Positions 1 to 64,000 of a DNA stretch of 64,000 bases are shown in pieces (the first letter of the stretch is position 1; each line of letters opens with the position of its first letter). The position numbers and the translations under genes are program-made. The DNA is taken from positions 2,893 through 66,892 of IMG/VR virus record IMGVR_UViG_3300034101_005796; one strand, given 5' to 3'. This DNA comes from a virus. The notes beneath the pieces are model-generated. The model was not told where the DNA came from. It searched no databases and saw only the letters and a list, made by a program, of their open reading frames with translations.

Positions 1-1699
1 CCGTGGCGAGATACGAAAAGAATTGCCCGGCCGTTGCCGAAACCGCTGTCGCGCTGGTAAAGACAGGCTGCACTACGGTCGAGGTGATCACGAGCGTTTT
101 CGTGTCGGTGGCATTTGGATTGATTGCTTGCAGTGTGACGCTGAAAGATCCTGTCGTCGTTGGCACCCCACTGATGCGAAAGGTAGTGCCATCGTAAGAT
201 AATCCGGCACCGATGGCCGCAGTGCCAAGTGTCACCGCAAAACTTGTGGCATTGCTTCCGCTCACCTGATAGCTAAAAGGAAAACCCACCTGCGCCGCCG
301 CCGTTAAGGGACTGGTAATCACCGGAGAGATCACCACCGCATTGATCGTTAGTGTCCTCGTGATCGATTCGTAAGCGTTGCTTGCCGTAATGGTCACTGT
401 GCGTGTTCCCCCGGTGGACAATGTGCCAGAAAGAACTCGCGTGGTGGAGTTAAACGCCAAACCCGTGGAACCAACATCAACGCTCACAGTCGTGGCCGAG
501 GTCGTCGTCACCGTATAAGCCAATGGCACACCTACTGTGGCGCTGATCGACAGCGAGCTAGTGATGGCTGGCACCGGCGCCGTCACAACGACCTGTATGC
601 TCACCGTTCTCGACCCGAATCTGTTCGTGGCCGTCACGGCTATGCTCTGCGTGCCAATGGCAGTGAAAGTCCCGCTGATGCGACGGGTCGCGGCGTCAAA
701 AGTGAATCCCTGCAGGTTTCCAAAGTTGGCCGTAATTGTAGAGTAATCGCTGGCTTGAACGACAAACACAAAGGGATCTCCCGCCGTCGCGGCGACTGTC
801 GCTCCACTTATTGCCGGAACCGGAATACCTCTGGAATAATACTCAAATGTGGCGCTGCGACTGACCGTGGTCAACCCTCCCGTGATATAATACCTTGTTA
901 AGCTCGGGCTGTTAAAGATGACCCCCTGTGTAACTTGCGGATTGACCGGAACACCATATCTTGCGGTTGCCCTGTAAAATCCCGCTTCTTGTAAGCCATA
1001 ACGCGGCGCCAGCAGATACGGCCCTAAACCAGCGCGCCAACTTCCACCCCATTCCGGGCTGACATTGGCAATGAAGGAGTCCTCGTATGCCACTAGAAAT
1101 GTTGGCACATGTCGGACGAAAGTCGTATTGCCATCAGAGACAGCGGCCTGCCATACGGATATAGGTGGCGTAACTCCTAAATGTTCGTACGCCATATCAC
1201 CAGCACCACCTTCGATACGCACCCGACCCACATAGGTAGGCAATTCAAGACCAGAAAATTCCAAATTCTCCTCGACCGCATCACGATAGATCAGCGCCCC
1301 ATCGACCGCCGCTTCCGGGTCGCTGCCCACACTCAAGTAAAGAGTGCAGTTGATGGAGCTGGTCACTTCGCTAGTGGCATTCTTGATCGCGACAGTGATA
1401 GGCACAACCTTCGACGCATTGGCTGTATTGTTTAGCGCTATCTCATTGCCGCTCCAATTATTGACCAAGATGCGCGCTTGTGCGCTAAACCGAGGAAGGC
1501 TCACCGCGGGTAAGCCCGGCACCCTGATCTCGACCCAGTGAGAACCTGTGTCTGCATTTGTCCACGAAAGGTCCACATAATACTCAAAATACGTCGGTGC
1601 CTCGAAGAGCTGGAAAACGGAGGCCTGAAAAGTGGACGGGGGGCCGAGCTTTCGAGAAACCGGGCCGAGCGTCAGGTTTGTTGGTGCTACAAGCGACAT
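1..1699 (-). CDS. Tail/virion protein with tandem putative Ig (He_PIG-like) domains, 3'-partial (runs off window start)
   Basis: Not in ORF track. Manual translation from ATG at 1699 (MSLVAPTNLTLG...) stays open to position 1. It has ~85-aa repeats such as PAITSSLSISATVGVPLAYTVT...LSGT and PVITSPLTAAAQVGFPFSYQV...ISGVP. Confidence 0.8.
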   Translation of the reverse strand, partial: MSLVAPTNLTLGPVSRKLGPPSTFQASVFQLFEAPTYFEYYVDLSWTNADTGSHWVEIRVPGLPAVSLPRFSAQARILVNNWSGNEIALNNTANASKVVPITVAIKNATSEVTSSINCTLYLSVGSDPEAAVDGALIYRDAVEENLEFSGLELPTYVGRVRIEGGAGDMAYEHLGVTPPISVWQAAVSDGNTTFVRHVPTFLVAYEDSFIANVSPEWGGSWRAGLGPYLLAPRYGLQEAGFYRATARYGVPVNPQVTQGVIFNSPSLTRYYITGGLTTVSRSATFEYYSRGIPVPAISGATVAATAGDPFVFVVQASDYSTITANFGNLQGFTFDAATRRISGTFTAIGTQSIAVTATNRFGSRTVSIQVVVTAPVPAITSSLSISATVGVPLAYTVTTTSATTVSVDVGSTGLAFNSTTRVLSGTLSTGGTRTVTITASNAYESITRTLTINAVVISPVITSPLTAAAQVGFPFSYQVSGSNATSFAVTLGTAAIGAGLSYDGTTFRISGVPTTTGSFSVTLQAINPNATDTKTLVITSTVVQPVFTSATAVSATAGQFFSYLAT

Positions 1700-1700
1700 G

Positions 1701-2516
1701 CTATTTCTCTCCCGTCCCGCCGTGGCAATAGTAAGCCACATACCCGCGCGGATCCGCTACATCGTTCTGCGTGTCAAAGTATGACATCCGTATACGCAAT
1801 ACAAAATCGGGTCCGGTCGGTAGCTGCGCAGGCAAAGCGCCGACCACCCTATTGTAGCGAATGATGTCCGCTGTGAATGCCTCTTCCGAGGAGTTGGCAT
1901 TCAAACGCGAACGCTTCATCATCACGCCGAACGTGTGTTCCGACACGACATCCGTAATGAACAGTTGCTGTTCAATCAGCGGCTCCCGCCATTCGTAACG
2001 GTCGATGTTCGGGCCCAGCGGTGATGGCTGCGACTCCGTGCGCCGCATTCCGATCTCCCACACCATATTCCACGAGACATCCGTATTGTTGCTCATGAGG
2101 CGCACGTCGAGCTGACGGCGCAGGGTGAAGGTGCTGCCCAGCGTCAGACCCTCCGGCGTAAAAGCAATCGTGTAGAGGATCCTTTCAAACGCCTTGGGAT
2201 AAAAAGAGTTGGTGTTTTTGTAGCGCGTCAAGGGATACCAAAAGGAACCCGCGGAGCCGAAATACTCACCAGGCGCCACCTTTTGCGGTGGCCAACTGTT
2301 GAAGGCGGGCAGCGTAATGGTTTCGCCCGTGCCATTCTGCAGCACGCTGGTGCCCACCGGCACGGCTGGCAGCACGATTCCCGAACCACTCGTCCCAAAA
2401 GCGATCGCCGTGGCCGATCCCAAAAACGCTTCTACTGTAGCATCGTGAATCGCCGGGAGAAAACCAAGCGGGGGCGTGGGCAGTCCTTCAATCTTTTCTG
2501 TGCCTTTGATGATCAT
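1701..2516 (-). CDS. Putative tail protein, paralogous to the C-terminus of 2513-5224
   Basis: 271-aa ORF in the tail module; shares LPAI, FYP..ER.L and DPRG motifs with the upstream gene. Confidence 0.65.
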   Translation of the reverse strand: MIIKGTEKIEGLPTPPLGFLPAIHDATVEAFLGSATAIAFGTSGSGIVLPAVPVGTSVLQNGTGETITLPAFNSWPPQKVAPGEYFGSAGSFWYPLTRYKNTNSFYPKAFERILYTIAFTPEGLTLGSTFTLRRQLDVRLMSNNTDVSWNMVWEIGMRRTESQPSPLGPNIDRYEWREPLIEQQLFITDVVSEHTFGVMMKRSRLNANSSEEAFTADIIRYNRVVGALPAQLPTGPDFVLRIRMSYFDTQNDVADPRGYVAYYCHGGTGEK

Positions 2517-5224
2517 AGTCGGATCTGCAATTTGCCTGAGGGCGTAATCAGGGCTATTTGGCCGCGTGGGTCGAACAACTCCTCGGGATCGCTTTCCAGA
2601 GAGTCATCAATATCGAAGGCCGTCAGGCGCAGGCGCAAAGCTGAAGGCAGCGGAAAGGCGACCCCATCCGACGCCTTGCCATACGCCCGCCATGATGTGC
2701 TCATCCCGCCGCTTTCACGGAGAATGGAGAGGTTCCACGCGAATGTTTCTTGCGCTGAGGACAAGCCGATGCGCGTTCTGCCCAATACAATCGGGGCCGC
2801 CGCTGGCCCCAGAAACGATTCGGAGGCAATGATCGGCACCGCCTCGCACTGCAGAAAATACTGAGCTGCATAATCCACGCGCCCCCGCCCGCGCGCCTCG
2901 TCATCAAAAAAGCTGCCCAGCATGCGGATACGCACTTCGCCACTGGCCGTCAGCGTTGCCCCAACGGGGAACTGGTCTCCGGTCAGCATAATCCGCCACA
3001 GTTCGCGCTCCATTTCCAGCGGATAAAACGTATTTTGATCTCGGAACACGCGATACAAACACCTCCCATCGTCTGCGAAAAATCCATTGGCAGGCACGTT
3101 CTGCCCCTTCCGCCCTCCCCCGCCCGGCAAAGCGAGCGGTGTGCTCGCCTGATACACCTTCGGCCGACGTGTCGACCCCGTCAACGAGGGAACAGCCGCC
3201 ACCGCCGCGTAAGATGCACTGCTGCCAAAATAGGTTGTGCCGTTATATTCGATCGCCGTGCCATAATAAATGGCAGGCAGCAAATACGGCCAACGGTCTC
3301 CCTTCAACATCGACTCCGACCGCGCGGGCCAGCTAACGGGTTTTGCGGGCTCTTCAGGCACCGCATCTTCAACCACGCTGCCCTTTTCATCGAGCGTGGC
3401 CTTTTGCCCCATCTTTCCGATGCTTCCCGTTCCGGGCAGCAACACGCGGTAAAGCACACCGACCGGAAGAGCGTCCGGGTCTTTCGTATTCGCTGCCGCG
3501 GAATTTTCGACTTGCTGCACTTGATCCGACAAATCCGTCCCTGTCGGGTAGTTTTGCTTGATGGTGTTGCCCGGCGCAGGCACCACCACGATCTGGGAAG
3601 CCAAAGTATTGGTGGATCCCACCGTCGCAATGTCGGGCAGCAACTCACCCACCGCAGGAAGTTGAAATCCGACGATCGGCGCTCCGCTGGCAATGCCCGT
3701 GGTGCCCGCACGCGGTATGAGTTGTTCGACAATGGCAATCCGCCGCAGCATTTCATCGAGAAGCGGTTTAAGCCCGACCACTTGCTCCTGCGTATGCTCA
3801 TGCGGCTCCCAATCCCTTACCGTGGGTGCGCCCTGCACCGTAACCACAATGCCGTTGGCGGGTGGCGCGGCAGAAAATTCCAGCGTCAGTGAATTTTCAT
3901 CTTCAAGGCGTGCCGTGTAAGCCGTTCCAAACGCTAAAACATTCCATTCGTCGTCGTTCGTCCGAACAATGATGTTCGCCACCGCACCGTTAAGACCATG
4001 AACCACCTCGAACTCGGTGGAAGATCCGTTGCCAAGAGTCGTCGAATACGACTGCGGCCCCGTGACCACCTGATTCGGCAGAAAAGGCACATAAGTCACC
4101 GGGTTGGTTCGTAGCCAATCCGTGCTTGGTGCCACCGCCATATCGGGCATGATCTGCGGGCGCACGATCGTCAGCGTCGTCTGCCACAGTTTCCGCGTCA
4201 CCGTGCCCTCCGAGAAATCTCGGGGATTCTTGTAAAAATCGGCTTCCGCCTCAAAAGGCACGGTGATCCTTTCGCTGTCGCGCAGAGCAAAAAACAACTC
4301 CGCTCGGTCCAGCGGCAGCTCAAACGTCCAGTCTCCCGGCGGCGCGGAGTAGACGACCACCTGCAATTCTTCGACATCGCTCCCCGCCAAATCTCCCACA
4401 AATTCGATGTGCGCGGTATCGTTGAGGGGATTTGTCACCACCACGGACCCGACCCGTCCCGTGGGAAGATCGAGCATTCTGTTGATGGCCTGCTCGATTT
4501 GACGAGGCCCATCATCGCGACTTAAAAGACCCGTTTTTGCGTATTGGCCATAGCGCAACTGATAAACGCCTTGAAAGGTTGGCGGCACATAAAACTCCTG
4601 AATCTCATTCCAAAAATATGTGTTTGAGGGATCGGCGCCACCATTGACCAAGGTTTTGATCGTGGGCGCATTCGGCAAAACGCGATCGGCCGAGTCCGAA
4701 AATGCGTAAGGGGCTACCGTCAGCCGCAACTCATACGCCCAATGGCCATCGGTCTCCACGCCCGTGAAGCGCACGAAACTCACCGGCACCAGCCGATTCG
4801 CTGCTACCGTTAGCAACTGAGCCGCGCCGTCGCTCCTCCGAATCAGCACCCCTCCGGGAATGTCCATACACACAAAAGACGAAGCCTTGCCGGAAAGTGC
4901 ATTCAACGCCGCAGAAATGTCCGCCGCCGTAGAGGTCGCCGAAAGAAACTCCGTGGTATTCACTCCGACCTGAGTGGAGGCCGTGCCGATCTTGATCCGA
5001 TACAGCCCGCTGGCTGGACGCTGATCGACAGGGCCAATTCCTACCCGCAAGGCAGCGATCTCCTGCACGCGCTCGGTGAATCGGTTGTCCTTGAACTCCA
5101 GAAAGCGCAAGCTGTAGCGCAGAGCGCCCCCGGCAACCACGGGCGGAAACCGCAGCTCATCACCCGCCGCCGTCAAGCACGCGCGGCCGTTGTAAAGGTC
5201 GACGTAAAATAGATTTCCGGTCAC
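2513..5224 (-). CDS. Large tail tip/hub-like structural protein
   Basis: 903-aa beta-rich ORF downstream of tape measure; contains LGNGSSTEFEVVHGL and HEHTQEQVVGL fibre-type motifs; GTG start with upstream TTGACG motif. Confidence 0.7.
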   Translation of the reverse strand: MTGNLFYVDLYNGRACLTAAGDELRFPPVVAGGALRYSLRFLEFKDNRFTERVQEIAALRVGIGPVDQRPASGLYRIKIGTASTQVGVNTTEFLSATSTAADISAALNALSGKASSFVCMDIPGGVLIRRSDGAAQLLTVAANRLVPVSFVRFTGVETDGHWAYELRLTVAPYAFSDSADRVLPNAPTIKTLVNGGADPSNTYFWNEIQEFYVPPTFQGVYQLRYGQYAKTGLLSRDDGPRQIEQAINRMLDLPTGRVGSVVVTNPLNDTAHIEFVGDLAGSDVEELQVVVYSAPPGDWTFELPLDRAELFFALRDSERITVPFEAEADFYKNPRDFSEGTVTRKLWQTTLTIVRPQIMPDMAVAPSTDWLRTNPVTYVPFLPNQVVTGPQSYSTTLGNGSSTEFEVVHGLNGAVANIIVRTNDDEWNVLAFGTAYTARLEDENSLTLEFSAAPPANGIVVTVQGAPTVRDWEPHEHTQEQVVGLKPLLDEMLRRIAIVEQLIPRAGTTGIASGAPIVGFQLPAVGELLPDIATVGSTNTLASQIVVVPAPGNTIKQNYPTGTDLSDQVQQVENSAAANTKDPDALPVGVLYRVLLPGTGSIGKMGQKATLDEKGSVVEDAVPEEPAKPVSWPARSESMLKGDRWPYLLPAIYYGTAIEYNGTTYFGSSASYAAVAAVPSLTGSTRRPKVYQASTPLALPGGGGRKGQNVPANGFFADDGRCLYRVFRDQNTFYPLEMERELWRIMLTGDQFPVGATLTASGEVRIRMLGSFFDDEARGRGRVDYAAQYFLQCEAVPIIASESFLGPAAAPIVLGRTRIGLSSAQETFAWNLSILRESGGMSTSWRAYGKASDGVAFPLPSALRLRLTAFDIDDSLESDPEELFDPRGQIALITPSGKLQIRL

Positions 5225-5248
5225 TTACTCCCCATTGCCGTCAACTCG

Positions 5249-5434
5249 TCAACTTCCGGTGCTCTCATCCGGTTCGGAAGACTGAACTCGAAAGTGCGCC
5301 GGGGAGAAACTCATGACCTCATAGGGAAATGGCAGCTGCAGAATCGACTGCTCCTCGGCATTGAGCGCCCGCAGGCGGCGCTCCTTGTTGAGACCAAACC
5401 CATCTGAAAGCAGCAAAGAGCTTAGGTCAGCCAT
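5249..5434 (-). CDS. Small hypothetical tail-module protein
   Basis: 61-aa ORF preceded by AGGAGG Shine-Dalgarno. Confidence 0.65.
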   Translation of the reverse strand: MADLSSLLLSDGFGLNKERRLRALNAEEQSILQLPFPYEVMSFSPAHFRVQSSEPDESTGS

Positions 5435-5446
5435 GGCTTCCTCCTC

Positions 5447-6451
5447 CTAAGCAGTCCAGAATTTGCCCTCATTGGGCGTATTAAAAGCGGCCGCAAACTG
5501 CTCTTCGGCGAAAGCCGCTGCCGCACCGAGTAGCGCTGCAGGCGCCACGGTGTATCGACCCACGAGAAAAGCCAGGGTTGGATCCAACTGCCAAGGCGCC
5601 AAGTTGAAAGGGCGGTCATTTTTCTCTGCATAGTTCAGGTTCCAGAACACATTGTGCTTTACATACACTTCATGGGAGCCGCCGGGCGGTTCCACGCTCA
5701 CGGCTTCTACCTGCGACGATCCTTCGCCCTGGGGACCCAAAAAATAAATCGTGGCAATGAGCAGGTAGTCAATGCCGTCGTCCGGAGCCACCTCTCGAGC
5801 CGCCGCAAATCCCCCGCCCGGCTGGTTCGTCCCGATATTGAGATTCTTGTCTGGCATCGTGCCGACGCGGATGAGTGGCCTTCTTCCAAGGATGTCCATC
5901 GCCTGCGTGTCGATCATCACATTGTAGTCCACCAGCTGGCCCGTCACCACGTTGCCGATCACATCGGCCGTCAGCTTATATGTCGGTCGCGCTTGCGCTA
6001 TGTAGACCTGCACCTGCGACAAGCTGCGCTCGTTTTTCTCCTCCGCCCGATCCGTGACGTCCATCGTCACCGTGTCTCCCTCCAAAGAAAGCGGCGACTT
6101 CCATGACACTCCCTTCGCCTTGAAAAAAGCCATCTCGGTCGGGACGAGGGAAAATGCGCCTTCCGGAATAGGGATGAAGGGTTCGTCCAATAAGCTGATT
6201 TCTTCTTCGGTGATATTGCCCTCATCATCACTCTTCTGCCTTTTGTAGATGGGCGCGTCGCCATTGACAAAACCCGGCCTCACTTTGATTTCCCAACCTG
6301 TGCCGCCCGTGCTCATGACCTCGGTGAACCAAGGATGTCGGAAGAACTGATTCGGAGCCTTCGCTGTATAGTAAGCCTCACTCCGCCGAGCCCCGCGACC
6401 CACTGACCTAAAATACACTTGGCTCATGCCACGTGGAAAAAGTGACGCCAT
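5447..6451 (-). CDS. Putative tail protein
   Basis: 334-aa ORF in tail module; N-terminus resembles 6424-7002. Confidence 0.65.
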   Translation of the reverse strand: MASLFPRGMSQVYFRSVGRGARRSEAYYTAKAPNQFFRHPWFTEVMSTGGTGWEIKVRPGFVNGDAPIYKRQKSDDEGNITEEEISLLDEPFIPIPEGAFSLVPTEMAFFKAKGVSWKSPLSLEGDTVTMDVTDRAEEKNERSLSQVQVYIAQARPTYKLTADVIGNVVTGQLVDYNVMIDTQAMDILGRRPLIRVGTMPDKNLNIGTNQPGGGFAAAREVAPDDGIDYLLIATIYFLGPQGEGSSQVEAVSVEPPGGSHEVYVKHNVFWNLNYAEKNDRPFNLAPWQLDPTLAFLVGRYTVAPAALLGAAAAFAEEQFAAAFNTPNEGKFWTA

Positions 6452-7002
6452 CCCAAGCCGCGCGGCCCCATGGCGTCGAGTCTTTTGGAAGTGCTGTGTC
6501 GGTAGGAAAAATAAGCAATCTGGTAAATTCTCGCAATCGGCGCTTCAGTATCAATCAAGACCAAGGGCGCATAACCGACCAGTCCTCCCTCAGAGCCCCC
6601 TCCTCTCGGGCTGTCATAAATGTCGATCCCCAGATCCTCGCTGCTCGCCCCTTCCTGTGTCCCGGCGATCATTCGACCCGTCGCTTCATCGACCCGCACC
6701 TTCAAGCACAACCACGCCCGCGGCGCGGGGATCTGCAACTCCAGATTGGTTTGCGAGATAACCTTGCCATCAGAGCCCACGGGTTCCACCCCGTTCACAT
6801 ACCCTGCCGTCATAGCTGCCGTGAGGGTTTGTTGCCCCACTGCTGCGTCGACCAAATGAAAAGCACCCTGAAAAGACGCACTCGATTGGCTGCTGTAAAT
6901 TGTGGTGCGCCGCCGCCGCCCGCGCCCGATCGAGCGGGAATAAAGATTGGCCCCGGCATAAACTACCGGCGCCGAAGGCCGAAGAAAAATCGGGACGATC
7001 AT
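6424..7002 (-). CDS. Putative tail protein
   Basis: ORF-track 6424-7155; start reassigned to ATG at 7002 (MIVPIFLRP), just after the upstream stop. Confidence 0.6.
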   Translation of the reverse strand: MIVPIFLRPSAPVVYAGANLYSRSIGRGRRRRTTIYSSQSSASFQGAFHLVDAAVGQQTLTAAMTAGYVNGVEPVGSDGKVISQTNLELQIPAPRAWLCLKVRVDEATGRMIAGTQEGASSEDLGIDIYDSPRGGGSEGGLVGYAPLVLIDTEAPIARIYQIAYFSYRHSTSKRLDAMGPRGLGWRHFFHVA

Positions 7003-7004
7003 AA

Positions 7005-7724
7005 CTAGTCTGAGAAAGTATCCGGGTCGTAGATTCTTTTCTCCCAGCCGTCGGCAGAAAAAAGCCACTCTTCCAACACTTCTCTCGACGATCCAAAAAT
7101 CTTGGACGTGGCCCCACTTTTTAACCATGAGTTTGCATCGCCCCCCAGATCCCAAGGCGGTCTGTCGATATACCCAAGATTGCCCAGCTTGGGATTACCC
7201 GAATACCTTTTCAACTTTAACGAGGCGCGGGGCGTGAAGTAGCTGTCCACTCCATACAGCGGATTCAGCGTGATGGACTCCCCACTCGCATTCACGCCCT
7301 TTCGCCGTCCGCTGCCTGTCGGATCTTCGATCGGAAACGTCAGCACCCCATCCACCAAGGTGCCATTGTATGTCTGCATGAGCGCGCTGATTCGCGGATG
7401 CATTGTCAGCGGTGTCTGATCCGCCCATATCTCAAGCGACAGCTTAGTGTCATTCTCATCATAACTGTCGCCGCCACCCGTTCCACCGCTGGCGGAGATT
7501 CCACCTTGGTATGTCCAGCGGATGGTTCCAAAATGGCCATCCATGGGGTCGTTTTCTTCATGGCCGACATAACTTACACCCTGAACCGGACACGAGGGTG
7601 GGGCGGTGTTAGGAGCTTCACCTACGTAGTATCCCACCATGGTGACAGTCATGGCGCCCGGCGCTTTCCACTCCATGGATTCAAGCCGTGGCGGCGGAAT
7701 TGTTCCTATAATTCGGTTACGCAT
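7005..7724 (-). CDS. Putative distal tail protein (paralog of 7726-8481)
   Basis: Start reassigned to ATG 7724 (MRNRIIG), adjacent to the upstream stop; EDPTGS...NPLYG motif. Confidence 0.65.
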   Translation of the reverse strand: MRNRIIGTIPPPRLESMEWKAPGAMTVTMVGYYVGEAPNTAPPSCPVQGVSYVGHEENDPMDGHFGTIRWTYQGGISASGGTGGGDSYDENDTKLSLEIWADQTPLTMHPRISALMQTYNGTLVDGVLTFPIEDPTGSGRRKGVNASGESITLNPLYGVDSYFTPRASLKLKRYSGNPKLGNLGYIDRPPWDLGGDANSWLKSGATSKIFGSSREVLEEWLFSADGWEKRIYDPDTFSD

Positions 7725-7725
7725 C

Positions 7726-8481
7726 TTACTGAGAATAAATTGCGGGCTCCCATCCACCCGGACCACTGAGTAACCATGTTCGCCGGACCAAAAATGTAGT
7801 TCCCACCTGCTCCGCCGAGGCTCCCACATAAAGCCAGTTTCGGTCGTTTTGACCACCCACCACCGCCGAGCCGGGTGGATCGTCGATTGTTCCAACCTTG
7901 TCAAATAGGCTGGTCAGCTGCCCCTTATTCATTGGCTCCTCCTCGATATGGGTTGCTCCTATATCAAAGAAGTCATTGATTCCGTAAAACGGGTTAAGAT
8001 TACTCACAGAATCTCCGTCTTTGGTCAAGCCGCTGCGGCCCGAAGATCCCGTGGGATCTTCAGCTTCCCAAATCACTTCGCCTCGCACCACGCGCCCGTA
8101 GCGCTTTCCTGTCTCCGGGTTTCGGTATCCGATCCATTTTCCGAATTCAATGTGCGATGTGATAGGCGATCTGTTTACCGACGCCTGCACCGTGCTAGAG
8201 GTCCCACTTCCCGCATACTGCGCGTAGGAATCGGCTGTTACGGACTCGTAGCGCCATTGATAAAAAGCCGAACCTTCCTCGAAGCTCGCCGTGGCACTGA
8301 CCAAGGCTAAGCCACCCAGTGTGTCAGCGGCGGGAACAAGATCCACGGGCGGACCGCCACCTTGCCATTGCCATCGCTGTTTGATGTTGCGAAACCTCAC
8401 GCCGCGCTTGCTGCCGCCGTCTGAGACTGCCGCCAAGAGACGGTTGCTCGTCCCGCCGCCACTAAGTGTCATGGTTGCCAT
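7726..8481 (-). CDS. Putative distal tail protein immediately after tape measure
   Basis: Start at ATG 8481 (MATMTLSGG); position after TMP; EDPTGS...NPFYG motif. Confidence 0.65.
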   Translation of the reverse strand: MATMTLSGGGTSNRLLAAVSDGGSKRGVRFRNIKQRWQWQGGGPPVDLVPAADTLGGLALVSATASFEEGSAFYQWRYESVTADSYAQYAGSGTSSTVQASVNRSPITSHIEFGKWIGYRNPETGKRYGRVVRGEVIWEAEDPTGSSGRSGLTKDGDSVSNLNPFYGINDFFDIGATHIEEEPMNKGQLTSLFDKVGTIDDPPGSAVVGGQNDRNWLYVGASAEQVGTTFLVRRTWLLSGPGGWEPAIYSQ

Positions 8482-8483
8482 AA

Positions 8484-11400
8484 CTATTCGAGAGTTTCCC
8501 CCGCTTGCGTTCTGGCCCATTGCGCCATCTCCTGCTCCCTGTTGTTCATCTGCTGCAAGAAGTCCTTCTGCTGCTTGGCGATTTCCTGCAACTTTTTGAT
8601 TTCAGCAGAGGGATCATTCACCAAACCTCCGAAGCCCGCCGCGCCGCCAACGCTCGCTAAGTCGGACATCCTCGGTTGCTTAGTTTCCTCGATGTTCTTG
8701 GCCGCACGCTCCATGTCCACCTGGAATCCCGCTAAACTTTTAGCGTTGGCAGCGTTCTCCTCGGGCGAGAGATTGGGGTTGCTTACCGTCTTCCCGATTT
8801 CGCGAGCTCGCTCCTCCTTGAGTGCTTCATCTTCCAGCGCATCAGCCGCTTCTTTGGCGCCGCGACGATCCGTGCCGAAGTTTTCCTGCACCCGCAAGGC
8901 TTGGATCTGAGCCTGCCGATTCATGTCCGATACCACCTTGGCCTGACTTTCCTGTGCTGCCACCTGCTCGGCTTGAATCTCGTCTGCACTTCGGCCACCC
9001 CCGCCCACCGCCGCCAACTGCACCTCCGCCGCGCGGACGGCGGCTTGGGCTTGTTGCGCCTGCTCCTTGTTGCCCGGCGCCACGTTCGCCGCCGCTTCCC
9101 TTGCCTCCTCCAACTCCTTCAAGGCATCTGCCCTAAACTGTAAACGCCATTCTTGATTGGCCTTGGATTGCAGATCAATAAGCGCCGCATCCAAAGCTTC
9201 CACATCTTCCAAGCCCGTCATCTCAAGGGCGACTTCCACAATGCGCTGTTCATCCTCCGTCGCGGTCCCTGCCAACACCTTGTCGACCTTGGGCCGAAGC
9301 TCGTTTTGAATCACTTCCGGATCTTCTGTCTTCAAATTCAAATCGACGGCAGCGTCCGCTGTGGCCTTTTGAGCTTGTTCCAAATCGCGCTGCGCTTCAT
9401 TGGCCGTTAGGTTCGGCTTCTCCTCCAAATAGTCCTCGGCTCGGACTTCGGCGTTTTTCACCCGCTCCTGCGCCTCGTCAAACGCCGCCGCATTACCCTC
9501 CTTCACCGGCGCCGCCGCCACTTTCTGCGCTCGTTCCAAAGCCTGTGCCGCCTTGAGTTGCGCCTGCAACTCCTCCTGTGCCACTTGCGCGCCGGTTTTT
9601 TTCAGCTGCGCGATCATCGTTTCGTTGCGCAGTCTTTGCATGGAGAACTCCGCTTCCGCTTCGGCTACCGCTTGCCCTTGCAACAGATTGGCATTGGATT
9701 CATCGGTTTGTATGGCGCGCGGCAAATTGGATTTTTCCAAGCCCTCATCACGGCGGAATTCCAACTGTTGAATAGCCGCGCCGCTCGTCTGCTCTGCTCC
9801 GCCGATGGAATTGGTTAGCTCAATGACCGCGTTGAGCAACGCCTGCGCCGCCGTGCGCTGGTCGGCCGATGGCCCGCCTTCCTCATTTGCTTGCCGGATA
9901 CCGTCTTGATTGCTGTCGATAAATTCATCGGGACCAGCGGTATTGGCCAGCACTTTGGTCGCTTCTGTCTCGGCATCGCGAAGCAACTGCCGCTGCGCGA
10001 TTTGCGCACTCGTCCTCGTAACGTCATTATCATCCGTCGGCGCCTTACGCTCGATCTCCTGCAACGCCGCAAACGCCGCGCGCAAAGAGTCCGTTTGCCC
10101 CGCCGCTCCGGCTTGTGTCCTTTGATTGATTAAATCCTGCCGCTCTTGTTCTGCTTGTCGTATTTGTTGATCAGTAACACCTCGCCCGCCCGCCGCAATG
10201 GCACTTTGCACATCGCCAAAACTGCGGGCGCTGCCAGATTGTTCCTCTTTTTGGCCGCGCAATGCTCTTAGCTGTTCATCTTTTTGGGCTATCGCGGCGT
10301 CTAACTCCTTCTGGCTTGAAGAAGCCCCAAACTCCGGCCTTTCAGTCTTCACCTCCGCGATCGCGCGGCGCCCAGTGTCTATTTTCTGGCTGGCTTTTTC
10401 GGCATCTTGCCGCTTCTTTGCGCTATCATCCTTGAGAACCTGCAAAGCCTCCTTGCTTCCCGCCCCCATCTGCGCCGCCGCCAAGCGCGCATCTTCCGCA
10501 ATTTCCCTCTCCAGTTTGGCCCGCTCGCGCGCCTCCTGCGTGCGCTTCGCATCCAGCGCCAGCGCCGCTTGATTGATCGAAAGAATTTGCTGCGCGAAGC
10601 CTTGAATCTGCGTCAGGCCACTTTCCGCATCACTCACCCCTTGCTCGGCCGCCGCCAACACATCTTCCCGCCGTTGGCCCTCGATACCGAACGTAACGTC
10701 CGGCGCCGCCATGCCGCGCGTTCCATCCGGATTGATCCCGTAGTATTTGTCGCGATCTTGCCGCGCGGTGTCGCGCCGCTGCTTCGCATCCGCCAGATTT
10801 TTCTGGGCCGCCGCGACGGCTTCTTTTGCGGAACTTTTGGCCTTGTCCAAATCCTCCGGCGTCTGCACCGCTGCGGCGGAACTCGCCAATGATCCCGCCG
10901 TTTGTCCTGTTTGGGCGCGCGATTGCTGCAACTCTCTGTTGAGAGATGCCACTTGCTGTCGCGCTTGAATCGCCTTGGTCGCCAACATCACCAATCCTGA
11001 CGCCACCAGCACCAAGCCTCCACTCAAGCCGGTCATCAGCCCTGCCCAGGCGCGCGCCGTGCCCATCATGCCCACCATCGCCGCCTGTGCCACGCGCGTT
11101 TGGATAATAAAGCCGATGATCGCCTTGCTCGCGCCCAACAGCGAAACAGCCAGAATCGTGAGCACCGCCGCCGCCACGGTGCCCAGTGCCTTGAAAACGC
11201 CCTGCACCACCCCCATCTGGCCGACAGTCGCTAAGAAATTGCCGAGGGCTTCTTTGACCCCCTGCACACCGCTCATCATCACGGCCCAAGGACCGGCTGC
11301 CGCTTCTTGCAAGGCGGCGCCGAATTTCTGGAAACCAAGGGCCGCCCTCCCGCCCGCTTCATTGGCCTCCTTGAACATATCGCCAATTTTGGCATCACTG

Positions 11401-12062
11401 GCCATCTGCTGATTCGAGAGCTGTTGCTGCAGCCCCTCGACGGTAGAGGCCAATTCCTGCGCCGCACCTTTGGCTTTCGCTGTATCCGCCGCGAGGAGGC
11501 GCATGGCTTCACTGGCCGGAGCGCCCGATTGGGCCAGATCGGCGATCTTACGCGCCGTTTGATCCGAAATAGCTCCCATTTCCGCCAGCTGGTTGGCGGC
11601 CGTGGCCACCCCGTCCCCGCCGCTTTTCAACGCCCCCGCCAATCCGCCCATCGCCCCCGCCACGGCATCGACCGGCGCCCCCGTCGCCGCGGCGACATCC
11701 TGCACCTGCTGCAACGCCGCCGTGGAATTGAAGGCGCCCTTCGAAAGCGCTTGCAGGTTCAAAGCCGCCTTGCCCAAAGCCTCAAAGGCAAAGGGACTGC
11801 GCTGCGCCTCGGCGGTCAACTCGGCAACTTTCTTTCGGGCGGCGTCGGCGCTGCCTAGCAGTGTTTTGAAAAGGGCCGTCAGCCTATTGGCCTCACCCGA
11901 AGCCTGCAAGGCTGCCTGCATTTTCTCCGCATTGAGCGCCGCCCCCGCCATCGCCTTCACAAAAGCCGTCGCGCCGATCGTCAGGGCCGCCATCGGCCCC
12001 ACCGTGTCGTTCAACAGCTGCTTGATATTAAAGCCTCCTCGGGGTGGTGGATTTACCGCCAT
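8484..12062 (-). CDS. Tail tape measure protein
   Basis: 1192-aa Ala/Gln-rich helical protein with the tape-measure N-terminal motif (FKTLLGSADAARKKVAEL...SPF) and central hydrophobic segments. Confidence 0.9.
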   Translation of the reverse strand: MAVNPPPRGGFNIKQLLNDTVGPMAALTIGATAFVKAMAGAALNAEKMQAALQASGEANRLTALFKTLLGSADAARKKVAELTAEAQRSPFAFEALGKAALNLQALSKGAFNSTAALQQVQDVAAATGAPVDAVAGAMGGLAGALKSGGDGVATAANQLAEMGAISDQTARKIADLAQSGAPASEAMRLLAADTAKAKGAAQELASTVEGLQQQLSNQQMASDAKIGDMFKEANEAGGRAALGFQKFGAALQEAAAGPWAVMMSGVQGVKEALGNFLATVGQMGVVQGVFKALGTVAAAVLTILAVSLLGASKAIIGFIIQTRVAQAAMVGMMGTARAWAGLMTGLSGGLVLVASGLVMLATKAIQARQQVASLNRELQQSRAQTGQTAGSLASSAAAVQTPEDLDKAKSSAKEAVAAAQKNLADAKQRRDTARQDRDKYYGINPDGTRGMAAPDVTFGIEGQRREDVLAAAEQGVSDAESGLTQIQGFAQQILSINQAALALDAKRTQEARERAKLEREIAEDARLAAAQMGAGSKEALQVLKDDSAKKRQDAEKASQKIDTGRRAIAEVKTERPEFGASSSQKELDAAIAQKDEQLRALRGQKEEQSGSARSFGDVQSAIAAGGRGVTDQQIRQAEQERQDLINQRTQAGAAGQTDSLRAAFAALQEIERKAPTDDNDVTRTSAQIAQRQLLRDAETEATKVLANTAGPDEFIDSNQDGIRQANEEGGPSADQRTAAQALLNAVIELTNSIGGAEQTSGAAIQQLEFRRDEGLEKSNLPRAIQTDESNANLLQGQAVAEAEAEFSMQRLRNETMIAQLKKTGAQVAQEELQAQLKAAQALERAQKVAAAPVKEGNAAAFDEAQERVKNAEVRAEDYLEEKPNLTANEAQRDLEQAQKATADAAVDLNLKTEDPEVIQNELRPKVDKVLAGTATEDEQRIVEVALEMTGLEDVEALDAALIDLQSKANQEWRLQFRADALKELEEAREAAANVAPGNKEQAQQAQAAVRAAEVQLAAVGGGGRSADEIQAEQVAAQESQAKVVSDMNRQAQIQALRVQENFGTDRRGAKEAADALEDEALKEERAREIGKTVSNPNLSPEENAANAKSLAGFQVDMERAAKNIEETKQPRMSDLASVGGAAGFGGLVNDPSAEIKKLQEIAKQQKDFLQQMNNREQEMAQWARTQAGETLE

Positions 12063-12085
12063 AACTCACAAATGCAGTCAACAGA

Positions 12086-12895
12086 TCAGGTCGCCCCTTG
12101 CGTCACCATGCGTTCGATCACCTCTTCCCAATACCTCACCTGCGCATGCGCCAGTGCCTCCTTGGGACTTTTCTTCTCTTCCTCGGCGATTGTTAGAGCT
12201 TTGGCGGCAATCTTCTCGCCCCGCGCCTTGACCATCTGCTCCATTCGCAAGTCATCCATCGGCGTCCAAAGATTCACCTTGGCGCCATCGCATTTCGCCA
12301 TGGCCACATTCATCCACACCAACTCTCCGATCGGCATGTTCCAAGCTGTCGCCGGGGCATGGCCGTGGCGGCAGAACAGCGCCACTTGCTCCATGGCATC
12401 GTCCAAATCCCTGTCCGTGGCCCTCTCCCCGCTGAGGGTTTGGCACTCCCGATACTTGGCCGCGATGGCTTGTGCTTCCTCCCCCTCCAAAAAAGGCAAC
12501 AGCTGTTGGTAAGCCTCCCCCAATTTTTTATACGAGCTGCCGATCCCCTGCCAAGTTTTAGGCGGTGCGTTGTATTCCTTGATGTAGGCCACAAACTTCG
12601 TCATTTCCTTTTCCACGGAAAAGCGACTGAAGCGCAGCCACCATAGCCAATGCCACCACAAGGAATACTTTGGCTTGATCCGCGGCCGTTGTGGGTAGTC
12701 CGTGCAGCAAACCCTTGCCGCCAACCACACGTCCCACAAAGTGGCTCCCCCGAGCAGCACCCGAGAGTTCCACTGCTCCAGCTGCAGCTTATGCCAAAAC
12801 GTAAACGGCTTGAGCCGGTAGCCTAAAATGCGATGGCGACCGTCATGAAAGAGGCTTTCCGCCAGCCGCTCATCGACGATGAACCGAGCATCCAC
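12086..12895 (-). CDS. Putative tail assembly chaperone
   Basis: Directly upstream of TMP; AWNMPIGE motif typical of chaperone C-termini. Confidence 0.6.
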   Translation of the reverse strand: MDARFIVDERLAESLFHDGRHRILGYRLKPFTFWHKLQLEQWNSRVLLGGATLWDVWLAARVCCTDYPQRPRIKPKYSLWWHWLWWLRFSRFSVEKEMTKFVAYIKEYNAPPKTWQGIGSSYKKLGEAYQQLLPFLEGEEAQAIAAKYRECQTLSGERATDRDLDDAMEQVALFCRHGHAPATAWNMPIGELVWMNVAMAKCDGAKVNLWTPMDDLRMEQMVKARGEKIAAKALTIAEEEKKSPKEALAHAQVRYWEEVIERMVTQGAT

Positions 12896-12898
12896 GCA

Positions 12899-13225
12899 CT
12901 ATGCTGGCAAGCCCCGGCCTTCTGCCGAGAACCGGCTGAAATCTTCATTGCTGCGCTCAATAGTCACGCTGGTGACTTTGCCAGCCGCGCCCGCCACCGA
13001 AATTTCTCCCCCAAGTGCAGGACCTGCTGCGTCGGTGCTATACCCGCTCACGCTGAGTGCAATACTTTCCTTACCCATCAGCACGGCCACGACATTCCCT
13101 TCTGAATCCTTGGCGCGAGACAATGTGCCGAAAGATCGTTCGGCGGAAGCCGACGTGGGATGTGAAATTCCTCCACAAGTTGCGTTAACACCAGTCGTTG
13201 AAGCTCCAAGTTGCATTATAGCCAT
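12899..13225 (-). CDS. Putative small tail tube protein
   Basis: 108-aa beta-rich Ser/Thr/Gly protein with AGGAGG SD, in the tail-tube position. Confidence 0.55.
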   Translation of the reverse strand: MAIMQLGASTTGVNATCGGISHPTSASAERSFGTLSRAKDSEGNVVAVLMGKESIALSVSGYSTDAAGPALGGEISVAGAAGKVTSVTIERSNEDFSRFSAEGRGLPA

Positions 13226-13240
13226 AATTTTACCTCCTGA

Positions 13241-13519
13241 TTAAAATTCAAAGTCGATTGATTCGGTGGTTGTTTTTGTAGCGTCTTCGTTAGACATCTC
13301 TACCCGAGAGCGAATGGTGCTGGCATTCAAAGCTGACAGACCGCTCCCTAAGGTCGTGGTCGCCGTCGTCGTTTCAGCGCCGGAATAGATTACGTCCACC
13401 AAACTGCCGCCCTCCCCCACCACTTCAACTTCTGAGGAATACCTCTTGTTGATGGTTTCCCTTATCCCTTGATCCAGAAAATCTAGAGTTGCGCCGCGGC
13501 GAATCAGTGCTTGTGCCAT
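13241..13519 (-). CDS. Small tail-tube-like protein
   Basis: Start reassigned to ATG 13519 (MAQALIRRG) with TTGACA 15 bp upstream; ends ...SNED..., like 12899-13225. Confidence 0.55.
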   Translation of the reverse strand: MAQALIRRGATLDFLDQGIRETINKRYSSEVEVVGEGGSLVDVIYSGAETTTATTTLGSGLSALNASTIRSRVEMSNEDATKTTTESIDFEF

Positions 13520-13536
13520 AATGCTTAGACGCCGTG

Positions 13537-13977
13537 TCAACCCATCGCCTTGCGAAAATACAACGCCTCCTTGCCACCCCATCGCTCCGCCGGACTATAC
13601 AGCTTGAAGCCCGCCCGGATCAGGCTGTTCGCACTGGCCAGATTTGCCGCCACCACATACGTCACCACCTCCTTCAGTCCCAGCCGCCGCGCCATTCGCA
13701 CCCGCGCATGAACCAGCCGCCGCTGACGCCCCTGCCCACGGTGCCCCGCCACCACCCCCGCACGCGACAAATACCCCAGCCCCCGATTGTAATCCGCGCC
13801 GCACACTTTGAGGCCCGCAAAGGCCACCGGCTTGCCCTTCTCCTCATCAATCCACCAATACGCCCCCTCCGGTTTCACCCGCCAATCCCCCGGAAAACAT
13901 TGTGCATCCAGCTCCACAATCAGATCATGCACCCAAGCGGCGCACTCCTCCGGCGTTGCTACCAATCGCAGGCCCAT
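13537..13977 (-). CDS. GNAT family N-acetyltransferase
   Basis: Acetyl-CoA motif A (V..HRGQGRQRRL) and motif B (N..S..L.RAGF). Confidence 0.85.
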   Translation of the reverse strand: MGLRLVATPEECAAWVHDLIVELDAQCFPGDWRVKPEGAYWWIDEEKGKPVAFAGLKVCGADYNRGLGYLSRAGVVAGHRGQGRQRRLVHARVRMARRLGLKEVVTYVVAANLASANSLIRAGFKLYSPAERWGGKEALYFRKAMG

Positions 13978-13992
13978 GCGGGCCGCGTCCTG

Positions 13993-14415
13993 TCAAGCCA
14001 GCCGGATGTCCTTCTTGCGAAACGCCGACATGCTGCACTCCTTCCGCCCCGTCGTCTCCCAATCAATCACCATCCGGTCGCTCTTCACCGACACGATCTT
14101 GCCCTTGGTCCCCCGCTTGCGCGACACCACCGGCATCCCCGCTTTAGGCTCCATCGCCTTTGGCGCCACCTTCGGCGCGTTCGCTGCCATCTGGCTCACC
14201 TTCCGGTAGCCCGTGCGGCGAACAAAGCGGCCATCTTCCCACACCTTGAAATCCCGGAACTCGATGGTTCCCGCCTTGATGCCAGGATTGAGCACCTCGC
14301 GCACCCGCTCCGGCGAGCATTCCACCTGCTCCGCAATCTCGTCTCGTGTGCTCCAACCCTTCGGCCAGGCATAAGCCGAAACATTCATCCGGTTTACTTC
14401 GGCTTTCCAGTTCAT
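13993..14415 (-). CDS. Hypothetical protein with winged-HTH-like N-terminus
   Basis: TRDEIAEQVECSPERVREVL helix pattern; coupled to the phosphoesterase gene. Confidence 0.6.
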   Translation of the reverse strand: MNWKAEVNRMNVSAYAWPKGWSTRDEIAEQVECSPERVREVLNPGIKAGTIEFRDFKVWEDGRFVRRTGYRKVSQMAANAPKVAPKAMEPKAGMPVVSRKRGTKGKIVSVKSDRMVIDWETTGRKECSMSAFRKKDIRLA

Positions 14416-15416
14416 GCTAAAACAATCGGCGCTGTGATCGTGCGACCTCTCTTCGAGTCGAAGAGAAAATATGTCTGCTGCGGCGGCTCATAGGAGGCCT
14501 TGATGCTGATCGCGTAAGCATTGTAGCCGATCAGCGAGCCATTGCTCACCCACTTCGGATTCTGCTGTTGCGTGTGCCAGTGCCCGAAACAATCCAGATC
14601 CGCCACGCGTGCTTTGTTCCAAGAAGCAATCGCCTTCTCCGTCGGGATCGTCAGCCCGCCGATCCCGCCCTGATACTTCAGTCCGTCCCCATGGTGAAAC
14701 CGCAACGTCTTGCCAAACAGCTCCACGTAATTGAAATACGAATCCGCCACCTGCCACTCCACCCCTTCCTGCATCCGCTGCGACATCACCTTGTAAAGCA
14801 ACCACTCGTAGCTGTTACGAAACCCCGTGGCATGCCTCGGCTTCTTCGTCGTCCGCCCGTGGTTGCCGTAGCAACACGGGATCAGAACCCGCGCGAAATT
14901 TTGCCGCAAAGAGGCAATCCCCCGCGACACCCGCTCCATTACCCACAAAATCGTCTCCGTCGGACTCAGCGCATTTGTCTCCGCCAGTTCCTCGTGGATA
15001 TACCCGCTCATCAAATCGCCGCCTAAAAACAGCACGCACGTGTCGATCTCCGCACCGTTGCGCTCGATCTCCGTCAGCCGCACCACACTGTTGAAAAACT
15101 TCTCGATCCGGGCCTCCGCCACGCGCAGGTCGAAATGATTCAGCCCATTGGTCGAATCCGCCGTCACTTGCTCTTCCACGTGCCAATCACTCGCCAAAGC
15201 CACCGCCACCGCCTCGCACTTCGCCGTCTTCTTCACCGCCAACGGCTTCTGCGAAGGCTTCGCCGCATTCAACGCATCGACCACCCCCAGCTGCTCCTCT
15301 AATTCCTTGATCCGCTCCAGCCCGGCCGTAATCTGCCGCTTGTAATCCGACACCACACTGCGATGCGCGTGCTCCGCGCTCTCCCGCGCAATCGCTCCCC
15401 AGTTATCTTTGGGCAT
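14412..15416 (-). CDS. Calcineurin-like metallophosphoesterase
   Basis: Motifs SDWH, GGD, GNHGR, HHGD, GHWH; N-terminal coiled coil. Confidence 0.88.
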   Translation of the reverse strand: MPKDNWGAIARESAEHAHRSVVSDYKRQITAGLERIKELEEQLGVVDALNAAKPSQKPLAVKKTAKCEAVAVALASDWHVEEQVTADSTNGLNHFDLRVAEARIEKFFNSVVRLTEIERNGAEIDTCVLFLGGDLMSGYIHEELAETNALSPTETILWVMERVSRGIASLRQNFARVLIPCCYGNHGRTTKKPRHATGFRNSYEWLLYKVMSQRMQEGVEWQVADSYFNYVELFGKTLRFHHGDGLKYQGGIGGLTIPTEKAIASWNKARVADLDCFGHWHTQQQNPKWVSNGSLIGYNAYAISIKASYEPPQQTYFLFDSKRGRTITAPIVLA

Positions 15417-15510
15417 GACACCCTTACAGTGTCAACCCCCACGCCCCCGTGGTATAAAGAAGTGCCCCAATCGGCGGGGGTGCAGATGAAACAGCCTCTT
15501 TTGGCAAACA

Positions 15511-15933
15511 TTAAATACGCTCTACGCCGAAAGAAATCCGCAGCACATCGCCCTGCGAGCGATCTTTGCGCACGGTGCTCGTTCCCCGCATGACCATAAA
15601 GCTCGGCCACGCCGTCATTTCCGCCGATCCAGCCTCCCTCATGTCCTCAATCGCATCCGCCGTCCCGAAATAAAGCCCGATCTGGCGGATTCTCTCCTTG
15701 CTCGCCTCCACTTCCCCCGCATCATCCAGCTGGGCCACACTCACCACGTCCACCTCGACGAAACCCGCATAGGCATTCGGCAAAATAAACCGCTCCTCCT
15801 CGGCCCGCACCACCACAAAAGATCCCGGTCGATCTGCCGTCGTCCGCCCCGCCAGCACCGGCACCCCCAACTCCGGCTCCAAGGGCTTCAAGGCCCCCAC
15901 CACCATGGCCTCGATGTCGTAGCGCGCGCTCAT
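15511..15933 (-). CDS. Putative tail terminator/neck protein
   Basis: ~140-aa ORF (MSARYDIE...) in head-tail connector position. Confidence 0.55.
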   Translation of the reverse strand: MSARYDIEAMVVGALKPLEPELGVPVLAGRTTADRPGSFVVVRAEEERFILPNAYAGFVEVDVVSVAQLDDAGEVEASKERIRQIGLYFGTADAIEDMREAGSAEMTAWPSFMVMRGTSTVRKDRSQGDVLRISFGVERI

Positions 15934-15934
15934 G

Positions 15935-16306
15935 TTACCAATCCCCGCTGCTGTCATTCCTCGACGCCAGATTCAGCGTCACCGTCGCCCCTTGCCACGT
16001 CACACTCGCGATCCGGTAAGTCACTTCCTTCCACTTCACCAACCACCCGTCCTTGACTTCCGGACTGCCAAAGCCCAGCCCGATCGCACCCTCCTGCAAC
16101 GGCGCCGCCTCGCACTCCAGGACAAAGTTCACTTCCTCCACACGCCCGCCGGGCCGGTATTCCCCGCTTAGATCGCGCGGCATCTCGATCGCCCGCGCCT
16201 CACGCCACATTTCCTCCGCGCCCGCCTTCCACACCCGCGCCTTGGCCGTGCTCAGCATTTGAAAAGCCGCCTCATCCGCCGCCGCCATCGCCTCGTCGAA
16301 CAACAT
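15935..16306 (-). CDS. Putative head-tail joining protein
   Basis: First gene after capsid; beta-rich C-terminus (YRIASV...TLNL), FII-like. Confidence 0.6.
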   Translation of the reverse strand: MLFDEAMAAADEAAFQMLSTAKARVWKAGAEEMWREARAIEMPRDLSGEYRPGGRVEEVNFVLECEAAPLQEGAIGLGFGSPEVKDGWLVKWKEVTYRIASVTWQGATVTLNLASRNDSSGDW

Positions 16307-16330
16307 ACCGCCACCCCGCCGTCAACCCCA

Positions 16331-16368
16331 CAAACAGAAACCCCCGGCAACTCGCGCTGCCGGGGGTT
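16331..16368 (-). terminator. Intrinsic terminator after major capsid gene
   Basis: CCCCCGGCA/TGCCGGGGG stem followed on the minus strand by TTTCTGTTTG. Confidence 0.75.
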
Positions 16369-16390
16369 CGTTGCAGGATGGTGAAACTTC

Positions 16391-17371
16391 TTAGGCCGTG
16401 TAGCCCGTCTTGATCAAAGTGCCTGCGCACTCGTTGACCACATGCTCGTCGTTGTGCTGGCGAACGCGAACCACGTTGGAACGGCGGTTCTCGTCGCGAT
16501 AGCTCTCGACGACATATTGGAACTCAGCGTCTTCCTGCCAGTAGAAGATACGGCCGGCACCGCCCATCTCGGGAGCGCCTTGCATGACGCAGCCCACCCA
16601 AATATAATCATCGCCCCAGATATAGGACAACTTGTTGTCGGTGACCGACTGACCCTTGCTGGCTGTCGACTCGACCGCCTCGGCAATCATCAGATTCTGG
16701 ATCGGAGCGCTGTCTTGGAAGATGTCCAGGAACACGCCCTTGGTGATGATCTTGCCGCCGCTGTCGCCGCCGAAGACATACTCACGGAGCTTCTGGCTGC
16801 GACGAACGCGCTTCCAGATGTTGCGGGAAAGGATGATCGTGTTGACCATCTCGCCACGCTTGTGAGTCCTCGCGATTGCTTCCTCGATGTCACGGGCCAC
16901 ATCCAGAGTGGCGATGTTCGCCTCGGTGTAAGCCACCGCGGCATCCGCCTTGCCCCAGATCGACTCGTTCATCACTTTGGAAGCCACACGCTTCTCTTGC
17001 GCGCGGAGGATGTTGGAAAGAACGAGGCGCGTCGAAACGCTTTCCGCGTCGAAGAAACGCCCCAGATCCGCCTGATCGCTGTCATCGACCACTTCGGTCA
17101 AACCGCGATCTTGGCAGGCAAACGAAGCCTTCTCATAGCTACGATCGACTTCTTTGTAAGCCGTGCGCGGTGCGCGCAGGGTGATGTCGCTGCTGGTCGA
17201 AGCCAACAGTTGGCCACTGCCCTTGAGGATCTTGCGATACTCGCCGGTTTTGGTTCCCACGCCGAACGGCGTGAACACCTTGTCGGCGATGAAGAATTTT
17301 TCGGCCTCCAAAGCCTCTTGCACAACGACCTGAAGCTCAGGCCGGATTTCTGCGTCTGTGTTGCGATACAT
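16391..17371 (-). CDS. Major capsid protein (HK97 fold, lambda-E-like group)
   Basis: 326 aa, strong SD, follows protease/scaffold and decoration gene, ends with terminator; C-terminal ESYRDE...VRVR motif. Confidence 0.85.
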   Translation of the reverse strand: MYRNTDAEIRPELQVVVQEALEAEKFFIADKVFTPFGVGTKTGEYRKILKGSGQLLASTSSDITLRAPRTAYKEVDRSYEKASFACQDRGLTEVVDDSDQADLGRFFDAESVSTRLVLSNILRAQEKRVASKVMNESIWGKADAAVAYTEANIATLDVARDIEEAIARTHKRGEMVNTIILSRNIWKRVRRSQKLREYVFGGDSGGKIITKGVFLDIFQDSAPIQNLMIAEAVESTASKGQSVTDNKLSYIWGDDYIWVGCVMQGAPEMGGAGRIFYWQEDAEFQYVVESYRDENRRSNVVRVRQHNDEHVVNECAGTLIKTGYTA

Positions 17372-17392
17372 AATTTTATCCTCCTTCGATGA

Positions 17393-17749
17393 TTAGAGCG
17401 GGTAGACCTCGATGATCTCGCCGTCGGCCACAGCCGATCCCAGGGCGATGCCGAAGTTGCTTCCGGCGCCGTCGGTTGTGACCTTGCCGTTTGCCGCACG
17501 CTTGACGATGGCTCCCGGAGTCACCGCGCCGCCCGCGGTCACTTCAAAGCTGCCGCCGCCGTTGGTCAGATTGACCTTCACGACTTCCGTGCCGTTTTTC
17601 GTTTTGTAGTCGGTCACCCCGATTTCGATGTCGGAGGCACCGGCCACTTCCAGTTTGCGGTCGCTGTTGAGTTTGACGCGGATGTTACCCGCGACCCCAG
17701 ACGAGCTTGCCGCCACAAAGCTGTCTGCACTGTCATTGATGGTTGCCAT
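17393..17749 (-). CDS. Capsid decoration/cement protein (DUF2190-like)
   Basis: 118 aa, Gly/Ala-rich, ends GIAL.SA.ADGEIIEV; lies between scaffold and capsid genes. Confidence 0.8.
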   Translation of the reverse strand: MATINDSADSFVAASSSGVAGNIRVKLNSDRKLEVAGASDIEIGVTDYKTKNGTEVVKVNLTNGGGSFEVTAGGAVTPGAIVKRAANGKVTTDGAGSNFGIALGSAVADGEIIEVYPL

Positions 17750-17769
17750 AATCTTTTTCCTCCTTGGGT

Positions 17770-19056
17770 TTAGGCGTCGGCCAGTTTGACGATCCCGCGA
17801 TGAGCGTTGTGCTCCGCATAAGCGCGCGGGTTATCCTTCATCGTGAAGCGGATCGCGTTCGCGCGGGCCGTCGTCTTGGTTTGTCCCTTTCCCTCCAGTT
17901 CGGTCGCTTTGGCCGAAACCAGACGGTCAAATTCCGTCACCTTCTCGTCGCCTTCCGGCGCGTTGAACATCCGCACGCTCTCCGTTCCCGGAGTCGCCGC
18001 CTTGATCCCCTGCAGGCGAATCGTGCGCTGCAAAGCATCATTCTGCGCCGTCAGCGCGGTCATCTTCTGTTCGAGAACGTCGAACGCCGTCAGGATCTCC
18101 GCCTTCTCGGCATCTTCCGCCTTCGCGCTCAGAGCGCTTTCGAGTTCCACCACGCGCTTGCGCAGTTCGCTGAAAGAAGCACCTTCACCAACCGAAGCAC
18201 CGGCCGGAACCGCAGCAGCCTCACCGGCTTCGCCCGCACCTTCCGCTTCGCCTTCGGCCCCTTCACCGGCTTCGGCTTCGACGGCGGCATTGTAAGCCTC
18301 GATGGCTGCGTTGACCTCGTCGCGGCTGATGCCTTGATCGGCCAATTCTGCATCGCTCATCGAAGCCAGCTCTTGCAGCTCCTCGGCGGTGATCGGAGTG
18401 TTGGCCTCGATCAATGCGTCGATCTCGGCTTGACGGTTGGAGACGTCCGTGACGGTCGCCTTGAGTTCATTCAGCGCGGCGAGCACATCGGCAATCGTCG
18501 GCTCCTGCTGGTTCTGCTGGTTCTTATCCATAGAATTTTCCTCGTGCGGTGTGTCAACCACTCGCTTGTCCTCAAAAAGCCCCTGCGGGTTCGCTGCGGG
18601 CATTGCCACGCAGTCGACGGCTAGGAGTTCTTCGCACCGCGCCGCTTTCTTCCCGCCTTTCACTTTCTCGCCCTGCGGAGGACCGGCGAACGCCGCCGAT
18701 AGCCCGAAGCAATCCGGCATACGCTCCGCTCTCTCCATCAACTTGTCGTATTCCTCGTGCGACTTTAAGAGGTGCCAATCCGCCACCACCTTGTCGCCCT
18801 CCCTTCTAAAACCCTCCAAGTATCCGCAAATGCTCTGCAACGCCTGCGGATCCTTGTGATTGAGCTTTACCTGCACCCTACCCTTGGCATTGCCACAGGT
18901 CACAATCTGCTCGAGCGTCTTGTCATCCACCTCCAGGTCATGACCGCGCGCCGTCACCCCGCCCGTGATCACCGCCGCGCCGCGAATGATGCCTGCCTCA
19001 CGATCCACCCGCCCCGAAAGGCCGCGCGTGGCAAAAGAAAAAACCGAGTTGTTCAT
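17770..19056 (-). CDS. Prohead protease-scaffold fusion
   Basis: N-terminal protease-like region (KLNH, FGLSAAF, AVDCVAMPAANPQGLF) and acidic coiled-coil C-terminus; start ATG 19056. Confidence 0.8.
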   Translation of the reverse strand: MNNSVFSFATRGLSGRVDREAGIIRGAAVITGGVTARGHDLEVDDKTLEQIVTCGNAKGRVQVKLNHKDPQALQSICGYLEGFRREGDKVVADWHLLKSHEEYDKLMERAERMPDCFGLSAAFAGPPQGEKVKGGKKAARCEELLAVDCVAMPAANPQGLFEDKRVVDTPHEENSMDKNQQNQQEPTIADVLAALNELKATVTDVSNRQAEIDALIEANTPITAEELQELASMSDAELADQGISRDEVNAAIEAYNAAVEAEAGEGAEGEAEGAGEAGEAAAVPAGASVGEGASFSELRKRVVELESALSAKAEDAEKAEILTAFDVLEQKMTALTAQNDALQRTIRLQGIKAATPGTESVRMFNAPEGDEKVTEFDRLVSAKATELEGKGQTKTTARANAIRFTMKDNPRAYAEHNAHRGIVKLADA

Positions 19057-19133
19057 ACAACTCGGCACCGCTTGTCAAAGGCGCGCGGGCTGGGCGCGTC
19101 CTTTGAAATCTCCAATCTGAAATCTTAAATCCC

Positions 19134-19451
19134 TCAGGGCTTGCGCTCTTCCAAGCGCAACCGCTCCTCATGATCCGACACCGTATGCGTCATCGCCTGC
19201 ACCGCCGCATCCATCTTCGCTGCCCACCACACCGTTGCGGCCAACTGAATGACCACCGCCACAAGGATCGAATTGAACGTCGCCTTGAGAAACCTCGTCG
19301 TCTGATCCCGCTCCCTCAAAGTGACACGGATCTCGTGCGTCTCCCGTTGGAGATGATCCAAAGTCTCAGAGATCCGCGACAGCGCCGTGCTGTGGCGCTC
19401 CAGTTCCTTGTCGTGGTGATCAATCCGGTGTCCGTGGTCATCGCTGCTCAT
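19134..19451 (-). CDS. Coiled-coil protein with one transmembrane helix
   Basis: 105 aa: coiled coil, hydrophobic ILVAVVIQLAATVWW, then coiled coil. Confidence 0.65.
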   Translation of the reverse strand: MSSDDHGHRIDHHDKELERHSTALSRISETLDHLQRETHEIRVTLRERDQTTRFLKATFNSILVAVVIQLAATVWWAAKMDAAVQAMTHTVSDHEERLRLEERKP

Positions 19452-19458
19452 GGTAAAA

Positions 19459-19761
19459 CTACATCAAAGGCTGCTGATCGTTACGTCCCATCATCGCCTT
19501 CATCCGCTGCACCAGACTGCGGCGGCGCATGATTTTTTCCTGCTCCACATTCCCATAAGCCGCCGCCATCGAATTCGGATCGGCCCCCCCCGTCTCATTG
19601 GCCATATACTGCCCCATATCATTCCGCGGCCGCGCATCGGCAAACGCGATCATGCCGGGACGCAGCGCGGACAGACTGCAAGTGCAGCTGCCCGCGCTGT
19701 AAGGCTTCTTGCCGGGAACCGGCCTACAGCCTTTCCAGCAACGCTTTTTGCCCCGCTTCAT
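19459..19761 (-). CDS. Small basic putative head-internal protein
   Basis: CWKGCRPVPGKKPYSAGSC motif and RPRNDMGQY motif, both recurrent in phage head-associated hypothetical proteins. Confidence 0.65.
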   Translation of the reverse strand: MKRGKKRCWKGCRPVPGKKPYSAGSCTCSLSALRPGMIAFADARPRNDMGQYMANETGGADPNSMAAAYGNVEQEKIMRRRSLVQRMKAMMGRNDQQPLM

Positions 19762-20288
19762 TAGCCAATGCGTCCACCAGTGGCCACGCGAGCGCCCACA
19801 CGCAGAGCGCGGCGGAGGCGGGTAAACACGTTGGTTGTGTTGCCCACTTCAGCAGCACCAGCACGAAAGGCCTGCTTGCCCGCCTGCAATCCCTGCTGGC
19901 CTTTGCTCATCGCAGTGTTCTTGGCATCCGTGAATGCCTGCCCGTAAGCAGCGCGGCGGCTGACACCCGTCTGCAGCGATCCCGGAGCGACATTAGCCGG
20001 AGCGGCCGAGCGAGTGCTGATAGACCGAGGACTACCCGGTTCCATGCTTCCGAGTGGCAGCAAATTGCGCTGGCCATAGCGACCCATGATCGCTTGGTCC
20101 GCGCGGAAAGCTCCGTAACCCGCGCCGCCCACCGCGGCACCAGCGGCCCCGACTTTCAAACCGGTGCCCAGAGCGGAGCCCTCGTCGTCTTGGTAATAGC
20201 GCCCATCCGGTCCCCGATAGGTGGCAAAGAGTTTCGCGTCGAGTTTAGCTTCCAGAGCTACCAGCTTGCTTTTGATCATGTCGTTCAT
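19761..20288 (-). CDS. Gly/Ala-rich putative head-internal protein
   Basis: 175 aa with a glycine-zipper-like segment; linker LEAKLDAKLFA resembles the junctions of the large upstream ORF. Confidence 0.65.
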   Translation of the reverse strand: MNDMIKSKLVALEAKLDAKLFATYRGPDGRYYQDDEGSALGTGLKVGAAGAAVGGAGYGAFRADQAIMGRYGQRNLLPLGSMEPGSPRSISTRSAAPANVAPGSLQTGVSRRAAYGQAFTDAKNTAMSKGQQGLQAGKQAFRAGAAEVGNTTNVFTRLRRALRVGARVATGGRIG

Positions 20289-20310
20289 AAGTCTTTCAGA
20301 AATGTTTTAG

Positions 20311-23300
20311 TCAACTTGCGGAAGGAAACATCGGGATAATGACCCGCTTATTTTGTTGCGCCTTCTGGTAGCCCGAGTAGATGCCGCGGCGCTTGACCAG
20401 AGTTTTCACTTGGCCGATCCGGCGCCCCACCAAAATACCTCCGGCACCCGTGGCCAGCGCACCCAAGACTCCCGCGCCGATCAGCACTTTACGCTGACCA
20501 TCCTTGGTTTCATGCCAATCGGCTTGACGGCGGTAACGCGGACGCGCCCCCGGCGCAAACACGCGAGCACTCCGGCCGCGCGGATCTCGCACATCCCAGC
20601 CCACCATCGCCGCATCGTAGTCCAGGCTGATTCGCTTTAGGCGAGCACTCAGCCCGACACTGCGGTTGACCTGCTTCATTAACGACAAGCGGGACCGGTT
20701 GATCTTTTCGCCCACATCGTCCACCGTGCGCGTGTAAGACTTGGCCCAGCGCGGCGCGCGGGGGTTGATCTTGCCGCTCCGGTAGATCAAGCCATGCGCC
20801 AACAACCCGGCGCCCATGCCTCCGACCGCCACGGCATTACGGAACCAGCCTTTCTCCCACTCGCGCTTCTTCGTCTTTTGCCCGGATGCCACTTCCCCCA
20901 AATCTTGCGCCAAGCCACCCGCACGGCGCGCATAACGCCAGCCGGTTGTTGCCTCGCGCTGCGCCGCGCCGATAAAGGCCGGTAAGGTGACATCTACCGC
21001 TTTTTTGTCGCGTCCGACCAACTCCTCGCCACGGGTGTAATCCCAGAATCCCGACGCGCGCCCCGTTTTCTTGTTGCGGGCATAAATATCCAATTCCGTG
21101 ACTGAAGCCGCACTGGCAAATCCGTAACGCTTCCGCAGCATGGCCAAAGTGGCGCGCGCCGCCTTGCGTTCACCGCGCGACCACTTCTTTGTGTCGGACC
21201 CGATCCTCTGCAAGCGTTTGCCACGCTCCAAGATCGGTTTCATCTTAGGATCACGCTTCTGGCCGATCGGCTTGAGTGCCATGTTGCGATCCGCGCGCAG
21301 TTTCATGGCCTCCGTCGCGCGAGGGCCGGGCGGAGGCACGATGACCTTCGGATTCCGCACCCCGTAACGGCTGCGCGTGTAATCCATCGGCAGCACGTTC
21401 ACTCCACCGCCCTGCCTGCTCAGAACTTTGGCCGAAGGCTTGCCGGTATTGTCGATGGTCCGCACACCCCAAGATGTGCCGGTCGAATACGCTTCTTTGA
21501 TTTTACGGGGCGCATCGCCACGGGTCGCGGAAGGAGCGGGTAACGCCAGCACGCGATTCGTGCGGCGGCTGCCTGCATACACATCGGCCGGGCGCATGCC
21601 GGTGCGATTCAGTATTTCCCCATACTTGCGATCCGCTTCACGAAACGAACGATGCGCCATGTATCCGGCCGCTGCCGCCGGAACCACCACCGCACCCGTT
21701 ACCAACAAAGTGTTGCGCACTTGCCGCTGTTCCGGCGTCAGACCCTGCGCCATCGTCTGAAACTCATGCCTGGCCTCGAAAGGCAGCACCCGCAACAAAG
21801 TCTTCACCCTCTGCCGGATTGACCCCCGCGCGTTCTCCTTTTTCAAAATCTCTTTGATCGCCGGAGTTTGCCGCAGGCTCCGGATCTCGGCGGTAGACCC
21901 AACGCGGCTTCGGTTTTGCGCCAAATGCTGACGAAGCCAAGGCTCAAAGCCCGCTCTGCCATGCTTATAGTCTCCCCAACTCATCGCACGCGCTTTCATA
22001 TTCATTTGAATGAGCCTTTGCTCCGCCTCACAATTCCAGCGCTTCAAAGCCGCACCTTTCGGCGTCAGCTTGCCGTCTTTGCTGGTCGGTCCCTGCATTC
22101 CTCCCATGCGGGCGCAGAAAGAAGCACGGCGCTTCGCTGCCTTGCTGCCCGGCTTCAGTTTGCTCGGCTCGGTCGTGACGGGACGCTTCAGCTTACTCCC
22201 ATGCTCCCGGTTGTATTGCTGGCGGAAGCGATCATTCAGCCCACCCGTCCGCGCATGACGCTTCTTGTTGTAGCCGGAAAACGGCTTTTCAGAAAATTCC
22301 GTGCGAGGACGCCCGACCCATAGCTGCCCAAACTCAGGCGCAACAACAACAATATTACCGTTTTTTTTCAGCTTATTTGCAATCCGTTGCTTTGCTACGT
22401 CATGCAAATTCTTACGCGCGCGAACGGAAAGCTCCACCAACTCCGAGGCCGACGACATCGCCCACTCCGGACGCGGGCGGGTCGGGTAATAGCTTTTCCC
22501 CTGCAAACCAGCTCGAAACGCCGCTTTCGTCTCCCGCAACGTGTTGACCGGATGCAAGAGATTGTAGAGCCCGCCCTTGGCCTCGCGATAAATTCTGCCC
22601 ACATCCGCATACATGCGGGTGGACTCGCGCACCGATTTCTGTGTTTCCCCGGCTTTGGTGGCGACCCCACCAACCTGACGCGCCGTGCTCTTGATCGTTT
22701 TCTCGACTCGTAAAGCCTGCCTACGCACATCACGATCGGCTTTGCGGATTACGCGCACCGCCGCTTTTCCGCCCCGCAATCCGATCATTGTGCCCGCGAC
22801 GGCTCCGGCCGCTGCCGTGCCGGTCAAAATAGCTGTCGTGGCCAGATTGCGCTTCTTTTCTTGCTCAAACATAATGGCCGAAAGTTCCTTTTTCTTGCGG
22901 AACGCCGCACGAAAACCACCGCTGCCCAACATGCCGTCATCAATCACCGTGCCGATCCGGTCAATCTTGGCCGGAATATCGCGGCTCGTCTGCGAGACTT
23001 GGGAAGACGCTTTGCGGATGCTCCGCAACGTGGCCTTAGCAGACCGCGCAACAGCGGGCGCCTCTTTCTCGATCGCCGTAGCCACCTGCGGAATCTTACG
23101 GCGGGCGATTTTGTAGAGATTGTGCGTGCGCAATCCCGCGTAGCCCGCCAATCCCAACACGCCCAAACTCGCCGCCAACTGCGCCGCATCGCGCACCTTG
23201 CTCAACGTGTCGCGCTTTTGCTTAATGATCACATTTTCTGAAAACTCCACCGCCGACAACCCGTGCATCCGCTTCAAGTCCTTGCGGATATTGCGGATAC

Positions 23301-25071
23301 TATCCACTTGCTGCCCTTCGTCCGCTCCGGTCCCGGCTCCATAAGCACCACCAGCGACACCACCGATCGCTGCCGCGCGCGCCGGACCCACCTGACGAAT
23401 CCACATGGCCGGTCGCCATTCTTTGCTCATACCCCTAATGGCCTGCTTTACTACGGGCACTCGCCGCGCTGCCAGCCCACCGGCAACGCCCAAAGTCCCG
23501 CCGACAATCGCTCCGCCCACCGCCGCCCGTTTGGTAAACGCCGCGCCCTCCTTGTTATCCGGATCTCCCAAAATCGAACTCCCCAGCAACGAGCCGCCGC
23601 CGACAATCGCGCCACCCGCCGCTGCTCCGCCCGCCGCCGTGCGCGCCGCCGTCCGCAGACGAACCCCGCGCCGGAGCAAAGGCAAAATTCCCAATGCCGC
23701 ACCAGATGCCGCACCCGACAGCCCCGCCATCACGTAAGGGTTCATCTGCCGCTTCTTCTCGGCAAACTCGATGGACGAAAATGAAGCGACCAGCTTGTCG
23801 TCCCCCGCACGGCGCACGTTCAGTTTGCCATCTTCCTCATGAATAAGCAGGCGATCTCCTTCGGTTTTATACTTTTTGCTGTAAGTTTTGTGGACTCCAT
23901 CAGTCCAGCCCCAATTCACATAAGAGTTGTGACCTTGTTTTTTTAGCCACTTTGCCGCCGCTTTTTGACGCGGATCGTCGGGCATACGCGCAGTAGCTTT
24001 TTTCCATTGGGCAGCCGACATCTTTTTCTCGGCCAACTCCGTCACCTTCCGCGCATCCGACATCTTCAAAAACTTCTTCCGTAAAATCCGGTAAGCGCCA
24101 TAACCCGCCGCTCCCGCGCCGATCACGGCCGGAGCCGCTTCCGACCTTGCCGCCCATGGTTGCCGCGCTCCATAAACATCGCGCCCCGTCTTTTGCGTCA
24201 CCGCTCGGACGCCGATCACACTGCCCGCACCGGCCAAGGCTCCCACGGCCAAGCGCGCTTTCAGAGGCAAGCGTCCGCGCCCCAGCACTGCACCCGCCGC
24301 CGTGCCAGCAATGCCAGCCCGCAAAATGTTGGAATCCCGCTTGGCAATATCCTTCTGCCGATTCTCGATCACATAGCGGTCATGGGCTATCTGTCCGGTC
24401 AGGGGAATCCCCGCCTCACGGCCAATGGGATCCATCCTCCTTTGCTTGGCCAAATTCTCGCGGCGACTCATCGCCACCACCCCCCTGTCAATTCGGCTGA
24501 ACTGCTTCTTCTGAATGTCGCCCAAGGGAACCGGCTTCCAGCGCCAGTCCCTTGAGGTTGCCATAAAGGTGTCTTGCGGCGGCTTGCCTTTGAGTAACCC
24601 GCGCGCTTCTTTTGCCGCAATCCCGCCACGAAGCGGGGCAGTTGTTGTTGTTGCTCCAATAGCGTTACTGACAGCTCGATCTCGCCTTTTCAAAGCGCCC
24701 CGCGCCACCGCGACAATCCGCGCCTGCTCGCGCGGACGGTGAGTAGCATAATTGGCAGCTATCTTTGGATTTGATGCAACCCAAGTCAGGGACTTGCTTC
24801 CAATAGCTTCACGCACTTCTTTTTCACTTTCTGGATAAACCGCTGGCGCGCGATCTCCCTGCCCCCACTTCGACCTAAACCTTCCCCGCGCGAGGTTTTC
24901 CACTTCTTTTTTGTTGGTCCCACGAAACAACAACGGCAGCTTAGATTCCCTCCGATCCCCCGGAAGATAGCCGTCTAACTGCTTGCTCAACTTCCCACCC
25001 CGCGTCTGCTTCTTCAGCTTCCCGTAGTAATGGCGCCAGACCGATTTTGCTAATGGAGTTAGTTCGCTCAT
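20311..25071 (-). CDS. Giant basic modular protein (~1586 aa), putative polyprotein with ART-like, glycine-zipper and DUF6321-like modules
   Basis: Long ORF; start at 25071 overlaps the upstream stop (ATGA); ~12 modules separated by recurring linkers; LFRGT...WVASNPKIAANYA; SFCARMGGM...ALKRWNC. Confidence 0.85.
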   Translation of the reverse strand: MSELTPLAKSVWRHYYGKLKKQTRGGKLSKQLDGYLPGDRRESKLPLLFRGTNKKEVENLARGRFRSKWGQGDRAPAVYPESEKEVREAIGSKSLTWVASNPKIAANYATHRPREQARIVAVARGALKRRDRAVSNAIGATTTTAPLRGGIAAKEARGLLKGKPPQDTFMATSRDWRWKPVPLGDIQKKQFSRIDRGVVAMSRRENLAKQRRMDPIGREAGIPLTGQIAHDRYVIENRQKDIAKRDSNILRAGIAGTAAGAVLGRGRLPLKARLAVGALAGAGSVIGVRAVTQKTGRDVYGARQPWAARSEAAPAVIGAGAAGYGAYRILRKKFLKMSDARKVTELAEKKMSAAQWKKATARMPDDPRQKAAAKWLKKQGHNSYVNWGWTDGVHKTYSKKYKTEGDRLLIHEEDGKLNVRRAGDDKLVASFSSIEFAEKKRQMNPYVMAGLSGAASGAALGILPLLRRGVRLRTAARTAAGGAAAGGAIVGGGSLLGSSILGDPDNKEGAAFTKRAAVGGAIVGGTLGVAGGLAARRVPVVKQAIRGMSKEWRPAMWIRQVGPARAAAIGGVAGGAYGAGTGADEGQQVDSIRNIRKDLKRMHGLSAVEFSENVIIKQKRDTLSKVRDAAQLAASLGVLGLAGYAGLRTHNLYKIARRKIPQVATAIEKEAPAVARSAKATLRSIRKASSQVSQTSRDIPAKIDRIGTVIDDGMLGSGGFRAAFRKKKELSAIMFEQEKKRNLATTAILTGTAAAGAVAGTMIGLRGGKAAVRVIRKADRDVRRQALRVEKTIKSTARQVGGVATKAGETQKSVRESTRMYADVGRIYREAKGGLYNLLHPVNTLRETKAAFRAGLQGKSYYPTRPRPEWAMSSASELVELSVRARKNLHDVAKQRIANKLKKNGNIVVVAPEFGQLWVGRPRTEFSEKPFSGYNKKRHARTGGLNDRFRQQYNREHGSKLKRPVTTEPSKLKPGSKAAKRRASFCARMGGMQGPTSKDGKLTPKGAALKRWNCEAEQRLIQMNMKARAMSWGDYKHGRAGFEPWLRQHLAQNRSRVGSTAEIRSLRQTPAIKEILKKENARGSIRQRVKTLLRVLPFEARHEFQTMAQGLTPEQRQVRNTLLVTGAVVVPAAAAGYMAHRSFREADRKYGEILNRTGMRPADVYAGSRRTNRVLALPAPSATRGDAPRKIKEAYSTGTSWGVRTIDNTGKPSAKVLSRQGGGVNVLPMDYTRSRYGVRNPKVIVPPPGPRATEAMKLRADRNMALKPIGQKRDPKMKPILERGKRLQRIGSDTKKWSRGERKAARATLAMLRKRYGFASAASVTELDIYARNKKTGRASGFWDYTRGEELVGRDKKAVDVTLPAFIGAAQREATTGWRYARRAGGLAQDLGEVASGQKTKKREWEKGWFRNAVAVGGMGAGLLAHGLIYRSGKINPRAPRWAKSYTRTVDDVGEKINRSRLSLMKQVNRSVGLSARLKRISLDYDAAMVGWDVRDPRGRSARVFAPGARPRYRRQADWHETKDGQRKVLIGAGVLGALATGAGGILVGRRIGQVKTLVKRRGIYSGYQKAQQNKRVIIPMFPSAS

Positions 25072-25199
25072 GCCGCTTGCCCCCATCGGTGAATAAACAT
25101 CTGCATCGCATTACGAAGCTGCTGCAAATCCCGCCGCGCAATGGCCAGATCCATCGTCAGCCGATCAGCGCGGTCCACGAGGGACCGCAACTCATTCAT
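25068..25199 (-). CDS. Small hypothetical coiled-coil protein
   Basis: MNELRSLVDR... fills the gap between portal and giant ORF with overlapping start/stop codons. Confidence 0.45.
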   Translation of the reverse strand: MNELRSLVDRADRLTMDLAIARRDLQQLRNAMQMFIHRWGQAA

Positions 25200-26952
25200 C
25201 GCTGCCGTTTGCTCGGACGTTTCCGCTGTTTGGATTTCCGCCTCCATTGCTTTGCTCCACTTGCGGGCGCTTCTCTGGCACCAGCGACTCCGCCTTGGCC
25301 CGTGGCACGCCATAGACATAGACAAGGCTCTGGATCGCGCTTTCCCGCTCCAACCGGCCCTCGGCATGGGCCGTGAGCACATCAATCAACTGCGCGGCGG
25401 TCTTTTCCCCGACCTTGCCAACCAAGCCCTTGACCGGAGGCGGAGGCATTTCCGGAGGCATATTGATCGCCGCCAACATTTGCGTAGCGTTGGCCATGCT
25501 CGGCACGATTAGCTCGATCGGCACGACCGATTCCGCCGCGACTTCCTGCAACTGCTTGACCTCGCGGGCCAGCGTCCGCGCCACTTCCATGTTGCTCGAT
25601 CCGTCGATCTCCTCGATCACCTTGCCGCGCGGAATAATGCCGTTCTGCAGCAAAAGCATCTGCTCCTGCACATAGTTGCCGGTGTCGCCCGTCAGCCGCG
25701 CGCCGAAATTCCATGCTCCCGCCTGCCAGAGCGGATGCGGCGTGATCTTGCCCATGGCAATGGCCCGCTCCAGCACCAGATCCCGCACTTTGTTCAACAC
25801 CTTGTCCACGAGCAAATGCTGGTATTGCTGGATCGTCCGCCATGCCTGCATCACCTCGATTCTGGCCGTTACCCCGCCCAAAAGCGCCATATTGTAGCAA
25901 AACCCAAAGGGCAAATTCAGCCCCAAGGCCATCTCGCGGATCAGGATTTCCACAAACTGAATCAGGTTTCCGGAGGGGCGCCCCGTGCTGCCGGGGAAGG
26001 TGATTTCTTCGCCCTCTTGCAACCTTTTGACCATTCCCGCCTGCACCTCGAAAGCATTCGGCCCGCTCGTTGAGCCGGTCTTGGTCATCCAATCCAACCC
26101 GCTGCCGGTCGGGGCGCTATCCTTGCGCCGGATGAAGCCCGCAAACGCGGCCGCAAATTTCATGGCCATTTTTTCAAAGCCGAACAACTCATGAACGTCC
26201 CGAGCGTGCGGCAAGAGTGGCGACAGCCAGCTATCCCCGTGGTATTGATCCGCCCGCGTCGGACGGAACAGATGCAAAAACATCTCCGGCGGCACCACCC
26301 CCGCACCCAGCCCGAAATCGAACGTCTCCTTCGTGTATTGCGCCATGCGCGAACGCTTGTAAATCTCGTAGCCCGCCACGCGGCCCAGATCGTCCAAGAG
26401 GATGCCGTTCACGTTGCGCTCCTCGGCCTTCACCTGATCCGGCCCGCCAATCCGGTCAGCCTCGATTGGTTGCAAGCGGATCTCGTCCCCATCGGGAATC
26501 ACGATCCACCCGTATTCACCATCCCGCGCCGTGGCCCGAAAGCCCAACTGCACCAGCTCGGCCAGACGAAAGCGGCCCGTCAAATCCGCCCGTCCGCACC
26601 AATCATGGAAATAGTCCTGGTATTCTTGGTCGATGTCCGAATCCCCCGTGCGACTCTGATACGTGATCGCGCCGCACGTGTATTGCGTCAGCTTTTCCAG
26701 CACCCCACGGATGAAGCAAAACTTCTCCTCCATGTCCCGCGCTTCCCAGATCCGATTGATCCGCTGACGTTGCTTGCGCTGCGTTTCCGGCGATCCCTGC
26801 CGCGTCTTGCCGCCCGAATAACCGCGCTGCTCCTTGTTCCAATCCCCCCGCTCGAACTCCTGCAACCAGTGTTTCGACACCATCCGCCGCAAGCCCGCCT
26901 CCGGCGAGACAGCGGCAATCGCCTTGTCCAGAAATGTGATTTTGGGATCCAT
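25192..26952 (-). CDS. Portal protein (lambda family)
   Basis: LDKAIAAVSP N-terminus; DGE, LQPIEADRI, NGI..D..GR..GY and R.DQ..G.SWL motifs. Confidence 0.92.
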   Translation of the reverse strand: MDPKITFLDKAIAAVSPEAGLRRMVSKHWLQEFERGDWNKEQRGYSGGKTRQGSPETQRKQRQRINRIWEARDMEEKFCFIRGVLEKLTQYTCGAITYQSRTGDSDIDQEYQDYFHDWCGRADLTGRFRLAELVQLGFRATARDGEYGWIVIPDGDEIRLQPIEADRIGGPDQVKAEERNVNGILLDDLGRVAGYEIYKRSRMAQYTKETFDFGLGAGVVPPEMFLHLFRPTRADQYHGDSWLSPLLPHARDVHELFGFEKMAMKFAAAFAGFIRRKDSAPTGSGLDWMTKTGSTSGPNAFEVQAGMVKRLQEGEEITFPGSTGRPSGNLIQFVEILIREMALGLNLPFGFCYNMALLGGVTARIEVMQAWRTIQQYQHLLVDKVLNKVRDLVLERAIAMGKITPHPLWQAGAWNFGARLTGDTGNYVQEQMLLLQNGIIPRGKVIEEIDGSSNMEVARTLAREVKQLQEVAAESVVPIELIVPSMANATQMLAAINMPPEMPPPPVKGLVGKVGEKTAAQLIDVLTAHAEGRLERESAIQSLVYVYGVPRAKAESLVPEKRPQVEQSNGGGNPNSGNVRANGSDE

Positions 26953-27197
26953 CAGAACTCAATCCTCGAAAAGTCCGCCACCGCCGTGTAATCCGCCGCG
27001 CTCGCATTCCGCGTCCGCAGCACCCGGTTCGCCGCCTGCAGCCGGTCCCGCACCTCCCGCAAGTCCTTGGTGTAGCTCTTGCTCCCGATCTGCTGGGAGG
27101 AAAGCGGGGTCGCCAGCTTCTTCAAAGCATCAATCTCGGCAGCCAACTCCCCCCCACTGTAGGTCGCATAGATTTCCACCCAATCGCTCGCCGCCAT
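26952..27197 (-). CDS. gpW-like head completion protein
   Basis: 81 aa immediately before portal, with S.QIGSKSYT hairpin motif. Confidence 0.7.
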   Translation of the reverse strand: MAASDWVEIYATYSGGELAAEIDALKKLATPLSSQQIGSKSYTKDLREVRDRLQAANRVLRTRNASAADYTAVADFSRIEF

Positions 27198-27213
27198 GTT
27201 CCCTCCGCGCCTG

Positions 27214-27417
27214 TCAATTTACTGTCACTAACCAATACCCTTTTTCCCAACACCCACAGTGGGAGGCACGATGGCTTGGCTGCGCGGTCACGTTGCCATG
27301 ATACAGTTTGCTCTTACACGACGGGCATCTTGCCACATAAATCCGAACCGGGCCTTGCACCCGACATTTGACGTTATGCGAGTATTCGCATTCCAAGGTT
27401 GGTATTTCGCTTTGCAT
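27214..27417 (-). CDS. Small Cys/His-rich hypothetical protein
   Basis: MQSEIPTLEC... with CPSC and HCGC motifs. Confidence 0.45.
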   Translation of the reverse strand: MQSEIPTLECEYSHNVKCRVQGPVRIYVARCPSCKSKLYHGNVTAQPSHRASHCGCWEKGYWLVTVN

Positions 27418-27418
27418 C

Positions 27419-27607
27419 TTAATTATTCTGGGAGATACCGCGTTGCCCCAACGCCTCCAGAGTAGTCGCAGTAGTCGCAAGCATGATTGAAAGTGCCCCC
27501 TCCGCTCTTTTTACGGCCTCGGCAAGTTTGGGGTCTTGATCAGTCATGACGCGCAAATCGTCGAACGCGCCGATGACATCCCGAATCTCTTTTTCATACG
27601 GTTTCAT
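27419..27607 (-). CDS. Small hypothetical protein
   Basis: MKPYEKEIRD...; ATGA-coupled to the upstream gene. Confidence 0.5.
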   Translation of the reverse strand: MKPYEKEIRDVIGAFDDLRVMTDQDPKLAEAVKRAEGALSIMLATTATTLEALGQRGISQNN

Positions 27608-28272
27608 AAAATTCGCCTCACCCGCTCCTGACACCACTCCGATTTCCCGTGAAACCCGAAGCTCTGCTCATGCCTCCACTCGGGAAACTCCGGCACCTCG
27701 TTCTCGTAGCTGAACCGGATCGCTGTTCCGATGTCCGCCACCCTGATTCCTTCCCGATCCAGCACCTCGCGCAAACGCGAATTGCGGGTGAACCACACAT
27801 CGCTCGGCTCCCCGTTGTAGAAATTCCGGTTCTCCCACAAGAGACGGCGGAACCTCCGGCTCTGCAACGAACACCCGCCGTTGCCCACCCGATCCCCGCC
27901 TTCCGGCACCAACCTCGGAGGCCACGGCGCTCCGATATAGTCGTAATCCAGAAAGCCCGGCTCCCACCGCTCGATATGGACAGGAAACCCGTCTGTCTCG
28001 ATATGCAGCACATGAGGCGTCTCGAAATAACGGTGCAGCTCATACGCTTGGAACCGCTGCCCCTCCTGCCAATCGCACTTCGGCACAAAAACCTGACGCC
28101 CCGCCACCGGCACGCTCGGAGCCTCGCTCGATAAATGCACCACATCCCCAAACCGAATCCGTTCCGTCACCCAATTCACGATCCGCGCCGACAAATTCGG
28201 ATCATGCGCCGGATTGAAGATCAACAGCGTCACCGTGGGCAGTTTCAGATCAGGGACGGACATAGACCTCAT
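27604..28272 (-). CDS. Glycosyltransferase-like protein (DUF5672-like)
   Basis: ETDGF, FLDYDYIGAPW, VGNGGCSL.S, DVWF and FGFHG motifs. Confidence 0.8.
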   Translation of the reverse strand: MRSMSVPDLKLPTVTLLIFNPAHDPNLSARIVNWVTERIRFGDVVHLSSEAPSVPVAGRQVFVPKCDWQEGQRFQAYELHRYFETPHVLHIETDGFPVHIERWEPGFLDYDYIGAPWPPRLVPEGGDRVGNGGCSLQSRRFRRLLWENRNFYNGEPSDVWFTRNSRLREVLDREGIRVADIGTAIRFSYENEVPEFPEWRHEQSFGFHGKSEWCQERVRRIL

Positions 28273-28819
28273 CTTGTCCGTCTGTCTCCACCATGCGGTA
28301 GCCCTGCCAACCCATCCACTGCCGGATCTCCTCCGCATACGGATTGCGGTAATGCTGCCACCCCATCTCCACACAAATCAGCCACGGACGGCTCGCCAGC
28401 CCCTTGATCACGTGCCACTCGGAACCCTCTGTGTCGATGGCCAGCAACTCGATGTCACCCCGATCATAGAAATCCACGGTGCGACAAATCACCGTGACCC
28501 TATTGCTCGGCTCATTGCCCACGCTCGCGCGCGGACTTGCCACTCCGTCCAGATACGAGCTGCATCCGTCATCCCGCAGCAAGCGCGCACCGCGCTGATC
28601 GCTCAAGGCCACCTCATGCACCGTTACTTTGCCGCCGGTCCCGAAAAACTGCCGCAACTCCTCGGCATAATACGGATGCGGCTCGAAAAGCTCCACCCGC
28701 TCCGCGTCACCGATCAAGGGCGCCACATGCACCTGATTCGGATGGTTCGCCCCGACCTCCCACACCACGCGCGGCATAGGCAAACCCTGTTCCCGCAACA
28801 CTCGCGCCAGTTCGATCAT
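28250..28819 (-). CDS. FkbM family SAM-dependent methyltransferase
   Basis: EVGAN, FEPHP, VALSD, LLAIDTEGSE and ICVE motifs. Confidence 0.88.
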   Translation of the reverse strand: MIELARVLREQGLPMPRVVWEVGANHPNQVHVAPLIGDAERVELFEPHPYYAEELRQFFGTGGKVTVHEVALSDQRGARLLRDDGCSSYLDGVASPRASVGNEPSNRVTVICRTVDFYDRGDIELLAIDTEGSEWHVIKGLASRPWLICVEMGWQHYRNPYAEEIRQWMGWQGYRMVETDGQDEVYVRP

Positions 28820-29097
28820 ACCCTCCGAAAATCACAGCCCCGTGCCGCCGCCATATTGGCCATAGCATACTCGTAAGCCTCCCGCGTTCCCCACACCGCC
28901 GCCCACAGCACCAGACACGGCGCCACCAGATAGCCCCCATCTCTGACCCGCAACTCCCGCAACGGCTCCAATTCCAGCCTGTGCGTCATCGGCACCTTCC
29001 AACCGGTGCGTCTCGCGGGTGTTCTTGCGGGAGTTGCGGGTGTCTTTTTCACCGATTTCCACCCGAACCGCTTGGGTCTTTTCGCTAAAAATTTCAT
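28816..29097 (-). CDS. Hypothetical protein
   Basis: ATGA-coupled ORF in operon. Confidence 0.5.
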   Translation of the reverse strand: MKFLAKRPKRFGWKSVKKTPATPARTPARRTGWKVPMTHRLELEPLRELRVRDGGYLVAPCLVLWAAVWGTREAYEYAMANMAAARGCDFRRV

Positions 29098-29267
29098 GGT
29101 TGCTTCATCTGTCCCTTTGTCATCTTCGTCAGACACCAGCCCGTCTCGACGCGGTAGATCCGCAAATGCCGGAACCGCTTGCCCCGGTGCCGCCGCACAA
29201 ACCCGCGCGCGTGAATGGCCTGTGCCAACGTCGGATACACCGCTTTCTCATGGTTCGCTTGGCTCAT
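29094..29267 (-). CDS. Small basic hypothetical protein
   Basis: Y.T.A.A...LRIYRV..GWCLTK pattern common in small phage proteins. Confidence 0.45.
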   Translation of the reverse strand: MSQANHEKAVYPTLAQAIHARGFVRRHRGKRFRHLRIYRVETGWCLTKMTKGQMKQP

Positions 29268-29547
29268 AGGCAACACAGATCCCGCTTCCGTCACGGACAC
29301 CCACCTTCTGCACAAGCCCCATGGCTTTGAGTTCCGAAAACCGCCCTGACACCTGATTCATCATGCAACCCCACGCTTTCGACAATTCACGGCACGTGAG
29401 GCCGTTCGATCCGGACGCTCGAATGCTTTCCAAGACCCGCGCGCGTTGCTGTGCTCTTTGCGGCACGCACCTTTTCAAAGCCGCCAAACTCTCGGGGTTG
29501 CCCCTGTGCCGTCCGGCACAAATGTCAAAGAGTGGCCCGTAGTTCAT
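29248..29547 (-). CDS. Winged-HTH DNA-binding protein
   Basis: GLTCRELSKAWGCMMNQVSGRFSELKAMGLV; start ATG 29547. Confidence 0.75.
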   Translation of the reverse strand: MNYGPLFDICAGRHRGNPESLAALKRCVPQRAQQRARVLESIRASGSNGLTCRELSKAWGCMMNQVSGRFSELKAMGLVQKVGVRDGSGICVAYEPSEP

Positions 29548-29891
29548 TGTGAATCTTGCGCCTCCACCGCCGCCTTGGCCTTGGCGATCATCTCGATCGG
29601 CGCCAACCCCTTCTCCATGTCGCACCACTCGCTCGGCTTCATCAGCCCGCTGGCCAGCGCGATCTTGCGCGCCGGGATATGTTTCGCCTTCCGCAGACGC
29701 TCCACCTCGCGTCCCGCCAAGACCCGATCGGCCTCCTCGCCAAACAGGCTTCCTTTCGTCGCACAACGCTTGCAGTCCTCCTCGGGGCGCACATAAACCC
29801 CGCTCTCGTCATTCTCTCCGTCCCAGAATCCCCATGAGGCGTGAATCACGCCCATCCCATCGCACTCCGGACACGTGGCCTGCTTGCTCAT
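29544..29891 (-). CDS. Zn-finger plus Cro/HTH protein
   Basis: CPECDG and CKRC pair followed by RLRKAKHIPARKIA...WCDMEKG HTH. Confidence 0.7.
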   Translation of the reverse strand: MSKQATCPECDGMGVIHASWGFWDGENDESGVYVRPEEDCKRCATKGSLFGEEADRVLAGREVERLRKAKHIPARKIALASGLMKPSEWCDMEKGLAPIEMIAKAKAAVEAQDSQ

Positions 29892-30928
29892 AGATACTTC
29901 CGCACCTCCCGCACAATCCGCTCCGGTTCGATCTGCCCCAACGCCTCGCACTTGCCGGTGATCGAACACGGACCATCCGGCGGATACGGGCCGCCCCGTC
30001 CGTGCCAGTAGCACGGCGCGCAACGCAACACTCCCGTCAAAGCCCGCACTGTCGGCGCATACGCCGTGCGCGCCTGCCACGGGAACGGCCCGTAGAGAGC
30101 GATGGTCGGCAACCGCAACGCCCCCGCCAGATGCGCGATGGCGCTATCCGGCGCCAGCACCACCTCGCACTGCTCCAAGACCGCCGCCGATTGACCGAAC
30201 AGATCGGCCTGTGACGCCACATTCAAAATCAACGGATGGTTCGCCTCCAACTGCACCGTCCCCGGCGCCCCGAACAACGCAATCTCCGTATCTCCCTTCT
30301 CCAGCAATCGCCGGATCACCTCCACCAACAACTCCTTCGGATACGTCCGCGCGGGACTCGATGCCATCAACTGCACGCCGACCCGCTTGCCTTTCTTCGG
30401 AAACTCCAACTCCGCCCACGCCCGATCTTCGTCCCGCACGGCAAAGCTGACCTCCTTGCCCTCGGTCAATTCCACCTTCGCCGCCTCGGCAAATAAATCC
30501 ACCGCATGAATTTCCGGCTTTTCCGCAAACTCGATCACCCCCTCCAACCAGATTTCCCGATCATACGGCATGACCTCCGCCAACGGCATCGGATACGGGC
30601 GCCACTCCACAGGAACCCCCGACAACGCCTCGCGGTATTTCGCATGACAGCACACCGTTACGTTCTTTCCCGCCGCCACCAACGTCCGCAAAAGCGGCGT
30701 CAAAAACAAAATGTCTCCAAACCCCCCACTGCGCGTTACCAAGACCGTCTCCGCGTCTTTCAAATCTCTCATCTCCAATTCCAAATCTCTGTCTCGCATC
30801 CGCCCGACTAACCCCATCATCAGCAAATGCCCAAGGGTCGGATCCTCGACCACATAGGACTCCCCGCCCCGAAACTTCAGCCCGTGCGCCTCATAGTCCC
30901 GCAGCACTGTAACGATCCGACCATTCAT
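29888..30928 (-). CDS. Glycosyltransferase family 9 (heptosyltransferase-like)
   Basis: GFGDILFLTPLLR, VLAPDSAIAHLAGAL..PTIALYGP and CAPC motifs. Confidence 0.9.
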   Translation of the reverse strand: MNGRIVTVLRDYEAHGLKFRGGESYVVEDPTLGHLLMMGLVGRMRDRDLELEMRDLKDAETVLVTRSGGFGDILFLTPLLRTLVAAGKNVTVCCHAKYREALSGVPVEWRPYPMPLAEVMPYDREIWLEGVIEFAEKPEIHAVDLFAEAAKVELTEGKEVSFAVRDEDRAWAELEFPKKGKRVGVQLMASSPARTYPKELLVEVIRRLLEKGDTEIALFGAPGTVQLEANHPLILNVASQADLFGQSAAVLEQCEVVLAPDSAIAHLAGALRLPTIALYGPFPWQARTAYAPTVRALTGVLRCAPCYWHGRGGPYPPDGPCSITGKCEALGQIEPERIVREVRKYL

Positions 30929-31167
30929 AGACGTTTGCTCCTCTGCCATACGTGAATCTGGCGCTCCGCGTTCTCTGAATACCCCAGATACCGCCCACTC
31001 CGGTCGGCATCCACGACTACCGAACGCAACAACTCCGCCTCCCGCTCGGCATACGGCCCCGCCAGCATCGTATAACCCTGCCGCCGCAGTTCCTTCGGAT
31101 CCTGCACCCGCAAATGCGTCCACAGCTTGTCGGCGGACGGCAAGGGTAGCTCTTTCGCAGGCGCCAT
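30925..31167 (-). CDS. Hypothetical protein
   Basis: MAPAKELPLP...; coupled ORF. Confidence 0.5.
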   Translation of the reverse strand: MAPAKELPLPSADKLWTHLRVQDPKELRRQGYTMLAGPYAEREAELLRSVVVDADRSGRYLGYSENAERQIHVWQRSKRL

Positions 31168-31280
31168 CACGATGCGCACCCCCTCACCAGCATGATGATC
31201 GCCGCCAGCACACCCCAGAACGCCAGCAGATACACCAGCGCGACCAGCAGAATTAGCCGTTTCTGCCATGCCCGTGTCAT
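31167..31280 (-). CDS. 37-aa single-transmembrane protein
   Basis: Not in ORF track; manual translation MTRAWQKRLILLVALVYLLAFWGVLAAIIMLVRGCAS, overlapping both neighbours' stop/start codons. Confidence 0.55.
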   Translation of the reverse strand: MTRAWQKRLILLVALVYLLAFWGVLAAIIMLVRGCAS

Positions 31281-31537
31281 TTGCCGCGCTCCTCCTTCGC
31301 CGCCTCCATCAAAGTCGCCAGATGCAGCGCCCCCTCGACCAGCTCCGAGAGCGTTGTCTCCGCGCTCTCCCGCACCAACAGCCCGGTCAAAGCCGCAGCC
31401 GCAAACGTGTCAAACGCCGTGGCTCGGCGCCGCGAACGCCGCTGGCCTTGCCACCACGGACGGTAATTCGCCGCCGCTGGAATCTCGCTGCTTGCCGCTT
31501 GCGCGGCCCGTTTGGTTGTCTTTTTTCTTGTGGTCAT
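31277..31537 (-). CDS. Hypothetical protein
   Basis: DTFAAAALTGLL motif common in small phage proteins. Confidence 0.6.
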   Translation of the reverse strand: MTTRKKTTKRAAQAASSEIPAAANYRPWWQGQRRSRRRATAFDTFAAAALTGLLVRESAETTLSELVEGALHLATLMEAAKEERGK

Positions 31538-31548
31538 CGTCCTTGGAG

Positions 31549-31823
31549 TGGGGCCATTTCGGTAGACTTTTTAGTTCACCCCGCAGCACTCGATTTTCGG
31601 AACCACCATCACGGTGAAACAGACCCGCCCCGATTCCTTGGACGGGGCGCAGACCAACCCTTCCTGATCCAGACTTACAGAGAGAGTGACCGCTTCGGGG
31701 ATGCTCAGACACGCCACCGCCGACTCCGTTTGCCCGACCGCCGCCAGCACTTCCCGCAACACCCCCTGCACGTAATTATGAACCGTCATACCCTTGCGCT
31801 GGGGCCATTTCGGTAGACTTTTT
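31549..31823. repeat. 24-bp exact direct repeat TGGGGCCATTTCGGTAGACTTTTT (31549-31572, 31800-31823)
   Basis: Read directly; each copy lies 10-11 bp upstream of a minus-strand ATG. Confidence 0.9.
31571..31789 (-). CDS. Hypothetical protein
   Basis: 72-aa ORF between the 24-bp repeats. Confidence 0.55.
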   Translation of the reverse strand: MTVHNYVQGVLREVLAAVGQTESAVACLSIPEAVTLSVSLDQEGLVCAPSKESGRVCFTVMVVPKIECCGVN

Positions 31824-31837
31824 TACCGGACGGCGCC

Positions 31838-31865
31838 TTGACTTGCTACCTTTGCGCGTTAGCTT
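31838..31865 (+). promoter_or_regulatory. Putative sigma70 promoter (leaderless) for 31872 regulator
   Basis: TTGACT-16 bp-TAGCTT with ATG 6 nt downstream. Confidence 0.5.
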
Positions 31866-31871
31866 TTCCGC

Positions 31872-32090
31872 ATGACCAAACCCACCCCCCGGACGGACGC
31901 CCTCATGCGCAAGCTCGACCGGCTCCTCAAGACCGAACGCGGCCTCACCACCCAACTGGCCCGCTACCTCCGGCCCGACAACCCCCGATCCGCCACCATC
32001 CGCATCTGCGAATACGTCGGACGGCGCAAAACCCCGAACGGCGAAACCCTCCTGGCCATCGTCGAATGGATGGACGGACGGCGCTCCTGA
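31872..32090 (+). CDS. Small HTH-like transcriptional regulator
   Basis: GLTTQLARYL...ICEYV.RRKTPNGETLLAI, Cro/cI-like; at the divergence point; followed by a T-tract. Confidence 0.65.
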   Translation: MTKPTPRTDALMRKLDRLLKTERGLTTQLARYLRPDNPRSATIRICEYVGRRKTPNGETLLAIVEWMDGRRS

Positions 32091-32147
32091 CCCCGTTTTT
32101 TTTTGGTTGGACGGAGTTATTTTTACTTATTCATAAGTAAGATTCCG

Positions 32148-32350
32148 GCGCGCGTTGCTTGGGATGCGCGCAATCCCTAAAGGGTGAGCATCACCAGAGC
32201 GTGCGCGCGCTTTTGTAAGCGTGCGCGCGTTGCTTGGGATGCGCGCAATCCCTAAAGGGTGAAGCATCACCAGAGCGTGCGCGCGCTTTTGTAAGCGTGC
32301 GCGCGTTGCTTGGGATGCGCGCAATCCCTAAAGGGTGAAGCAACGCGCGC
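32148..32350. repeat. ~2.7 tandem copies of a 75-76-bp structured unit
   Basis: Units start at 32148, 32223 and 32299; nearly identical (1-nt indel); the last copy closes a 13-bp perfect inverted repeat. Confidence 0.95.
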
Positions 32351-32401
32351 GCATTTTTGCGCTTGCGCGTTGCTACGCTTTCGCGTAGTCTTTTCTTTGC
32401 T

Positions 32402-33391
32402 ATGGTAACAGAGCAAACGACAACGAAACGCGCCGCTAATGGCGCCCGCGCCGGACGTAAATCCGGCAACGCATGGGAATTGATCACGCGCGAATCCGCG
32501 CGCGACCGCGCCGCATTTATTCGCGGCGCCATGCGGAAAGTGAAACTCAACAACGCCCCGCGCGCCGCGCGCGATTTCACGCACGGCGGAGCCGTGCCGC
32601 ATCTTATTGGCTTGGATGACATAGCCGGAAAGGTCGCGCATCGCGCGACAACGCGCGCGGAGGCGAACCGCATCACGCTTCCTTTCGCGGAGGCGAAAGA
32701 GGAAGCGCGCGGCGCGGCGGCGGAAATCGTCGCGGCGCTTTGCGCGCCGGAAGGTGACGAAAAGGTCACGGAGGCGGCGCGCGAAACGCTCGCGCGCTTC
32801 AAAGTCTCGCCGGATGCCGCGCCGCATGGCGCCGCATTTCTTGGGGCGGCGCGCGCGGTGGATCGCATGGGGCGGAAGATGTCGCATGGCGACACGTTGC
32901 CGGAAGACTACGCGCATGGCGCGGAATCCCGCGACGACCTGCCGGAAGCGGCGCGCGCTTTCGCGCTTCGCGGCGCCTATGACAAGGCGCGCGCGCTCGT
33001 GCGGCGCGCGTTTCTCGTGCATGGCTGCCACGTTCGCACGATTCAAGAGACGCGCAAAGGGCGCGCGATAGGCGGCGCGCTTCGTAAAGAGCGCGCGGCA
33101 CTCCGCCGCGATTTGCGCTTTGTCCGCCGCGCCTTTGCCTATAAGCGCGCGGTGATCACCTCCGGCGCGCCCTCTGGTCGCATCGCGTTCACGCTTCGCA
33201 TCGCCTCTGGCGTCTCGCCGGAAGGGAGCGGCGCGAAGGTTCGCGGCGATTGGAGCCTCCGCGACAAGGGCGGAAAGGGCGCGCCGCGCCGCGCGCGCGC
33301 CGCTTGGGCGAATATGCTCCGCGACTACCGAGCCACGGCGGCACGCTTGAATCTGCCCGAATTGGTCGCGGCGGATTTGCTCCGCGCCTAA
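32402..33391 (+). CDS. Arg/Ala-rich hypothetical protein (start uncertain)
   Basis: Long ORF ending just before a strong terminator; atypical GCGC-rich composition. Confidence 0.6.
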   Translation: MVTEQTTTKRAANGARAGRKSGNAWELITRESARDRAAFIRGAMRKVKLNNAPRAARDFTHGGAVPHLIGLDDIAGKVAHRATTRAEANRITLPFAEAKEEARGAAAEIVAALCAPEGDEKVTEAARETLARFKVSPDAAPHGAAFLGAARAVDRMGRKMSHGDTLPEDYAHGAESRDDLPEAARAFALRGAYDKARALVRRAFLVHGCHVRTIQETRKGRAIGGALRKERAALRRDLRFVRRAFAYKRAVITSGAPSGRIAFTLRIASGVSPEGSGAKVRGDWSLRDKGGKGAPRRARAAWANMLRDYRATAARLNLPELVAADLLRA

Positions 33392-33399
33392 CTCACAGA

Positions 33400-33430
33400 G
33401 GGCGCGCGGGATTTTCCCGCGCGCCCTTTT
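33400..33430 (+). terminator. Intrinsic terminator
   Basis: GGGCGCGCGGGA-TTT-TCCCGCGCGCCC followed by TTTT. Confidence 0.85.
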
Positions 33431-33668
33431 GCTTAATAATTTTCACCGTCCGAGGTTTTTTGTTTCACCGGACTGCCCTGTGGGGCCGTCCGGTGAGGCA
33501 AAAGCCGTCCGCCGGATCGTCTCCGGCGTAATGGCTCCCTTGTCTCTGTCGCGGTCTTGGTTCCCGCCTTTCCCGCGTTCTGTCCGCAACCCATGTGGGT
33601 TGCGGGGTCACGCGACAACCGCGCCGCCCGTGCTTTTGTAAGCACGGCGCGCAATAGGAGGTAACACA

Positions 33669-34427
33669 ATGGCTAAAGCCACCAAGACCTCTCCGACCGC
33701 CGTTCTGCAGGCTTCGGAGATTCAATCCATGCAGCAGGAGCAGCGCGTCGAACTCTTTGTCCAACGTGACAACATCGTCCGCCGCGCGTTCTCCGAACTC
33801 GGCAAGCTCATGACATTCATCGCCCGGCACGTTGCCAAAGGCGAGACTGTCGAACAGGTCTTGTCCGCCGCCGGAGTCCACCGCTCCACGATCAGCAACG
33901 CGAAGTTCGCCGCCGATGCTTTCGCCTTCGTCGAAGACGGAACCATCTCGGAAGCGCGCTACGACACGCTGACGTTCACCGAGTGCCGCGCCATCCGCAA
34001 GTTCCGGTCGATGGACACACTCAAGGCTGTCCTCAAGGCCAAAAACTACCGCGAGGAACTTGAGTGCGTCGCCGACAATGGCTGCACGATCGCCGAGCAC
34101 AAGCAGCGCGAAGCCGACAAGGCCGCGCTGATCGACAAGGCCAACTCCGCCGAGTCGACCACCGAGACCGCGACCGCCGAGACTCCAACCGAGTCCGGCA
34201 AAACCGAGAAGTCCGGCAAGAAGGGCAAAGCCGATGTTCCCGCGAACGTCGTCAAACTGCCCGCCGCCGAAGGCATCTCCCAAGCCGACCTTGTGTCCGC
34301 CGCGATGGCGCACATCAAAGGCTTGAACGAGATCCTGCCGCGACTCCAGGATGCCACGCCCGTCATGGATGCCCTGCGCTCCATCGTCGAAGGCACCGGC
34401 TCCAAAAAGGCCAAAAAAGCTGCCTAA
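33669..34427 (+). CDS. Early hypothetical protein with Lys-rich tail
   Basis: 252 aa, AGGAGG SD, followed by terminator. Confidence 0.85.
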   Translation: MAKATKTSPTAVLQASEIQSMQQEQRVELFVQRDNIVRRAFSELGKLMTFIARHVAKGETVEQVLSAAGVHRSTISNAKFAADAFAFVEDGTISEARYDTLTFTECRAIRKFRSMDTLKAVLKAKNYREELECVADNGCTIAEHKQREADKAALIDKANSAESTTETATAETPTESGKTEKSGKKGKADVPANVVKLPAAEGISQADLVSAAMAHIKGLNEILPRLQDATPVMDALRSIVEGTGSKKAKKAA

Positions 34428-34453
34428 CCGCGCCGTCCACTACGCCGCGACCC

Positions 34454-34497
34454 GAGGCACGGGGGGAACGCCAACCCCCGTGCCTCCCACTTTTTTT
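34454..34497 (+). terminator. Intrinsic terminator
   Basis: GAGGCACGGGGG/CCCCCGTGCCTC stem then T7. Confidence 0.75.
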
Positions 34498-34857
34498 CAC
34501 GGCGCCGTCCGTGATTTTCCCTTTCCTCGCTGAAAAGGTGGGACGCCACCAATATCGGAAGCCTCGTCGAACAAGCGCGCGCGTGTTCGGAGGATTACCC
34601 GACGAGGAACACACTTTTGACACGGCTCCGTCCGTGGATTTCGCCGGTAACCCCGGCCACATTTCCTGCGTTCCACCATCTACGCAGAACAAATGTGCAT
34701 GGGCCGCGCCAATCGGCGCGTTTGCACAGGGCCATCCTCCGGTGGGGGAGGATGGCCCACCTCTTTTGTCACCCCCGTCAGGCATTTCCCCGACTTTTGT
34801 AAGTCCGTTTGTTCTCGCGGGCTTATCTCCACGTAGAGAACGCAACCATCCAACACT

Positions 34858-35058
34858 ATGAGCAAACACTCGTTCCTCACTTCGTCACTCACTCCCCAAG
34901 TGCTTGTCGAAGGCCAGCCCGTGTCGGCCAAAGCCATGCAGTATTCCACGGGTTCCGTCGGCTACAACCTCAACGGCAAAATCACTCTGCCCAACGGCAT
35001 CCGCCTCCAAGTCTCCGGCAATGCCGTCGTTATCGGCAGCAAGGAGTGGTCGGCCTGA
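34858..35058 (+). CDS. Small beta-rich conserved hypothetical protein
   Basis: YSTGSVGY..NGK...QVSGN..VIGSK motif. Confidence 0.7.
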   Translation: MSKHSFLTSSLTPQVLVEGQPVSAKAMQYSTGSVGYNLNGKITLPNGIRLQVSGNAVVIGSKEWSA

Positions 35059-35564
35059 TCTTGCGGGACGGGGCGGCGCGCTGAAGCGCGAATAATACCA
35101 ACGCCCCGTCCCCTCCTCTTTTTATGAAACCCATCCGTATCGTCCTGCACGTGGCCGTCTTGCTAATCAAGCCGAGCACGTGGAAATTCCAGCTCGCGGG
35201 CATTTACCGCGAGTTTCACCCGTGACGGCCATACCCGTCCGGATTCCCTCACCCTCGGTCTTCACGCTTCGCCGCGTGTTGAACGAGCGGATCTGCCACC
35301 TTTGGCCCGTGCGCCATAGCCGCGACCGCAACAAGCGCGACTATGCCCGGGAAACCATCCGCCAGTTTGTCGGAATCATCCGCCAACTGTCCTGATTCAT
35401 CCGCCAACAACCCAAAATCACCCGCTAACTATGAAATTCCGTCCCTACAACCTCGCCCGTCTCGTCACCGCCAAAGCCCTGCGCCCCCTGCCCAAGTCCG
35501 AGCGCAAGCGCCGTCCCTACCGCCCCCTCACGTGGCAACCCTTCCGTATCCTGCTCGTAGGTAT

Positions 35565-35798
35565 ATGAAATACGAATTCTGCAGCACCGCCATCGGCTAC
35601 TGGACGCGCACGCGCACCATCGAAGCCGAATCGCTCGATGAAGCGCGCCGCAAACTCGACCATGATGATGAGACAGTCGAATACGAAGACGACTTGGAAT
35701 CAGCCGAATGCACCAGCGAGCAACTGACCGCCATCTGTGCCGATGGAAAAACGCACTTCATCGGACACGAGGGCAACGTAGTCGCCACCATTCCATGA
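35565..35798 (+). CDS. Acidic hypothetical protein
   Basis: MKYEFCST...TIEAESLDEAR motif; coupled ORF. Confidence 0.6.
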   Translation: MKYEFCSTAIGYWTRTRTIEAESLDEARRKLDHDDETVEYEDDLESAECTSEQLTAICADGKTHFIGHEGNVVATIP

Positions 35799-35974
35799 AA
35801 CGCGTTCTGCCCCCCGCGCCTTTCGTGCGCAACAGCCACGGCGACAATCTCTGGCCTGCCGAAGTCTATATGCGCCTCTGGGCGCCACCGGAGCCGCGGC
35901 GCCTCAACGCCTTCCAGCGTTGGCTCCGGCGCCGCCGCATCAGCCGTCTGAGATTTCAAATTTCAAATCCATGA
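35795..35974 (+). CDS. Hypothetical protein
   Basis: ATGA-coupled on both sides. Confidence 0.5.
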   Translation: MKRVLPPAPFVRNSHGDNLWPAEVYMRLWAPPEPRRLNAFQRWLRRRRISRLRFQISNP

Positions 35975-36327
35975 CAACATTCACCGACATCGAAGTAGTC
36001 AAAGACAACATTCGGCTCGTGTGGGAACACATCGGCGAAGGGTGGAACGGCGACTACAATGCCGAAGATCCCAATGACAAGCCTCTCCTGCGCTTCTCAA
36101 TCGACTGGCGCAACAACGGCGATTGGGAAGGACTCGATGATGCTTCTTACTGCACGGGGCTACCCACCGACACCAGTCCCACCACGCTGCGCGAGTATGC
36201 CGATAGCATCATAGCCAGCTTGAGCAGCACCAAAGAACAACCAACCGGACACAAACGCACCTTGGAGCGTTGGTCTTGGGTTGGGATTGAGGATGCCAAC
36301 CTCCCCCAAGCCACCAACAACTCATGA
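35971..36327 (+). CDS. Acidic hypothetical protein
   Basis: IGEGWNGDYNAEDPNDKPLLRF motif. Confidence 0.65.
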   Translation: MTTFTDIEVVKDNIRLVWEHIGEGWNGDYNAEDPNDKPLLRFSIDWRNNGDWEGLDDASYCTGLPTDTSPTTLREYADSIIASLSSTKEQPTGHKRTLERWSWVGIEDANLPQATNNS

Positions 36328-36575
36328 CCTGCCCTTCCTGCGCTCGCCGCATGGAGCAAGGCCGCGCCGACCTCGGCTTGGCCCTGTGCCTCTCCTGCGC
36401 CCAAACCCGCCCCGTCACCCGCTATCGCGGCGCCATGATCTACGGACACAAGACTGCCGGTGCCGTCTGCCTCATGTCGCCTGACGAATTTTCCCGCTAC
36501 AAAAAACTCACCAACCGAAAAGGACAATCCAGCGTCCTGCGCAACGTGCTGGTCGCCGCCGGACGCGCCTTATGA
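36324..36575 (+). CDS. TraR/DksA-like Zn-finger protein
   Basis: CPSC...R...L...LCLSCA pattern. Confidence 0.6.
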   Translation: MTCPSCARRMEQGRADLGLALCLSCAQTRPVTRYRGAMIYGHKTAGAVCLMSPDEFSRYKKLTNRKGQSSVLRNVLVAAGRAL

Positions 36576-36579
36576 ATTT

Positions 36580-36738
36580 ATGGAAAACGCAACCCAAAAG
36601 CTATTGAGCGAGCTATACGCTGCCCTCTCCGTGATCGTCTTGACCAAAGGCATCCGACATTTCCTTCAGGAACACGATCCCAAAGCGTGGCAGCAGTGCA
36701 ACAAGGCGCGCAACGCCTACTTGACCCGCCACCAATGA
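36580..36738 (+). CDS. Hypothetical protein
   Basis: MENATQKLL...; short coupled ORF. Confidence 0.5.
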   Translation: MENATQKLLSELYAALSVIVLTKGIRHFLQEHDPKAWQQCNKARNAYLTRHQ

Positions 36739-36956
36739 AAGTCACCCGCGCCATCCGCGACAGCCTGCTCGCCATCGTGGACGATCAGCCGATCTCCCTC
36801 AGAGCGCCGTCCCGCTTTTTCACCATCAAGCGCCTGCAATTCGCCTTGGACTACCAAGGTTATTACGCCGGTTGCCGCTACCGCTATTACCCCGACCTCT
36901 TGCCCTCCGGCCAATTCCGTGGCTGGCGCCTCCAAGAACGGGTTTTCGGTAAGTAG
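36735..36956 (+). CDS. Hypothetical protein
   Basis: MKVTRAIRD...; ATGA-coupled. Confidence 0.5.
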   Translation: MKVTRAIRDSLLAIVDDQPISLRAPSRFFTIKRLQFALDYQGYYAGCRYRYYPDLLPSGQFRGWRLQERVFGK

Positions 36957-37047
36957 TCACCCGCTCCAGATCCAGCCCCGACTTTTGTAAGTCCGCTCGC
37001 GTTCGCGGCTTACCCCGTTGTTTTCCGAACGCGCTTTCCACAAACAC

Positions 37048-37923
37048 ATGATCGACACCATCGCCTCAAAGGTGCTCGTCGTTAAGCCGACCATTTCCAT
37101 GGTGGGCAAATCCGTAACTGACGAGAATATCACCACCGAAGTGCAGTCCGAGCACAGCATCGGACGCGACGGCGGCGCTTGGGTAAAGAAGCTCTACCCG
37201 TCCAAAGACGGCAAGCCTTCGCCCCTCGCCGCCATCCAAAGTATCGTCACCCAAGCCCGCAAGTTCCACGGGATGCAGACATTGCGCTCCTCCTTCGGCG
37301 ACTTGCTGCCCTCCGTGGCCTACTCCGACTACAACGCCCGCATGGAGGACTACCGCCGCAAGTTCGACGACGAAGCCGACTACTTTGCCGTCCGCTTCCC
37401 GCAGATCCTCGCCGAGTGCGCCGAAGTGCTCAACGGCACCTTCGACCGCGCCAACTACCCAAGCGAACACAACGTCCGCTCACGCTTCAGCTTCTCCTTG
37501 GCCACCGCGCCGCTGCCCCGCAGCTCGGACATGCTGGTGAAATACCTCGGCCAAGAGCAAACCGCCGCCGTCCAGGCTAACCTCGCCCGTCAGGTTGAGA
37601 TCGCCGCCCAAAACGGCGTCAAACAGGCCATGGAACGCGTGCTTACACAGGTCGCCCACATCACCGATGTCCTGACTCGTCCCAGCACGAAAATCTACGA
37701 CAGCCTCATCGAAAACCTCGCGGAACTGCTCAAGCTCGTTCCGGCCTTTAACCTGACCAACGACCCGACCCTTGCCAGCCTCGTCCATCGCTGCCAATCC
37801 GACTTGCTCGTTGCCCCCGACATCCTCCGCGAAAGCGCCGTCAACCGCAATATCATCGCCAACAAAGGCAAAATCATCGCCGACACCTTCGGCGGTCTTG
37901 GCAACCGCAAGCTCGCGGCATGA
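37048..37923 (+). CDS. DUF3150-like helical protein
   Basis: ~291 aa; F...YP....VRSRFSF and SLIENL..L...FNLTNDP motifs; leads the AAA cluster. Confidence 0.6.
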   Translation: MIDTIASKVLVVKPTISMVGKSVTDENITTEVQSEHSIGRDGGAWVKKLYPSKDGKPSPLAAIQSIVTQARKFHGMQTLRSSFGDLLPSVAYSDYNARMEDYRRKFDDEADYFAVRFPQILAECAEVLNGTFDRANYPSEHNVRSRFSFSLATAPLPRSSDMLVKYLGQEQTAAVQANLARQVEIAAQNGVKQAMERVLTQVAHITDVLTRPSTKIYDSLIENLAELLKLVPAFNLTNDPTLASLVHRCQSDLLVAPDILRESAVNRNIIANKGKIIADTFGGLGNRKLAA

Positions 37924-38070
37924 ATTGCATCATCCGGCGACTTCTGCAGGAAGCCGACCTTCTTCTCACTGACGGCGACTCGCTGGAAAGCCTCGCCGTT
38001 CAGTGGGGCGAAGACGATTCCACCTACCTCTGGGCCTCGCAAGTGCGCGCCCTTCTTCACCAAACCTCTT

Positions 38071-38508
38071 ATGTCACACGTAGCCAAAATCCAACTTCAG
38101 ATCACCGACCTTGACGCCCTCGGCGCGGCCTGCCGCGAACTCGGCCTCACCCTCGTCCGTGACCAGAAATCCTACAACTGGTTCGGCACCCATGTCGGCG
38201 ACTATCCGTTGCCGCAAGGTTTCACCCAGCACGACCTCGGCCATTGCCAACACGCCATCAAAGTCCCCGGCACCACTTGGGAAATCGGCGTGGCCCGTGC
38301 CCGTGGTCACAACCACTACACCCTGCTCTTCGACTTCTACGGCGCCCAAGGCCGACCGATCAGCAACGCCATCGGCGGCAACGAAGGAACCAAACTCAAA
38401 CGGGCCTACGCCACCCAAGCCGCCATCCAACAGGCCAAGAAGCAAGGCTGGACCTACACCCGCCGCGACCTCAACGGCAAAACCAAACTCACCATCAATG
38501 TCCCATAG
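38071..38508 (+). CDS. DUF1257 (Ycf35-like) protein
   Basis: MSHVAKIQLQITDLDAL..AC.ELG start; EIGV, D.Y, L..AYA and A.KQGW motifs. Confidence 0.8.
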   Translation: MSHVAKIQLQITDLDALGAACRELGLTLVRDQKSYNWFGTHVGDYPLPQGFTQHDLGHCQHAIKVPGTTWEIGVARARGHNHYTLLFDFYGAQGRPISNAIGGNEGTKLKRAYATQAAIQQAKKQGWTYTRRDLNGKTKLTINVP

Positions 38509-38815
38509 CGATCAAGCCATCACCAACCGCGAAGTTGCCAATGTTTTTCTCAAACATGAGGCCGAATACGACCGCGCGGATGTGACCCTGCCCGAACAAC
38601 TCGTCCGCGACATTGCCGACGACCTGCTCGCCCTTCACGACCTGATCAAAGTCTACAACGCAGTCTATATGCTCGACGAAAAGCCGTTCGCCTTTCTGCC
38701 GCACCACGAAGCCAACCAAATCCAATACTTCATGCGGCGGTTCCGGAACTCCGGCGGCTGGAAACTCATCTCTCCATCCATCTATCCGTGGCGGCAAACC
38801 GCGCAACTCCCATGA
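38498..38815 (+). CDS. Hypothetical protein
   Basis: MSHSDQAIT... in operon. Confidence 0.55.
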   Translation: MSHSDQAITNREVANVFLKHEAEYDRADVTLPEQLVRDIADDLLALHDLIKVYNAVYMLDEKPFAFLPHHEANQIQYFMRRFRNSGGWKLISPSIYPWRQTAQLP

Positions 38816-38994
38816 AAACCATCGAAATCACCATCGACGAATCCGGCAAAACCACTGTCGAAGCCCAAGGCTTCACCGGATCCTCCTGCACCGATGCCAC
38901 CAAAGCCATCGAGCAAGCCCTCGGCGCCGTCTCCCATGACACCAAAAAACCCGAATACTACCAGCAAGCGCGCACCGCGCAAACAATCGGCTAA
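38812..38994 (+). CDS. DUF2997 protein
   Basis: MKTIEITIDESGKTTVEAQGFTGSSC..AT..IEQALG...KPEYY. Confidence 0.85.
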   Translation: MKTIEITIDESGKTTVEAQGFTGSSCTDATKAIEQALGAVSHDTKKPEYYQQARTAQTIG

Positions 38995-39135
38995 ACTTCA
39001 AGCCGAAGCCTTGGCCGCACAAGTCTATATGTGGTGTCACGCCGACGTTGTTAATGAGGACGGCCATCCCACTCAAGAAATGCTCGATCATCGCGTTTCC
39101 GCCGCGCACCGCCTCTGTCTCTACATTGCTCAACT

Positions 39136-39369
39136 ATGACCCTCACCATCACCACCGAAGGGGACATCGTAACTCTCTACGATGACCGCTTACATAAGTT
39201 GAATCTCGGGCGCATGACCATGCGCCGCGCTTCCCACGTGGAATTCAACGCCGCCTCGCAACAGTGGGAAGTCTCCCTGCCCGACCATACGGGCGAAGCC
39301 CTCTTCACCCACCCCGACCGCGCCACCTGCCTTGCATGGGAACGGGAGTATTTCACCGAACGACTATGA
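39136..39369 (+). CDS. Small protein with RRASHVE motif
   Basis: Y...L..LG.MTMRRASHVE...W...F..R...LAWE pattern, often seen next to DUF1257/DUF2997. Confidence 0.65.
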   Translation: MTLTITTEGDIVTLYDDRLHKLNLGRMTMRRASHVEFNAASQQWEVSLPDHTGEALFTHPDRATCLAWEREYFTERL

Positions 39370-39563
39370 CGCTCTCCTTCATTGCCGCCAACCCGCATCG
39401 CCATCCGGCGCTGCTGTTCCCTAAACGCTACAGCCAACGCATCTACGAATTGATGCACATCTACAACTGCGATCACTCCGACGCCGAAGGTATCGCCATC
39501 GTTGAATACTGCGAACTCGGCCACATACCCAAACCACAAACCGATGAAATCCCGTATCATTAA
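39366..39563 (+). CDS. Hypothetical protein
   Basis: Coupled short ORF. Confidence 0.45.
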   Translation: MTLSFIAANPHRHPALLFPKRYSQRIYELMHIYNCDHSDAEGIAIVEYCELGHIPKPQTDEIPYH

Positions 39564-41043
39564 CTACCTCAAAGCCGGATACCCCGGCCTCGCCTTGCAA
39601 TCGCACGAAGAGCATCGCTGCCAAGCCATGCTCCGCTCCGTGGCCGACGAACTCGGCTACAACCTCCATTCGTGGAGCATCACCACCGGACGCACCGATG
39701 TCACGACCGGCGCCGGATTCGGCGAGGACGGCAATCCCGTCGAAGTCCTCGACGGCATCATAGCAGCACCGGAGAAAACCCTCTGCATCCTCAACGACTA
39801 CCACCACTTCCTCGACCAGCCCAATCCGGTCATCTTTCGCAAGCTGAAGGAAGTGCTCTGGCACGCCAAAGCCTCGCAGAAATCCATCCTGCTCCTCGCC
39901 CCGACCATAAAACTCCCGCCCGATCTGGAGAAGATGATGGTGTTGCTCGATTTCGAGCTTCCCTCCAAGGACGAGCTGACCAGCGTGATCGACAGCTTAT
40001 GTAAGTCGAACGAACGCCCCCTACCCGATCCCGATACGCTCGGCAAGGTGCTCGATGCGCTCTCCGGCCTCACTACGAACGAGGCGGAGGATGCTCTCGC
40101 CCTCGCCATCATCGAAACCGGCACCTTCGATACCGGCATCATCACCCGCGAGAAAGCCAACGCCGTGAAGAAGAATGGCCTGCTGGAAATCATCGCATCC
40201 AAGCTGACCCTCGATGACATCGGCGGCCTCGATGTCCTCAAGACCGACCTTCTGAGCAAGCGTAACCTCTTCACTCCTCAAGCCCGCGACTACGGCCTCG
40301 ACAGCCCGCGCGGCTTTCTTGCCGTAGGCCAAGCAGGCACCGGCAAATCGCTCACCGCCCAAGCCTGCGGCAGCATCTTCGGCATCCCGCTCCTGCGTCT
40401 CGATGCCAGTAACATCTTCGCTTCCCATGTCGGCGAATCCGAGCGCAACTGGCGCACCGCCTTCGCCACCGCCCGCGCCGTTGCTCCCTGCGTGTTCTGG
40501 ATCGACGAAGTGGATGGCCTCACCTCCGGCGCGAAGTCCTCCGGCGAAACCGATGGCGGCACGACCAACCGCGTCTTCAAATCCATCCTGCAAGACATGC
40601 AATACAACGCCCAGGGGATCTTCTTCGTCTTCACCGCCAACGACATTGACGCCATTCCCGATCCGCTCATCGACCGCCTCGACGTTTGGGCCGTTGACTT
40701 GCCCAATACCGCCGAACGCCAAGCCATCTGGCGCATCCACATCGCCAAACGCAAACGCGAACCCGACACCTTCGACCTCGCCCAGCTCGCCGACCAGACC
40801 GAAGGCTTCAGCGGTCGCCAGATCGAGCAAGCGTGGCTCAAGGCCATGACCCTCGCCTTCAACGACCAGCGCGAACCCGAAACCTCCGACTGTCTCGCCG
40901 CCCTGACCAAGATCACCCCGACCAGCCTCACCATGGCCGACCAGATCGAAACCCGCCGCCGCCGTCTCGCCGGTAAAGCGACCAACGCTTCCACCCCCAC
41001 CGCCAACACCAAAACCAACAACATCCGCAAACTCGCCGCATGA
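39544..41043 (+). CDS. Ycf46-like AAA+ ATPase
   Basis: L.AGYP...SHEE.R N-domain, REK...KNGLLE, DIGGLDVLK, Walker A GQAGTGKS, VGESE, Walker B WIDEVD, TAND. Confidence 0.92.
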   Translation: MKSRIINYLKAGYPGLALQSHEEHRCQAMLRSVADELGYNLHSWSITTGRTDVTTGAGFGEDGNPVEVLDGIIAAPEKTLCILNDYHHFLDQPNPVIFRKLKEVLWHAKASQKSILLLAPTIKLPPDLEKMMVLLDFELPSKDELTSVIDSLCKSNERPLPDPDTLGKVLDALSGLTTNEAEDALALAIIETGTFDTGIITREKANAVKKNGLLEIIASKLTLDDIGGLDVLKTDLLSKRNLFTPQARDYGLDSPRGFLAVGQAGTGKSLTAQACGSIFGIPLLRLDASNIFASHVGESERNWRTAFATARAVAPCVFWIDEVDGLTSGAKSSGETDGGTTNRVFKSILQDMQYNAQGIFFVFTANDIDAIPDPLIDRLDVWAVDLPNTAERQAIWRIHIAKRKREPDTFDLAQLADQTEGFSGRQIEQAWLKAMTLAFNDQREPETSDCLAALTKITPTSLTMADQIETRRRRLAGKATNASTPTANTKTNNIRKLAA

Positions 41044-41417
41044 AAGATCAACTCACCAACATCGAATCCCTGCTCTCAACCCGCGCAACCGACAAGTCCG
41101 ACGAAGAACAGAAACAACTGTATAGCTTGCTGATGCAGTTCTTTGTCGATCATCCCGTTGGCGACTACACAGCGCGCTACTCCGACGGGCGCCAACAATT
41201 AGGCATTCCTATCGACTACCTTTATGGTCGTTTTGATCCCAAGACAAATCACTTCCACGACGACGATGCCGAATGGCAGCAAGCCGTCGAGAACTTTGTC
41301 AAAGCCTTCAACACCTTTGCTCGCCTCTGGTCAAAGAAACGTCAGCAACTCTTGCTCAAAGATATGGCGAAATCCTTGATCAGTCACGTGAACGCCATCG
41401 AAACCGTCACACAGTAA
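41040..41417 (+). CDS. Hypothetical protein
   Basis: 125-aa coupled ORF. Confidence 0.6.
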   Translation: MKDQLTNIESLLSTRATDKSDEEQKQLYSLLMQFFVDHPVGDYTARYSDGRQQLGIPIDYLYGRFDPKTNHFHDDDAEWQQAVENFVKAFNTFARLWSKKRQQLLLKDMAKSLISHVNAIETVTQ

Positions 41418-41418
41418 C

Positions 41419-41679
41419 ATGACCAACACCGAAGACATCACCGACGCCTTGGATCGACTCGTTCGCGTAGTCGAAGGCTGGACGCTCCATCCGCGTTACA
41501 AATACCACTACGTCACCGTCCCAGCCAGTGACGTGATCGGCTGCGCCCGCCTCTGCGTGGAGCCAGACAGTTACATCTCCGACGATCCCACCTCCCAAGC
41601 CCTGCGCGAACTCCTGCGCAAAGGCTACCGCTGGATCAGAACCGATGGCGAATACGCCGTGTTTGAGAAAATGTTATGA
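41419..41679 (+). CDS. Hypothetical protein
   Basis: 86-aa ORF in early operon. Confidence 0.6.
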   Translation: MTNTEDITDALDRLVRVVEGWTLHPRYKYHYVTVPASDVIGCARLCVEPDSYISDDPTSQALRELLRKGYRWIRTDGEYAVFEKML

Positions 41680-42041
41680 AACCAAACAAACCCATCACCC
41701 GCATCTTTTATCTGGTCGCCACCAGTGCCGGATACTACGGGCACGGCGCCGACCTTATGGAAGCGGCCAGCAACGCAAGAGCCAGCACCTACAAAGGCCG
41801 CAGGCTCAAGAAAACCATGTATGACAAGCCCCTCATCGTCTCGGGCTGGATCAACCACCAGACCGAAGACTGCCAATACCAGCACATTGCGGAGGACGCC
41901 AAGCGCGCTCACATCACGCTCAATGGCTACGAGCACGGCGACTACATTCCCCCGTTCATCGGCAGTTGGTGCCAAGTGATCGCATGGGGAAAACTGCAAA
42001 AGCTCGACATGAGCAAATATCCCGAAGTGGTAATTCGATGA
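41676..42041 (+). CDS. Hypothetical protein
   Basis: 121-aa coupled ORF. Confidence 0.6.
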   Translation: MKPNKPITRIFYLVATSAGYYGHGADLMEAASNARASTYKGRRLKKTMYDKPLIVSGWINHQTEDCQYQHIAEDAKRAHITLNGYEHGDYIPPFIGSWCQVIAWGKLQKLDMSKYPEVVIR

Positions 42042-42358
42042 ACAAATACTCACAACACACTCCTGGCCCTTGGTGGATAGACGACAACGGATTCGTTGCG
42101 TCCGGTTCGGGCGACGATTACAAAACGATTGCCGACCCGCGCTGCATGGAACCGCGTGGAAATGAAGCGGAGATCGACGCAAACGCTGACCTCATCGCCG
42201 CTGCGCCTGATCTGTTAGTAGAACTCAAAGGGCTACTCGAAGTATTCACAGCGTATATCGACACCGAGGACGTTGCCAACGCCGATATTGTGGAAGCTGT
42301 TCGGGCTGCCGCCGCAGCAATCGCCGCAGCCGAAGGGAGAGGCAAACCGAGCGCATAA
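42038..42358 (+). CDS. HTPGPW-family phage protein
   Basis: HTPGPW...ANADLIAAAPDLL motifs. Confidence 0.75.
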   Translation: MNKYSQHTPGPWWIDDNGFVASGSGDDYKTIADPRCMEPRGNEAEIDANADLIAAAPDLLVELKGLLEVFTAYIDTEDVANADIVEAVRAAAAAIAAAEGRGKPSA

Positions 42359-42362
42359 CAAA

Positions 42363-42671
42363 ATGACCACCCCCGAATTCCACGAAGCCTTGCGCAAGTG
42401 CGACTTCTACCGCACCGGCACCGGAGGAGGGTGTGATGCCCTGATTCGCACGTTCCCCGACGATGCGCGAATCATCCTCACCTGCGCCGAAGATCCCTCT
42501 GTGCCCGAAGCCGACGAGGATGTTTGCATTGGCTACATCGGCGCCGACCACGGCCCGTCTCTCACGCCACGGCAAGGCAGTTATCTGGCCTGGACAACCA
42601 CCGCCGACGAAGCCCTGCGCTTTGCGCGCAACCTGTCTTACTGCCCCGAAGGCGCGCCGTTTCTTCTATGA
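42363..42671 (+). CDS. Hypothetical protein
   Basis: TGGGCDAL motif; in operon. Confidence 0.6.
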   Translation: MTTPEFHEALRKCDFYRTGTGGGCDALIRTFPDDARIILTCAEDPSVPEADEDVCIGYIGADHGPSLTPRQGSYLAWTTTADEALRFARNLSYCPEGAPFLL

Positions 42672-42898
42672 CTGACAAACAATGGGTCAAAGACGCCGAG
42701 AAAGCATTTCTTGGCAAAACCATCGTGGGCGTCCGCTACATGACCCAAGCGGAATGCGACGAAATGGGATGGCGCAGCCGCCCACTCGTCTTGGCCCTCA
42801 ACGATGGAAACCTCATCTGGCCGTCTCGCGACGATGAAGGCAACGATGCCGGTGCCTTGTTCTGCAATGACGAACCCGGATGCTTCCCCGTGCTTTGA
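42668..42898 (+). CDS. Conserved phage hypothetical protein
   Basis: LGKTIVGVRYMT..E...MGW...SRDDEGNDAGAL motif. Confidence 0.7.
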   Translation: MTDKQWVKDAEKAFLGKTIVGVRYMTQAECDEMGWRSRPLVLALNDGNLIWPSRDDEGNDAGALFCNDEPGCFPVL

Positions 42899-42930
42899 GA
42901 ACGATCAAATTCAATACCTTCCACCCCGAC

Positions 42931-43149
42931 ATGAGCGACCGCATGGCCGAAACGGCGGCGCTGGTTGCTTTGGGTAGAATCAACAAGGAGATCGCCGATG
43001 AGATGGGAGTCAGCATCAAGACCGTGCAGAAGTTCCGCGAAATGATCAATTACCGCTTTGGCACCCGCAACACGGCAGACATAACGCGCCTCGCCATTTG
43101 GCTTGGTATCATCAATTTGGATGAAGCCGACGATCCGCGTTGGCATTGA
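42931..43149 (+). CDS. LuxR/GerE-type HTH regulator (stand-alone)
   Basis: G..NKEIADEMGVSIKTV...R......FG..N...I.R.AI..G. Confidence 0.8.
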   Translation: MSDRMAETAALVALGRINKEIADEMGVSIKTVQKFREMINYRFGTRNTADITRLAIWLGIINLDEADDPRWH

Positions 43150-43957
43150 AGGCGCGCGCCCGGTTGTCCTTGCCGAAATACGGCGGCGCAATACGCCGGT
43201 CTTGGTCAGCGCCAATAGCTTGTGGAATGACCGCAGCCGCCAATGGCGGCAAACGTGGCGGGCCTATGCCGATCTGGATGTCGCGCTGGACTCCGGCGGA
43301 TTTGTCGCCATGCACCGCTACGGGCGATTCCGGTGGACCGCAGAGCAATACGCGCATCTTGCCGCCGCCATGCAGCCGACATGGTGGGCGCAAATGGACT
43401 TTTGCTGCGAACCTGAGATTGCCAGCTCGCGTTCACAGGTGTTTGAGCGTATCGACCGAACAGCGCAGGCTTTGCACCAGTGCCGTCAAGCGGCGGTCAT
43501 GCATGGAGCACAATCTCCATTGGTCGTTCTGCAGGGTTGGCATCCATCCGACTATGTTAGTGGCCCTGCGTTCGACGATCCTTCTTTCGTCTGGCCCTCT
43601 CTGGTCGGTGTGGGAAGCGTATGCCGCCGCGCGTTGCATGGAGCGTCTGGCTTGCTCGCCGTGATTGGTGCGATTGATCGGGCCTTGCCGGACTATGTGC
43701 GTTTGCACTTCTTTGGCGTAAAAGGCGCGGCGCTGTCCTATCTGCGCGACCATCCTCGTTTTGCCTCAATGGACTCGATGGCATGGAGCATGGCGGCGCG
43801 CTGGGATGCCCTCAAGCGCAAGCGTTCTTGCGATGCCCATTGGCGAGCCATGCATCTTCGGCAATGGCTCGAACGGCAACATCAGCTTTCCCATTCCACA
43901 CAACTCCAACTACCTCTATGCAACAAGAAATCCGCGTCCAACTTGACGTTTCCGTGA
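43121..43957 (+). CDS. tRNA-guanine transglycosylase-fold (DpdA-like) protein
   Basis: ALDSGGF, MDFCCEP, VLQGW, VGVGSVCRR, LHFFGVKG and S.DSMAW motifs. Confidence 0.78.
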   Translation: MKPTIRVGIEGARPVVLAEIRRRNTPVLVSANSLWNDRSRQWRQTWRAYADLDVALDSGGFVAMHRYGRFRWTAEQYAHLAAAMQPTWWAQMDFCCEPEIASSRSQVFERIDRTAQALHQCRQAAVMHGAQSPLVVLQGWHPSDYVSGPAFDDPSFVWPSLVGVGSVCRRALHGASGLLAVIGAIDRALPDYVRLHFFGVKGAALSYLRDHPRFASMDSMAWSMAARWDALKRKRSCDAHWRAMHLRQWLERQHQLSHSTQLQLPLCNKKSASNLTFP

Positions 43958-44169
43958 CCGTGGATGCCAAGCATTCCGATGCCAAAGTGCGCGAAATCGT
44001 GGAAAGCGGCATCCGCAATGCTTGGCCCAACAACTACAAGTATATCCGCGACCTTCGCTATGCCGAAGAACGACACATCTACCAAGGCAAGCGAATCAGG
44101 TGGCAGACCATCTTCTCCGCAGAAATCCGTCCCTCACCGCGCGGGACACCATCTTTGACCAATCCATGA
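43918..44169 (+). CDS. Hypothetical protein
   Basis: MQQEIRVQL... Confidence 0.5.
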   Translation: MQQEIRVQLDVSVTVDAKHSDAKVREIVESGIRNAWPNNYKYIRDLRYAEERHIYQGKRIRWQTIFSAEIRPSPRGTPSLTNP

Positions 44170-44678
44170 CCACACCACCCTTCCCGCACGGACGCGCTCT
44201 GTGCCTTTACAACGTGCCGAAGCAAGAAGTCCTCGACTGCAACGTGCAGCCCTTCATCGAACGGATGACCCCCTACGTGCTCAATCCCGAACCCGACCTC
44301 GTGGACACCTTCGCCGTGCTCATCGACGGCTACAACGACGTGGACGACGAAATCTACACCATCCCCGAGATCCGCGCCTACTGGCAGGAACTCGACCGGC
44401 GCTGGCCCTACATCTTCTTCTTCGGCAGCGTGCTGGCCGAGATGCCGCAGATGGTCGCGTGGTGCTGCCACAACAACCTCAACTCCTACAAACGGCCCGG
44501 CTGCCTGAGCACCATGATCGACTACGACAAACCCGAACTCATCCACTGGCTGCACCAGCATTGGCCACCCATGAACTGCCTCTTCGAGCTGGCCTACCCC
44601 GACCCCGCCCAACGCGAATACGCCATCTTCGAACGCACCCGACAAATCTTCCGTGCCTTCAACATAGAATTCCCATGA
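44166..44678 (+). CDS. CRR6 (DUF1817)-like protein
   Basis: IDGYND...EIYTIPEIRAYWQELDRRWPYIFFF resembles the CRR6 core. Confidence 0.65.
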   Translation: MTTPPFPHGRALCLYNVPKQEVLDCNVQPFIERMTPYVLNPEPDLVDTFAVLIDGYNDVDDEIYTIPEIRAYWQELDRRWPYIFFFGSVLAEMPQMVAWCCHNNLNSYKRPGCLSTMIDYDKPELIHWLHQHWPPMNCLFELAYPDPAQREYAIFERTRQIFRAFNIEFP

Positions 44679-44863
44679 AATTCGACAACCCTTGGGATCC
44701 CGAGGATTCCGACCGCCTCATCTGGCAAGCCCTGACTCTTGCCATGGACGCCGTGCTCTCCCTGCGCGTGGTCCGCGGCCTGCTCGCCATCAACCCCTTC
44801 GCCGATGCCGTCGAAGCGGCCCCAGCGATCAAGCCCAAACGCAAACGCCGTGAATCAGCTTGA
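44675..44863 (+). CDS. Hypothetical protein
   Basis: MKFDNPWDP... Confidence 0.5.
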   Translation: MKFDNPWDPEDSDRLIWQALTLAMDAVLSLRVVRGLLAINPFADAVEAAPAIKPKRKRRESA

Positions 44864-45116
44864 TTTTGCATGGCTTGCTGCCGAACGGCGGCGGCGCTTG
44901 TATGAGGATCGCGATTACTTTGCCGTATATCGCATCGGCAAAACTATGCACGAATTCGTAGCCAACGTGTTAGCTCGTGACGAAGCAGATGCCGTAAACA
45001 TTGCAAAAAGACAAATCTACTTTCGTCCGGTTCAAGGGCGCACCTATTTGCGATCCACACGTATCGGCTTGAGCGGCTACGCCGCAGCGCTCCTCAAGTC
45101 CAACTTCCAAAAGTGA
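44850..45116 (+). CDS. Hypothetical protein
   Basis: GTG start (VNQLDFAW...). Confidence 0.45.
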   Translation: MNQLDFAWLAAERRRRLYEDRDYFAVYRIGKTMHEFVANVLARDEADAVNIAKRQIYFRPVQGRTYLRSTRIGLSGYAAALLKSNFQK

Positions 45117-45162
45117 AGCGGGCGCCGAAGCGCCCGCCACACCTCTCGTCCCCACAAGAGTA

Positions 45163-45486
45163 TTACTCGGCGGCTACATCCACATCGTTAGCCGACACCG
45201 TGAAATTGAAGGTAAACGACGTAGCAAATTCGTTGTTCGTCGGATTGATCGCACCAATGGTCCGACTGACGGTCATGCGAGACGGACGATTCGCCGCCGG
45301 AATCGCAGTGAAGGTTGTGTGAAACCGGTGAAGGAGCGCGTAAATGAATTTGCGACTATCGCCCGTTACTTCGTCGGCCTCCGCCGCCGTCAGTTCGGGA
45401 AACGCCGCAATCGGAATCGAAAGTGTCGTGCCATTTTCCGAGTAACTAGTTCCGAAAAATACCGTTGGTGCAGGATTGAAAGCCAT
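45163..45486 (-). CDS. Isolated late-type gene, putative virion protein
   Basis: 107 aa, MAFNPAPT... structural-like; opposite strand to neighbours; TTGACA-N13-ATG. Confidence 0.7.
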   Translation of the reverse strand: MAFNPAPTVFFGTSYSENGTTLSIPIAAFPELTAAEADEVTGDSRKFIYALLHRFHTTFTAIPAANRPSRMTVSRTIGAINPTNNEFATSFTFNFTVSANDVDVAAE

Positions 45487-45508
45487 GCCTCTTCCCTTTT
45501 GTCAACCT

Positions 45509-45724
45509 ATGGAAACCACAACCACCCAAACCACCGCCAAAATCAACAGTAGCCTGCTTTGCCGATCCAAGGTCAAAGCCTACCTCTTGGATCACGCCAA
45601 GAAGTCCCGCCACCACAAGTTCACCCGCGTCAGCGCGGCCACCCTCGACAAGCTGGAAGCCGTCATCCGGCAAGCCTGCCGCCGCCATGTCGGTGATCAC
45701 CCTTCCAGCGGAACTACTCTCTGA
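45509..45724 (+). CDS. Putative histone-fold protein
   Basis: LLCRSKVKAYL...RVSAATLDKLEAVIRQAC.......SGTTL matches the alpha1-L1-alpha2-L2 pattern of bacterial histones. Confidence 0.7.
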   Translation: METTTTQTTAKINSSLLCRSKVKAYLLDHAKKSRHHKFTRVSAATLDKLEAVIRQACRRHVGDHPSSGTTL

Positions 45725-46030
45725 TGCAGCGCGGATTGGGCCACTTGTCTTCTCCGCGTTCCGAGACGAGCTAAACACCAACACTCGTTTTCGCAAACGA
45801 TGGAAAAAGCAGTGGCATCGAGCTGCCAAGCATCCGCTCTACCCATCTTGGACCATGAAATACCTGCACTGCTCAGGCATTGAAGTCATGCACTGCGGTC
45901 ATCCTACCGCTCTCCGGCCTTGGTATGCCTACCTTCCGGATGGAACCAGAGTAATTCACGGCGATTTTTATGCTTTCCGCCACCTTGAAGACTGCCGAGT
46001 AGCAGCCTTCGTTTTCTGGTGGAACCAACT

Positions 46031-46693
46031 ATGCCAACAAAAACAGCAGAACCGAAAGCCCCGGCTAAAGCCGCAGGCTTGAAAAAAGTGAACCTCGGCG
46101 GCATCGCCACCAAGTCCAGTAGCAAGACCAAGACGGAATACCCCGTCCTCCCTGACCCCAACGGTGATGTCGCCAAACTCGTGGCCGACATCCGCCGCGA
46201 AACCGCCGAAATGGAAGCCCTCGAAGGCAGCCTCGACATCAAGAAAGCCGAGCTGCGAGGCCAAGCCCAAGAGTATTACTTCGAGCATTACTCCGGCAAA
46301 CACGACATCGCCTCGTCCATCGAGGCCCGTGCCGACAACGAAGCCGTGCTGGTCAGTTTCTCCAGCCGCTACAAAACCATCACCGACGAGTCCTCCCTCA
46401 TCGACACCATCGGCGAAGACCGCACCGCGCGCTTCTTCCGGCAGTCGTTCGAACTCAAGGTGGACGGAGACAAGATCCCCGAAAGCGAGGCGGAAAACCT
46501 CATCGAAGAGTTGAGCGCCCTGTTCGCCCGATTCAATGCCGGTGATGCCCTGACCGCCAAATCGGTGATCAAGCCCACGGCGGAATTCCACACCGCGCGC
46601 CACACCGCGCTGTCGGTGGACGAAAACCGCGCCGTCGACCTGATCTGCCCGATCATCGCCTCGGTCAAAACCAAGGGCCGCAAGAAAGACTGA
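46031..46693 (+). CDS. Hypothetical protein with coiled coil
   Basis: 220-aa ORF directly before the ligase-like gene. Confidence 0.75.
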   Translation: MPTKTAEPKAPAKAAGLKKVNLGGIATKSSSKTKTEYPVLPDPNGDVAKLVADIRRETAEMEALEGSLDIKKAELRGQAQEYYFEHYSGKHDIASSIEARADNEAVLVSFSSRYKTITDESSLIDTIGEDRTARFFRQSFELKVDGDKIPESEAENLIEELSALFARFNAGDALTAKSVIKPTAEFHTARHTALSVDENRAVDLICPIIASVKTKGRKKD

Positions 46694-46696
46694 CCC

Positions 46697-47302
46697 ATGA
46701 CCCTCCCCTCCTACCCAGCCCGCCCCATCAACGGCGGGCCGTTGGAGCGGGCGCGCCCTAAATCGGGGCATTGGACTTACGAACCCAAGCTGAACGGCTG
46801 GCGCGCGTTAGTCCATGCCCCGACCGGGCGCATGTGGAACCGGCACGGCGAGAGGCTGTCTATCGAAGACTGCTTCAAGCCGGTGCTGGACACGCTCGCC
46901 AAAGCCGACGTTCCCGAATGGCTCGACTGCGAAGCCTTGGAACGCCGCCTCAACCTCGGACGCGGCAGCCTCGTCGTATTCGACTACATCCCGTCCGGAA
47001 CAGACCGGATCACCCCTTACGAAAAGCGTAAAGCCAAACTGGAAGCCGCCATGAAAACCCTGCCCAACTGGCACCCATGGCAATTCGGCCCTCCGGTGCA
47101 ATCTGCCCTCTACACCATCGAAGGCTACATCCCTGAAGTCATCGACGAACTCTACCTCAACCTAAAATTTGAAAACCAAGCCCTTGATGCCGACCTCTAC
47201 GAAGGACTCGTCGCCAAGCGCACCAACTCACCCTACCCCGTCCAACAACGCTCGTCCTCCGAAGAAACCACCTTCTGGGTCAAGCACCGCTGGGCATTCT
47301 AA
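46697..47302 (+). CDS. ATP-dependent ligase-like nucleotidyltransferase domain (no OB domain)
   Basis: Motif I EPKLNGWR, III LDCE, IIIa VFD, IV EGLVAK, V WVKHR, then stop. Confidence 0.8.
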   Translation: MTLPSYPARPINGGPLERARPKSGHWTYEPKLNGWRALVHAPTGRMWNRHGERLSIEDCFKPVLDTLAKADVPEWLDCEALERRLNLGRGSLVVFDYIPSGTDRITPYEKRKAKLEAAMKTLPNWHPWQFGPPVQSALYTIEGYIPEVIDELYLNLKFENQALDADLYEGLVAKRTNSPYPVQQRSSSEETTFWVKHRWAF

Positions 47303-47304
47303 CT

Positions 47305-47499
47305 ATGCAACAACAACACGAATGGTGGGTTTTCTCCACCGCATTAAGAGAAGGATGGCTCATGCTCTACTGCAATAAGACAGGGACTACAGGATCAGTG
47401 CGTGATCCGTCCAAAGAGGAATGGGCCAAAGCTTACGACGCACCTAGCACACCTTACCGGTGGCACGATGCATCCCGTGTCATCGTAGACAAACCATGA
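47305..47499 (+). CDS. Hypothetical protein
   Basis: 64-aa Trp-rich ORF. Confidence 0.55.
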   Translation: MQQQHEWWVFSTALREGWLMLYCNKTGTTGSVRDPSKEEWAKAYDAPSTPYRWHDASRVIVDKP

Positions 47500-47783
47500 T
47501 GACAGCCGCCGACCTCTCCTCTCTTGCCGACGATCTGGAAAAGCGCTGCGAGAATGTCGATCAACTCGACTTCCTCGTTTCACTGATCGCGTGGCTTTCA
47601 GACCAAACAGCCGATGCGCGCTCTTGCACCCTGTTGCCGGAAACATTCAAGCTGCTATCCGACCACTTCTATGAGATGGCCGATAGCTTTGGCGCCGCCG
47701 ACGAAGAAGAAGTCGCCGATGCGCTTCGCAACCTCCACGCCATCCTCGGCGCCAAGTATTGCAAGGCCGTGGGACGCGCATGA
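47496..47783 (+). CDS. Hypothetical protein
   Basis: Coupled ORF. Confidence 0.55.
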   Translation: MMTAADLSSLADDLEKRCENVDQLDFLVSLIAWLSDQTADARSCTLLPETFKLLSDHFYEMADSFGAADEEEVADALRNLHAILGAKYCKAVGRA

Positions 47784-47968
47784 ACATCCGACGCCCGAAG
47801 CCACCGCTTGAATTCGTTCCCGCACCACCACCCAAGGTGAACAAGGGCAAGGCCGTCTTCTACATGCTCTTCGGAGGATTCTGCATGCTGATCGACAACA
47901 GCGTGACCTTAGTTTTCTTCATCGGCCTGTATATTTTCGCCTATGGCCTGCGACTAAAACTCTCATGA
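47780..47968 (+). CDS. Small membrane protein
   Basis: Two hydrophobic stretches in the C-terminal half. Confidence 0.55.
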   Translation: MNIRRPKPPLEFVPAPPPKVNKGKAVFYMLFGGFCMLIDNSVTLVFFIGLYIFAYGLRLKLS

Positions 47969-48714
47969 ACCAATCTCCTATGAAACCCATAACCATCCTG
48001 CCGACCAGCGATGCGTTACAGTGGCGCAAGAGCGTCACCGTGCCGTCTGGTCCCATCCTCGAAGCCATGACGTTTAGCTCCAAGGATCAAACCCGCTACG
48101 TCCTCCAAGGCGTCTACTTCGACAAAGACAGCATTGTCGCTACCGACGGACGCAAACTCTACCACCGCACCGGCCTCAAGCTGGAACCGGTGGCCGATAG
48201 CATCCTGCCCGCCGAACACGACGTTCGCGGCTTCCTCGGCGCCCACGATTACGTGCGCATCGAAACCAGCAAGGACAAGCGGCACTTCCGCCTCACCAAT
48301 ACCCTGGGCGAGAAAGTCGTCAAAGCCATCGAGGGGAACTTCCCCAACTACAAACAGGTGATGCCCGACATCAACACGTGCGTCTACCTGTCCTACGAGG
48401 CCGAAGCGCTACTCCGGGCGCTCAAGGCATTGCCCAAAACACCCAAAGGTGCCTCCGTGACGCTCACTGTCCGTAATGGACTGAGCGCAGTTTCCGCCGT
48501 GGCGCCGAACGAAAAGGGTAAGGCCAAAACCTACACTGAGTCGTTCTTCGCTCGCGCCAACGGCGACCTCACCATCCTGCTCAACCGGGAGTGGTTCACC
48601 GCAGCCGTCAAACAGGGGTTCGACACCGCCTACCTCAAAGACGCCGAAAGTCCCATCTTGCTCGTCAAGGCGGAGACAAAGTATGTTCAAATGCCGATGA
48701 AGCAAGGAGCATGA
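47965..48714 (+). CDS. Truncated DNA polymerase III beta-clamp-like protein
   Basis: TRYVLQGVYF, VATDGRKL, IEGNFPNYKQV and YVQMPM motifs; ~249 aa, about two of the three clamp domains. Confidence 0.8.
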   Translation: MNQSPMKPITILPTSDALQWRKSVTVPSGPILEAMTFSSKDQTRYVLQGVYFDKDSIVATDGRKLYHRTGLKLEPVADSILPAEHDVRGFLGAHDYVRIETSKDKRHFRLTNTLGEKVVKAIEGNFPNYKQVMPDINTCVYLSYEAEALLRALKALPKTPKGASVTLTVRNGLSAVSAVAPNEKGKAKTYTESFFARANGDLTILLNREWFTAAVKQGFDTAYLKDAESPILLVKAETKYVQMPMKQGA

Positions 48715-48717
48715 TCC

Positions 48718-48927
48718 ATGACTGAAAAACAACAACAACGCTACCAAGAGCTGACCGACAACTTCATGCAAGGCTTCTCCAAGCACCGCGATGCTCTCCT
48801 CCGCATCATCCAAAACCGTGAAGCGCGGCCTTCGGATACCGATCTCATCGTGTCCATGGCTCTGTATATGCACGGGGAGCTTGACCGCTGGGAGGCCCAA
48901 CAAATAGACAAGCTGCCGCCGCCATGA
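48718..48927 (+). CDS. Hypothetical protein
   Basis: 69-aa ORF with SD. Confidence 0.55.
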   Translation: MTEKQQQRYQELTDNFMQGFSKHRDALLRIIQNREARPSDTDLIVSMALYMHGELDRWEAQQIDKLPPP

Positions 48928-49250
48928 CGTTGAACGCCTTTCTGGCCTTGAGACGCGGAAAGCTTACATCATCTGATAAGTCTGCTTGGCGATCCTTCGC
49001 CAATCGTAATTATCACATTCAATGGTTCAGCGAGGGCGAGGAAGACGAGCTTGGTTTGTTCGTCGGCGGCGTGGAGATGCCGTTCAGAGTATGTGAAGAG
49101 GTGAAATTCAATAGCATTCCGCTGTGCATTCGCCACGGTTTTGAACCAACAGATATTCCAAGGGCTTGGAAAATACTGAGAATGGGATCCGCTCGTCACT
49201 GCATGTATCGCTTGCAAGATGTAGATGGTGATGTGCATTGTGCCTTGTAA
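48924..49250 (+). CDS. Hypothetical protein (lower GC)
   Basis: Last ORF before terminator. Confidence 0.45.
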   Translation: MTLNAFLALRRGKLTSSDKSAWRSFANRNYHIQWFSEGEEDELGLFVGGVEMPFRVCEEVKFNSIPLCIRHGFEPTDIPRAWKILRMGSARHCMYRLQDVDGDVHCAL

Positions 49251-49306
49251 GCATCAACGCCACTTTGGCTAACACGCGCGCGAGTGCGCGTGCTGTTGCC
49301 ATAGCA

Positions 49307-49337
49307 GCCCCCGATCCGCAAGGGTCGGGGGTTTTTT
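49307..49337 (+). terminator. Intrinsic terminator ending the early arm
   Basis: GCCCCCGATCC-GCAA-GGGTCGGGGGT followed by a T-tract. Confidence 0.85.
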
Positions 49338-49398
49338 GCTTTTATGCCATTTTGCTGGTTATCCGCTTTTTTTACACTGCTCTGGGTTATCCGCTACC

Positions 49399-51210
49399 TC
49401 ACACGGCCTGCAGCTTCAGCGCGCCCTGTGCGTTGGCATACTTCTCGTGATCTTCTACGATCACCCCTGCACAAAGCGCATCCACCACCTGCATGGCCTC
49501 GCAGTCGAGCAAGTGGTTGTCTTTCCGCACCTGCTTCCAAATCACCTGATACCGGCCGGTGCGCGGATTCTGCTTCATGATCTTGATCTCTGCATTCAAA
49601 TGCTTCGTGTATTCCTGGGGGATGTCGCCGTGCACATGCCACCTCCTCGGCTCGGCATGACGCATGACCGCCAGAATGTCCTTCACGGGGTCATTAGCCC
49701 AATAGACATACCGCGCGCGATTGTTGCGCTCGCTCTGCTGGACCGTGCCGAGAAATGGATCGCGCCACTGGACCGGCGAAACCAACCGTTGCACCCTGTT
49801 CCCATTGGGTAAACTGTGGACAAATCCCTGCTTGCTGCTGCCCCACGCCCCGCGCCAATCACGATCCGTAATCCATTTGCACACGAGATTCGTCTGATCC
49901 GCACAGTCGATCATGACCAGATTCGGATTCACCTCATACTTCGTCTGCAACTGGTCGCACTCCTCAATCGTTTCCACGTAGCCCGCATACAAGAGCCAGC
50001 TCTCGCCGGTCTTGCTCCACGAACGGACAACCACCCAGAAACCCGGACGCTGCACGTCGATGGTCATCAGGGCCACCCGATCGCGCTGCATGTCGGCGGG
50101 CACGTAAGCCTCCGTTGGCACCGGATCTTCATCGTAGGCATTCTCGCCATCCCAAGGTTCGGCCAGCGTCGAGTTCACAAAGTTCTGGCGACCATCCAAG
50201 GTCGCCTTGCTCTGCAGCCACCGCACCGCCAAATTCCCCCACCTCGTCTGCTTCCATGGCGCGTAAAGCGCGCTCAAATGGTAACTGCGGCGACTTTTCT
50301 CGGCCTGCGGATTACTCGCGCGCCACTCACCTCCTAAAAGCATCCCTGGCTTATAGACATCCGTGATCTTCTGCTCGCACTCTTGGCACACGTAGTGCGT
50401 GTTGCGGCGCACTTTCTCCATATCCCAATCGCCTCCAGTTTTGGCCTCCTCCGGCTCTTTGTCCCACCATCTCACCTGCTTCCACTGCAACCGGATCATG
50501 GCTTTGCAGTGCGGGCACGGCACCCAGTAATACCTCGCATCCCCCTTGATAAACTCCTGCCAAATTTCCCCGTAGAAAATCGTCGGGGTCGAGGTCTTGA
50601 CCCTTTTGGGAAACGTAAACGACTTCGTGCGCTCCTCGGCGTTTTTAAGGGCACCGGCCTCCCTGTCGTTGCGCAGACCAAATTTATCGCACTCGTCCAT
50701 CAGAACGCAGCCGCAAGGACGGGAAGAAATCTGGCTGGCCGAGTTCGAACCCACGAAAAATAAGGCCGAGCGGGCAAATCTCTGCTCACGCGTCGTCCAC
50801 AGGATCCGGTTGCTCGGCTTCAGATCCGCCAAAGGACGGCAATCATCCACCCACGGCATCCACCGGTTCCTCGAAAAGCTGCCTCCCAGCTCCTTGTCGG
50901 GCATCACCCAAAGCGTGTCGCGCGGATCGTTCACCAACAACCAACTCGTCCCCGCCATCACAATGGTTGTCTTGGCCACCTGTGCCGCGAAACACAGCGT
51001 CAAATCCTCGATCTGCTTGTCCTTGAACCCCTCCAACGGCTCGCGCGCATACGGCGTCAGCGTTGTCGAGTAGGCCCCTTCGTTGTCTCCCCGCACATAG
51101 CAATTCCGCTCCGCCCACTTCCATACCGGCTCATCCGGCGCCGGAGCCAGCGTGTCACGGCAAAACTGCTCCAGCCGGTCAATCGACTCGTTATGCCAGG
51201 ACCTGCTCAT
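49399..51210 (-). CDS. Terminase large subunit (lambda gpA family)
   Basis: TPY.REP, AAQVAKT, MDECD, TSTPT, VPCPHC, QNFVN..LAEPW, TIDVQ and NHLLDCE motifs. Confidence 0.95.
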   Translation of the reverse strand: MSRSWHNESIDRLEQFCRDTLAPAPDEPVWKWAERNCYVRGDNEGAYSTTLTPYAREPLEGFKDKQIEDLTLCFAAQVAKTTIVMAGTSWLLVNDPRDTLWVMPDKELGGSFSRNRWMPWVDDCRPLADLKPSNRILWTTREQRFARSALFFVGSNSASQISSRPCGCVLMDECDKFGLRNDREAGALKNAEERTKSFTFPKRVKTSTPTIFYGEIWQEFIKGDARYYWVPCPHCKAMIRLQWKQVRWWDKEPEEAKTGGDWDMEKVRRNTHYVCQECEQKITDVYKPGMLLGGEWRASNPQAEKSRRSYHLSALYAPWKQTRWGNLAVRWLQSKATLDGRQNFVNSTLAEPWDGENAYDEDPVPTEAYVPADMQRDRVALMTIDVQRPGFWVVVRSWSKTGESWLLYAGYVETIEECDQLQTKYEVNPNLVMIDCADQTNLVCKWITDRDWRGAWGSSKQGFVHSLPNGNRVQRLVSPVQWRDPFLGTVQQSERNNRARYVYWANDPVKDILAVMRHAEPRRWHVHGDIPQEYTKHLNAEIKIMKQNPRTGRYQVIWKQVRKDNHLLDCEAMQVVDALCAGVIVEDHEKYANAQGALKLQAV

Positions 51211-51832
51211 AAACCTTCTGCCCGTCACTAATCGCCCGCTCGATGTCCTGCCGGATGATCTCCGCCGCCGTCACATCATCGGCCGGAGCAACCTTGGGCG
51301 CGATCACCGCCGGTAGACCACGCAAACGCGCCAGCAGCGCCCCCCAGCCCTTCCCAAACATCTCGCGCGCCACATCAAAGGGAATCAGCACCCGCGCCTT
51401 CTCCTTGATCTCCAAGACCATCTTCTCCGAAGCCATGCGGCCTTCTTTGGCTTTGTTGTAGGTCTGGATCAAAAGTGGCAGCTTCTCCACCGCATCCGCC
51501 GCAATCGCGCTCTCCACAAGATACTTGGCCTGCTCCTCGATCTCGATGGACGCCTTCAACGAAGCCTCCATCTGCGTCAGACTCCGCCGCCGTGGCCTCC
51601 GAGGCGTGTGCACAGCCTCAGAAGGAATGCTTGCTTCCCCTTCAGACCGTTTGCTTCGAAAACCCACGCCACCCCTCGCGTTCGCCAACCTCCACTCCCG
51701 CGCCGCCTCCAAGCTATCCACCGGGCAACCTTTCTGATTCTTCATCCTCGAAACGTAAGCCACACTGGTCCCCCAATCGGCCGCAATCTCTGCCAAAGTG
51801 ACCCTTCCCCCCTCTGTAGACTCCTTCTCCAT
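51191..51832 (-). CDS. Terminase small subunit (Nu1-like)
   Basis: N-terminal HTH (AEIAADWGTS.AYVSR...GCP) and C-terminal L..LP...AP; directly upstream of TerL. Confidence 0.8.
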   Translation of the reverse strand: MEKESTEGGRVTLAEIAADWGTSVAYVSRMKNQKGCPVDSLEAAREWRLANARGGVGFRSKRSEGEASIPSEAVHTPRRPRRRSLTQMEASLKASIEIEEQAKYLVESAIAADAVEKLPLLIQTYNKAKEGRMASEKMVLEIKEKARVLIPFDVAREMFGKGWGALLARLRGLPAVIAPKVAPADDVTAAEIIRQDIERAISDGQKVYEQVLA

Positions 51833-52136
51833 AACCGCCCCATCCCGCTCCTCAACTTAACTTGTCAACCAGTTCACTGGTCACAGGTTAATGTAAGGGT
51901 CGCTTCGCTGAAACCTGACGCTTTTGCAGGTTAATAGATTCCTTTACCATGGTGGTGGGCAAAATTACTTACCCTTCTTAGGCAAAGCTCATAAGTCCCC
52001 CCATATACTACTTCACTCCTTGTTTTCAGAAAACATACAGGAAAAGCCTAAGTAAGTTAAGGATACGAGATTGCATTGTATCGTATTCTTGAAGCAAGAT
52101 AGCTAAAGAGGATCGCAAGGAGAAGCGCAAGGAGCG

Positions 52137-53486
52137 CTAATTAGTTCGTAAGCGAACGCCCCGAAGCCAGTATTGAGGCTGCCTATTTCGGTGCTGAACT
52201 ACTCTGATCTGTGGGTTGCGCTCATAGAGAGCGCGAAAGAAATACTCCCTAGTGCGATGGGCAAACTGATGAGCGTCCAAAAACTCAGAAAAAGCCTCCA
52301 TAACTGCATCTTTGCTTTCCTCATGATCACCGTCGAAATCAAGGCTTTCAGAGACGAAACACTGGACAGGATCGTTGGAAAGCTGGAATCTGCGAATGGC
52401 GTTATTGCTCTCCTCTCCGCCATAAGGCGCCGAAACTCCCTCCAGAATGGCGCGCAGGCCCTCAACAGCCCAGTAGAGGATGTAGTCCTTCTGGGCAACC
52501 AGCTTGTCCTTGAGGGTTCGATCTATTGCCTCCGGCTTCTTACCAAAGGCCAAGAAGCGCGCGCGGCGCAGTTCTGCGTCTGTGCCGTGCTTGAATCGAG
52601 GCATGACGTTTGAGAGGAACAGATGCTTACACGTGCTATTCATCGTGAACGGCTTTCCGTAAATGCTGCGCGCTACAATGCTTTCACCTGAGATAAGCTG
52701 TTTGAATGTTCCCGACTCATCGACTTCTACGGTGTCCAATTCAGTCCCGAGATTAACCATGGCCCTTTCCAGAGTCGGAAGTGAATAAGAGCCAGGGCCG
52801 GAGCTGCATATCTGCGACAAAGAGAGCTTTCGCACCAGCACATCGTCGTCGAATGCAGAGACTATGGCCTCTGCCAGAGTGCTCTTACCCGTGCCACCCG
52901 GCCCGTAGCAAATGAGGAACACCTCATGCTGCTTGCAGTCTGGGAAGAGACAATAGCCAGCAAACCACTGCAAGAGCGACTTGTCCTTGACGTTGTGAAG
53001 AGTCGCGTTGAGGGCTTCCTCAAAAATTGGTGATTCCGCATTTGCGTGATAATTCGAGGGCAGACAACCCGTGAAGAGATAGCTGGGATCGTGAGGAAGC
53101 ACTTCGACCCCCTCAGGGGAAACACGCAACACCCCATTATTTACGTTCACAAGCACCTTGCCGTCGTCGTCAAAGATGATAGCTCCGCGCAACTTTTCAT
53201 TCTTCACCTGCCGTGCTGCTTCAACGGCATTTAGCACGTTGGCGGCCAACCTCGCACTTCGATGTGCGAGCGGCAAAATATCGTAGACCGTGCTGACATA
53301 CTGCTTGCGGCGAGAGGGGCGCCAGGCCTTACCGTCATACTCAAACCAATCGTCTTCATACACCATGATCGGTGGGATCTTGAGCATGAGACTCTGATAA
53401 ATCTGATGCTCATCAAATCGGTCCTTACCGGCACCCGTGATCTGGATTAGCGGATTCTCGCCGCGCGGCTTTATTTTGTTTGCCAT
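52137..53486 (-). CDS. SF3 helicase, P4/D5 primase-helicase family
   Basis: VNNGVL D5_N motif, YGPGGTGKST Walker A, FKQLISGE and RR.RFL.F. Confidence 0.9.
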   Translation of the reverse strand: MANKIKPRGENPLIQITGAGKDRFDEHQIYQSLMLKIPPIMVYEDDWFEYDGKAWRPSRRKQYVSTVYDILPLAHRSARLAANVLNAVEAARQVKNEKLRGAIIFDDDGKVLVNVNNGVLRVSPEGVEVLPHDPSYLFTGCLPSNYHANAESPIFEEALNATLHNVKDKSLLQWFAGYCLFPDCKQHEVFLICYGPGGTGKSTLAEAIVSAFDDDVLVRKLSLSQICSSGPGSYSLPTLERAMVNLGTELDTVEVDESGTFKQLISGESIVARSIYGKPFTMNSTCKHLFLSNVMPRFKHGTDAELRRARFLAFGKKPEAIDRTLKDKLVAQKDYILYWAVEGLRAILEGVSAPYGGEESNNAIRRFQLSNDPVQCFVSESLDFDGDHEESKDAVMEAFSEFLDAHQFAHRTREYFFRALYERNPQIRVVQHRNRQPQYWLRGVRLRTN

Positions 53487-54535
53487 TTTCGCCTCCTTGC
53501 TTTTTGGCCATTGAGATAATGGTGCCGCAAAAATTCACGTAAATCCGTTGAAGTGATGCCCCAATCATGTTTCATCCAATCGTTGAAATCTTTCACTCCG
53601 TCTGATCCCACTTTGAAACAGAAGAAGTGGATCGCGCGGCAGCGCAGAGCCAATGCACCGCTCAACGAATCCGAGCGCTGCCACGCCAATCCGGCTTCAT
53701 CTGCATCGGCAAAAATGAATGCCTGCGTCTCAGGGGACCACTCATAGTCCAGAATACGACGCCACGCCGTAGCCCCTCGTATACCAACAATCGCCACACC
53801 TTTAAGCGGTGTCTTGAAGGCGGCGACAGCATCATAAAACGCAATAGCATCCCACTGCCCCTCCAAAACAACCAATGCGTGACAGTGAATGATGTCACCG
53901 ATGACAAATGGCCACGAACCAATCCCCTGCGGCTCGAAACGATACCGCCCCTTGAGCTTCGGAGTATGGACATGATAACCCGCAAGAAAGCGGCCTGTGG
54001 TTCCGCTATTTGGTATTTCTACGGCGAAAGCCTCGCACCTCTTCCCACGATAAACCGGCAAGCCCATCAATCCGCGCTCGGCCATATCACAAATAGTGGC
54101 GGATTCGAAACCACGCCATTCGGCAATTCGCTTTTGCTCCGCCTCGGAATTACGCAAACACTTCACGCCTTCCTCCCATAGCGACAACCCCTCTCCCGTG
54201 AGTGGCACGACCTCAGTTTCATCTTGCGGCAGCGGACGCTTCTCCGGCTCAAGCCACACAATTCCCTCGGATGAGCACAGCGACTTTTTTGCATCCGCGA
54301 GCGACACATTCCGCGTCCTCATCCAATAGTCAAAAACATCCCCTGCGGCATCACACCCAAAGCACTTGAAACGATCACCAGCGTGACTTGCGGTGATATA
54401 GAAGGAAGGCGTGCGTTCGCTGTGAAATGGGCACAAAGCCGCAAACCTTGATCCCCCGGATCGACGTATCTTGACGCCATCACGGGTGAGAATGTCTCGG
54501 AGTGAGACCCTGCGTTTAAGCTCGGATAATTCCAT
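53471..54535 (-). CDS. DNA primase (CHC2 Zn finger + Toprim)
   Basis: CPFHSERTPSF...FKCFGC...GDVFD; VLEGQWDA; FADADEAG; KDFND. Confidence 0.9.
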   Translation of the reverse strand: MELSELKRRVSLRDILTRDGVKIRRSGGSRFAALCPFHSERTPSFYITASHAGDRFKCFGCDAAGDVFDYWMRTRNVSLADAKKSLCSSEGIVWLEPEKRPLPQDETEVVPLTGEGLSLWEEGVKCLRNSEAEQKRIAEWRGFESATICDMAERGLMGLPVYRGKRCEAFAVEIPNSGTTGRFLAGYHVHTPKLKGRYRFEPQGIGSWPFVIGDIIHCHALVVLEGQWDAIAFYDAVAAFKTPLKGVAIVGIRGATAWRRILDYEWSPETQAFIFADADEAGLAWQRSDSLSGALALRCRAIHFFCFKVGSDGVKDFNDWMKHDWGITSTDLREFLRHHYLNGQKARRRKWQTK

Positions 54536-54556
54536 TCTTGTGGGGACAGATTGTTG

Positions 54557-55168
54557 TTAGTGGAAGACTTCCATATTTCTTGTTTGCACGATTCTTGAGG
54601 CCATCAGACCGGCCTCGTAACCCTTGCGCGCCGCCAGCGCCGCATCATGGGCGCAACGCGTCGCGATCATGGGGACTATGTCATCTCCCAGCCACGACAA
54701 CTCCTCGGGCACCACTTCGTCCTGCCGCGCCCTCCAGCACACCAATTCCCGCATTGTCATGGCCGCCAGTTGCGACCTCATGGCCTGAGCCTCCTCAAAA
54801 GATCCGCAGCGAACGCGCCACCGCATTTTACCCTTTGCTACGCGCACATTGTATTTGCCGCGCGCTGAATCAAACCAGATGCCGCTACGTGAATAGCAAC
54901 CCTCCACCAGATTGCGGCGGCGGCAATCGGTTTTATCCCCATTCGCAAAGACCACTCGCCCGCAAGCCTTGGGCCACAAGAGCGTGGTCAGCATCACCTT
55001 CTCGGAAGCGCAATAAATTCCCCGTGCGATGTTCCAATACCAGCGCCGCGATGCGACCAACTCTGCATCAGCCGCATCCACCCGCCCCACCATCGCGCAC
55101 CGGCCCCGCAGCGGAAATTCCGCCACGCCGCCCACCTTGTAATCTATAGCCGTGAGTTCAGCGGGCAT
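54557..55168 (-). CDS. Degenerate HNH-AP2 protein
   Basis: VVFANGDKTDCRRRNL (HNH-like without His) followed by GIWFD...KYNVRV...SFEEA (AP2-like). Confidence 0.6.
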   Translation of the reverse strand: MPAELTAIDYKVGGVAEFPLRGRCAMVGRVDAADAELVASRRWYWNIARGIYCASEKVMLTTLLWPKACGRVVFANGDKTDCRRRNLVEGCYSRSGIWFDSARGKYNVRVAKGKMRWRVRCGSFEEAQAMRSQLAAMTMRELVCWRARQDEVVPEELSWLGDDIVPMIATRCAHDAALAARKGYEAGLMASRIVQTRNMEVFH

Positions 55169-55376
55169 TGAGCACCCCATCCATGTCAGCGCGCGCCTCA
55201 TCAAAGACCCGCGCCAATTCATTGGCAGCTGCCGTCCGTCCCGCTTGCACGACCCGCTCGGCATCATCTGCGCTCAACTCATCCACAAGCAAAGCGCCCA
55301 TCTCGGCAAATACCTGCCTTACGCGCCGCACGGCCTCCAACCGCTTCGACGCGCGCACGATCTCCTGCTCGCTCAT
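55158..55376 (-). CDS. Hypothetical protein
   Basis: 72-aa coupled ORF. Confidence 0.55.
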   Translation of the reverse strand: MSEQEIVRASKRLEAVRRVRQVFAEMGALLVDELSADDAERVVQAGRTAAANELARVFDEARADMDGVLNAR

Positions 55377-56068
55377 ACCTCGACCGCTCCTTTCGCCGAA
55401 GCCACTCGCGTCTCCACCTCATGATAGAGATCCACGATCTTCTTCACGCCCTTCATCCAATGCTCCTGATCCTCCACCGGCAGATCCAAGACCGCCGTGC
55501 GGCCACCGATCCGCCGTGCCCACGATTCAAACGCCCAATCCAACTCATCGAGGAAGCCCAAGCCGCCACTCTTCTTGCCCGAATCCTCATCCATCTCCGA
55601 ATCCGTGACCACCTCCCCTCGCTCGATCGAACGCTTCAACGCCCGCGGCGACAGCTCATGATCCACGACACGCTGCGCCCATCGCTCCTGCAACTCATGG
55701 CCCTTGAACTCCACCGACAAAATCACCAAATGCTCCGCCGTCAGTCCCGTCCACGTGTCGAACGGCAACTCCGCCTGCGCCAACGCCAACGCCCGCCGCG
55801 CCTCCGCGAGCGGCAACTCCAACTGAGCCAGGATCTCCTTCGTGTGCTCCTCACCATGCCACGCCATCGTCGCCTTCACCGCGCTGCCGAAACACAGCTC
55901 AAAATGATCCCCCAGCATCTTCAACGAGCGCAACAACTGAGCGCACTCCTCCACGCCCATTGGCTCAAAAAAACGCAACCCGCGCGGCGTCAGTTCAAAT
56001 TTCCTTTGACCCTCCGGACTCGGAAGCAACAGCTCCAATCCGCCTGCATTGTTTTGTTCGGTATCCAT
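55373..56068 (-). CDS. Hypothetical protein
   Basis: LTP.GL.F...W..R......SPR.L..SI pattern; start ATG 56068. Confidence 0.65.
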   Translation of the reverse strand: MDTEQNNAGGLELLLPSPEGQRKFELTPRGLRFFEPMGVEECAQLLRSLKMLGDHFELCFGSAVKATMAWHGEEHTKEILAQLELPLAEARRALALAQAELPFDTWTGLTAEHLVILSVEFKGHELQERWAQRVVDHELSPRALKRSIERGEVVTDSEMDEDSGKKSGGLGFLDELDWAFESWARRIGGRTAVLDLPVEDQEHWMKGVKKIVDLYHEVETRVASAKGAVEV

Positions 56069-56073
56069 AAAAA

Positions 56074-56430
56074 TTAGTCCCGGCGCATCTCCATCCAATC
56101 CGTTGAGCGGCGCACCTCCTCGGCCAACAAATGTTCATCCACGCCCAGATACTCCGCCGTCTGTTGTGTCGTTTTCAGCAGCGACCGCCGCATAAACACC
56201 CACACCCGCAACGCCAGTGCCACCGAGAAAGCCGCCAGCCTCGGCTCCCGCGCGCCCGACAAGCGCACAATCAGCTTGTTCATCAGCCACGCATTGTAAT
56301 TACGCGCCTCCGCGCGCAGCCGCCGCTCATGCAACTCCACCACCCGCTCCGCCAAGTCCTGCCGGAAACCGAATCGTGCGCGCAAATCCGCGACCTTCCG
56401 CTCATGATCCTGTGGGTCGATGATGTCCAT
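56074..56430 (-). CDS. HTH protein, short paralog of 56432-57181
   Basis: FGF...WLMNK...RL...ALAL...TQQTAEYLGV motifs shared with the upstream gene. Confidence 0.65.
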   Translation of the reverse strand: MDIIDPQDHERKVADLRARFGFRQDLAERVVELHERRLRAEARNYNAWLMNKLIVRLSGAREPRLAAFSVALALRVWVFMRRSLLKTTQQTAEYLGVDEHLLAEEVRRSTDWMEMRRD

Positions 56431-56431
56431 A

Positions 56432-57181
56432 TCAGTTCCAGCCGAAGACCCGATGCCGCCAATGATTGCCCGTCTGCGCCCGCCGGAACGACTCCACCGC
56501 CCCCGGCGTCTTCATGTGCAGACCCTCACTGATTCCTAAAAACTCCGCCGCCTTTCGCACCTCCTTCGAGAGATTCTGCCGCGTCGTCGCCAGCGCTTGC
56601 GCCGCCGACATCTGCGTGCGACAAGGAACCCGCCGCATCCGCCGCGACCCATTCTCCTCCGTGACATGCCGCATGATCCAGACTTCCGGCACTGAGAGCG
56701 CAAAGGCCACCGCCACCGACGCCACCTTGGCATTTGTTGCTGCCGCAAGCCGCTGCAACACCTTGTTGAGCAACCAATCCGAATAAGCCAACCCCCGAGG
56801 CCGCGCCTCCAGCTCATCCCATTTCGCCAGCGCCACCGCCGTCTCCCGATCAAAGCCAAACTGCTCCTGCAGCTCATCCGCCAGCGAATCCAAAGCCGCC
56901 GCCATATCCACCACGTAGGAAGCCCTCGACGAATTCGCGACATCCTCATCCAGCCCTGCATCCGACCGCGCCGCCACCTCCCCATGCACCAAGGCCAGCT
57001 TCTCCGCCGCCGACAGCTCATACCACCGATCCGCCACCTTCCCGTAGGACGGACTCAGCAGCACCAAATCCCGCTCCTCCCGCGGCAATTCATCCAGCCA
57101 CTCCAGCATCCGCGCCTCCGCGATACGCCGCATCCCCTCCGCGCGCGCCTCATAAGGCAACTCCGATGACACCATATTCAT
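56432..57181 (-). CDS. Sigma-region-4-like HTH protein, candidate late regulator
   Basis: C-terminal TQMSAAQALATTRQNLSKEV helix-turn-helix. Confidence 0.6.
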   Translation of the reverse strand: MNMVSSELPYEARAEGMRRIAEARMLEWLDELPREERDLVLLSPSYGKVADRWYELSAAEKLALVHGEVAARSDAGLDEDVANSSRASYVVDMAAALDSLADELQEQFGFDRETAVALAKWDELEARPRGLAYSDWLLNKVLQRLAAATNAKVASVAVAFALSVPEVWIMRHVTEENGSRRMRRVPCRTQMSAAQALATTRQNLSKEVRKAAEFLGISEGLHMKTPGAVESFRRAQTGNHWRHRVFGWN

Positions 57182-57378
57182 CGCAACCCCTGCGCCTCCT
57201 CACGCACCCGTCGCTTGGCCATCCCCCGTTGTTGCGCCGCCGCCGCCTGCCCACCACGGGATCCGATACGTTTACAACACTCACGGAAAGGCAGACGCGT
57301 TTGCCGCATCATCTCCTGCACCGCCGACAGCCAATGCCTGCGCACATCCCTCATGGCCGATCCTCCGGAGAAAACCAA
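57178..57378 (-). CDS. Small basic hypothetical protein
   Basis: IGSRGGQAAA (KGG-like) motif; start uncertain. Confidence 0.45.
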   Translation of the reverse strand: MVFSGGSAMRDVRRHWLSAVQEMMRQTRLPFRECCKRIGSRGGQAAAAQQRGMAKRRVREEAQGLR

Positions 57379-57558
57379 CGCCGCCGCCGCTCTTGCTCGA
57401 TGCCCTGATGGCGTCCCCGATGCAGACCCATGTCATACGCCGAAAAAATGCACAACGCCCCCGCCGCGCCAATGGCCAGAGCGAGCAAAAGAACCGCGAG
57501 ATAGTCGCTCACGGCCGCCCCCTCCGAGGAATTCTGTTCAGAGGTCCTAAGGGCCGAA

Positions 57559-57730
57559 GTGCTGCACTTTTCCCCTTGCGCGCTGCACTAACAGGGTGAG
57601 GCGAGGGTCGGAATCGAACCGACGCAACGGGGGGCATCATTTTTATTCGGGATAACATTTGCATATTTCTCTGTGGATTTAGTTGTTTGCGGGGGTATCT
57701 GAGTCTATGTTTGCTGCACAGTGCTGCACT
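57559..57730. promoter_or_regulatory. Putative integrase arm-type sites (GCTGCAC x4) flanking the att core
   Basis: GTGCTGCACT 57559, GCGCTGCACT 57580, TTGCTGCACA 57711, GTGCTGCACT 57721. Confidence 0.6.
57597..57626 (-). other. attP core: tRNA 3'-half fragment (Cys-like)
   Basis: Minus strand TGCGTCGGTTCGATTCCGACCCTCGCCTCA = T-arm plus acceptor 3' strand; no 5' half; 127 bp from integrase start. Confidence 0.75.
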
Positions 57731-57753
57731 GCTAACGCAGTTTTAGACTCCTC

Positions 57754-58791
57754 ATGGCCTCGCTCTACCGTCGTCCCCGCTCGCCCTATTACTACCTCTC
57801 GTTTTTCGAGGCTGGTCTGCGGCGGCACATCAGCACCGGCTTGCGCGCCGACGACGCCGCCGACCGGCGCCGCGCCGAAGCGCTTCTGGCCAAATACACC
57901 TACGCCGAAAAACTCGCGCCTCCCGGCGGCCACGCTCTCGGCAGCGGATGGGATTGGGTGCCCTCCTTCATCGAATCCATAGCGCGCGCCCCGCGCACCC
58001 TTGAGGCCTACGAGCTGCGTTGGCGGAATCTTTCGCTGTATCTCCGCGAGCAAAAGCTCGCGCATCCGCGCGCCCTTCGCCATGAGCATGCTCAGGCGTA
58101 TCTCCGTTGGCGCACGGCGCACAAAAGGCCCGCTGGCAAACACATTGCCCACAACACCGCCACTGGGGAGGTCAAGATGCTCAAGACCTTGCTCAACGAG
58201 GCCAAAGTCCGGGGCTTGGTTGATCGCAACGTCTTCGATTCCTTCCGCGCCCGCTACGACGCCATCGCTGAGAAGCCCGAGATCAACGAGGCCGAGCAAG
58301 GTCTTATTGAGACCGCGCTCCTCACTCAGCCCACGTGGATGCGCCGTGCCTTCCGCATCAGTATGGCCACCGGCTGCCGCCTGCGGGAGACCCGCATTGA
58401 CCTCCGCACCCAAGTCGACTTGGAGCGTGCCACCCTCCACTTTCCTGCGCCCAAAGGCGGGCGCCGCCGCGCCTACAGCATTCCGCTGCCGCAAAGCCTG
58501 CGCACGCTCTTCGAGGAGTTGTTGCAAGCGGGCACGCGCTACACCGTCGACTTCCCCGAGTGCCCGTCGAAGGACTGGCGCTTCTTCTTCGATTCCTTGG
58601 ATTTGCCGCACCATTGTTTTCATTGTTGCCGCGTCACCTTCATCACCCGACTCGCTCGAGCAAACGTGCCGCTCTCGGTGGCCATGCGTCTGGTGAATCA
58701 TGCGTCGGAGACGATTCACAAAATTTATCAGCGCGTGAACGTCGACGACTTGCGCGTTTGGGCGGCGCAACTGGAATCGGCGCAGCATTAG
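57754..58791 (+). CDS. int: Tyrosine integrase
   Basis: MASLYRRPRSPYYY N-terminus; TGCR, PKG, FHCCRVTF, VNH and IY catalytic residues. Confidence 0.93.
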   Translation: MASLYRRPRSPYYYLSFFEAGLRRHISTGLRADDAADRRRAEALLAKYTYAEKLAPPGGHALGSGWDWVPSFIESIARAPRTLEAYELRWRNLSLYLREQKLAHPRALRHEHAQAYLRWRTAHKRPAGKHIAHNTATGEVKMLKTLLNEAKVRGLVDRNVFDSFRARYDAIAEKPEINEAEQGLIETALLTQPTWMRRAFRISMATGCRLRETRIDLRTQVDLERATLHFPAPKGGRRRAYSIPLPQSLRTLFEELLQAGTRYTVDFPECPSKDWRFFFDSLDLPHHCFHCCRVTFITRLARANVPLSVAMRLVNHASETIHKIYQRVNVDDLRVWAAQLESAQH

Positions 58792-59035
58792 CCTGCGCCG
58801 CCACCCGCGCCGCCGCCTTCACTTGCTCCCGGCGCCAAGCCTCGAAATCCTCGCGGAAAATCCACTGGCCGACCTTAGGGAAGCCCGGCTGCAACGAGAT
58901 GGTGCGCGCCGCGTCGTATGACAAACTTATCGCCGCGGCAAAGCCCGCCAAACGCACCGGTTTGTTTTCCGCCCACCGAAGAAGAGCTTGCTCCTCGTCA
59001 TGTGGTGGCAATTTTTTACGAAGCTGCTTGTTCAT
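58643..59035 (-). CDS. Excisionase-like protein
   Basis: FAAAISLSY......PGFP......IFREDFEAW winged-helix; convergent with and overlapping the integrase. Confidence 0.6.
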   Translation of the reverse strand: MNKQLRKKLPPHDEEQALLRWAENKPVRLAGFAAAISLSYDAARTISLQPGFPKVGQWIFREDFEAWRREQVKAAARVAAQANAAPIPVAPPKRASRRRSRADKFCESSPTHDSPDAWPPRAARLLERVG

Positions 59036-59280
59036 GAGGGCGCGCGAATTTACGGCATTTGGCAGGCATTGCTCGCACGATTCCGCCAAAATTGAGCACG
59101 ATTGCGCCGAGCGTTTACGGCGTATGGGGGAAACTCCCCAATGACTAATGTTTCGCGCTCGGTATTCTCGGCGGGGGCACTCATGTCTGCGCTTTGTAAT
59201 AAATCCGCACTCGCGCCAACGCAAGCGGAAAAATGCAGAAAAAATTTGACCCGCCTACACGTCCGTCCGACAGTTCACTT

Positions 59281-59496
59281 GTGAGCAGTCACCCCCAAGA
59301 CGACCTCTGCACCGAGACCCTGACCATCCGCATTGACCAGCGCACCTTGCAGCGCATCGAAGCCCTAGCCGGGGCTAACGGACTGAAGCGTTCCGAATAC
59401 ATTCGCGATATTTTGCGAATAGCAGCCGAGAATCGCCTTAAAATCACTTACGGCCTCGAGAGCTTTCAGCTCCCCACCTTGAAACCGGCCGATTAA
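59281..59496 (+). CDS. Ribbon-helix-helix (CopG-like) regulator
   Basis: TLTIRIDQRTLQRIEALA...GLKRSEYIRDIL; GTG start after TTGACC-17-GACAGT. Confidence 0.8.
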   Translation: MSSHPQDDLCTETLTIRIDQRTLQRIEALAGANGLKRSEYIRDILRIAAENRLKITYGLESFQLPTLKPAD

Positions 59497-60122
59497 CCCG
59501 TCCAATCCGCGTTCTTCCCCCGCACATCCACGTGCGTGAAGGTGCGGTATTTCCCGATCCCGCCCTTGAAAACACCCTCCTTGCGCATCTGGGTGAGAAT
59601 TTTGTGCAGGGTAATCGGCGACCCGGCGAGATCCAGCGCCGCCCCCTTCGTATGGTAGGAGTTACTGGCGGCTCCAGACAGTGCTCTATTGTAAGCAGGA
59701 CTCCGGTAGGCCGAGTTGATTTTGAGCGGCTTGCCCAGCCGGTGCCGGGCCTCGTCGGCCACCCGCACCACCGCCACCAGAGAAGGCCAGAACTCGCGCG
59801 GGGGATCGGTGTTGATCTTGAGCCGCGCATCCCGCGCCCCACGATAGAACACCTCTTGCGCCGTAAAATAGCGCACGCCCGCCTTATCCAGCAGTGCTTG
59901 AAATTCTTCCTTTGGAATCAGCGATGGTTTTGCGCTTTTTGGCTTCTTGTTGGAGTCGGGTTTGGGCGGCGGCGAGGACTTCGCCACAATCGGAGAGTGA
60001 CAATGCTCGCACCAGCGCAAGGGCGATGGCTCTTCGGTCGTCCTCTGGCCATTTGGCGAGGCCGCGAATAAGTGTTTCAACCATGTCAGAAAGTTCATCT
60101 CCTTAGAATTCGACGCGCCCAC
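59493..60122 (-). CDS. Endolysin, peptidase M15A
   Basis: INSAYRSPAYN, SYHTKGAALD, GGIGKY.TFTHVDVRG; start may be 60122 or 60098. Confidence 0.9.
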   Translation of the reverse strand: MGASNSKEMNFLTWLKHLFAASPNGQRTTEEPSPLRWCEHCHSPIVAKSSPPPKPDSNKKPKSAKPSLIPKEEFQALLDKAGVRYFTAQEVFYRGARDARLKINTDPPREFWPSLVAVVRVADEARHRLGKPLKINSAYRSPAYNRALSGAASNSYHTKGAALDLAGSPITLHKILTQMRKEGVFKGGIGKYRTFTHVDVRGKNADWTG

Positions 60123-60279
60123 GCAGTCCGAGGAACGTCAACCCCTTGCGGCCGACGCGAATCGCCGGTTGCAGAGAGGCCAGCAATCTCACCAGCACGG
60201 GCCTCCGATCTACGCGGGCAGGCTTGGTAAAAATCGCCCGCAACATCGTCGCGTCGATTTGGTAAAGTCGCTCCTTCAT
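60103..60279 (-). CDS. Small lysis-cassette protein
   Basis: MKERLYQID...GRVEF; ATGA-coupled. Confidence 0.5.
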   Translation of the reverse strand: MKERLYQIDATMLRAIFTKPARVDRRPVLVRLLASLQPAIRVGRKGLTFLGLRGRVEF

Positions 60280-60494
60280 TCCGGCAGGACGATTTGTTCC
60301 ACCGTGCCAGCGGCGCCTTTCTCCGCCGCCCCCCATGGGCGCCAAAACATGACGAACCACACCTGCTTATCGAAGTCTGCTCCGCCGGTCATCTGCCACC
60401 CGCTTTTCCCCAGCGGCAACCCGTCACCCTTCATAGAAGGCATCGAGGCGCACCCCGCCAGCAAAGCGGCAGCCAGCACAAAAAAGAGCCGCAT
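60276..60494 (-). CDS. Small lipoprotein (spanin-like candidate)
   Basis: MRLFFVLAAALLAGC signal peptide with lipobox. Confidence 0.65.
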   Translation of the reverse strand: MRLFFVLAAALLAGCASMPSMKGDGLPLGKSGWQMTGGADFDKQVWFVMFWRPWGAAEKGAAGTVEQIVLPE

Positions 60495-60496
60495 GG

Positions 60497-60670
60497 CTAT
60501 TTTTCCCGACGGAAGACCTCGTAAAGAGAGACGGCCGCGATAGCTGCTGCCGCAATGGCCGACCATTGCTCAGGGTCCAGCTTCCAGCCCACGGCAGCCG
60601 TCAGCGTAGCCAGCCCCGCCCAGGTCGAGCGTTCTTTCAGTTTTCCGAGGATCGCATTGATGATGATCAT
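60497..60670 (-). CDS. Putative holin
   Basis: LKERSTWAGL plus two hydrophobic helices and basic tail; start 60670 with TTGACA-N14. Confidence 0.7.
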   Translation of the reverse strand: MIIINAILGKLKERSTWAGLATLTAAVGWKLDPEQWSAIAAAAIAAVSLYEVFRREK

Positions 60671-60694
60671 GCCCACCAGCGGCATGTCAAAGGC

Positions 60695-61159
60695 CTACGG
60701 CGCCAGCTGTGCCCCGGCCTCCTGAGAAGCCGTTTCGTAGGTCACGGGCGGTTCGGGCCAGCCACTTTTGGGGCTTGGGTCCAGCGAAGAGGCCAGAAGA
60801 ATCCCCTCCAGCCACGTCTTCATAGCCGTCATGGCAGGTCCGAGAGTCTGGCCGCTCGTTACCAAAGCCATTTCAAGCCTCTGAAGGCCGATGATCTGCA
60901 GGATCGTCAGGAATCGGGAAGTCCACTGCTCTGCGGTGTAGGTGAGATCGGTGACGGTCCATGTGCGCGTCACGGTCTGCGCTTCGACGTTCACGACATC
61001 CGATTGAGAGAGGGCTTGGGTTTCGGGATCGTAGGCAGGAACTTCGCTTTCGATCACGGTCATTTCAAGAAGCTCTGGATCAAGGCCCACGACTGACTCA
61101 TCGTCAATGCGAGGCCATGGGAGAACTTGTTGGGTCTGAGTATTATAGAGAAGTTGCAT
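60695..61159 (-). CDS. Tail fibre assembly-like protein
   Basis: PAYDPETQ...TWTV..L and WPEPP motifs downstream of fibre genes. Confidence 0.65.
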   Translation of the reverse strand: MQLLYNTQTQQVLPWPRIDDESVVGLDPELLEMTVIESEVPAYDPETQALSQSDVVNVEAQTVTRTWTVTDLTYTAEQWTSRFLTILQIIGLQRLEMALVTSGQTLGPAMTAMKTWLEGILLASSLDPSPKSGWPEPPVTYETASQEAGAQLAP

Positions 61160-61163
61160 AACT

Positions 61164-61682
61164 TTAGAATACCACGCTCACATTAGAAATAGCGGGCGTA
61201 TGTTGCACTGAGCCCTTCCAAAAGTTTACGCGAATCGCATGACCAGCAGGCACATTGGAAGCCGTAAGCACGATCGTCCCTGATGAGCTTAATGAGTGCG
61301 TCGCCAGTGTCTGAGCCGTTGTCCGGTTAGCAATATTGACACCCATCGACCACGCGTTTGTATTGAATGGGTTAGACCCAAAGAAAGTTAGGGTAACGTC
61401 AGATGTTGCGGGCAGTGTAAAGTCTTGGTAAAATGGCAGCGTTCCTCCCGCTTCAGCGGGAGATCGGGACAATACATTAAGATTCGCATAGTAAACACCA
61501 TCAAATATACGGATCAGAAAATCACTTGTGGGCACACCTATTGTAAACGAGCCCCACCCAGCAGGAACAGCTCTCCCCCACCATCCTGCCGCGTTATTAG
61601 TCATGCCGGTGGTATTGGAAAAATTGCCGTTCACAACGCGCTCTTCAGCAAAAGCATAAGGGTTGATTACAGTCGCACTCAC
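61164..61682 (-). CDS. Tail-fibre-associated carbohydrate-binding-like protein
   Basis: INPYAF then VVNGNF...P.GW...ISNVSV jelly-roll pattern. Confidence 0.6.
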   Translation of the reverse strand: MSATVINPYAFAEERVVNGNFSNTTGMTNNAAGWWGRAVPAGWGSFTIGVPTSDFLIRIFDGVYYANLNVLSRSPAEAGGTLPFYQDFTLPATSDVTLTFFGSNPFNTNAWSMGVNIANRTTAQTLATHSLSSSGTIVLTASNVPAGHAIRVNFWKGSVQHTPAISNVSVVF

Positions 61683-63181
61683 AGCCTTGTCCCCCTGAGA
61701 ATGACTTTGAGTCCAGCGCCCGAAGAAGGAGCTACGGCTTGGTCAATGTCGATAGTAATCTCAGCATCTTGCGAAAAATCACGATAAGTCGCATCAATCA
61801 CCGCAGGGGTTGCTGCTGTAGCACTTGTCTTTTCCGTGGCGTCGATAGAGAGCTTGGTGGACAGTGCCGAGTTGGCTCCATTATTGATGTCCACAATCAA
61901 AGTTCCACTTGTTGAAGCCGTAGTAACCGCCGCCGATACTGAAGTGAGGCGGAACGCCACGGGAGCGCGGAAGGTGACTTTGGCCGCCCCCGCCGTCAGC
62001 GCCGTGGTTTCGTTGGAACAGGCAATGACGTATTCGACAAACGGCGTCAACGTGGGTTTGTTAAGAATCTCCGCGTCGCCCGAAGTCGCGTTCCAGTCGG
62101 CCTTTGGAATATTCGCAATGTCCCGTCCATCAATATTCAGCCGATTGCCCGGCCCTAAGTCCTGCCAATATACCGTATCGGTTACAGGCAGAGATTCATT
62201 GTCGAATTTCGCCCGATAAATCCGCCCTCCTGAATGCACTACATCCCCCGCGAGGTAGCGGGTTCCGTCAACAAGTGTATGGTTTGCAGTCCACGGAACG
62301 GCGGCGTTGAAATAGAGGTCGTCGTGATTGTGGGCAGAAGGCGGAATCGAGGAGGGTTTATTTAGGATCTCCGCGTCGCCCGAAGTCGCGTTCCAATCCG
62401 CTTTCACTGGAGGTGATATTTCCACATAAGTGGAAAGCGCCGTCACCCACACATATGTTTTGAAAGTGTCTAGAGCCGTATATACACGATTCAGATCCCC
62501 CGTTGCAGGGAACGCCGCCCGGTTCGCAAAAGAAGGAAAAAAGTTCAGATGCGCTCTCGCGTCTGTCAGCGAAGATGTGATCAAAGTTCTGCCTGAGCTA
62601 GTGGAGTCGGAGATTTGGCTGGCCAACACGGTCGCCGGGGAGGCCGCGCCGCCGCCCAGCGCTTGAATCGCTTCCTTCGTCCGAAGGGGCGTCATCCATT
62701 TCTCATTACTTGTCCCCGCTTGCGCCTCTGCCTGCGTGGCCTTCAATTCAATAGCGGCCGACGGCTCTCCCTCATCACCCCGGATCACATCATTAGCCAC
62801 AATGATACGCAGCGCGGTGCTGGAAAAAATCTGCGCGCCCGAAGTCACCGACACCTCTGCAAGCAACGCCACCGTTGCTGCCTCTTCGGCAAACAGCGTT
62901 TCCAGCTGCTGTGTGTTAAGATCCAAATCGAAAGAATAGTGCCTGTCCGCCCCGTAGCCGGAGGGCGCCCAGCTTGAGGCCAGCGCCATATAGTCTCCGC
63001 CATACTGCTGCTTCAGCGCCAATATGCCGGTTGCATTTTCGGGCCACTCGACCACCTGCCCATCTTTGGCGAACCGAACAGCAACAACCACACGGTCGCG
63101 CCGTCTCAAAGAAATTGAGGAAACCTGAGCATTGGCCCACGTGCTCCACGCCCCGGTCTCAAGATCAATACGCAGCCTCAT
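61679..63181 (-). CDS. Tail fibre protein
   Basis: ATQAEAQAGT...MTPLRT, two KADWNATSGDAEILNKP repeats, HNHDDLY, CBM5/12-like segment, C-terminal DIDQ...GAGLKV domain. Confidence 0.85.
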   Translation of the reverse strand: MRLRIDLETGAWSTWANAQVSSISLRRRDRVVVAVRFAKDGQVVEWPENATGILALKQQYGGDYMALASSWAPSGYGADRHYSFDLDLNTQQLETLFAEEAATVALLAEVSVTSGAQIFSSTALRIIVANDVIRGDEGEPSAAIELKATQAEAQAGTSNEKWMTPLRTKEAIQALGGGAASPATVLASQISDSTSSGRTLITSSLTDARAHLNFFPSFANRAAFPATGDLNRVYTALDTFKTYVWVTALSTYVEISPPVKADWNATSGDAEILNKPSSIPPSAHNHDDLYFNAAVPWTANHTLVDGTRYLAGDVVHSGGRIYRAKFDNESLPVTDTVYWQDLGPGNRLNIDGRDIANIPKADWNATSGDAEILNKPTLTPFVEYVIACSNETTALTAGAAKVTFRAPVAFRLTSVSAAVTTASTSGTLIVDINNGANSALSTKLSIDATEKTSATAATPAVIDATYRDFSQDAEITIDIDQAVAPSSGAGLKVILRGTRL

Positions 63182-63204
63182 GCCTGCGCCACCTGTGTCA
63201 ATAG

Positions 63205-63768
63205 TCAGGCAGGCATGCGCACTACCCCTTTCACTACCACGTCTGTAATGCCCATGGCGTGATTGGTCGCATTCTTTCTAAAAGCAATCGTGATTGGCTC
63301 CCCCGCCTGCACTTGCGCTTCCAGTCTTACCGTTCGGGGATCATTTCTAATGCCGGTCGTCACGCCGCTGGCCACCAGCGCGCCGCGTGCAAGAATCTGG
63401 TAAGTCAGGCCATAATCACCGTAAAGAGGATTATTGTAAGGATTGTCCACAAAAAACTGCAACGACACCAAGGCACAACAGCTGTTTCCGACGGTCTGCT
63501 GAAAGAAAATCGGACCGGGCGGCTCTCTTGATAGCGTGTGTAAATTGGCAAAATGCTTTTCGTTAATCTGCCGCACGTTGTAAATCGCGGCCCGGCCGGA
63601 CCAGCCGAAAGGAACTCCACTGAACCAGCCGGGCTGATCTGTTCCCACCAGCCCCCGCCGGTCTCGAAAATCACCATTCACTACAGGATTACACAGGCCG
63701 ACTTGCACACGCCCGCCCACAATCGGAACGCTTGGGCTGGGCACCGTGCATACTTTTACGGCGTCCAT
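63205..63768 (-). CDS. Carbohydrate-binding-like protein, paralog of 61164-61682
   Basis: Start ATG 63768 (MDAVK); VVNGDF...VPFGW...ANL..LSR shared with 61164-61682. Confidence 0.6.
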   Translation of the reverse strand: MDAVKVCTVPSPSVPIVGGRVQVGLCNPVVNGDFRDRRGLVGTDQPGWFSGVPFGWSGRAAIYNVRQINEKHFANLHTLSREPPGPIFFQQTVGNSCCALVSLQFFVDNPYNNPLYGDYGLTYQILARGALVASGVTTGIRNDPRTVRLEAQVQAGEPITIAFRKNATNHAMGITDVVVKGVVRMPA

Positions 63769-64000
63769 GGCTCTCCCGTAGAACAATCCCCCCCCGGCAC
63801 CGCGACAAACTCACCATCCTTCTGATACAAAAACCCCGCCTCCGTCGGCAGCTTGGCCAAAAGCCAAATCTCAAAAAGCGCCCTAATCTGAGCTTCCGTC
63901 AGCCCATCACCACCGCCGCCACCACCGCCGCCGCCACCACCGCCGCCGCCACCACCCCCCCCACCCCCCCCCCCCCCCCCCCCCCCACCCCCCCCCCCCC
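63756..64000 (-). CDS. 5'-partial gene ending in poly-Gly linker + short domain
   Basis: Manual translation ...GGGGDGLTEAQIRALFEIWLLAKLPTEAGFLYQKDGEFVAVPGGDCSTGEPWTP*; frame through the C-homopolymer unreliable. Confidence 0.55.
   Translation of the reverse strand, partial: GGGGGGGGGGGGGGGGGGGGGGGGGGGGGGDGLTEAQIRALFEIWLLAKLPTEAGFLYQKDGEFVAVPGGDCSTGEPWTP

Follow-up and report, generated by a model that had tools for sequence, protein, structure and literature searches.

The window (the whole stretch of DNA analysed here, 64,000 nucleotides of a 66.9-kb genome) comes from an uncultivated Verrucomicrobia phage. A short element, RRTTGAC followed by A, T, or G in that order of preference, is found ahead of genes for head, tail, lysis, and terminase but not ahead of the plus-strand early genes. 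The window holds 17 copies:

63196..63201, minus strand: TTGACA, 14 nt before ATG 63181 of a 500-aa ORF
60685..60690, minus strand: TTGACA, 14 nt before ATG 60670 of a 57-aa ORF adjoining the endolysin
60136..60141, minus strand: TTGACG, 13 nt before GTG 60122 of a 209-aa Peptidase_M15 endolysin
51863..51868, minus strand: GGTTGACA, 30 nt before ATG 51832 of a 213-aa small-terminase-like gene, which TerL follows
45500..45505, minus strand: TTGACA, 13 nt before ATG 45486 of a conserved 107-aa gene inside a plus-strand block
27212..27217, minus strand: TTGACA, 14 nt before ATG 27197 of an 81-aa ORF, which the portal gene follows
24486..24491, minus strand: TTGACA, 14 nt before the ATG at 24471, where the large virion protein has its conserved start
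20309..20314, minus strand: TTGACT, 20 nt before ATG 20288 (14-21 nt in orthologues)
19073..19078, minus strand: TTGACA, 16 nt before ATG 19056 of a 428-aa ORF
18552..18557, minus strand: TTGACA, 20 nt ahead of ATG 18531, an internal in-frame start for a 253-aa nested product
16320..16325, minus strand: TTGACG, 13 nt before ATG 16306
15430..15435, minus strand: TTGACA, 13 nt before ATG 15416 of a 334-aa ORF, with a weak hairpin upstream at 15479-15465
13991..13996, minus strand: TTGACA, 13 nt before ATG 13977
13535..13540, minus strand: TTGACA, 15 nt before ATG 13519 (15-26 nt in orthologues)
12076..12081, minus strand: TTGACT, 13 nt before ATG 12062 of a 1192-aa ORF
5239..5252, minus strand: tandem TTGACG-AG-TTGACG, 14 and 22 nt before GTG 5224 of a 903-aa ORF
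1772..1777, minus strand: TTGACA, 30 nt before ATG 1741 of a 1337-aa glycine-repeat fibre-like ORF

The spacer between element and start codon ranges from 13 to 30 nt across these copies, with a sharp peak at 13-14 nt from ATG. An initial annotation had named 15 sites (13 of them at 13-16 nt, and those before 18531 and 20288 at 20 nt), and all 15 are present as described; the two copies beyond that list, at 51868 (small-terminase-like) and 1777 (1337-aa fibre-like), both have the 30-nt spacer. To briefly describe some individual copies, the one at 51863..51868 lies within a conserved non-coding block, and GGTTGACAAGTTAAG is common to the window and five relatives. The frame upstream of ATG 24471 remains open in this genome, ATG 19056 sits in the loop of a 10-bp hairpin at 19066-19043, and the internal start at 18531 has a GAGGA Shine-Dalgarno (SD) sequence and carries the element in 7/7 orthologues. 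We take the 1192-aa ORF, which gave no family match, to be a candidate tape-measure gene, going by size and position alone.

How closely is the element tied to late start codons? On the minus strand, 10 of the 45 copies of TTGACD lie 13-16 nt before the ATG of an ORF of at least 80 codons, where 0.9 would be expected (P = 1.7e-8, binomial, with the fraction of positions as a generous background). Widening the interval to 12-21 nt gives 12/45 versus 2.2 expected, and TTGAC ranks first among all pentamers at the 13-16 nt offset on this strand. None of the 19 plus-strand copies has the geometry. The window as a whole contains fewer TTGACD (64) than its dinucleotide shuffles (86 +/- 8.6), so the pattern is positional rather than compositional. 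In the 66.9-kb genome the more restrictive RRTTGACW has eight late-strand copies, each 12-30 nt before an ATG-initiated ORF, and none on the opposite strand. For TTGACC no such link to starts is seen: it has an ATG-initiated ORF at 12-21 nt in 0/17 minus-strand copies of the window and, over the wider 12-30 nt range, in 1/18 copies of the genome. Inside genes the bare hexamer shows a trend toward avoidance in the window that is not reproduced in three relatives.

The same geometry is found in related phages. Junctions that carry the element in the window keep it in 37/41 orthologous cases, drawn from related viral contigs and a prophage in a Chthoniobacter metagenome-assembled genome (MAG), whereas junctions without it have it in only 2/36. 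Flanking sequences diverge throughout these junctions, while start ATGs and N termini are conserved. Orthologue spacers span 13-26 nt (28-30 nt in front of the terminase gene); their mode is 13-14 nt and their floor about 13, with one case at 12. Over six related genomes, 53 of the 66 late-strand copies of RRTTGACW lie 12-30 nt before an ATG-initiated ORF, compared with 1/14 on the opposite strand, and a distant relative of 48% GC shows identical geometry on both strands. The 3.6-Mb host MAG has nine matches to RRTTGACW-N12-15-ATG, five of them in the prophage contig (controls, 1 + 1). Being so rare and so concentrated, these matches mark the element as phage specific.

Could all of this have arisen by accident, or because coding and stop-codon constraints act on the TGA within TTGAC? 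In five copies that TGA is indeed the stop of the upstream ORF (those ending at 5249, 13537, 13993, 20311, and 27214, among them ORFs 13537-13977, 13993-14415, 20311-25086, and 27214-27480), and a 13-nt spacer places it in frame with the downstream ATG. Most copies are not upstream stop codons, though, and neither the strength of the enrichment nor the indifference of TTGACC fits such an origin. The element is also retained while flanks and spacer vary, and a logo of 44 non-redundant sites, in which TTGAC is invariant, shows a preference for purines just upstream of it. This explanation is therefore very improbable.

What sort of signal is it? Sigma-70 promoters place a -10 hexamer of the form TANNNT 16-18 bp past the -35 box. 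The hexamer here is a good -35 box, and the phage uses one of just this kind, TTGAC(A/T), in an ordinary early promoter that serves as a comparator:

31838..31874, plus strand: TTGACT-N16-TAGCTT-N6-ATG, leaderless geometry, before a 72-aa ORF

In that promoter TAGCTT follows 16 nt past the hexamer and ATG 28 nt past it, whereas the late copies have no -10 and reach ATG in 13-16 nt. A sigma-70 scan of 12000-31900 returned two promoter-like sites, neither at a copy of the element, in agreement with the initial annotation's statement that no -10 box is present. Moreover, were the element to act as a -35 box at 13-16 nt before ATG, +1 would fall about 16 nt into the ORF. These copies are not ordinary sigma-70 promoters. 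Nor are they sigma-54 promoters, which carry GG at -24, 10-11 bp upstream of a TTGC -12 box, for in the 44 sites GG is not conserved at -11/-12 relative to the element. From -40 to -3 the logo shows nothing else conserved and no upstream partner, and past the element no single position is firmly occupied by a purine. What is left is a single short motif, conserved ahead of many late genes and without a -35 partner.

Several copies head units of which the boundaries can be seen:

45163-45486, minus strand: the 107-aa gene, with opposite-strand genes on both sides and a divergent start codon about 25 nt upstream
45117..45138, minus strand: terminator-like hairpin and T-run just 3' of the 107-aa gene, closing a one-gene unit
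16338..16369, minus strand: capsid terminator, hairpin and T-run, directly before the 16320..16325 copy

The 107-aa gene is conserved in 4/5 relatives, each time with the element and in neighbourhoods that differ, and a scan of 45100-45800 found no sigma-70-like sites near it. The terminase operon is preceded by 305 nt of non-coding DNA, and its element is conserved in 5/5 relatives. The initial annotation had one copy immediately following the capsid terminator, and the sequence agrees: the 16320..16325 copy begins 12 nt after the terminator stem, with the T-run between, and an element lies 1-15 nt behind the capsid terminator in 4/6 genomes examined. Under strict criteria this is the only terminator beside a copy of the element. 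In L060, finally, two divergent genes have starts only about 80 bp apart, and the first of the pair carries the element 14 nt upstream. Because the 107-aa gene, the terminase operon, the post-capsid genes, and the divergent L060 unit all need a transcription start of their own, a promoter is the favoured option.

We therefore put a probability of about 0.5 on RRTTGAC(A/T/G) being a compact, phage-specific late promoter element that gives rise to short-leader or leaderless mRNAs. It would be the core, and possibly the sole, DNA element of a late promoter class, to which a phage-encoded factor would redirect the host RNA polymerase. Transcription would start a few bases past the element, within the 13-30 nt before the start codon, and a separate mRNA, its leader very short or absent, would be made from every late gene or small operon that bears the element. 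Genes lacking the element would sit inside these units and use overlap coupling or a strong SD. The flexible spacers among orthologues fit a promoter more easily than a rigid ribosome contact, while the GC-rich spacers of the phage (65% versus 59% for the genome, p = 0.007) would be unfavourable for melting and count against it. So do the missing fixed purine past the element, the uneven avoidance of the bare hexamer inside genes, the single strict terminator beside a copy, and the failure of the family searches to turn up a phage sigma factor or polymerase. A look for transcript evidence listed no RNA run, and two metagenome scans came back empty. The initial annotation had proposed a phage-specific short late promoter with leaderless mRNAs. 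Phage specificity, restriction to the late class, and conservation all hold, and a promoter is favoured; the leaderless part is not borne out, since spacers extend to 30 nt and those of at least 17 nt have a well-spaced SD starting 6-8 nt past the element, matching the 5' end expected from a start site about 7 nt downstream. Short leaders fit at least equally well.

Might the element act in the mRNA instead, in keeping with the translation-initiation signal that the initial annotation gave as its other option? A phage protein could bind or cut UUGAC on late mRNAs just 5' of the ribosome-binding region, making it a translational operator or enhancer or a processing site that generates a 5' end near SD and AUG. 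The peak at 13-14 nt from ATG, just beyond the SD region, would also suit a signal read jointly with the start codon. The element is confined to the coding strand, the in-frame internal start at 18531 is marked too, and bare copies on the non-coding strand are not clearly avoided, as expected if RNA alone matters; the phage-specific geometry would call for a phage factor here as well. The initial annotation had held that these starts often lack a good SD, which turns out not to be the case: the median anti-SD duplex energy is -6.0 kcal/mol for 15 motif starts and -6.15 for 28 other starts (Mann-Whitney p = 0.84; random 20-mers, -4.6), so SD strength gives this explanation no help. An SD-like pairing site was discarded, as the 3' tail of the host-family 16S rRNA ends in GGATCACCTCCTTTCT and contains no GTCAA to complement the motif. 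The element sites share no RNA structure (median z -0.3) and have no Rfam matches, and searches of Pfam, PHROGs, and NCBIfam yielded no RNA-binding protein or nuclease candidate. Spacers of up to 26-30 nt at some conserved sites sit poorly with a ribosome-proximal signal, and the 107-aa and divergent L060 units would need an unseen promoter within neighbouring genes. On balance, an RNA-level signal is possible but clearly less probable than the compact promoter.

Short motifs near ribosome-binding sites do have a precedent in the T4 RegA operators, which are common to one temporal class of mRNAs and read by a phage protein. RegA sites are AU-rich and overlap the AUG. The position of our element is compatible with a RegA-type geometry, but it lies at least 13 nt upstream, without overlap of the AUG, and no RNA-binding protein was found in the searches above.

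If the element works as DNA, which factor would read it? The searches turned up neither a sigma factor nor an RNA polymerase of the phage: Sigma70_r2 had no match in six frames, and the candidate proteins matched nothing in Pfam, PHROGs, or NCBIfam. One speculation is that the reader is one of two tandem paralogues with a C-terminal helix-turn-helix (HTH):

56432-57181, minus strand: 249-aa HTH paralogue
56074-56430, minus strand: 118-aa HTH paralogue

All related genomes examined keep both, and sigma region-4 and LuxR-type domains are among their best structural matches, which are weak (Z at most 5.2; 4.9-5.2 for the sigma-region-4-like matches of the 249-aa protein) and not above unrelated rows. 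As the hexamer is the sigma-70 -35 consensus, recognition by a region-4-like HTH is plausible. That would also suit a DNA site bound by a late regulator and distinct from the core promoter: a contact for an activator or for sigma region 4, or a point of loading or pausing along a long late transcript. The terminase copy does lie within a more extensive conserved block that contains ATTAACCTG repeats. Yet with its centre about 17-20 nt before ATG, the element leaves too little room for class I or II activation of an upstream promoter, and the missing -10 box, the +1 that would fall within the ORF, and the otherwise unconserved region around the element all weigh against such a site, which we regard as unlikely. 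Less probable still is a "-35-only" promoter, in which the HTH paralogues would read RRTTGACW and the host core polymerase would start 7-14 bp downstream with no -10, giving (near-)leaderless mRNAs; to our knowledge, no such architecture has been described for bacterial RNA polymerase.

Late promoters built on a single element are themselves familiar. Those of T4 consist of TATAAATA, which gp55 recognises together with gp33 and the clamp, a phage factor replacing the normal sigma specificity. The T4 element resembles ours in defining the late class by itself, without a -35 partner (8 bp in T4). It is AT-rich and -10-like, at no fixed distance from ATG. TTGACW is not -10-like, being neither TANNNT nor TATAAATA, and the present searches gave neither a gp55-like protein nor a Sigma70_r2 match.

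Another useful comparison is with phage morons, which are cassettes of promoter, gene, and terminator. The 107-aa gene is moron-like, with an element in front, a terminator behind, and differing neighbourhoods in relatives; unlike a moron, it has as its only candidate promoter a bare TTGACA in the 13-16 nt range from ATG.

A close parallel is found in the Thermus phages Lalka27a and phiYS40, where, according to a preprint, many late genes each have one short, class-specific hexamer near the start codon (10.64898/2026.04.20.719267). For Lalka27a, 16 single-element late promoters are predicted, with mostly leaderless transcripts; in both phages late promoters are dense, a phage factor presumably gives the host RNA polymerase its new specificity, and leaderless translation is used. 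Their hexamer is of the -10 type (TAGGGT, a variant of TANNNT), and transcription starts 6 bp past it, right at the start codon. The present element differs in being a -35 consensus hexamer without TANNNT, at least 13 nt from ATG.

All copies of TTGACD listed in the initial annotation before late start codons are present, with the spacers it gave, and the element is strongly enriched at that position. Of 45 minus-strand copies, 10 have an ATG-initiated open reading frame (ATG-ORF) of at least 80 codons starting 13 to 16 nt downstream, against 0.9 expected (P = 1.7e-8) from a background of every position with such an ATG, in-frame internal ATGs included. TTGAC ranks first among all pentamers at this offset, none of the 19 plus-strand TTGACD copies is so placed, and the hexamer is scarcer in the window as a whole than expected (64 versus 86 +/- 8.6). 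Two extra copies have 30-nt spacers, one at 51868 before a small-terminase-like gene and one at 1777 before a gene for a 1337-aa fibre-like protein. Coincidence is a very improbable explanation.

What does the full element look like? Alignment of 44 nonredundant sites, taken from five relatives as well as the window, gives the consensus R-R-T-T-G-A-C-(A 27, T 13, G 4). Columns -40 to -3 are uninformative, and downstream there is just a G-rich patch resembling a Shine-Dalgarno (SD) sequence, followed by the ATG. Spacers in four lineages peak at 13 nt (10 sites) and 14 nt (15 sites); the shortest, 12 nt, occurs once, and the longest reach 30 nt. TTGACC is unused at 12 to 21 nt before an ATG-ORF (0 of 17 minus-strand copies in the window), and with the range widened to 12 to 30 nt, 1 of 18 copies in the genome precedes one. 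All eight copies of RRTTGACW on the late strand of the genome lie 12 to 30 nt before an ATG-ORF, and the other strand has no copies; in six genomes together, 53 of 66 late-strand copies are so placed, versus 1 of 14 on the other strand. RRTTGACW is almost diagnostic of late-gene starts in this phage group. At five copies, the upstream ORF terminates at the element's own TGA; at the rest, the upstream stop is 2 to >90 nt away or absent. Because this distance varies, the element is tied to the downstream start and not to the upstream end. Tandem or overlapping copies occur at window positions 5239-5252 and in the relative L004, and in the distant relative L060 the copy before the first leftward gene belongs to a tandem GAAACGGTT-GAAACGGTTGAC repeat (6215-6245, minus strand).

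The same geometry, which the initial annotation proposed to look for in related phages, is indeed found there. Orthologous gene starts were compared across eight related loci, keeping those with a tblastn match beginning within the first 12 residues and an ATG nearby, a filter that left some junctions with few rows. The element is kept in 37 of 41 orthologues of window junctions that bear it; at junctions lacking it, TTGAC lies within 45 nt in 2 of 36 orthologues, one of these being a TTGACC that abuts the ATG. Flanks and spacers vary freely across lineages, with orthologue spacers of 14 to 21 nt before gene 20288 and 15 to 26 nt before gene 13519. In L027 (52.7% GC), L024, and L022, TTGAC or a pentamer overlapping it again ranks first, and it does so weakly (P = 4.7e-3) in L060 (48% GC), where the sole shared feature is a 24%-identical homologue of the 249-aa protein described below. 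The element is strongly nonrandom, phage specific, and conserved. One conserved start, that of a large virion protein (24471), is entered stop-free by a 205-codon frame (24474-25086, minus strand) common only to the relative G003 (59% identity) and absent from four others; it may represent either an additional gene that lacks a stop codon or an extension of the N terminus.

Several genes serve as landmarks in what follows. Those assigned with PHROGs/Pfam are listed first:

16391-17371, minus strand, major head protein (capsid gene)
25192-26952, portal
43103-43957, plus strand, DpdA
49399-51228, large terminase
52137-54535, primase/helicase genes
57754-58791, plus strand, integrase
59493-60122, M15 endolysin
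56074-56430, 118-aa paralogue, in tandem with the 249-aa paralogue, conserved in all related genomes
56432-57181, 249-aa paralogue, in tandem with the 118-aa paralogue, conserved in all related genomes

Could the element be an ordinary promoter? The phage does have a canonical early promoter, TTGACT-N16-TAGCTT-N6-ATG, a leaderless geometry with 7 occurrences in the host metagenome-assembled genome (MAG) versus 1 in a control. The late element does not qualify as a sigma-70 promoter, because it has no -10 box (none was found at its copies, as the initial annotation had it) and transcription would start inside the ORF. An ordinary -35 hexamer serving a downstream start was rejected, there being no consistent in-frame start some 30 nt downstream, and a sigma-54 promoter was rejected because the 44-site alignment lacks a -24 element. 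Beside the divergent early promoter, an exact 18-bp repeat, GTCTACCGAAATGGCCCC (31550-31567 and 31801-31818, minus strand; 0.05 expected by chance), lies about 12 to 20 nt before the minus-strand ATGs at 31537 and 31789; it may act as an operator or represent a second kind of promoter.

We favor, at a probability of roughly 0.5, the reading of the element as a compact late promoter element. As evidence on mechanism, it heads units that need a transcription start of their own. The gene at 45163-45486, on the minus strand amid plus-strand genes, has a divergent start codon about 25 nt upstream, a terminator-like hairpin directly after it (45138-45117), and no sigma-70-like site within 45100-45800. 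It is found in four of five relatives (34 to 72% identity), and TTGACA lies 13 to 16 nt before the ATG in all four, in one of which an ORF on the same strand precedes the gene and ends with the TGA of the element. The small-terminase-like gene is preceded by 305 nt of noncoding DNA, and GGTTGACAAGTTAAG, 28 to 30 nt from its ATG, is identical in five of five relatives. L060 has two divergent genes with starts about 80 bp apart, the first of them preceded at 14 nt by a copy. The copy noted after the capsid terminator recurs, within 1 to 15 nt of the terminator, in four of six genomes examined; under strict criteria, the capsid terminator is the only one to precede a copy. Where the spacer is 17 nt or more, a well-placed SD starts 6 to 8 nt past the element, and transcription beginning about 7 nt past it would place the 5' end where the SD begins. 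We consider a site for a regulator other than the core promoter unlikely. About 130 nt of the noncoding DNA before the small-terminase-like gene (51869-52000, minus strand), kept across five relatives, contain two ATTAACCTG repeats, an AACCTG...CAGGTT hairpin with compensatory changes, and a GCGAAGC mini-hairpin, and could function as a cos/pac site or as a region of late control.

A signal acting in the RNA is the other reading to be weighed, and we hold it to be possible but doubtful. The spacers are GC rich, as first described (65% versus 59% for the genome; p = 0.007), which counts against a promoter or is neutral. The SD sequences, reported as often weak or absent at element genes, showed no difference in energy between genes with and without the element, and the idea that the element replaces the SD was rejected. 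Pairing with 16S rRNA was also rejected: host-family 16S molecules have the usual 3' end, GGATCACCTCCTTTCT, which offers no complement to UUGAC. The sequence past the element shows no general RNA fold (median z, -0.3), strong structure being confined to the orthologues of gene 19056, and no Rfam family reached its gathering score. The capsid gene (17371) and genes 17749 and 13225 never carry the element and always have a strong AAGGAGG-type SD; the four genes with the strongest SD (17749, 17371, 13225, and 5434) lack it in all relatives, an anecdotal pattern. Avoidance of the hexamer inside genes, a test of action at the DNA level, is a trend in the window (sense, 6 versus 11.5 expected; antisense, 3 versus 8.7) and is not seen in L002, L004, or L007. 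At gene 19056 itself, which encodes 428 aa, a 10-bp hairpin with a 4-nt loop holding the ATG, followed by a T-run (19043-19066, minus strand), is kept with differing sequence in the orthologues of L004/L005 and L027 (z, -4.3, -6.5, and -4.4), suggesting that a conserved structure may throttle translation; a good SD serves the nested 253-aa product (18531).

If the element is a promoter, what reads it? No large unassigned early protein fit to be a polymerase was found, Sigma70_r2 had no match in six frames, and the single DFDGD polymerase motif lies within the primase-helicase. A GerE/LuxR helix-turn-helix protein (42880-43149; 32 bits) was rejected as a universal factor because G003, G001 contig 1, and G018 keep the element and lack it. 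DpdA, from a family acting in 7-deazaguanine DNA modification, was not matched in any of the five relatives searched and is therefore unlinked to the element. The 249-aa paralogue, with its 118-aa neighbour, is a speculative candidate. Its family has 25 homologues and no Pfam domain, one member being named as from a Verrucomicrobiota MAG; atlas look-ups for two conserved proteins returned just "hypothetical" clusters, and profile searches of PDB sequences gave nothing relevant. An AlphaFold model from 25 sequences (pLDDT, 83.6) was obtained, and Foldseek found no match to either 249-aa model at E <= 0.001. With VIA-align, sigma region 4 and LuxR-type helix-turn-helix folds were among the best, weak matches to residues ~126 to 217 (SigC region 4, Z 4.9 and rmsd 2.1 A over 60 residues; sigma-32, Z 5.0), both values being below the tool's own trust level and not exceeding those of unrelated helical rows. 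This modeled likeness is a lead, not a finding.

The late promoters of T4 and of Thermus phages consist of a single element, and the arrangement here resembles them. Both differ from it: here the hexamer matches the -35 consensus, sits 13 nt or more before the ATG, and has only a speculative candidate reader. A preprint describes the Thermus phage Lalka27a as having 16 predicted late promoters with a common TAGGGT -10 element and mostly leaderless transcripts (10.64898/2026.04.20.719267). The literature searched held no description of such an arrangement or of phage transcription in Verrucomicrobia. Were the element a promoter, a -35-type hexamer alone would specify initiation, at an unexpected distance, and this would imply a new means by which a phage respecifies host RNA polymerase, one that would come from Verrucomicrobia; were it an RNA signal, it would define a new phage-encoded posttranscriptional regulon. 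In metagenomic phage contigs, RRTTGACW helps in choosing start codons, spotting nested genes (18531), and mapping operons.

The capsid region (blastn) and capsid protein (tblastn) matched no cultured phage in the phage collection, nor did the capsid match the metagenome contigs scanned; the relatives are IMG/VR contigs with 62 to 98% capsid identity. The host is probably a member of Verrucomicrobia, because one relative (73% capsid identity) sits inside a 104-kb contig of a MAG labeled uncultured Chthoniobacter, the sole host link. In the 3.6-Mb host MAG, RRTTGACW-N12-15-ATG has 9 matches, 5 of them on the prophage contig (reversed-pattern control, 1 + 1).

The virus record is a single one of 66,892 bp; the window covers its bases 2893-66892 and has a GC content of about 59%. 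Both contig ends (outside the start of the window, and 63900-64000) are GCCACC-type repeats encoding a glycine-rich run of the ORF for the 1337-aa fibre-like protein. Probably the assembly was interrupted inside this repeat and the genome closes into a circle. With relatives at 64 to 67 kb, the 64% given by CheckV seems an underestimate. Upstream of the first late element copy, a cluster of a glycosyltransferase family 9 gene, an FkbM methyltransferase, and DUF5672 (27604-31123, minus strand) may be a cell-surface modification module, its glycosyltransferase being kept in four relatives. Beside the integrase gene, a fragment resembling a tRNA 3' end (GGTTCGATTCCGACC...; 57597-57640, minus strand) is probably the attP core and has several GTGCAGCA repeats around it (57540-57740). 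After the first early gene, about three tandem copies of a GC-rich, 65- to 70-bp, iteron-like unit (32150-32345, plus strand) may mark a replication origin.
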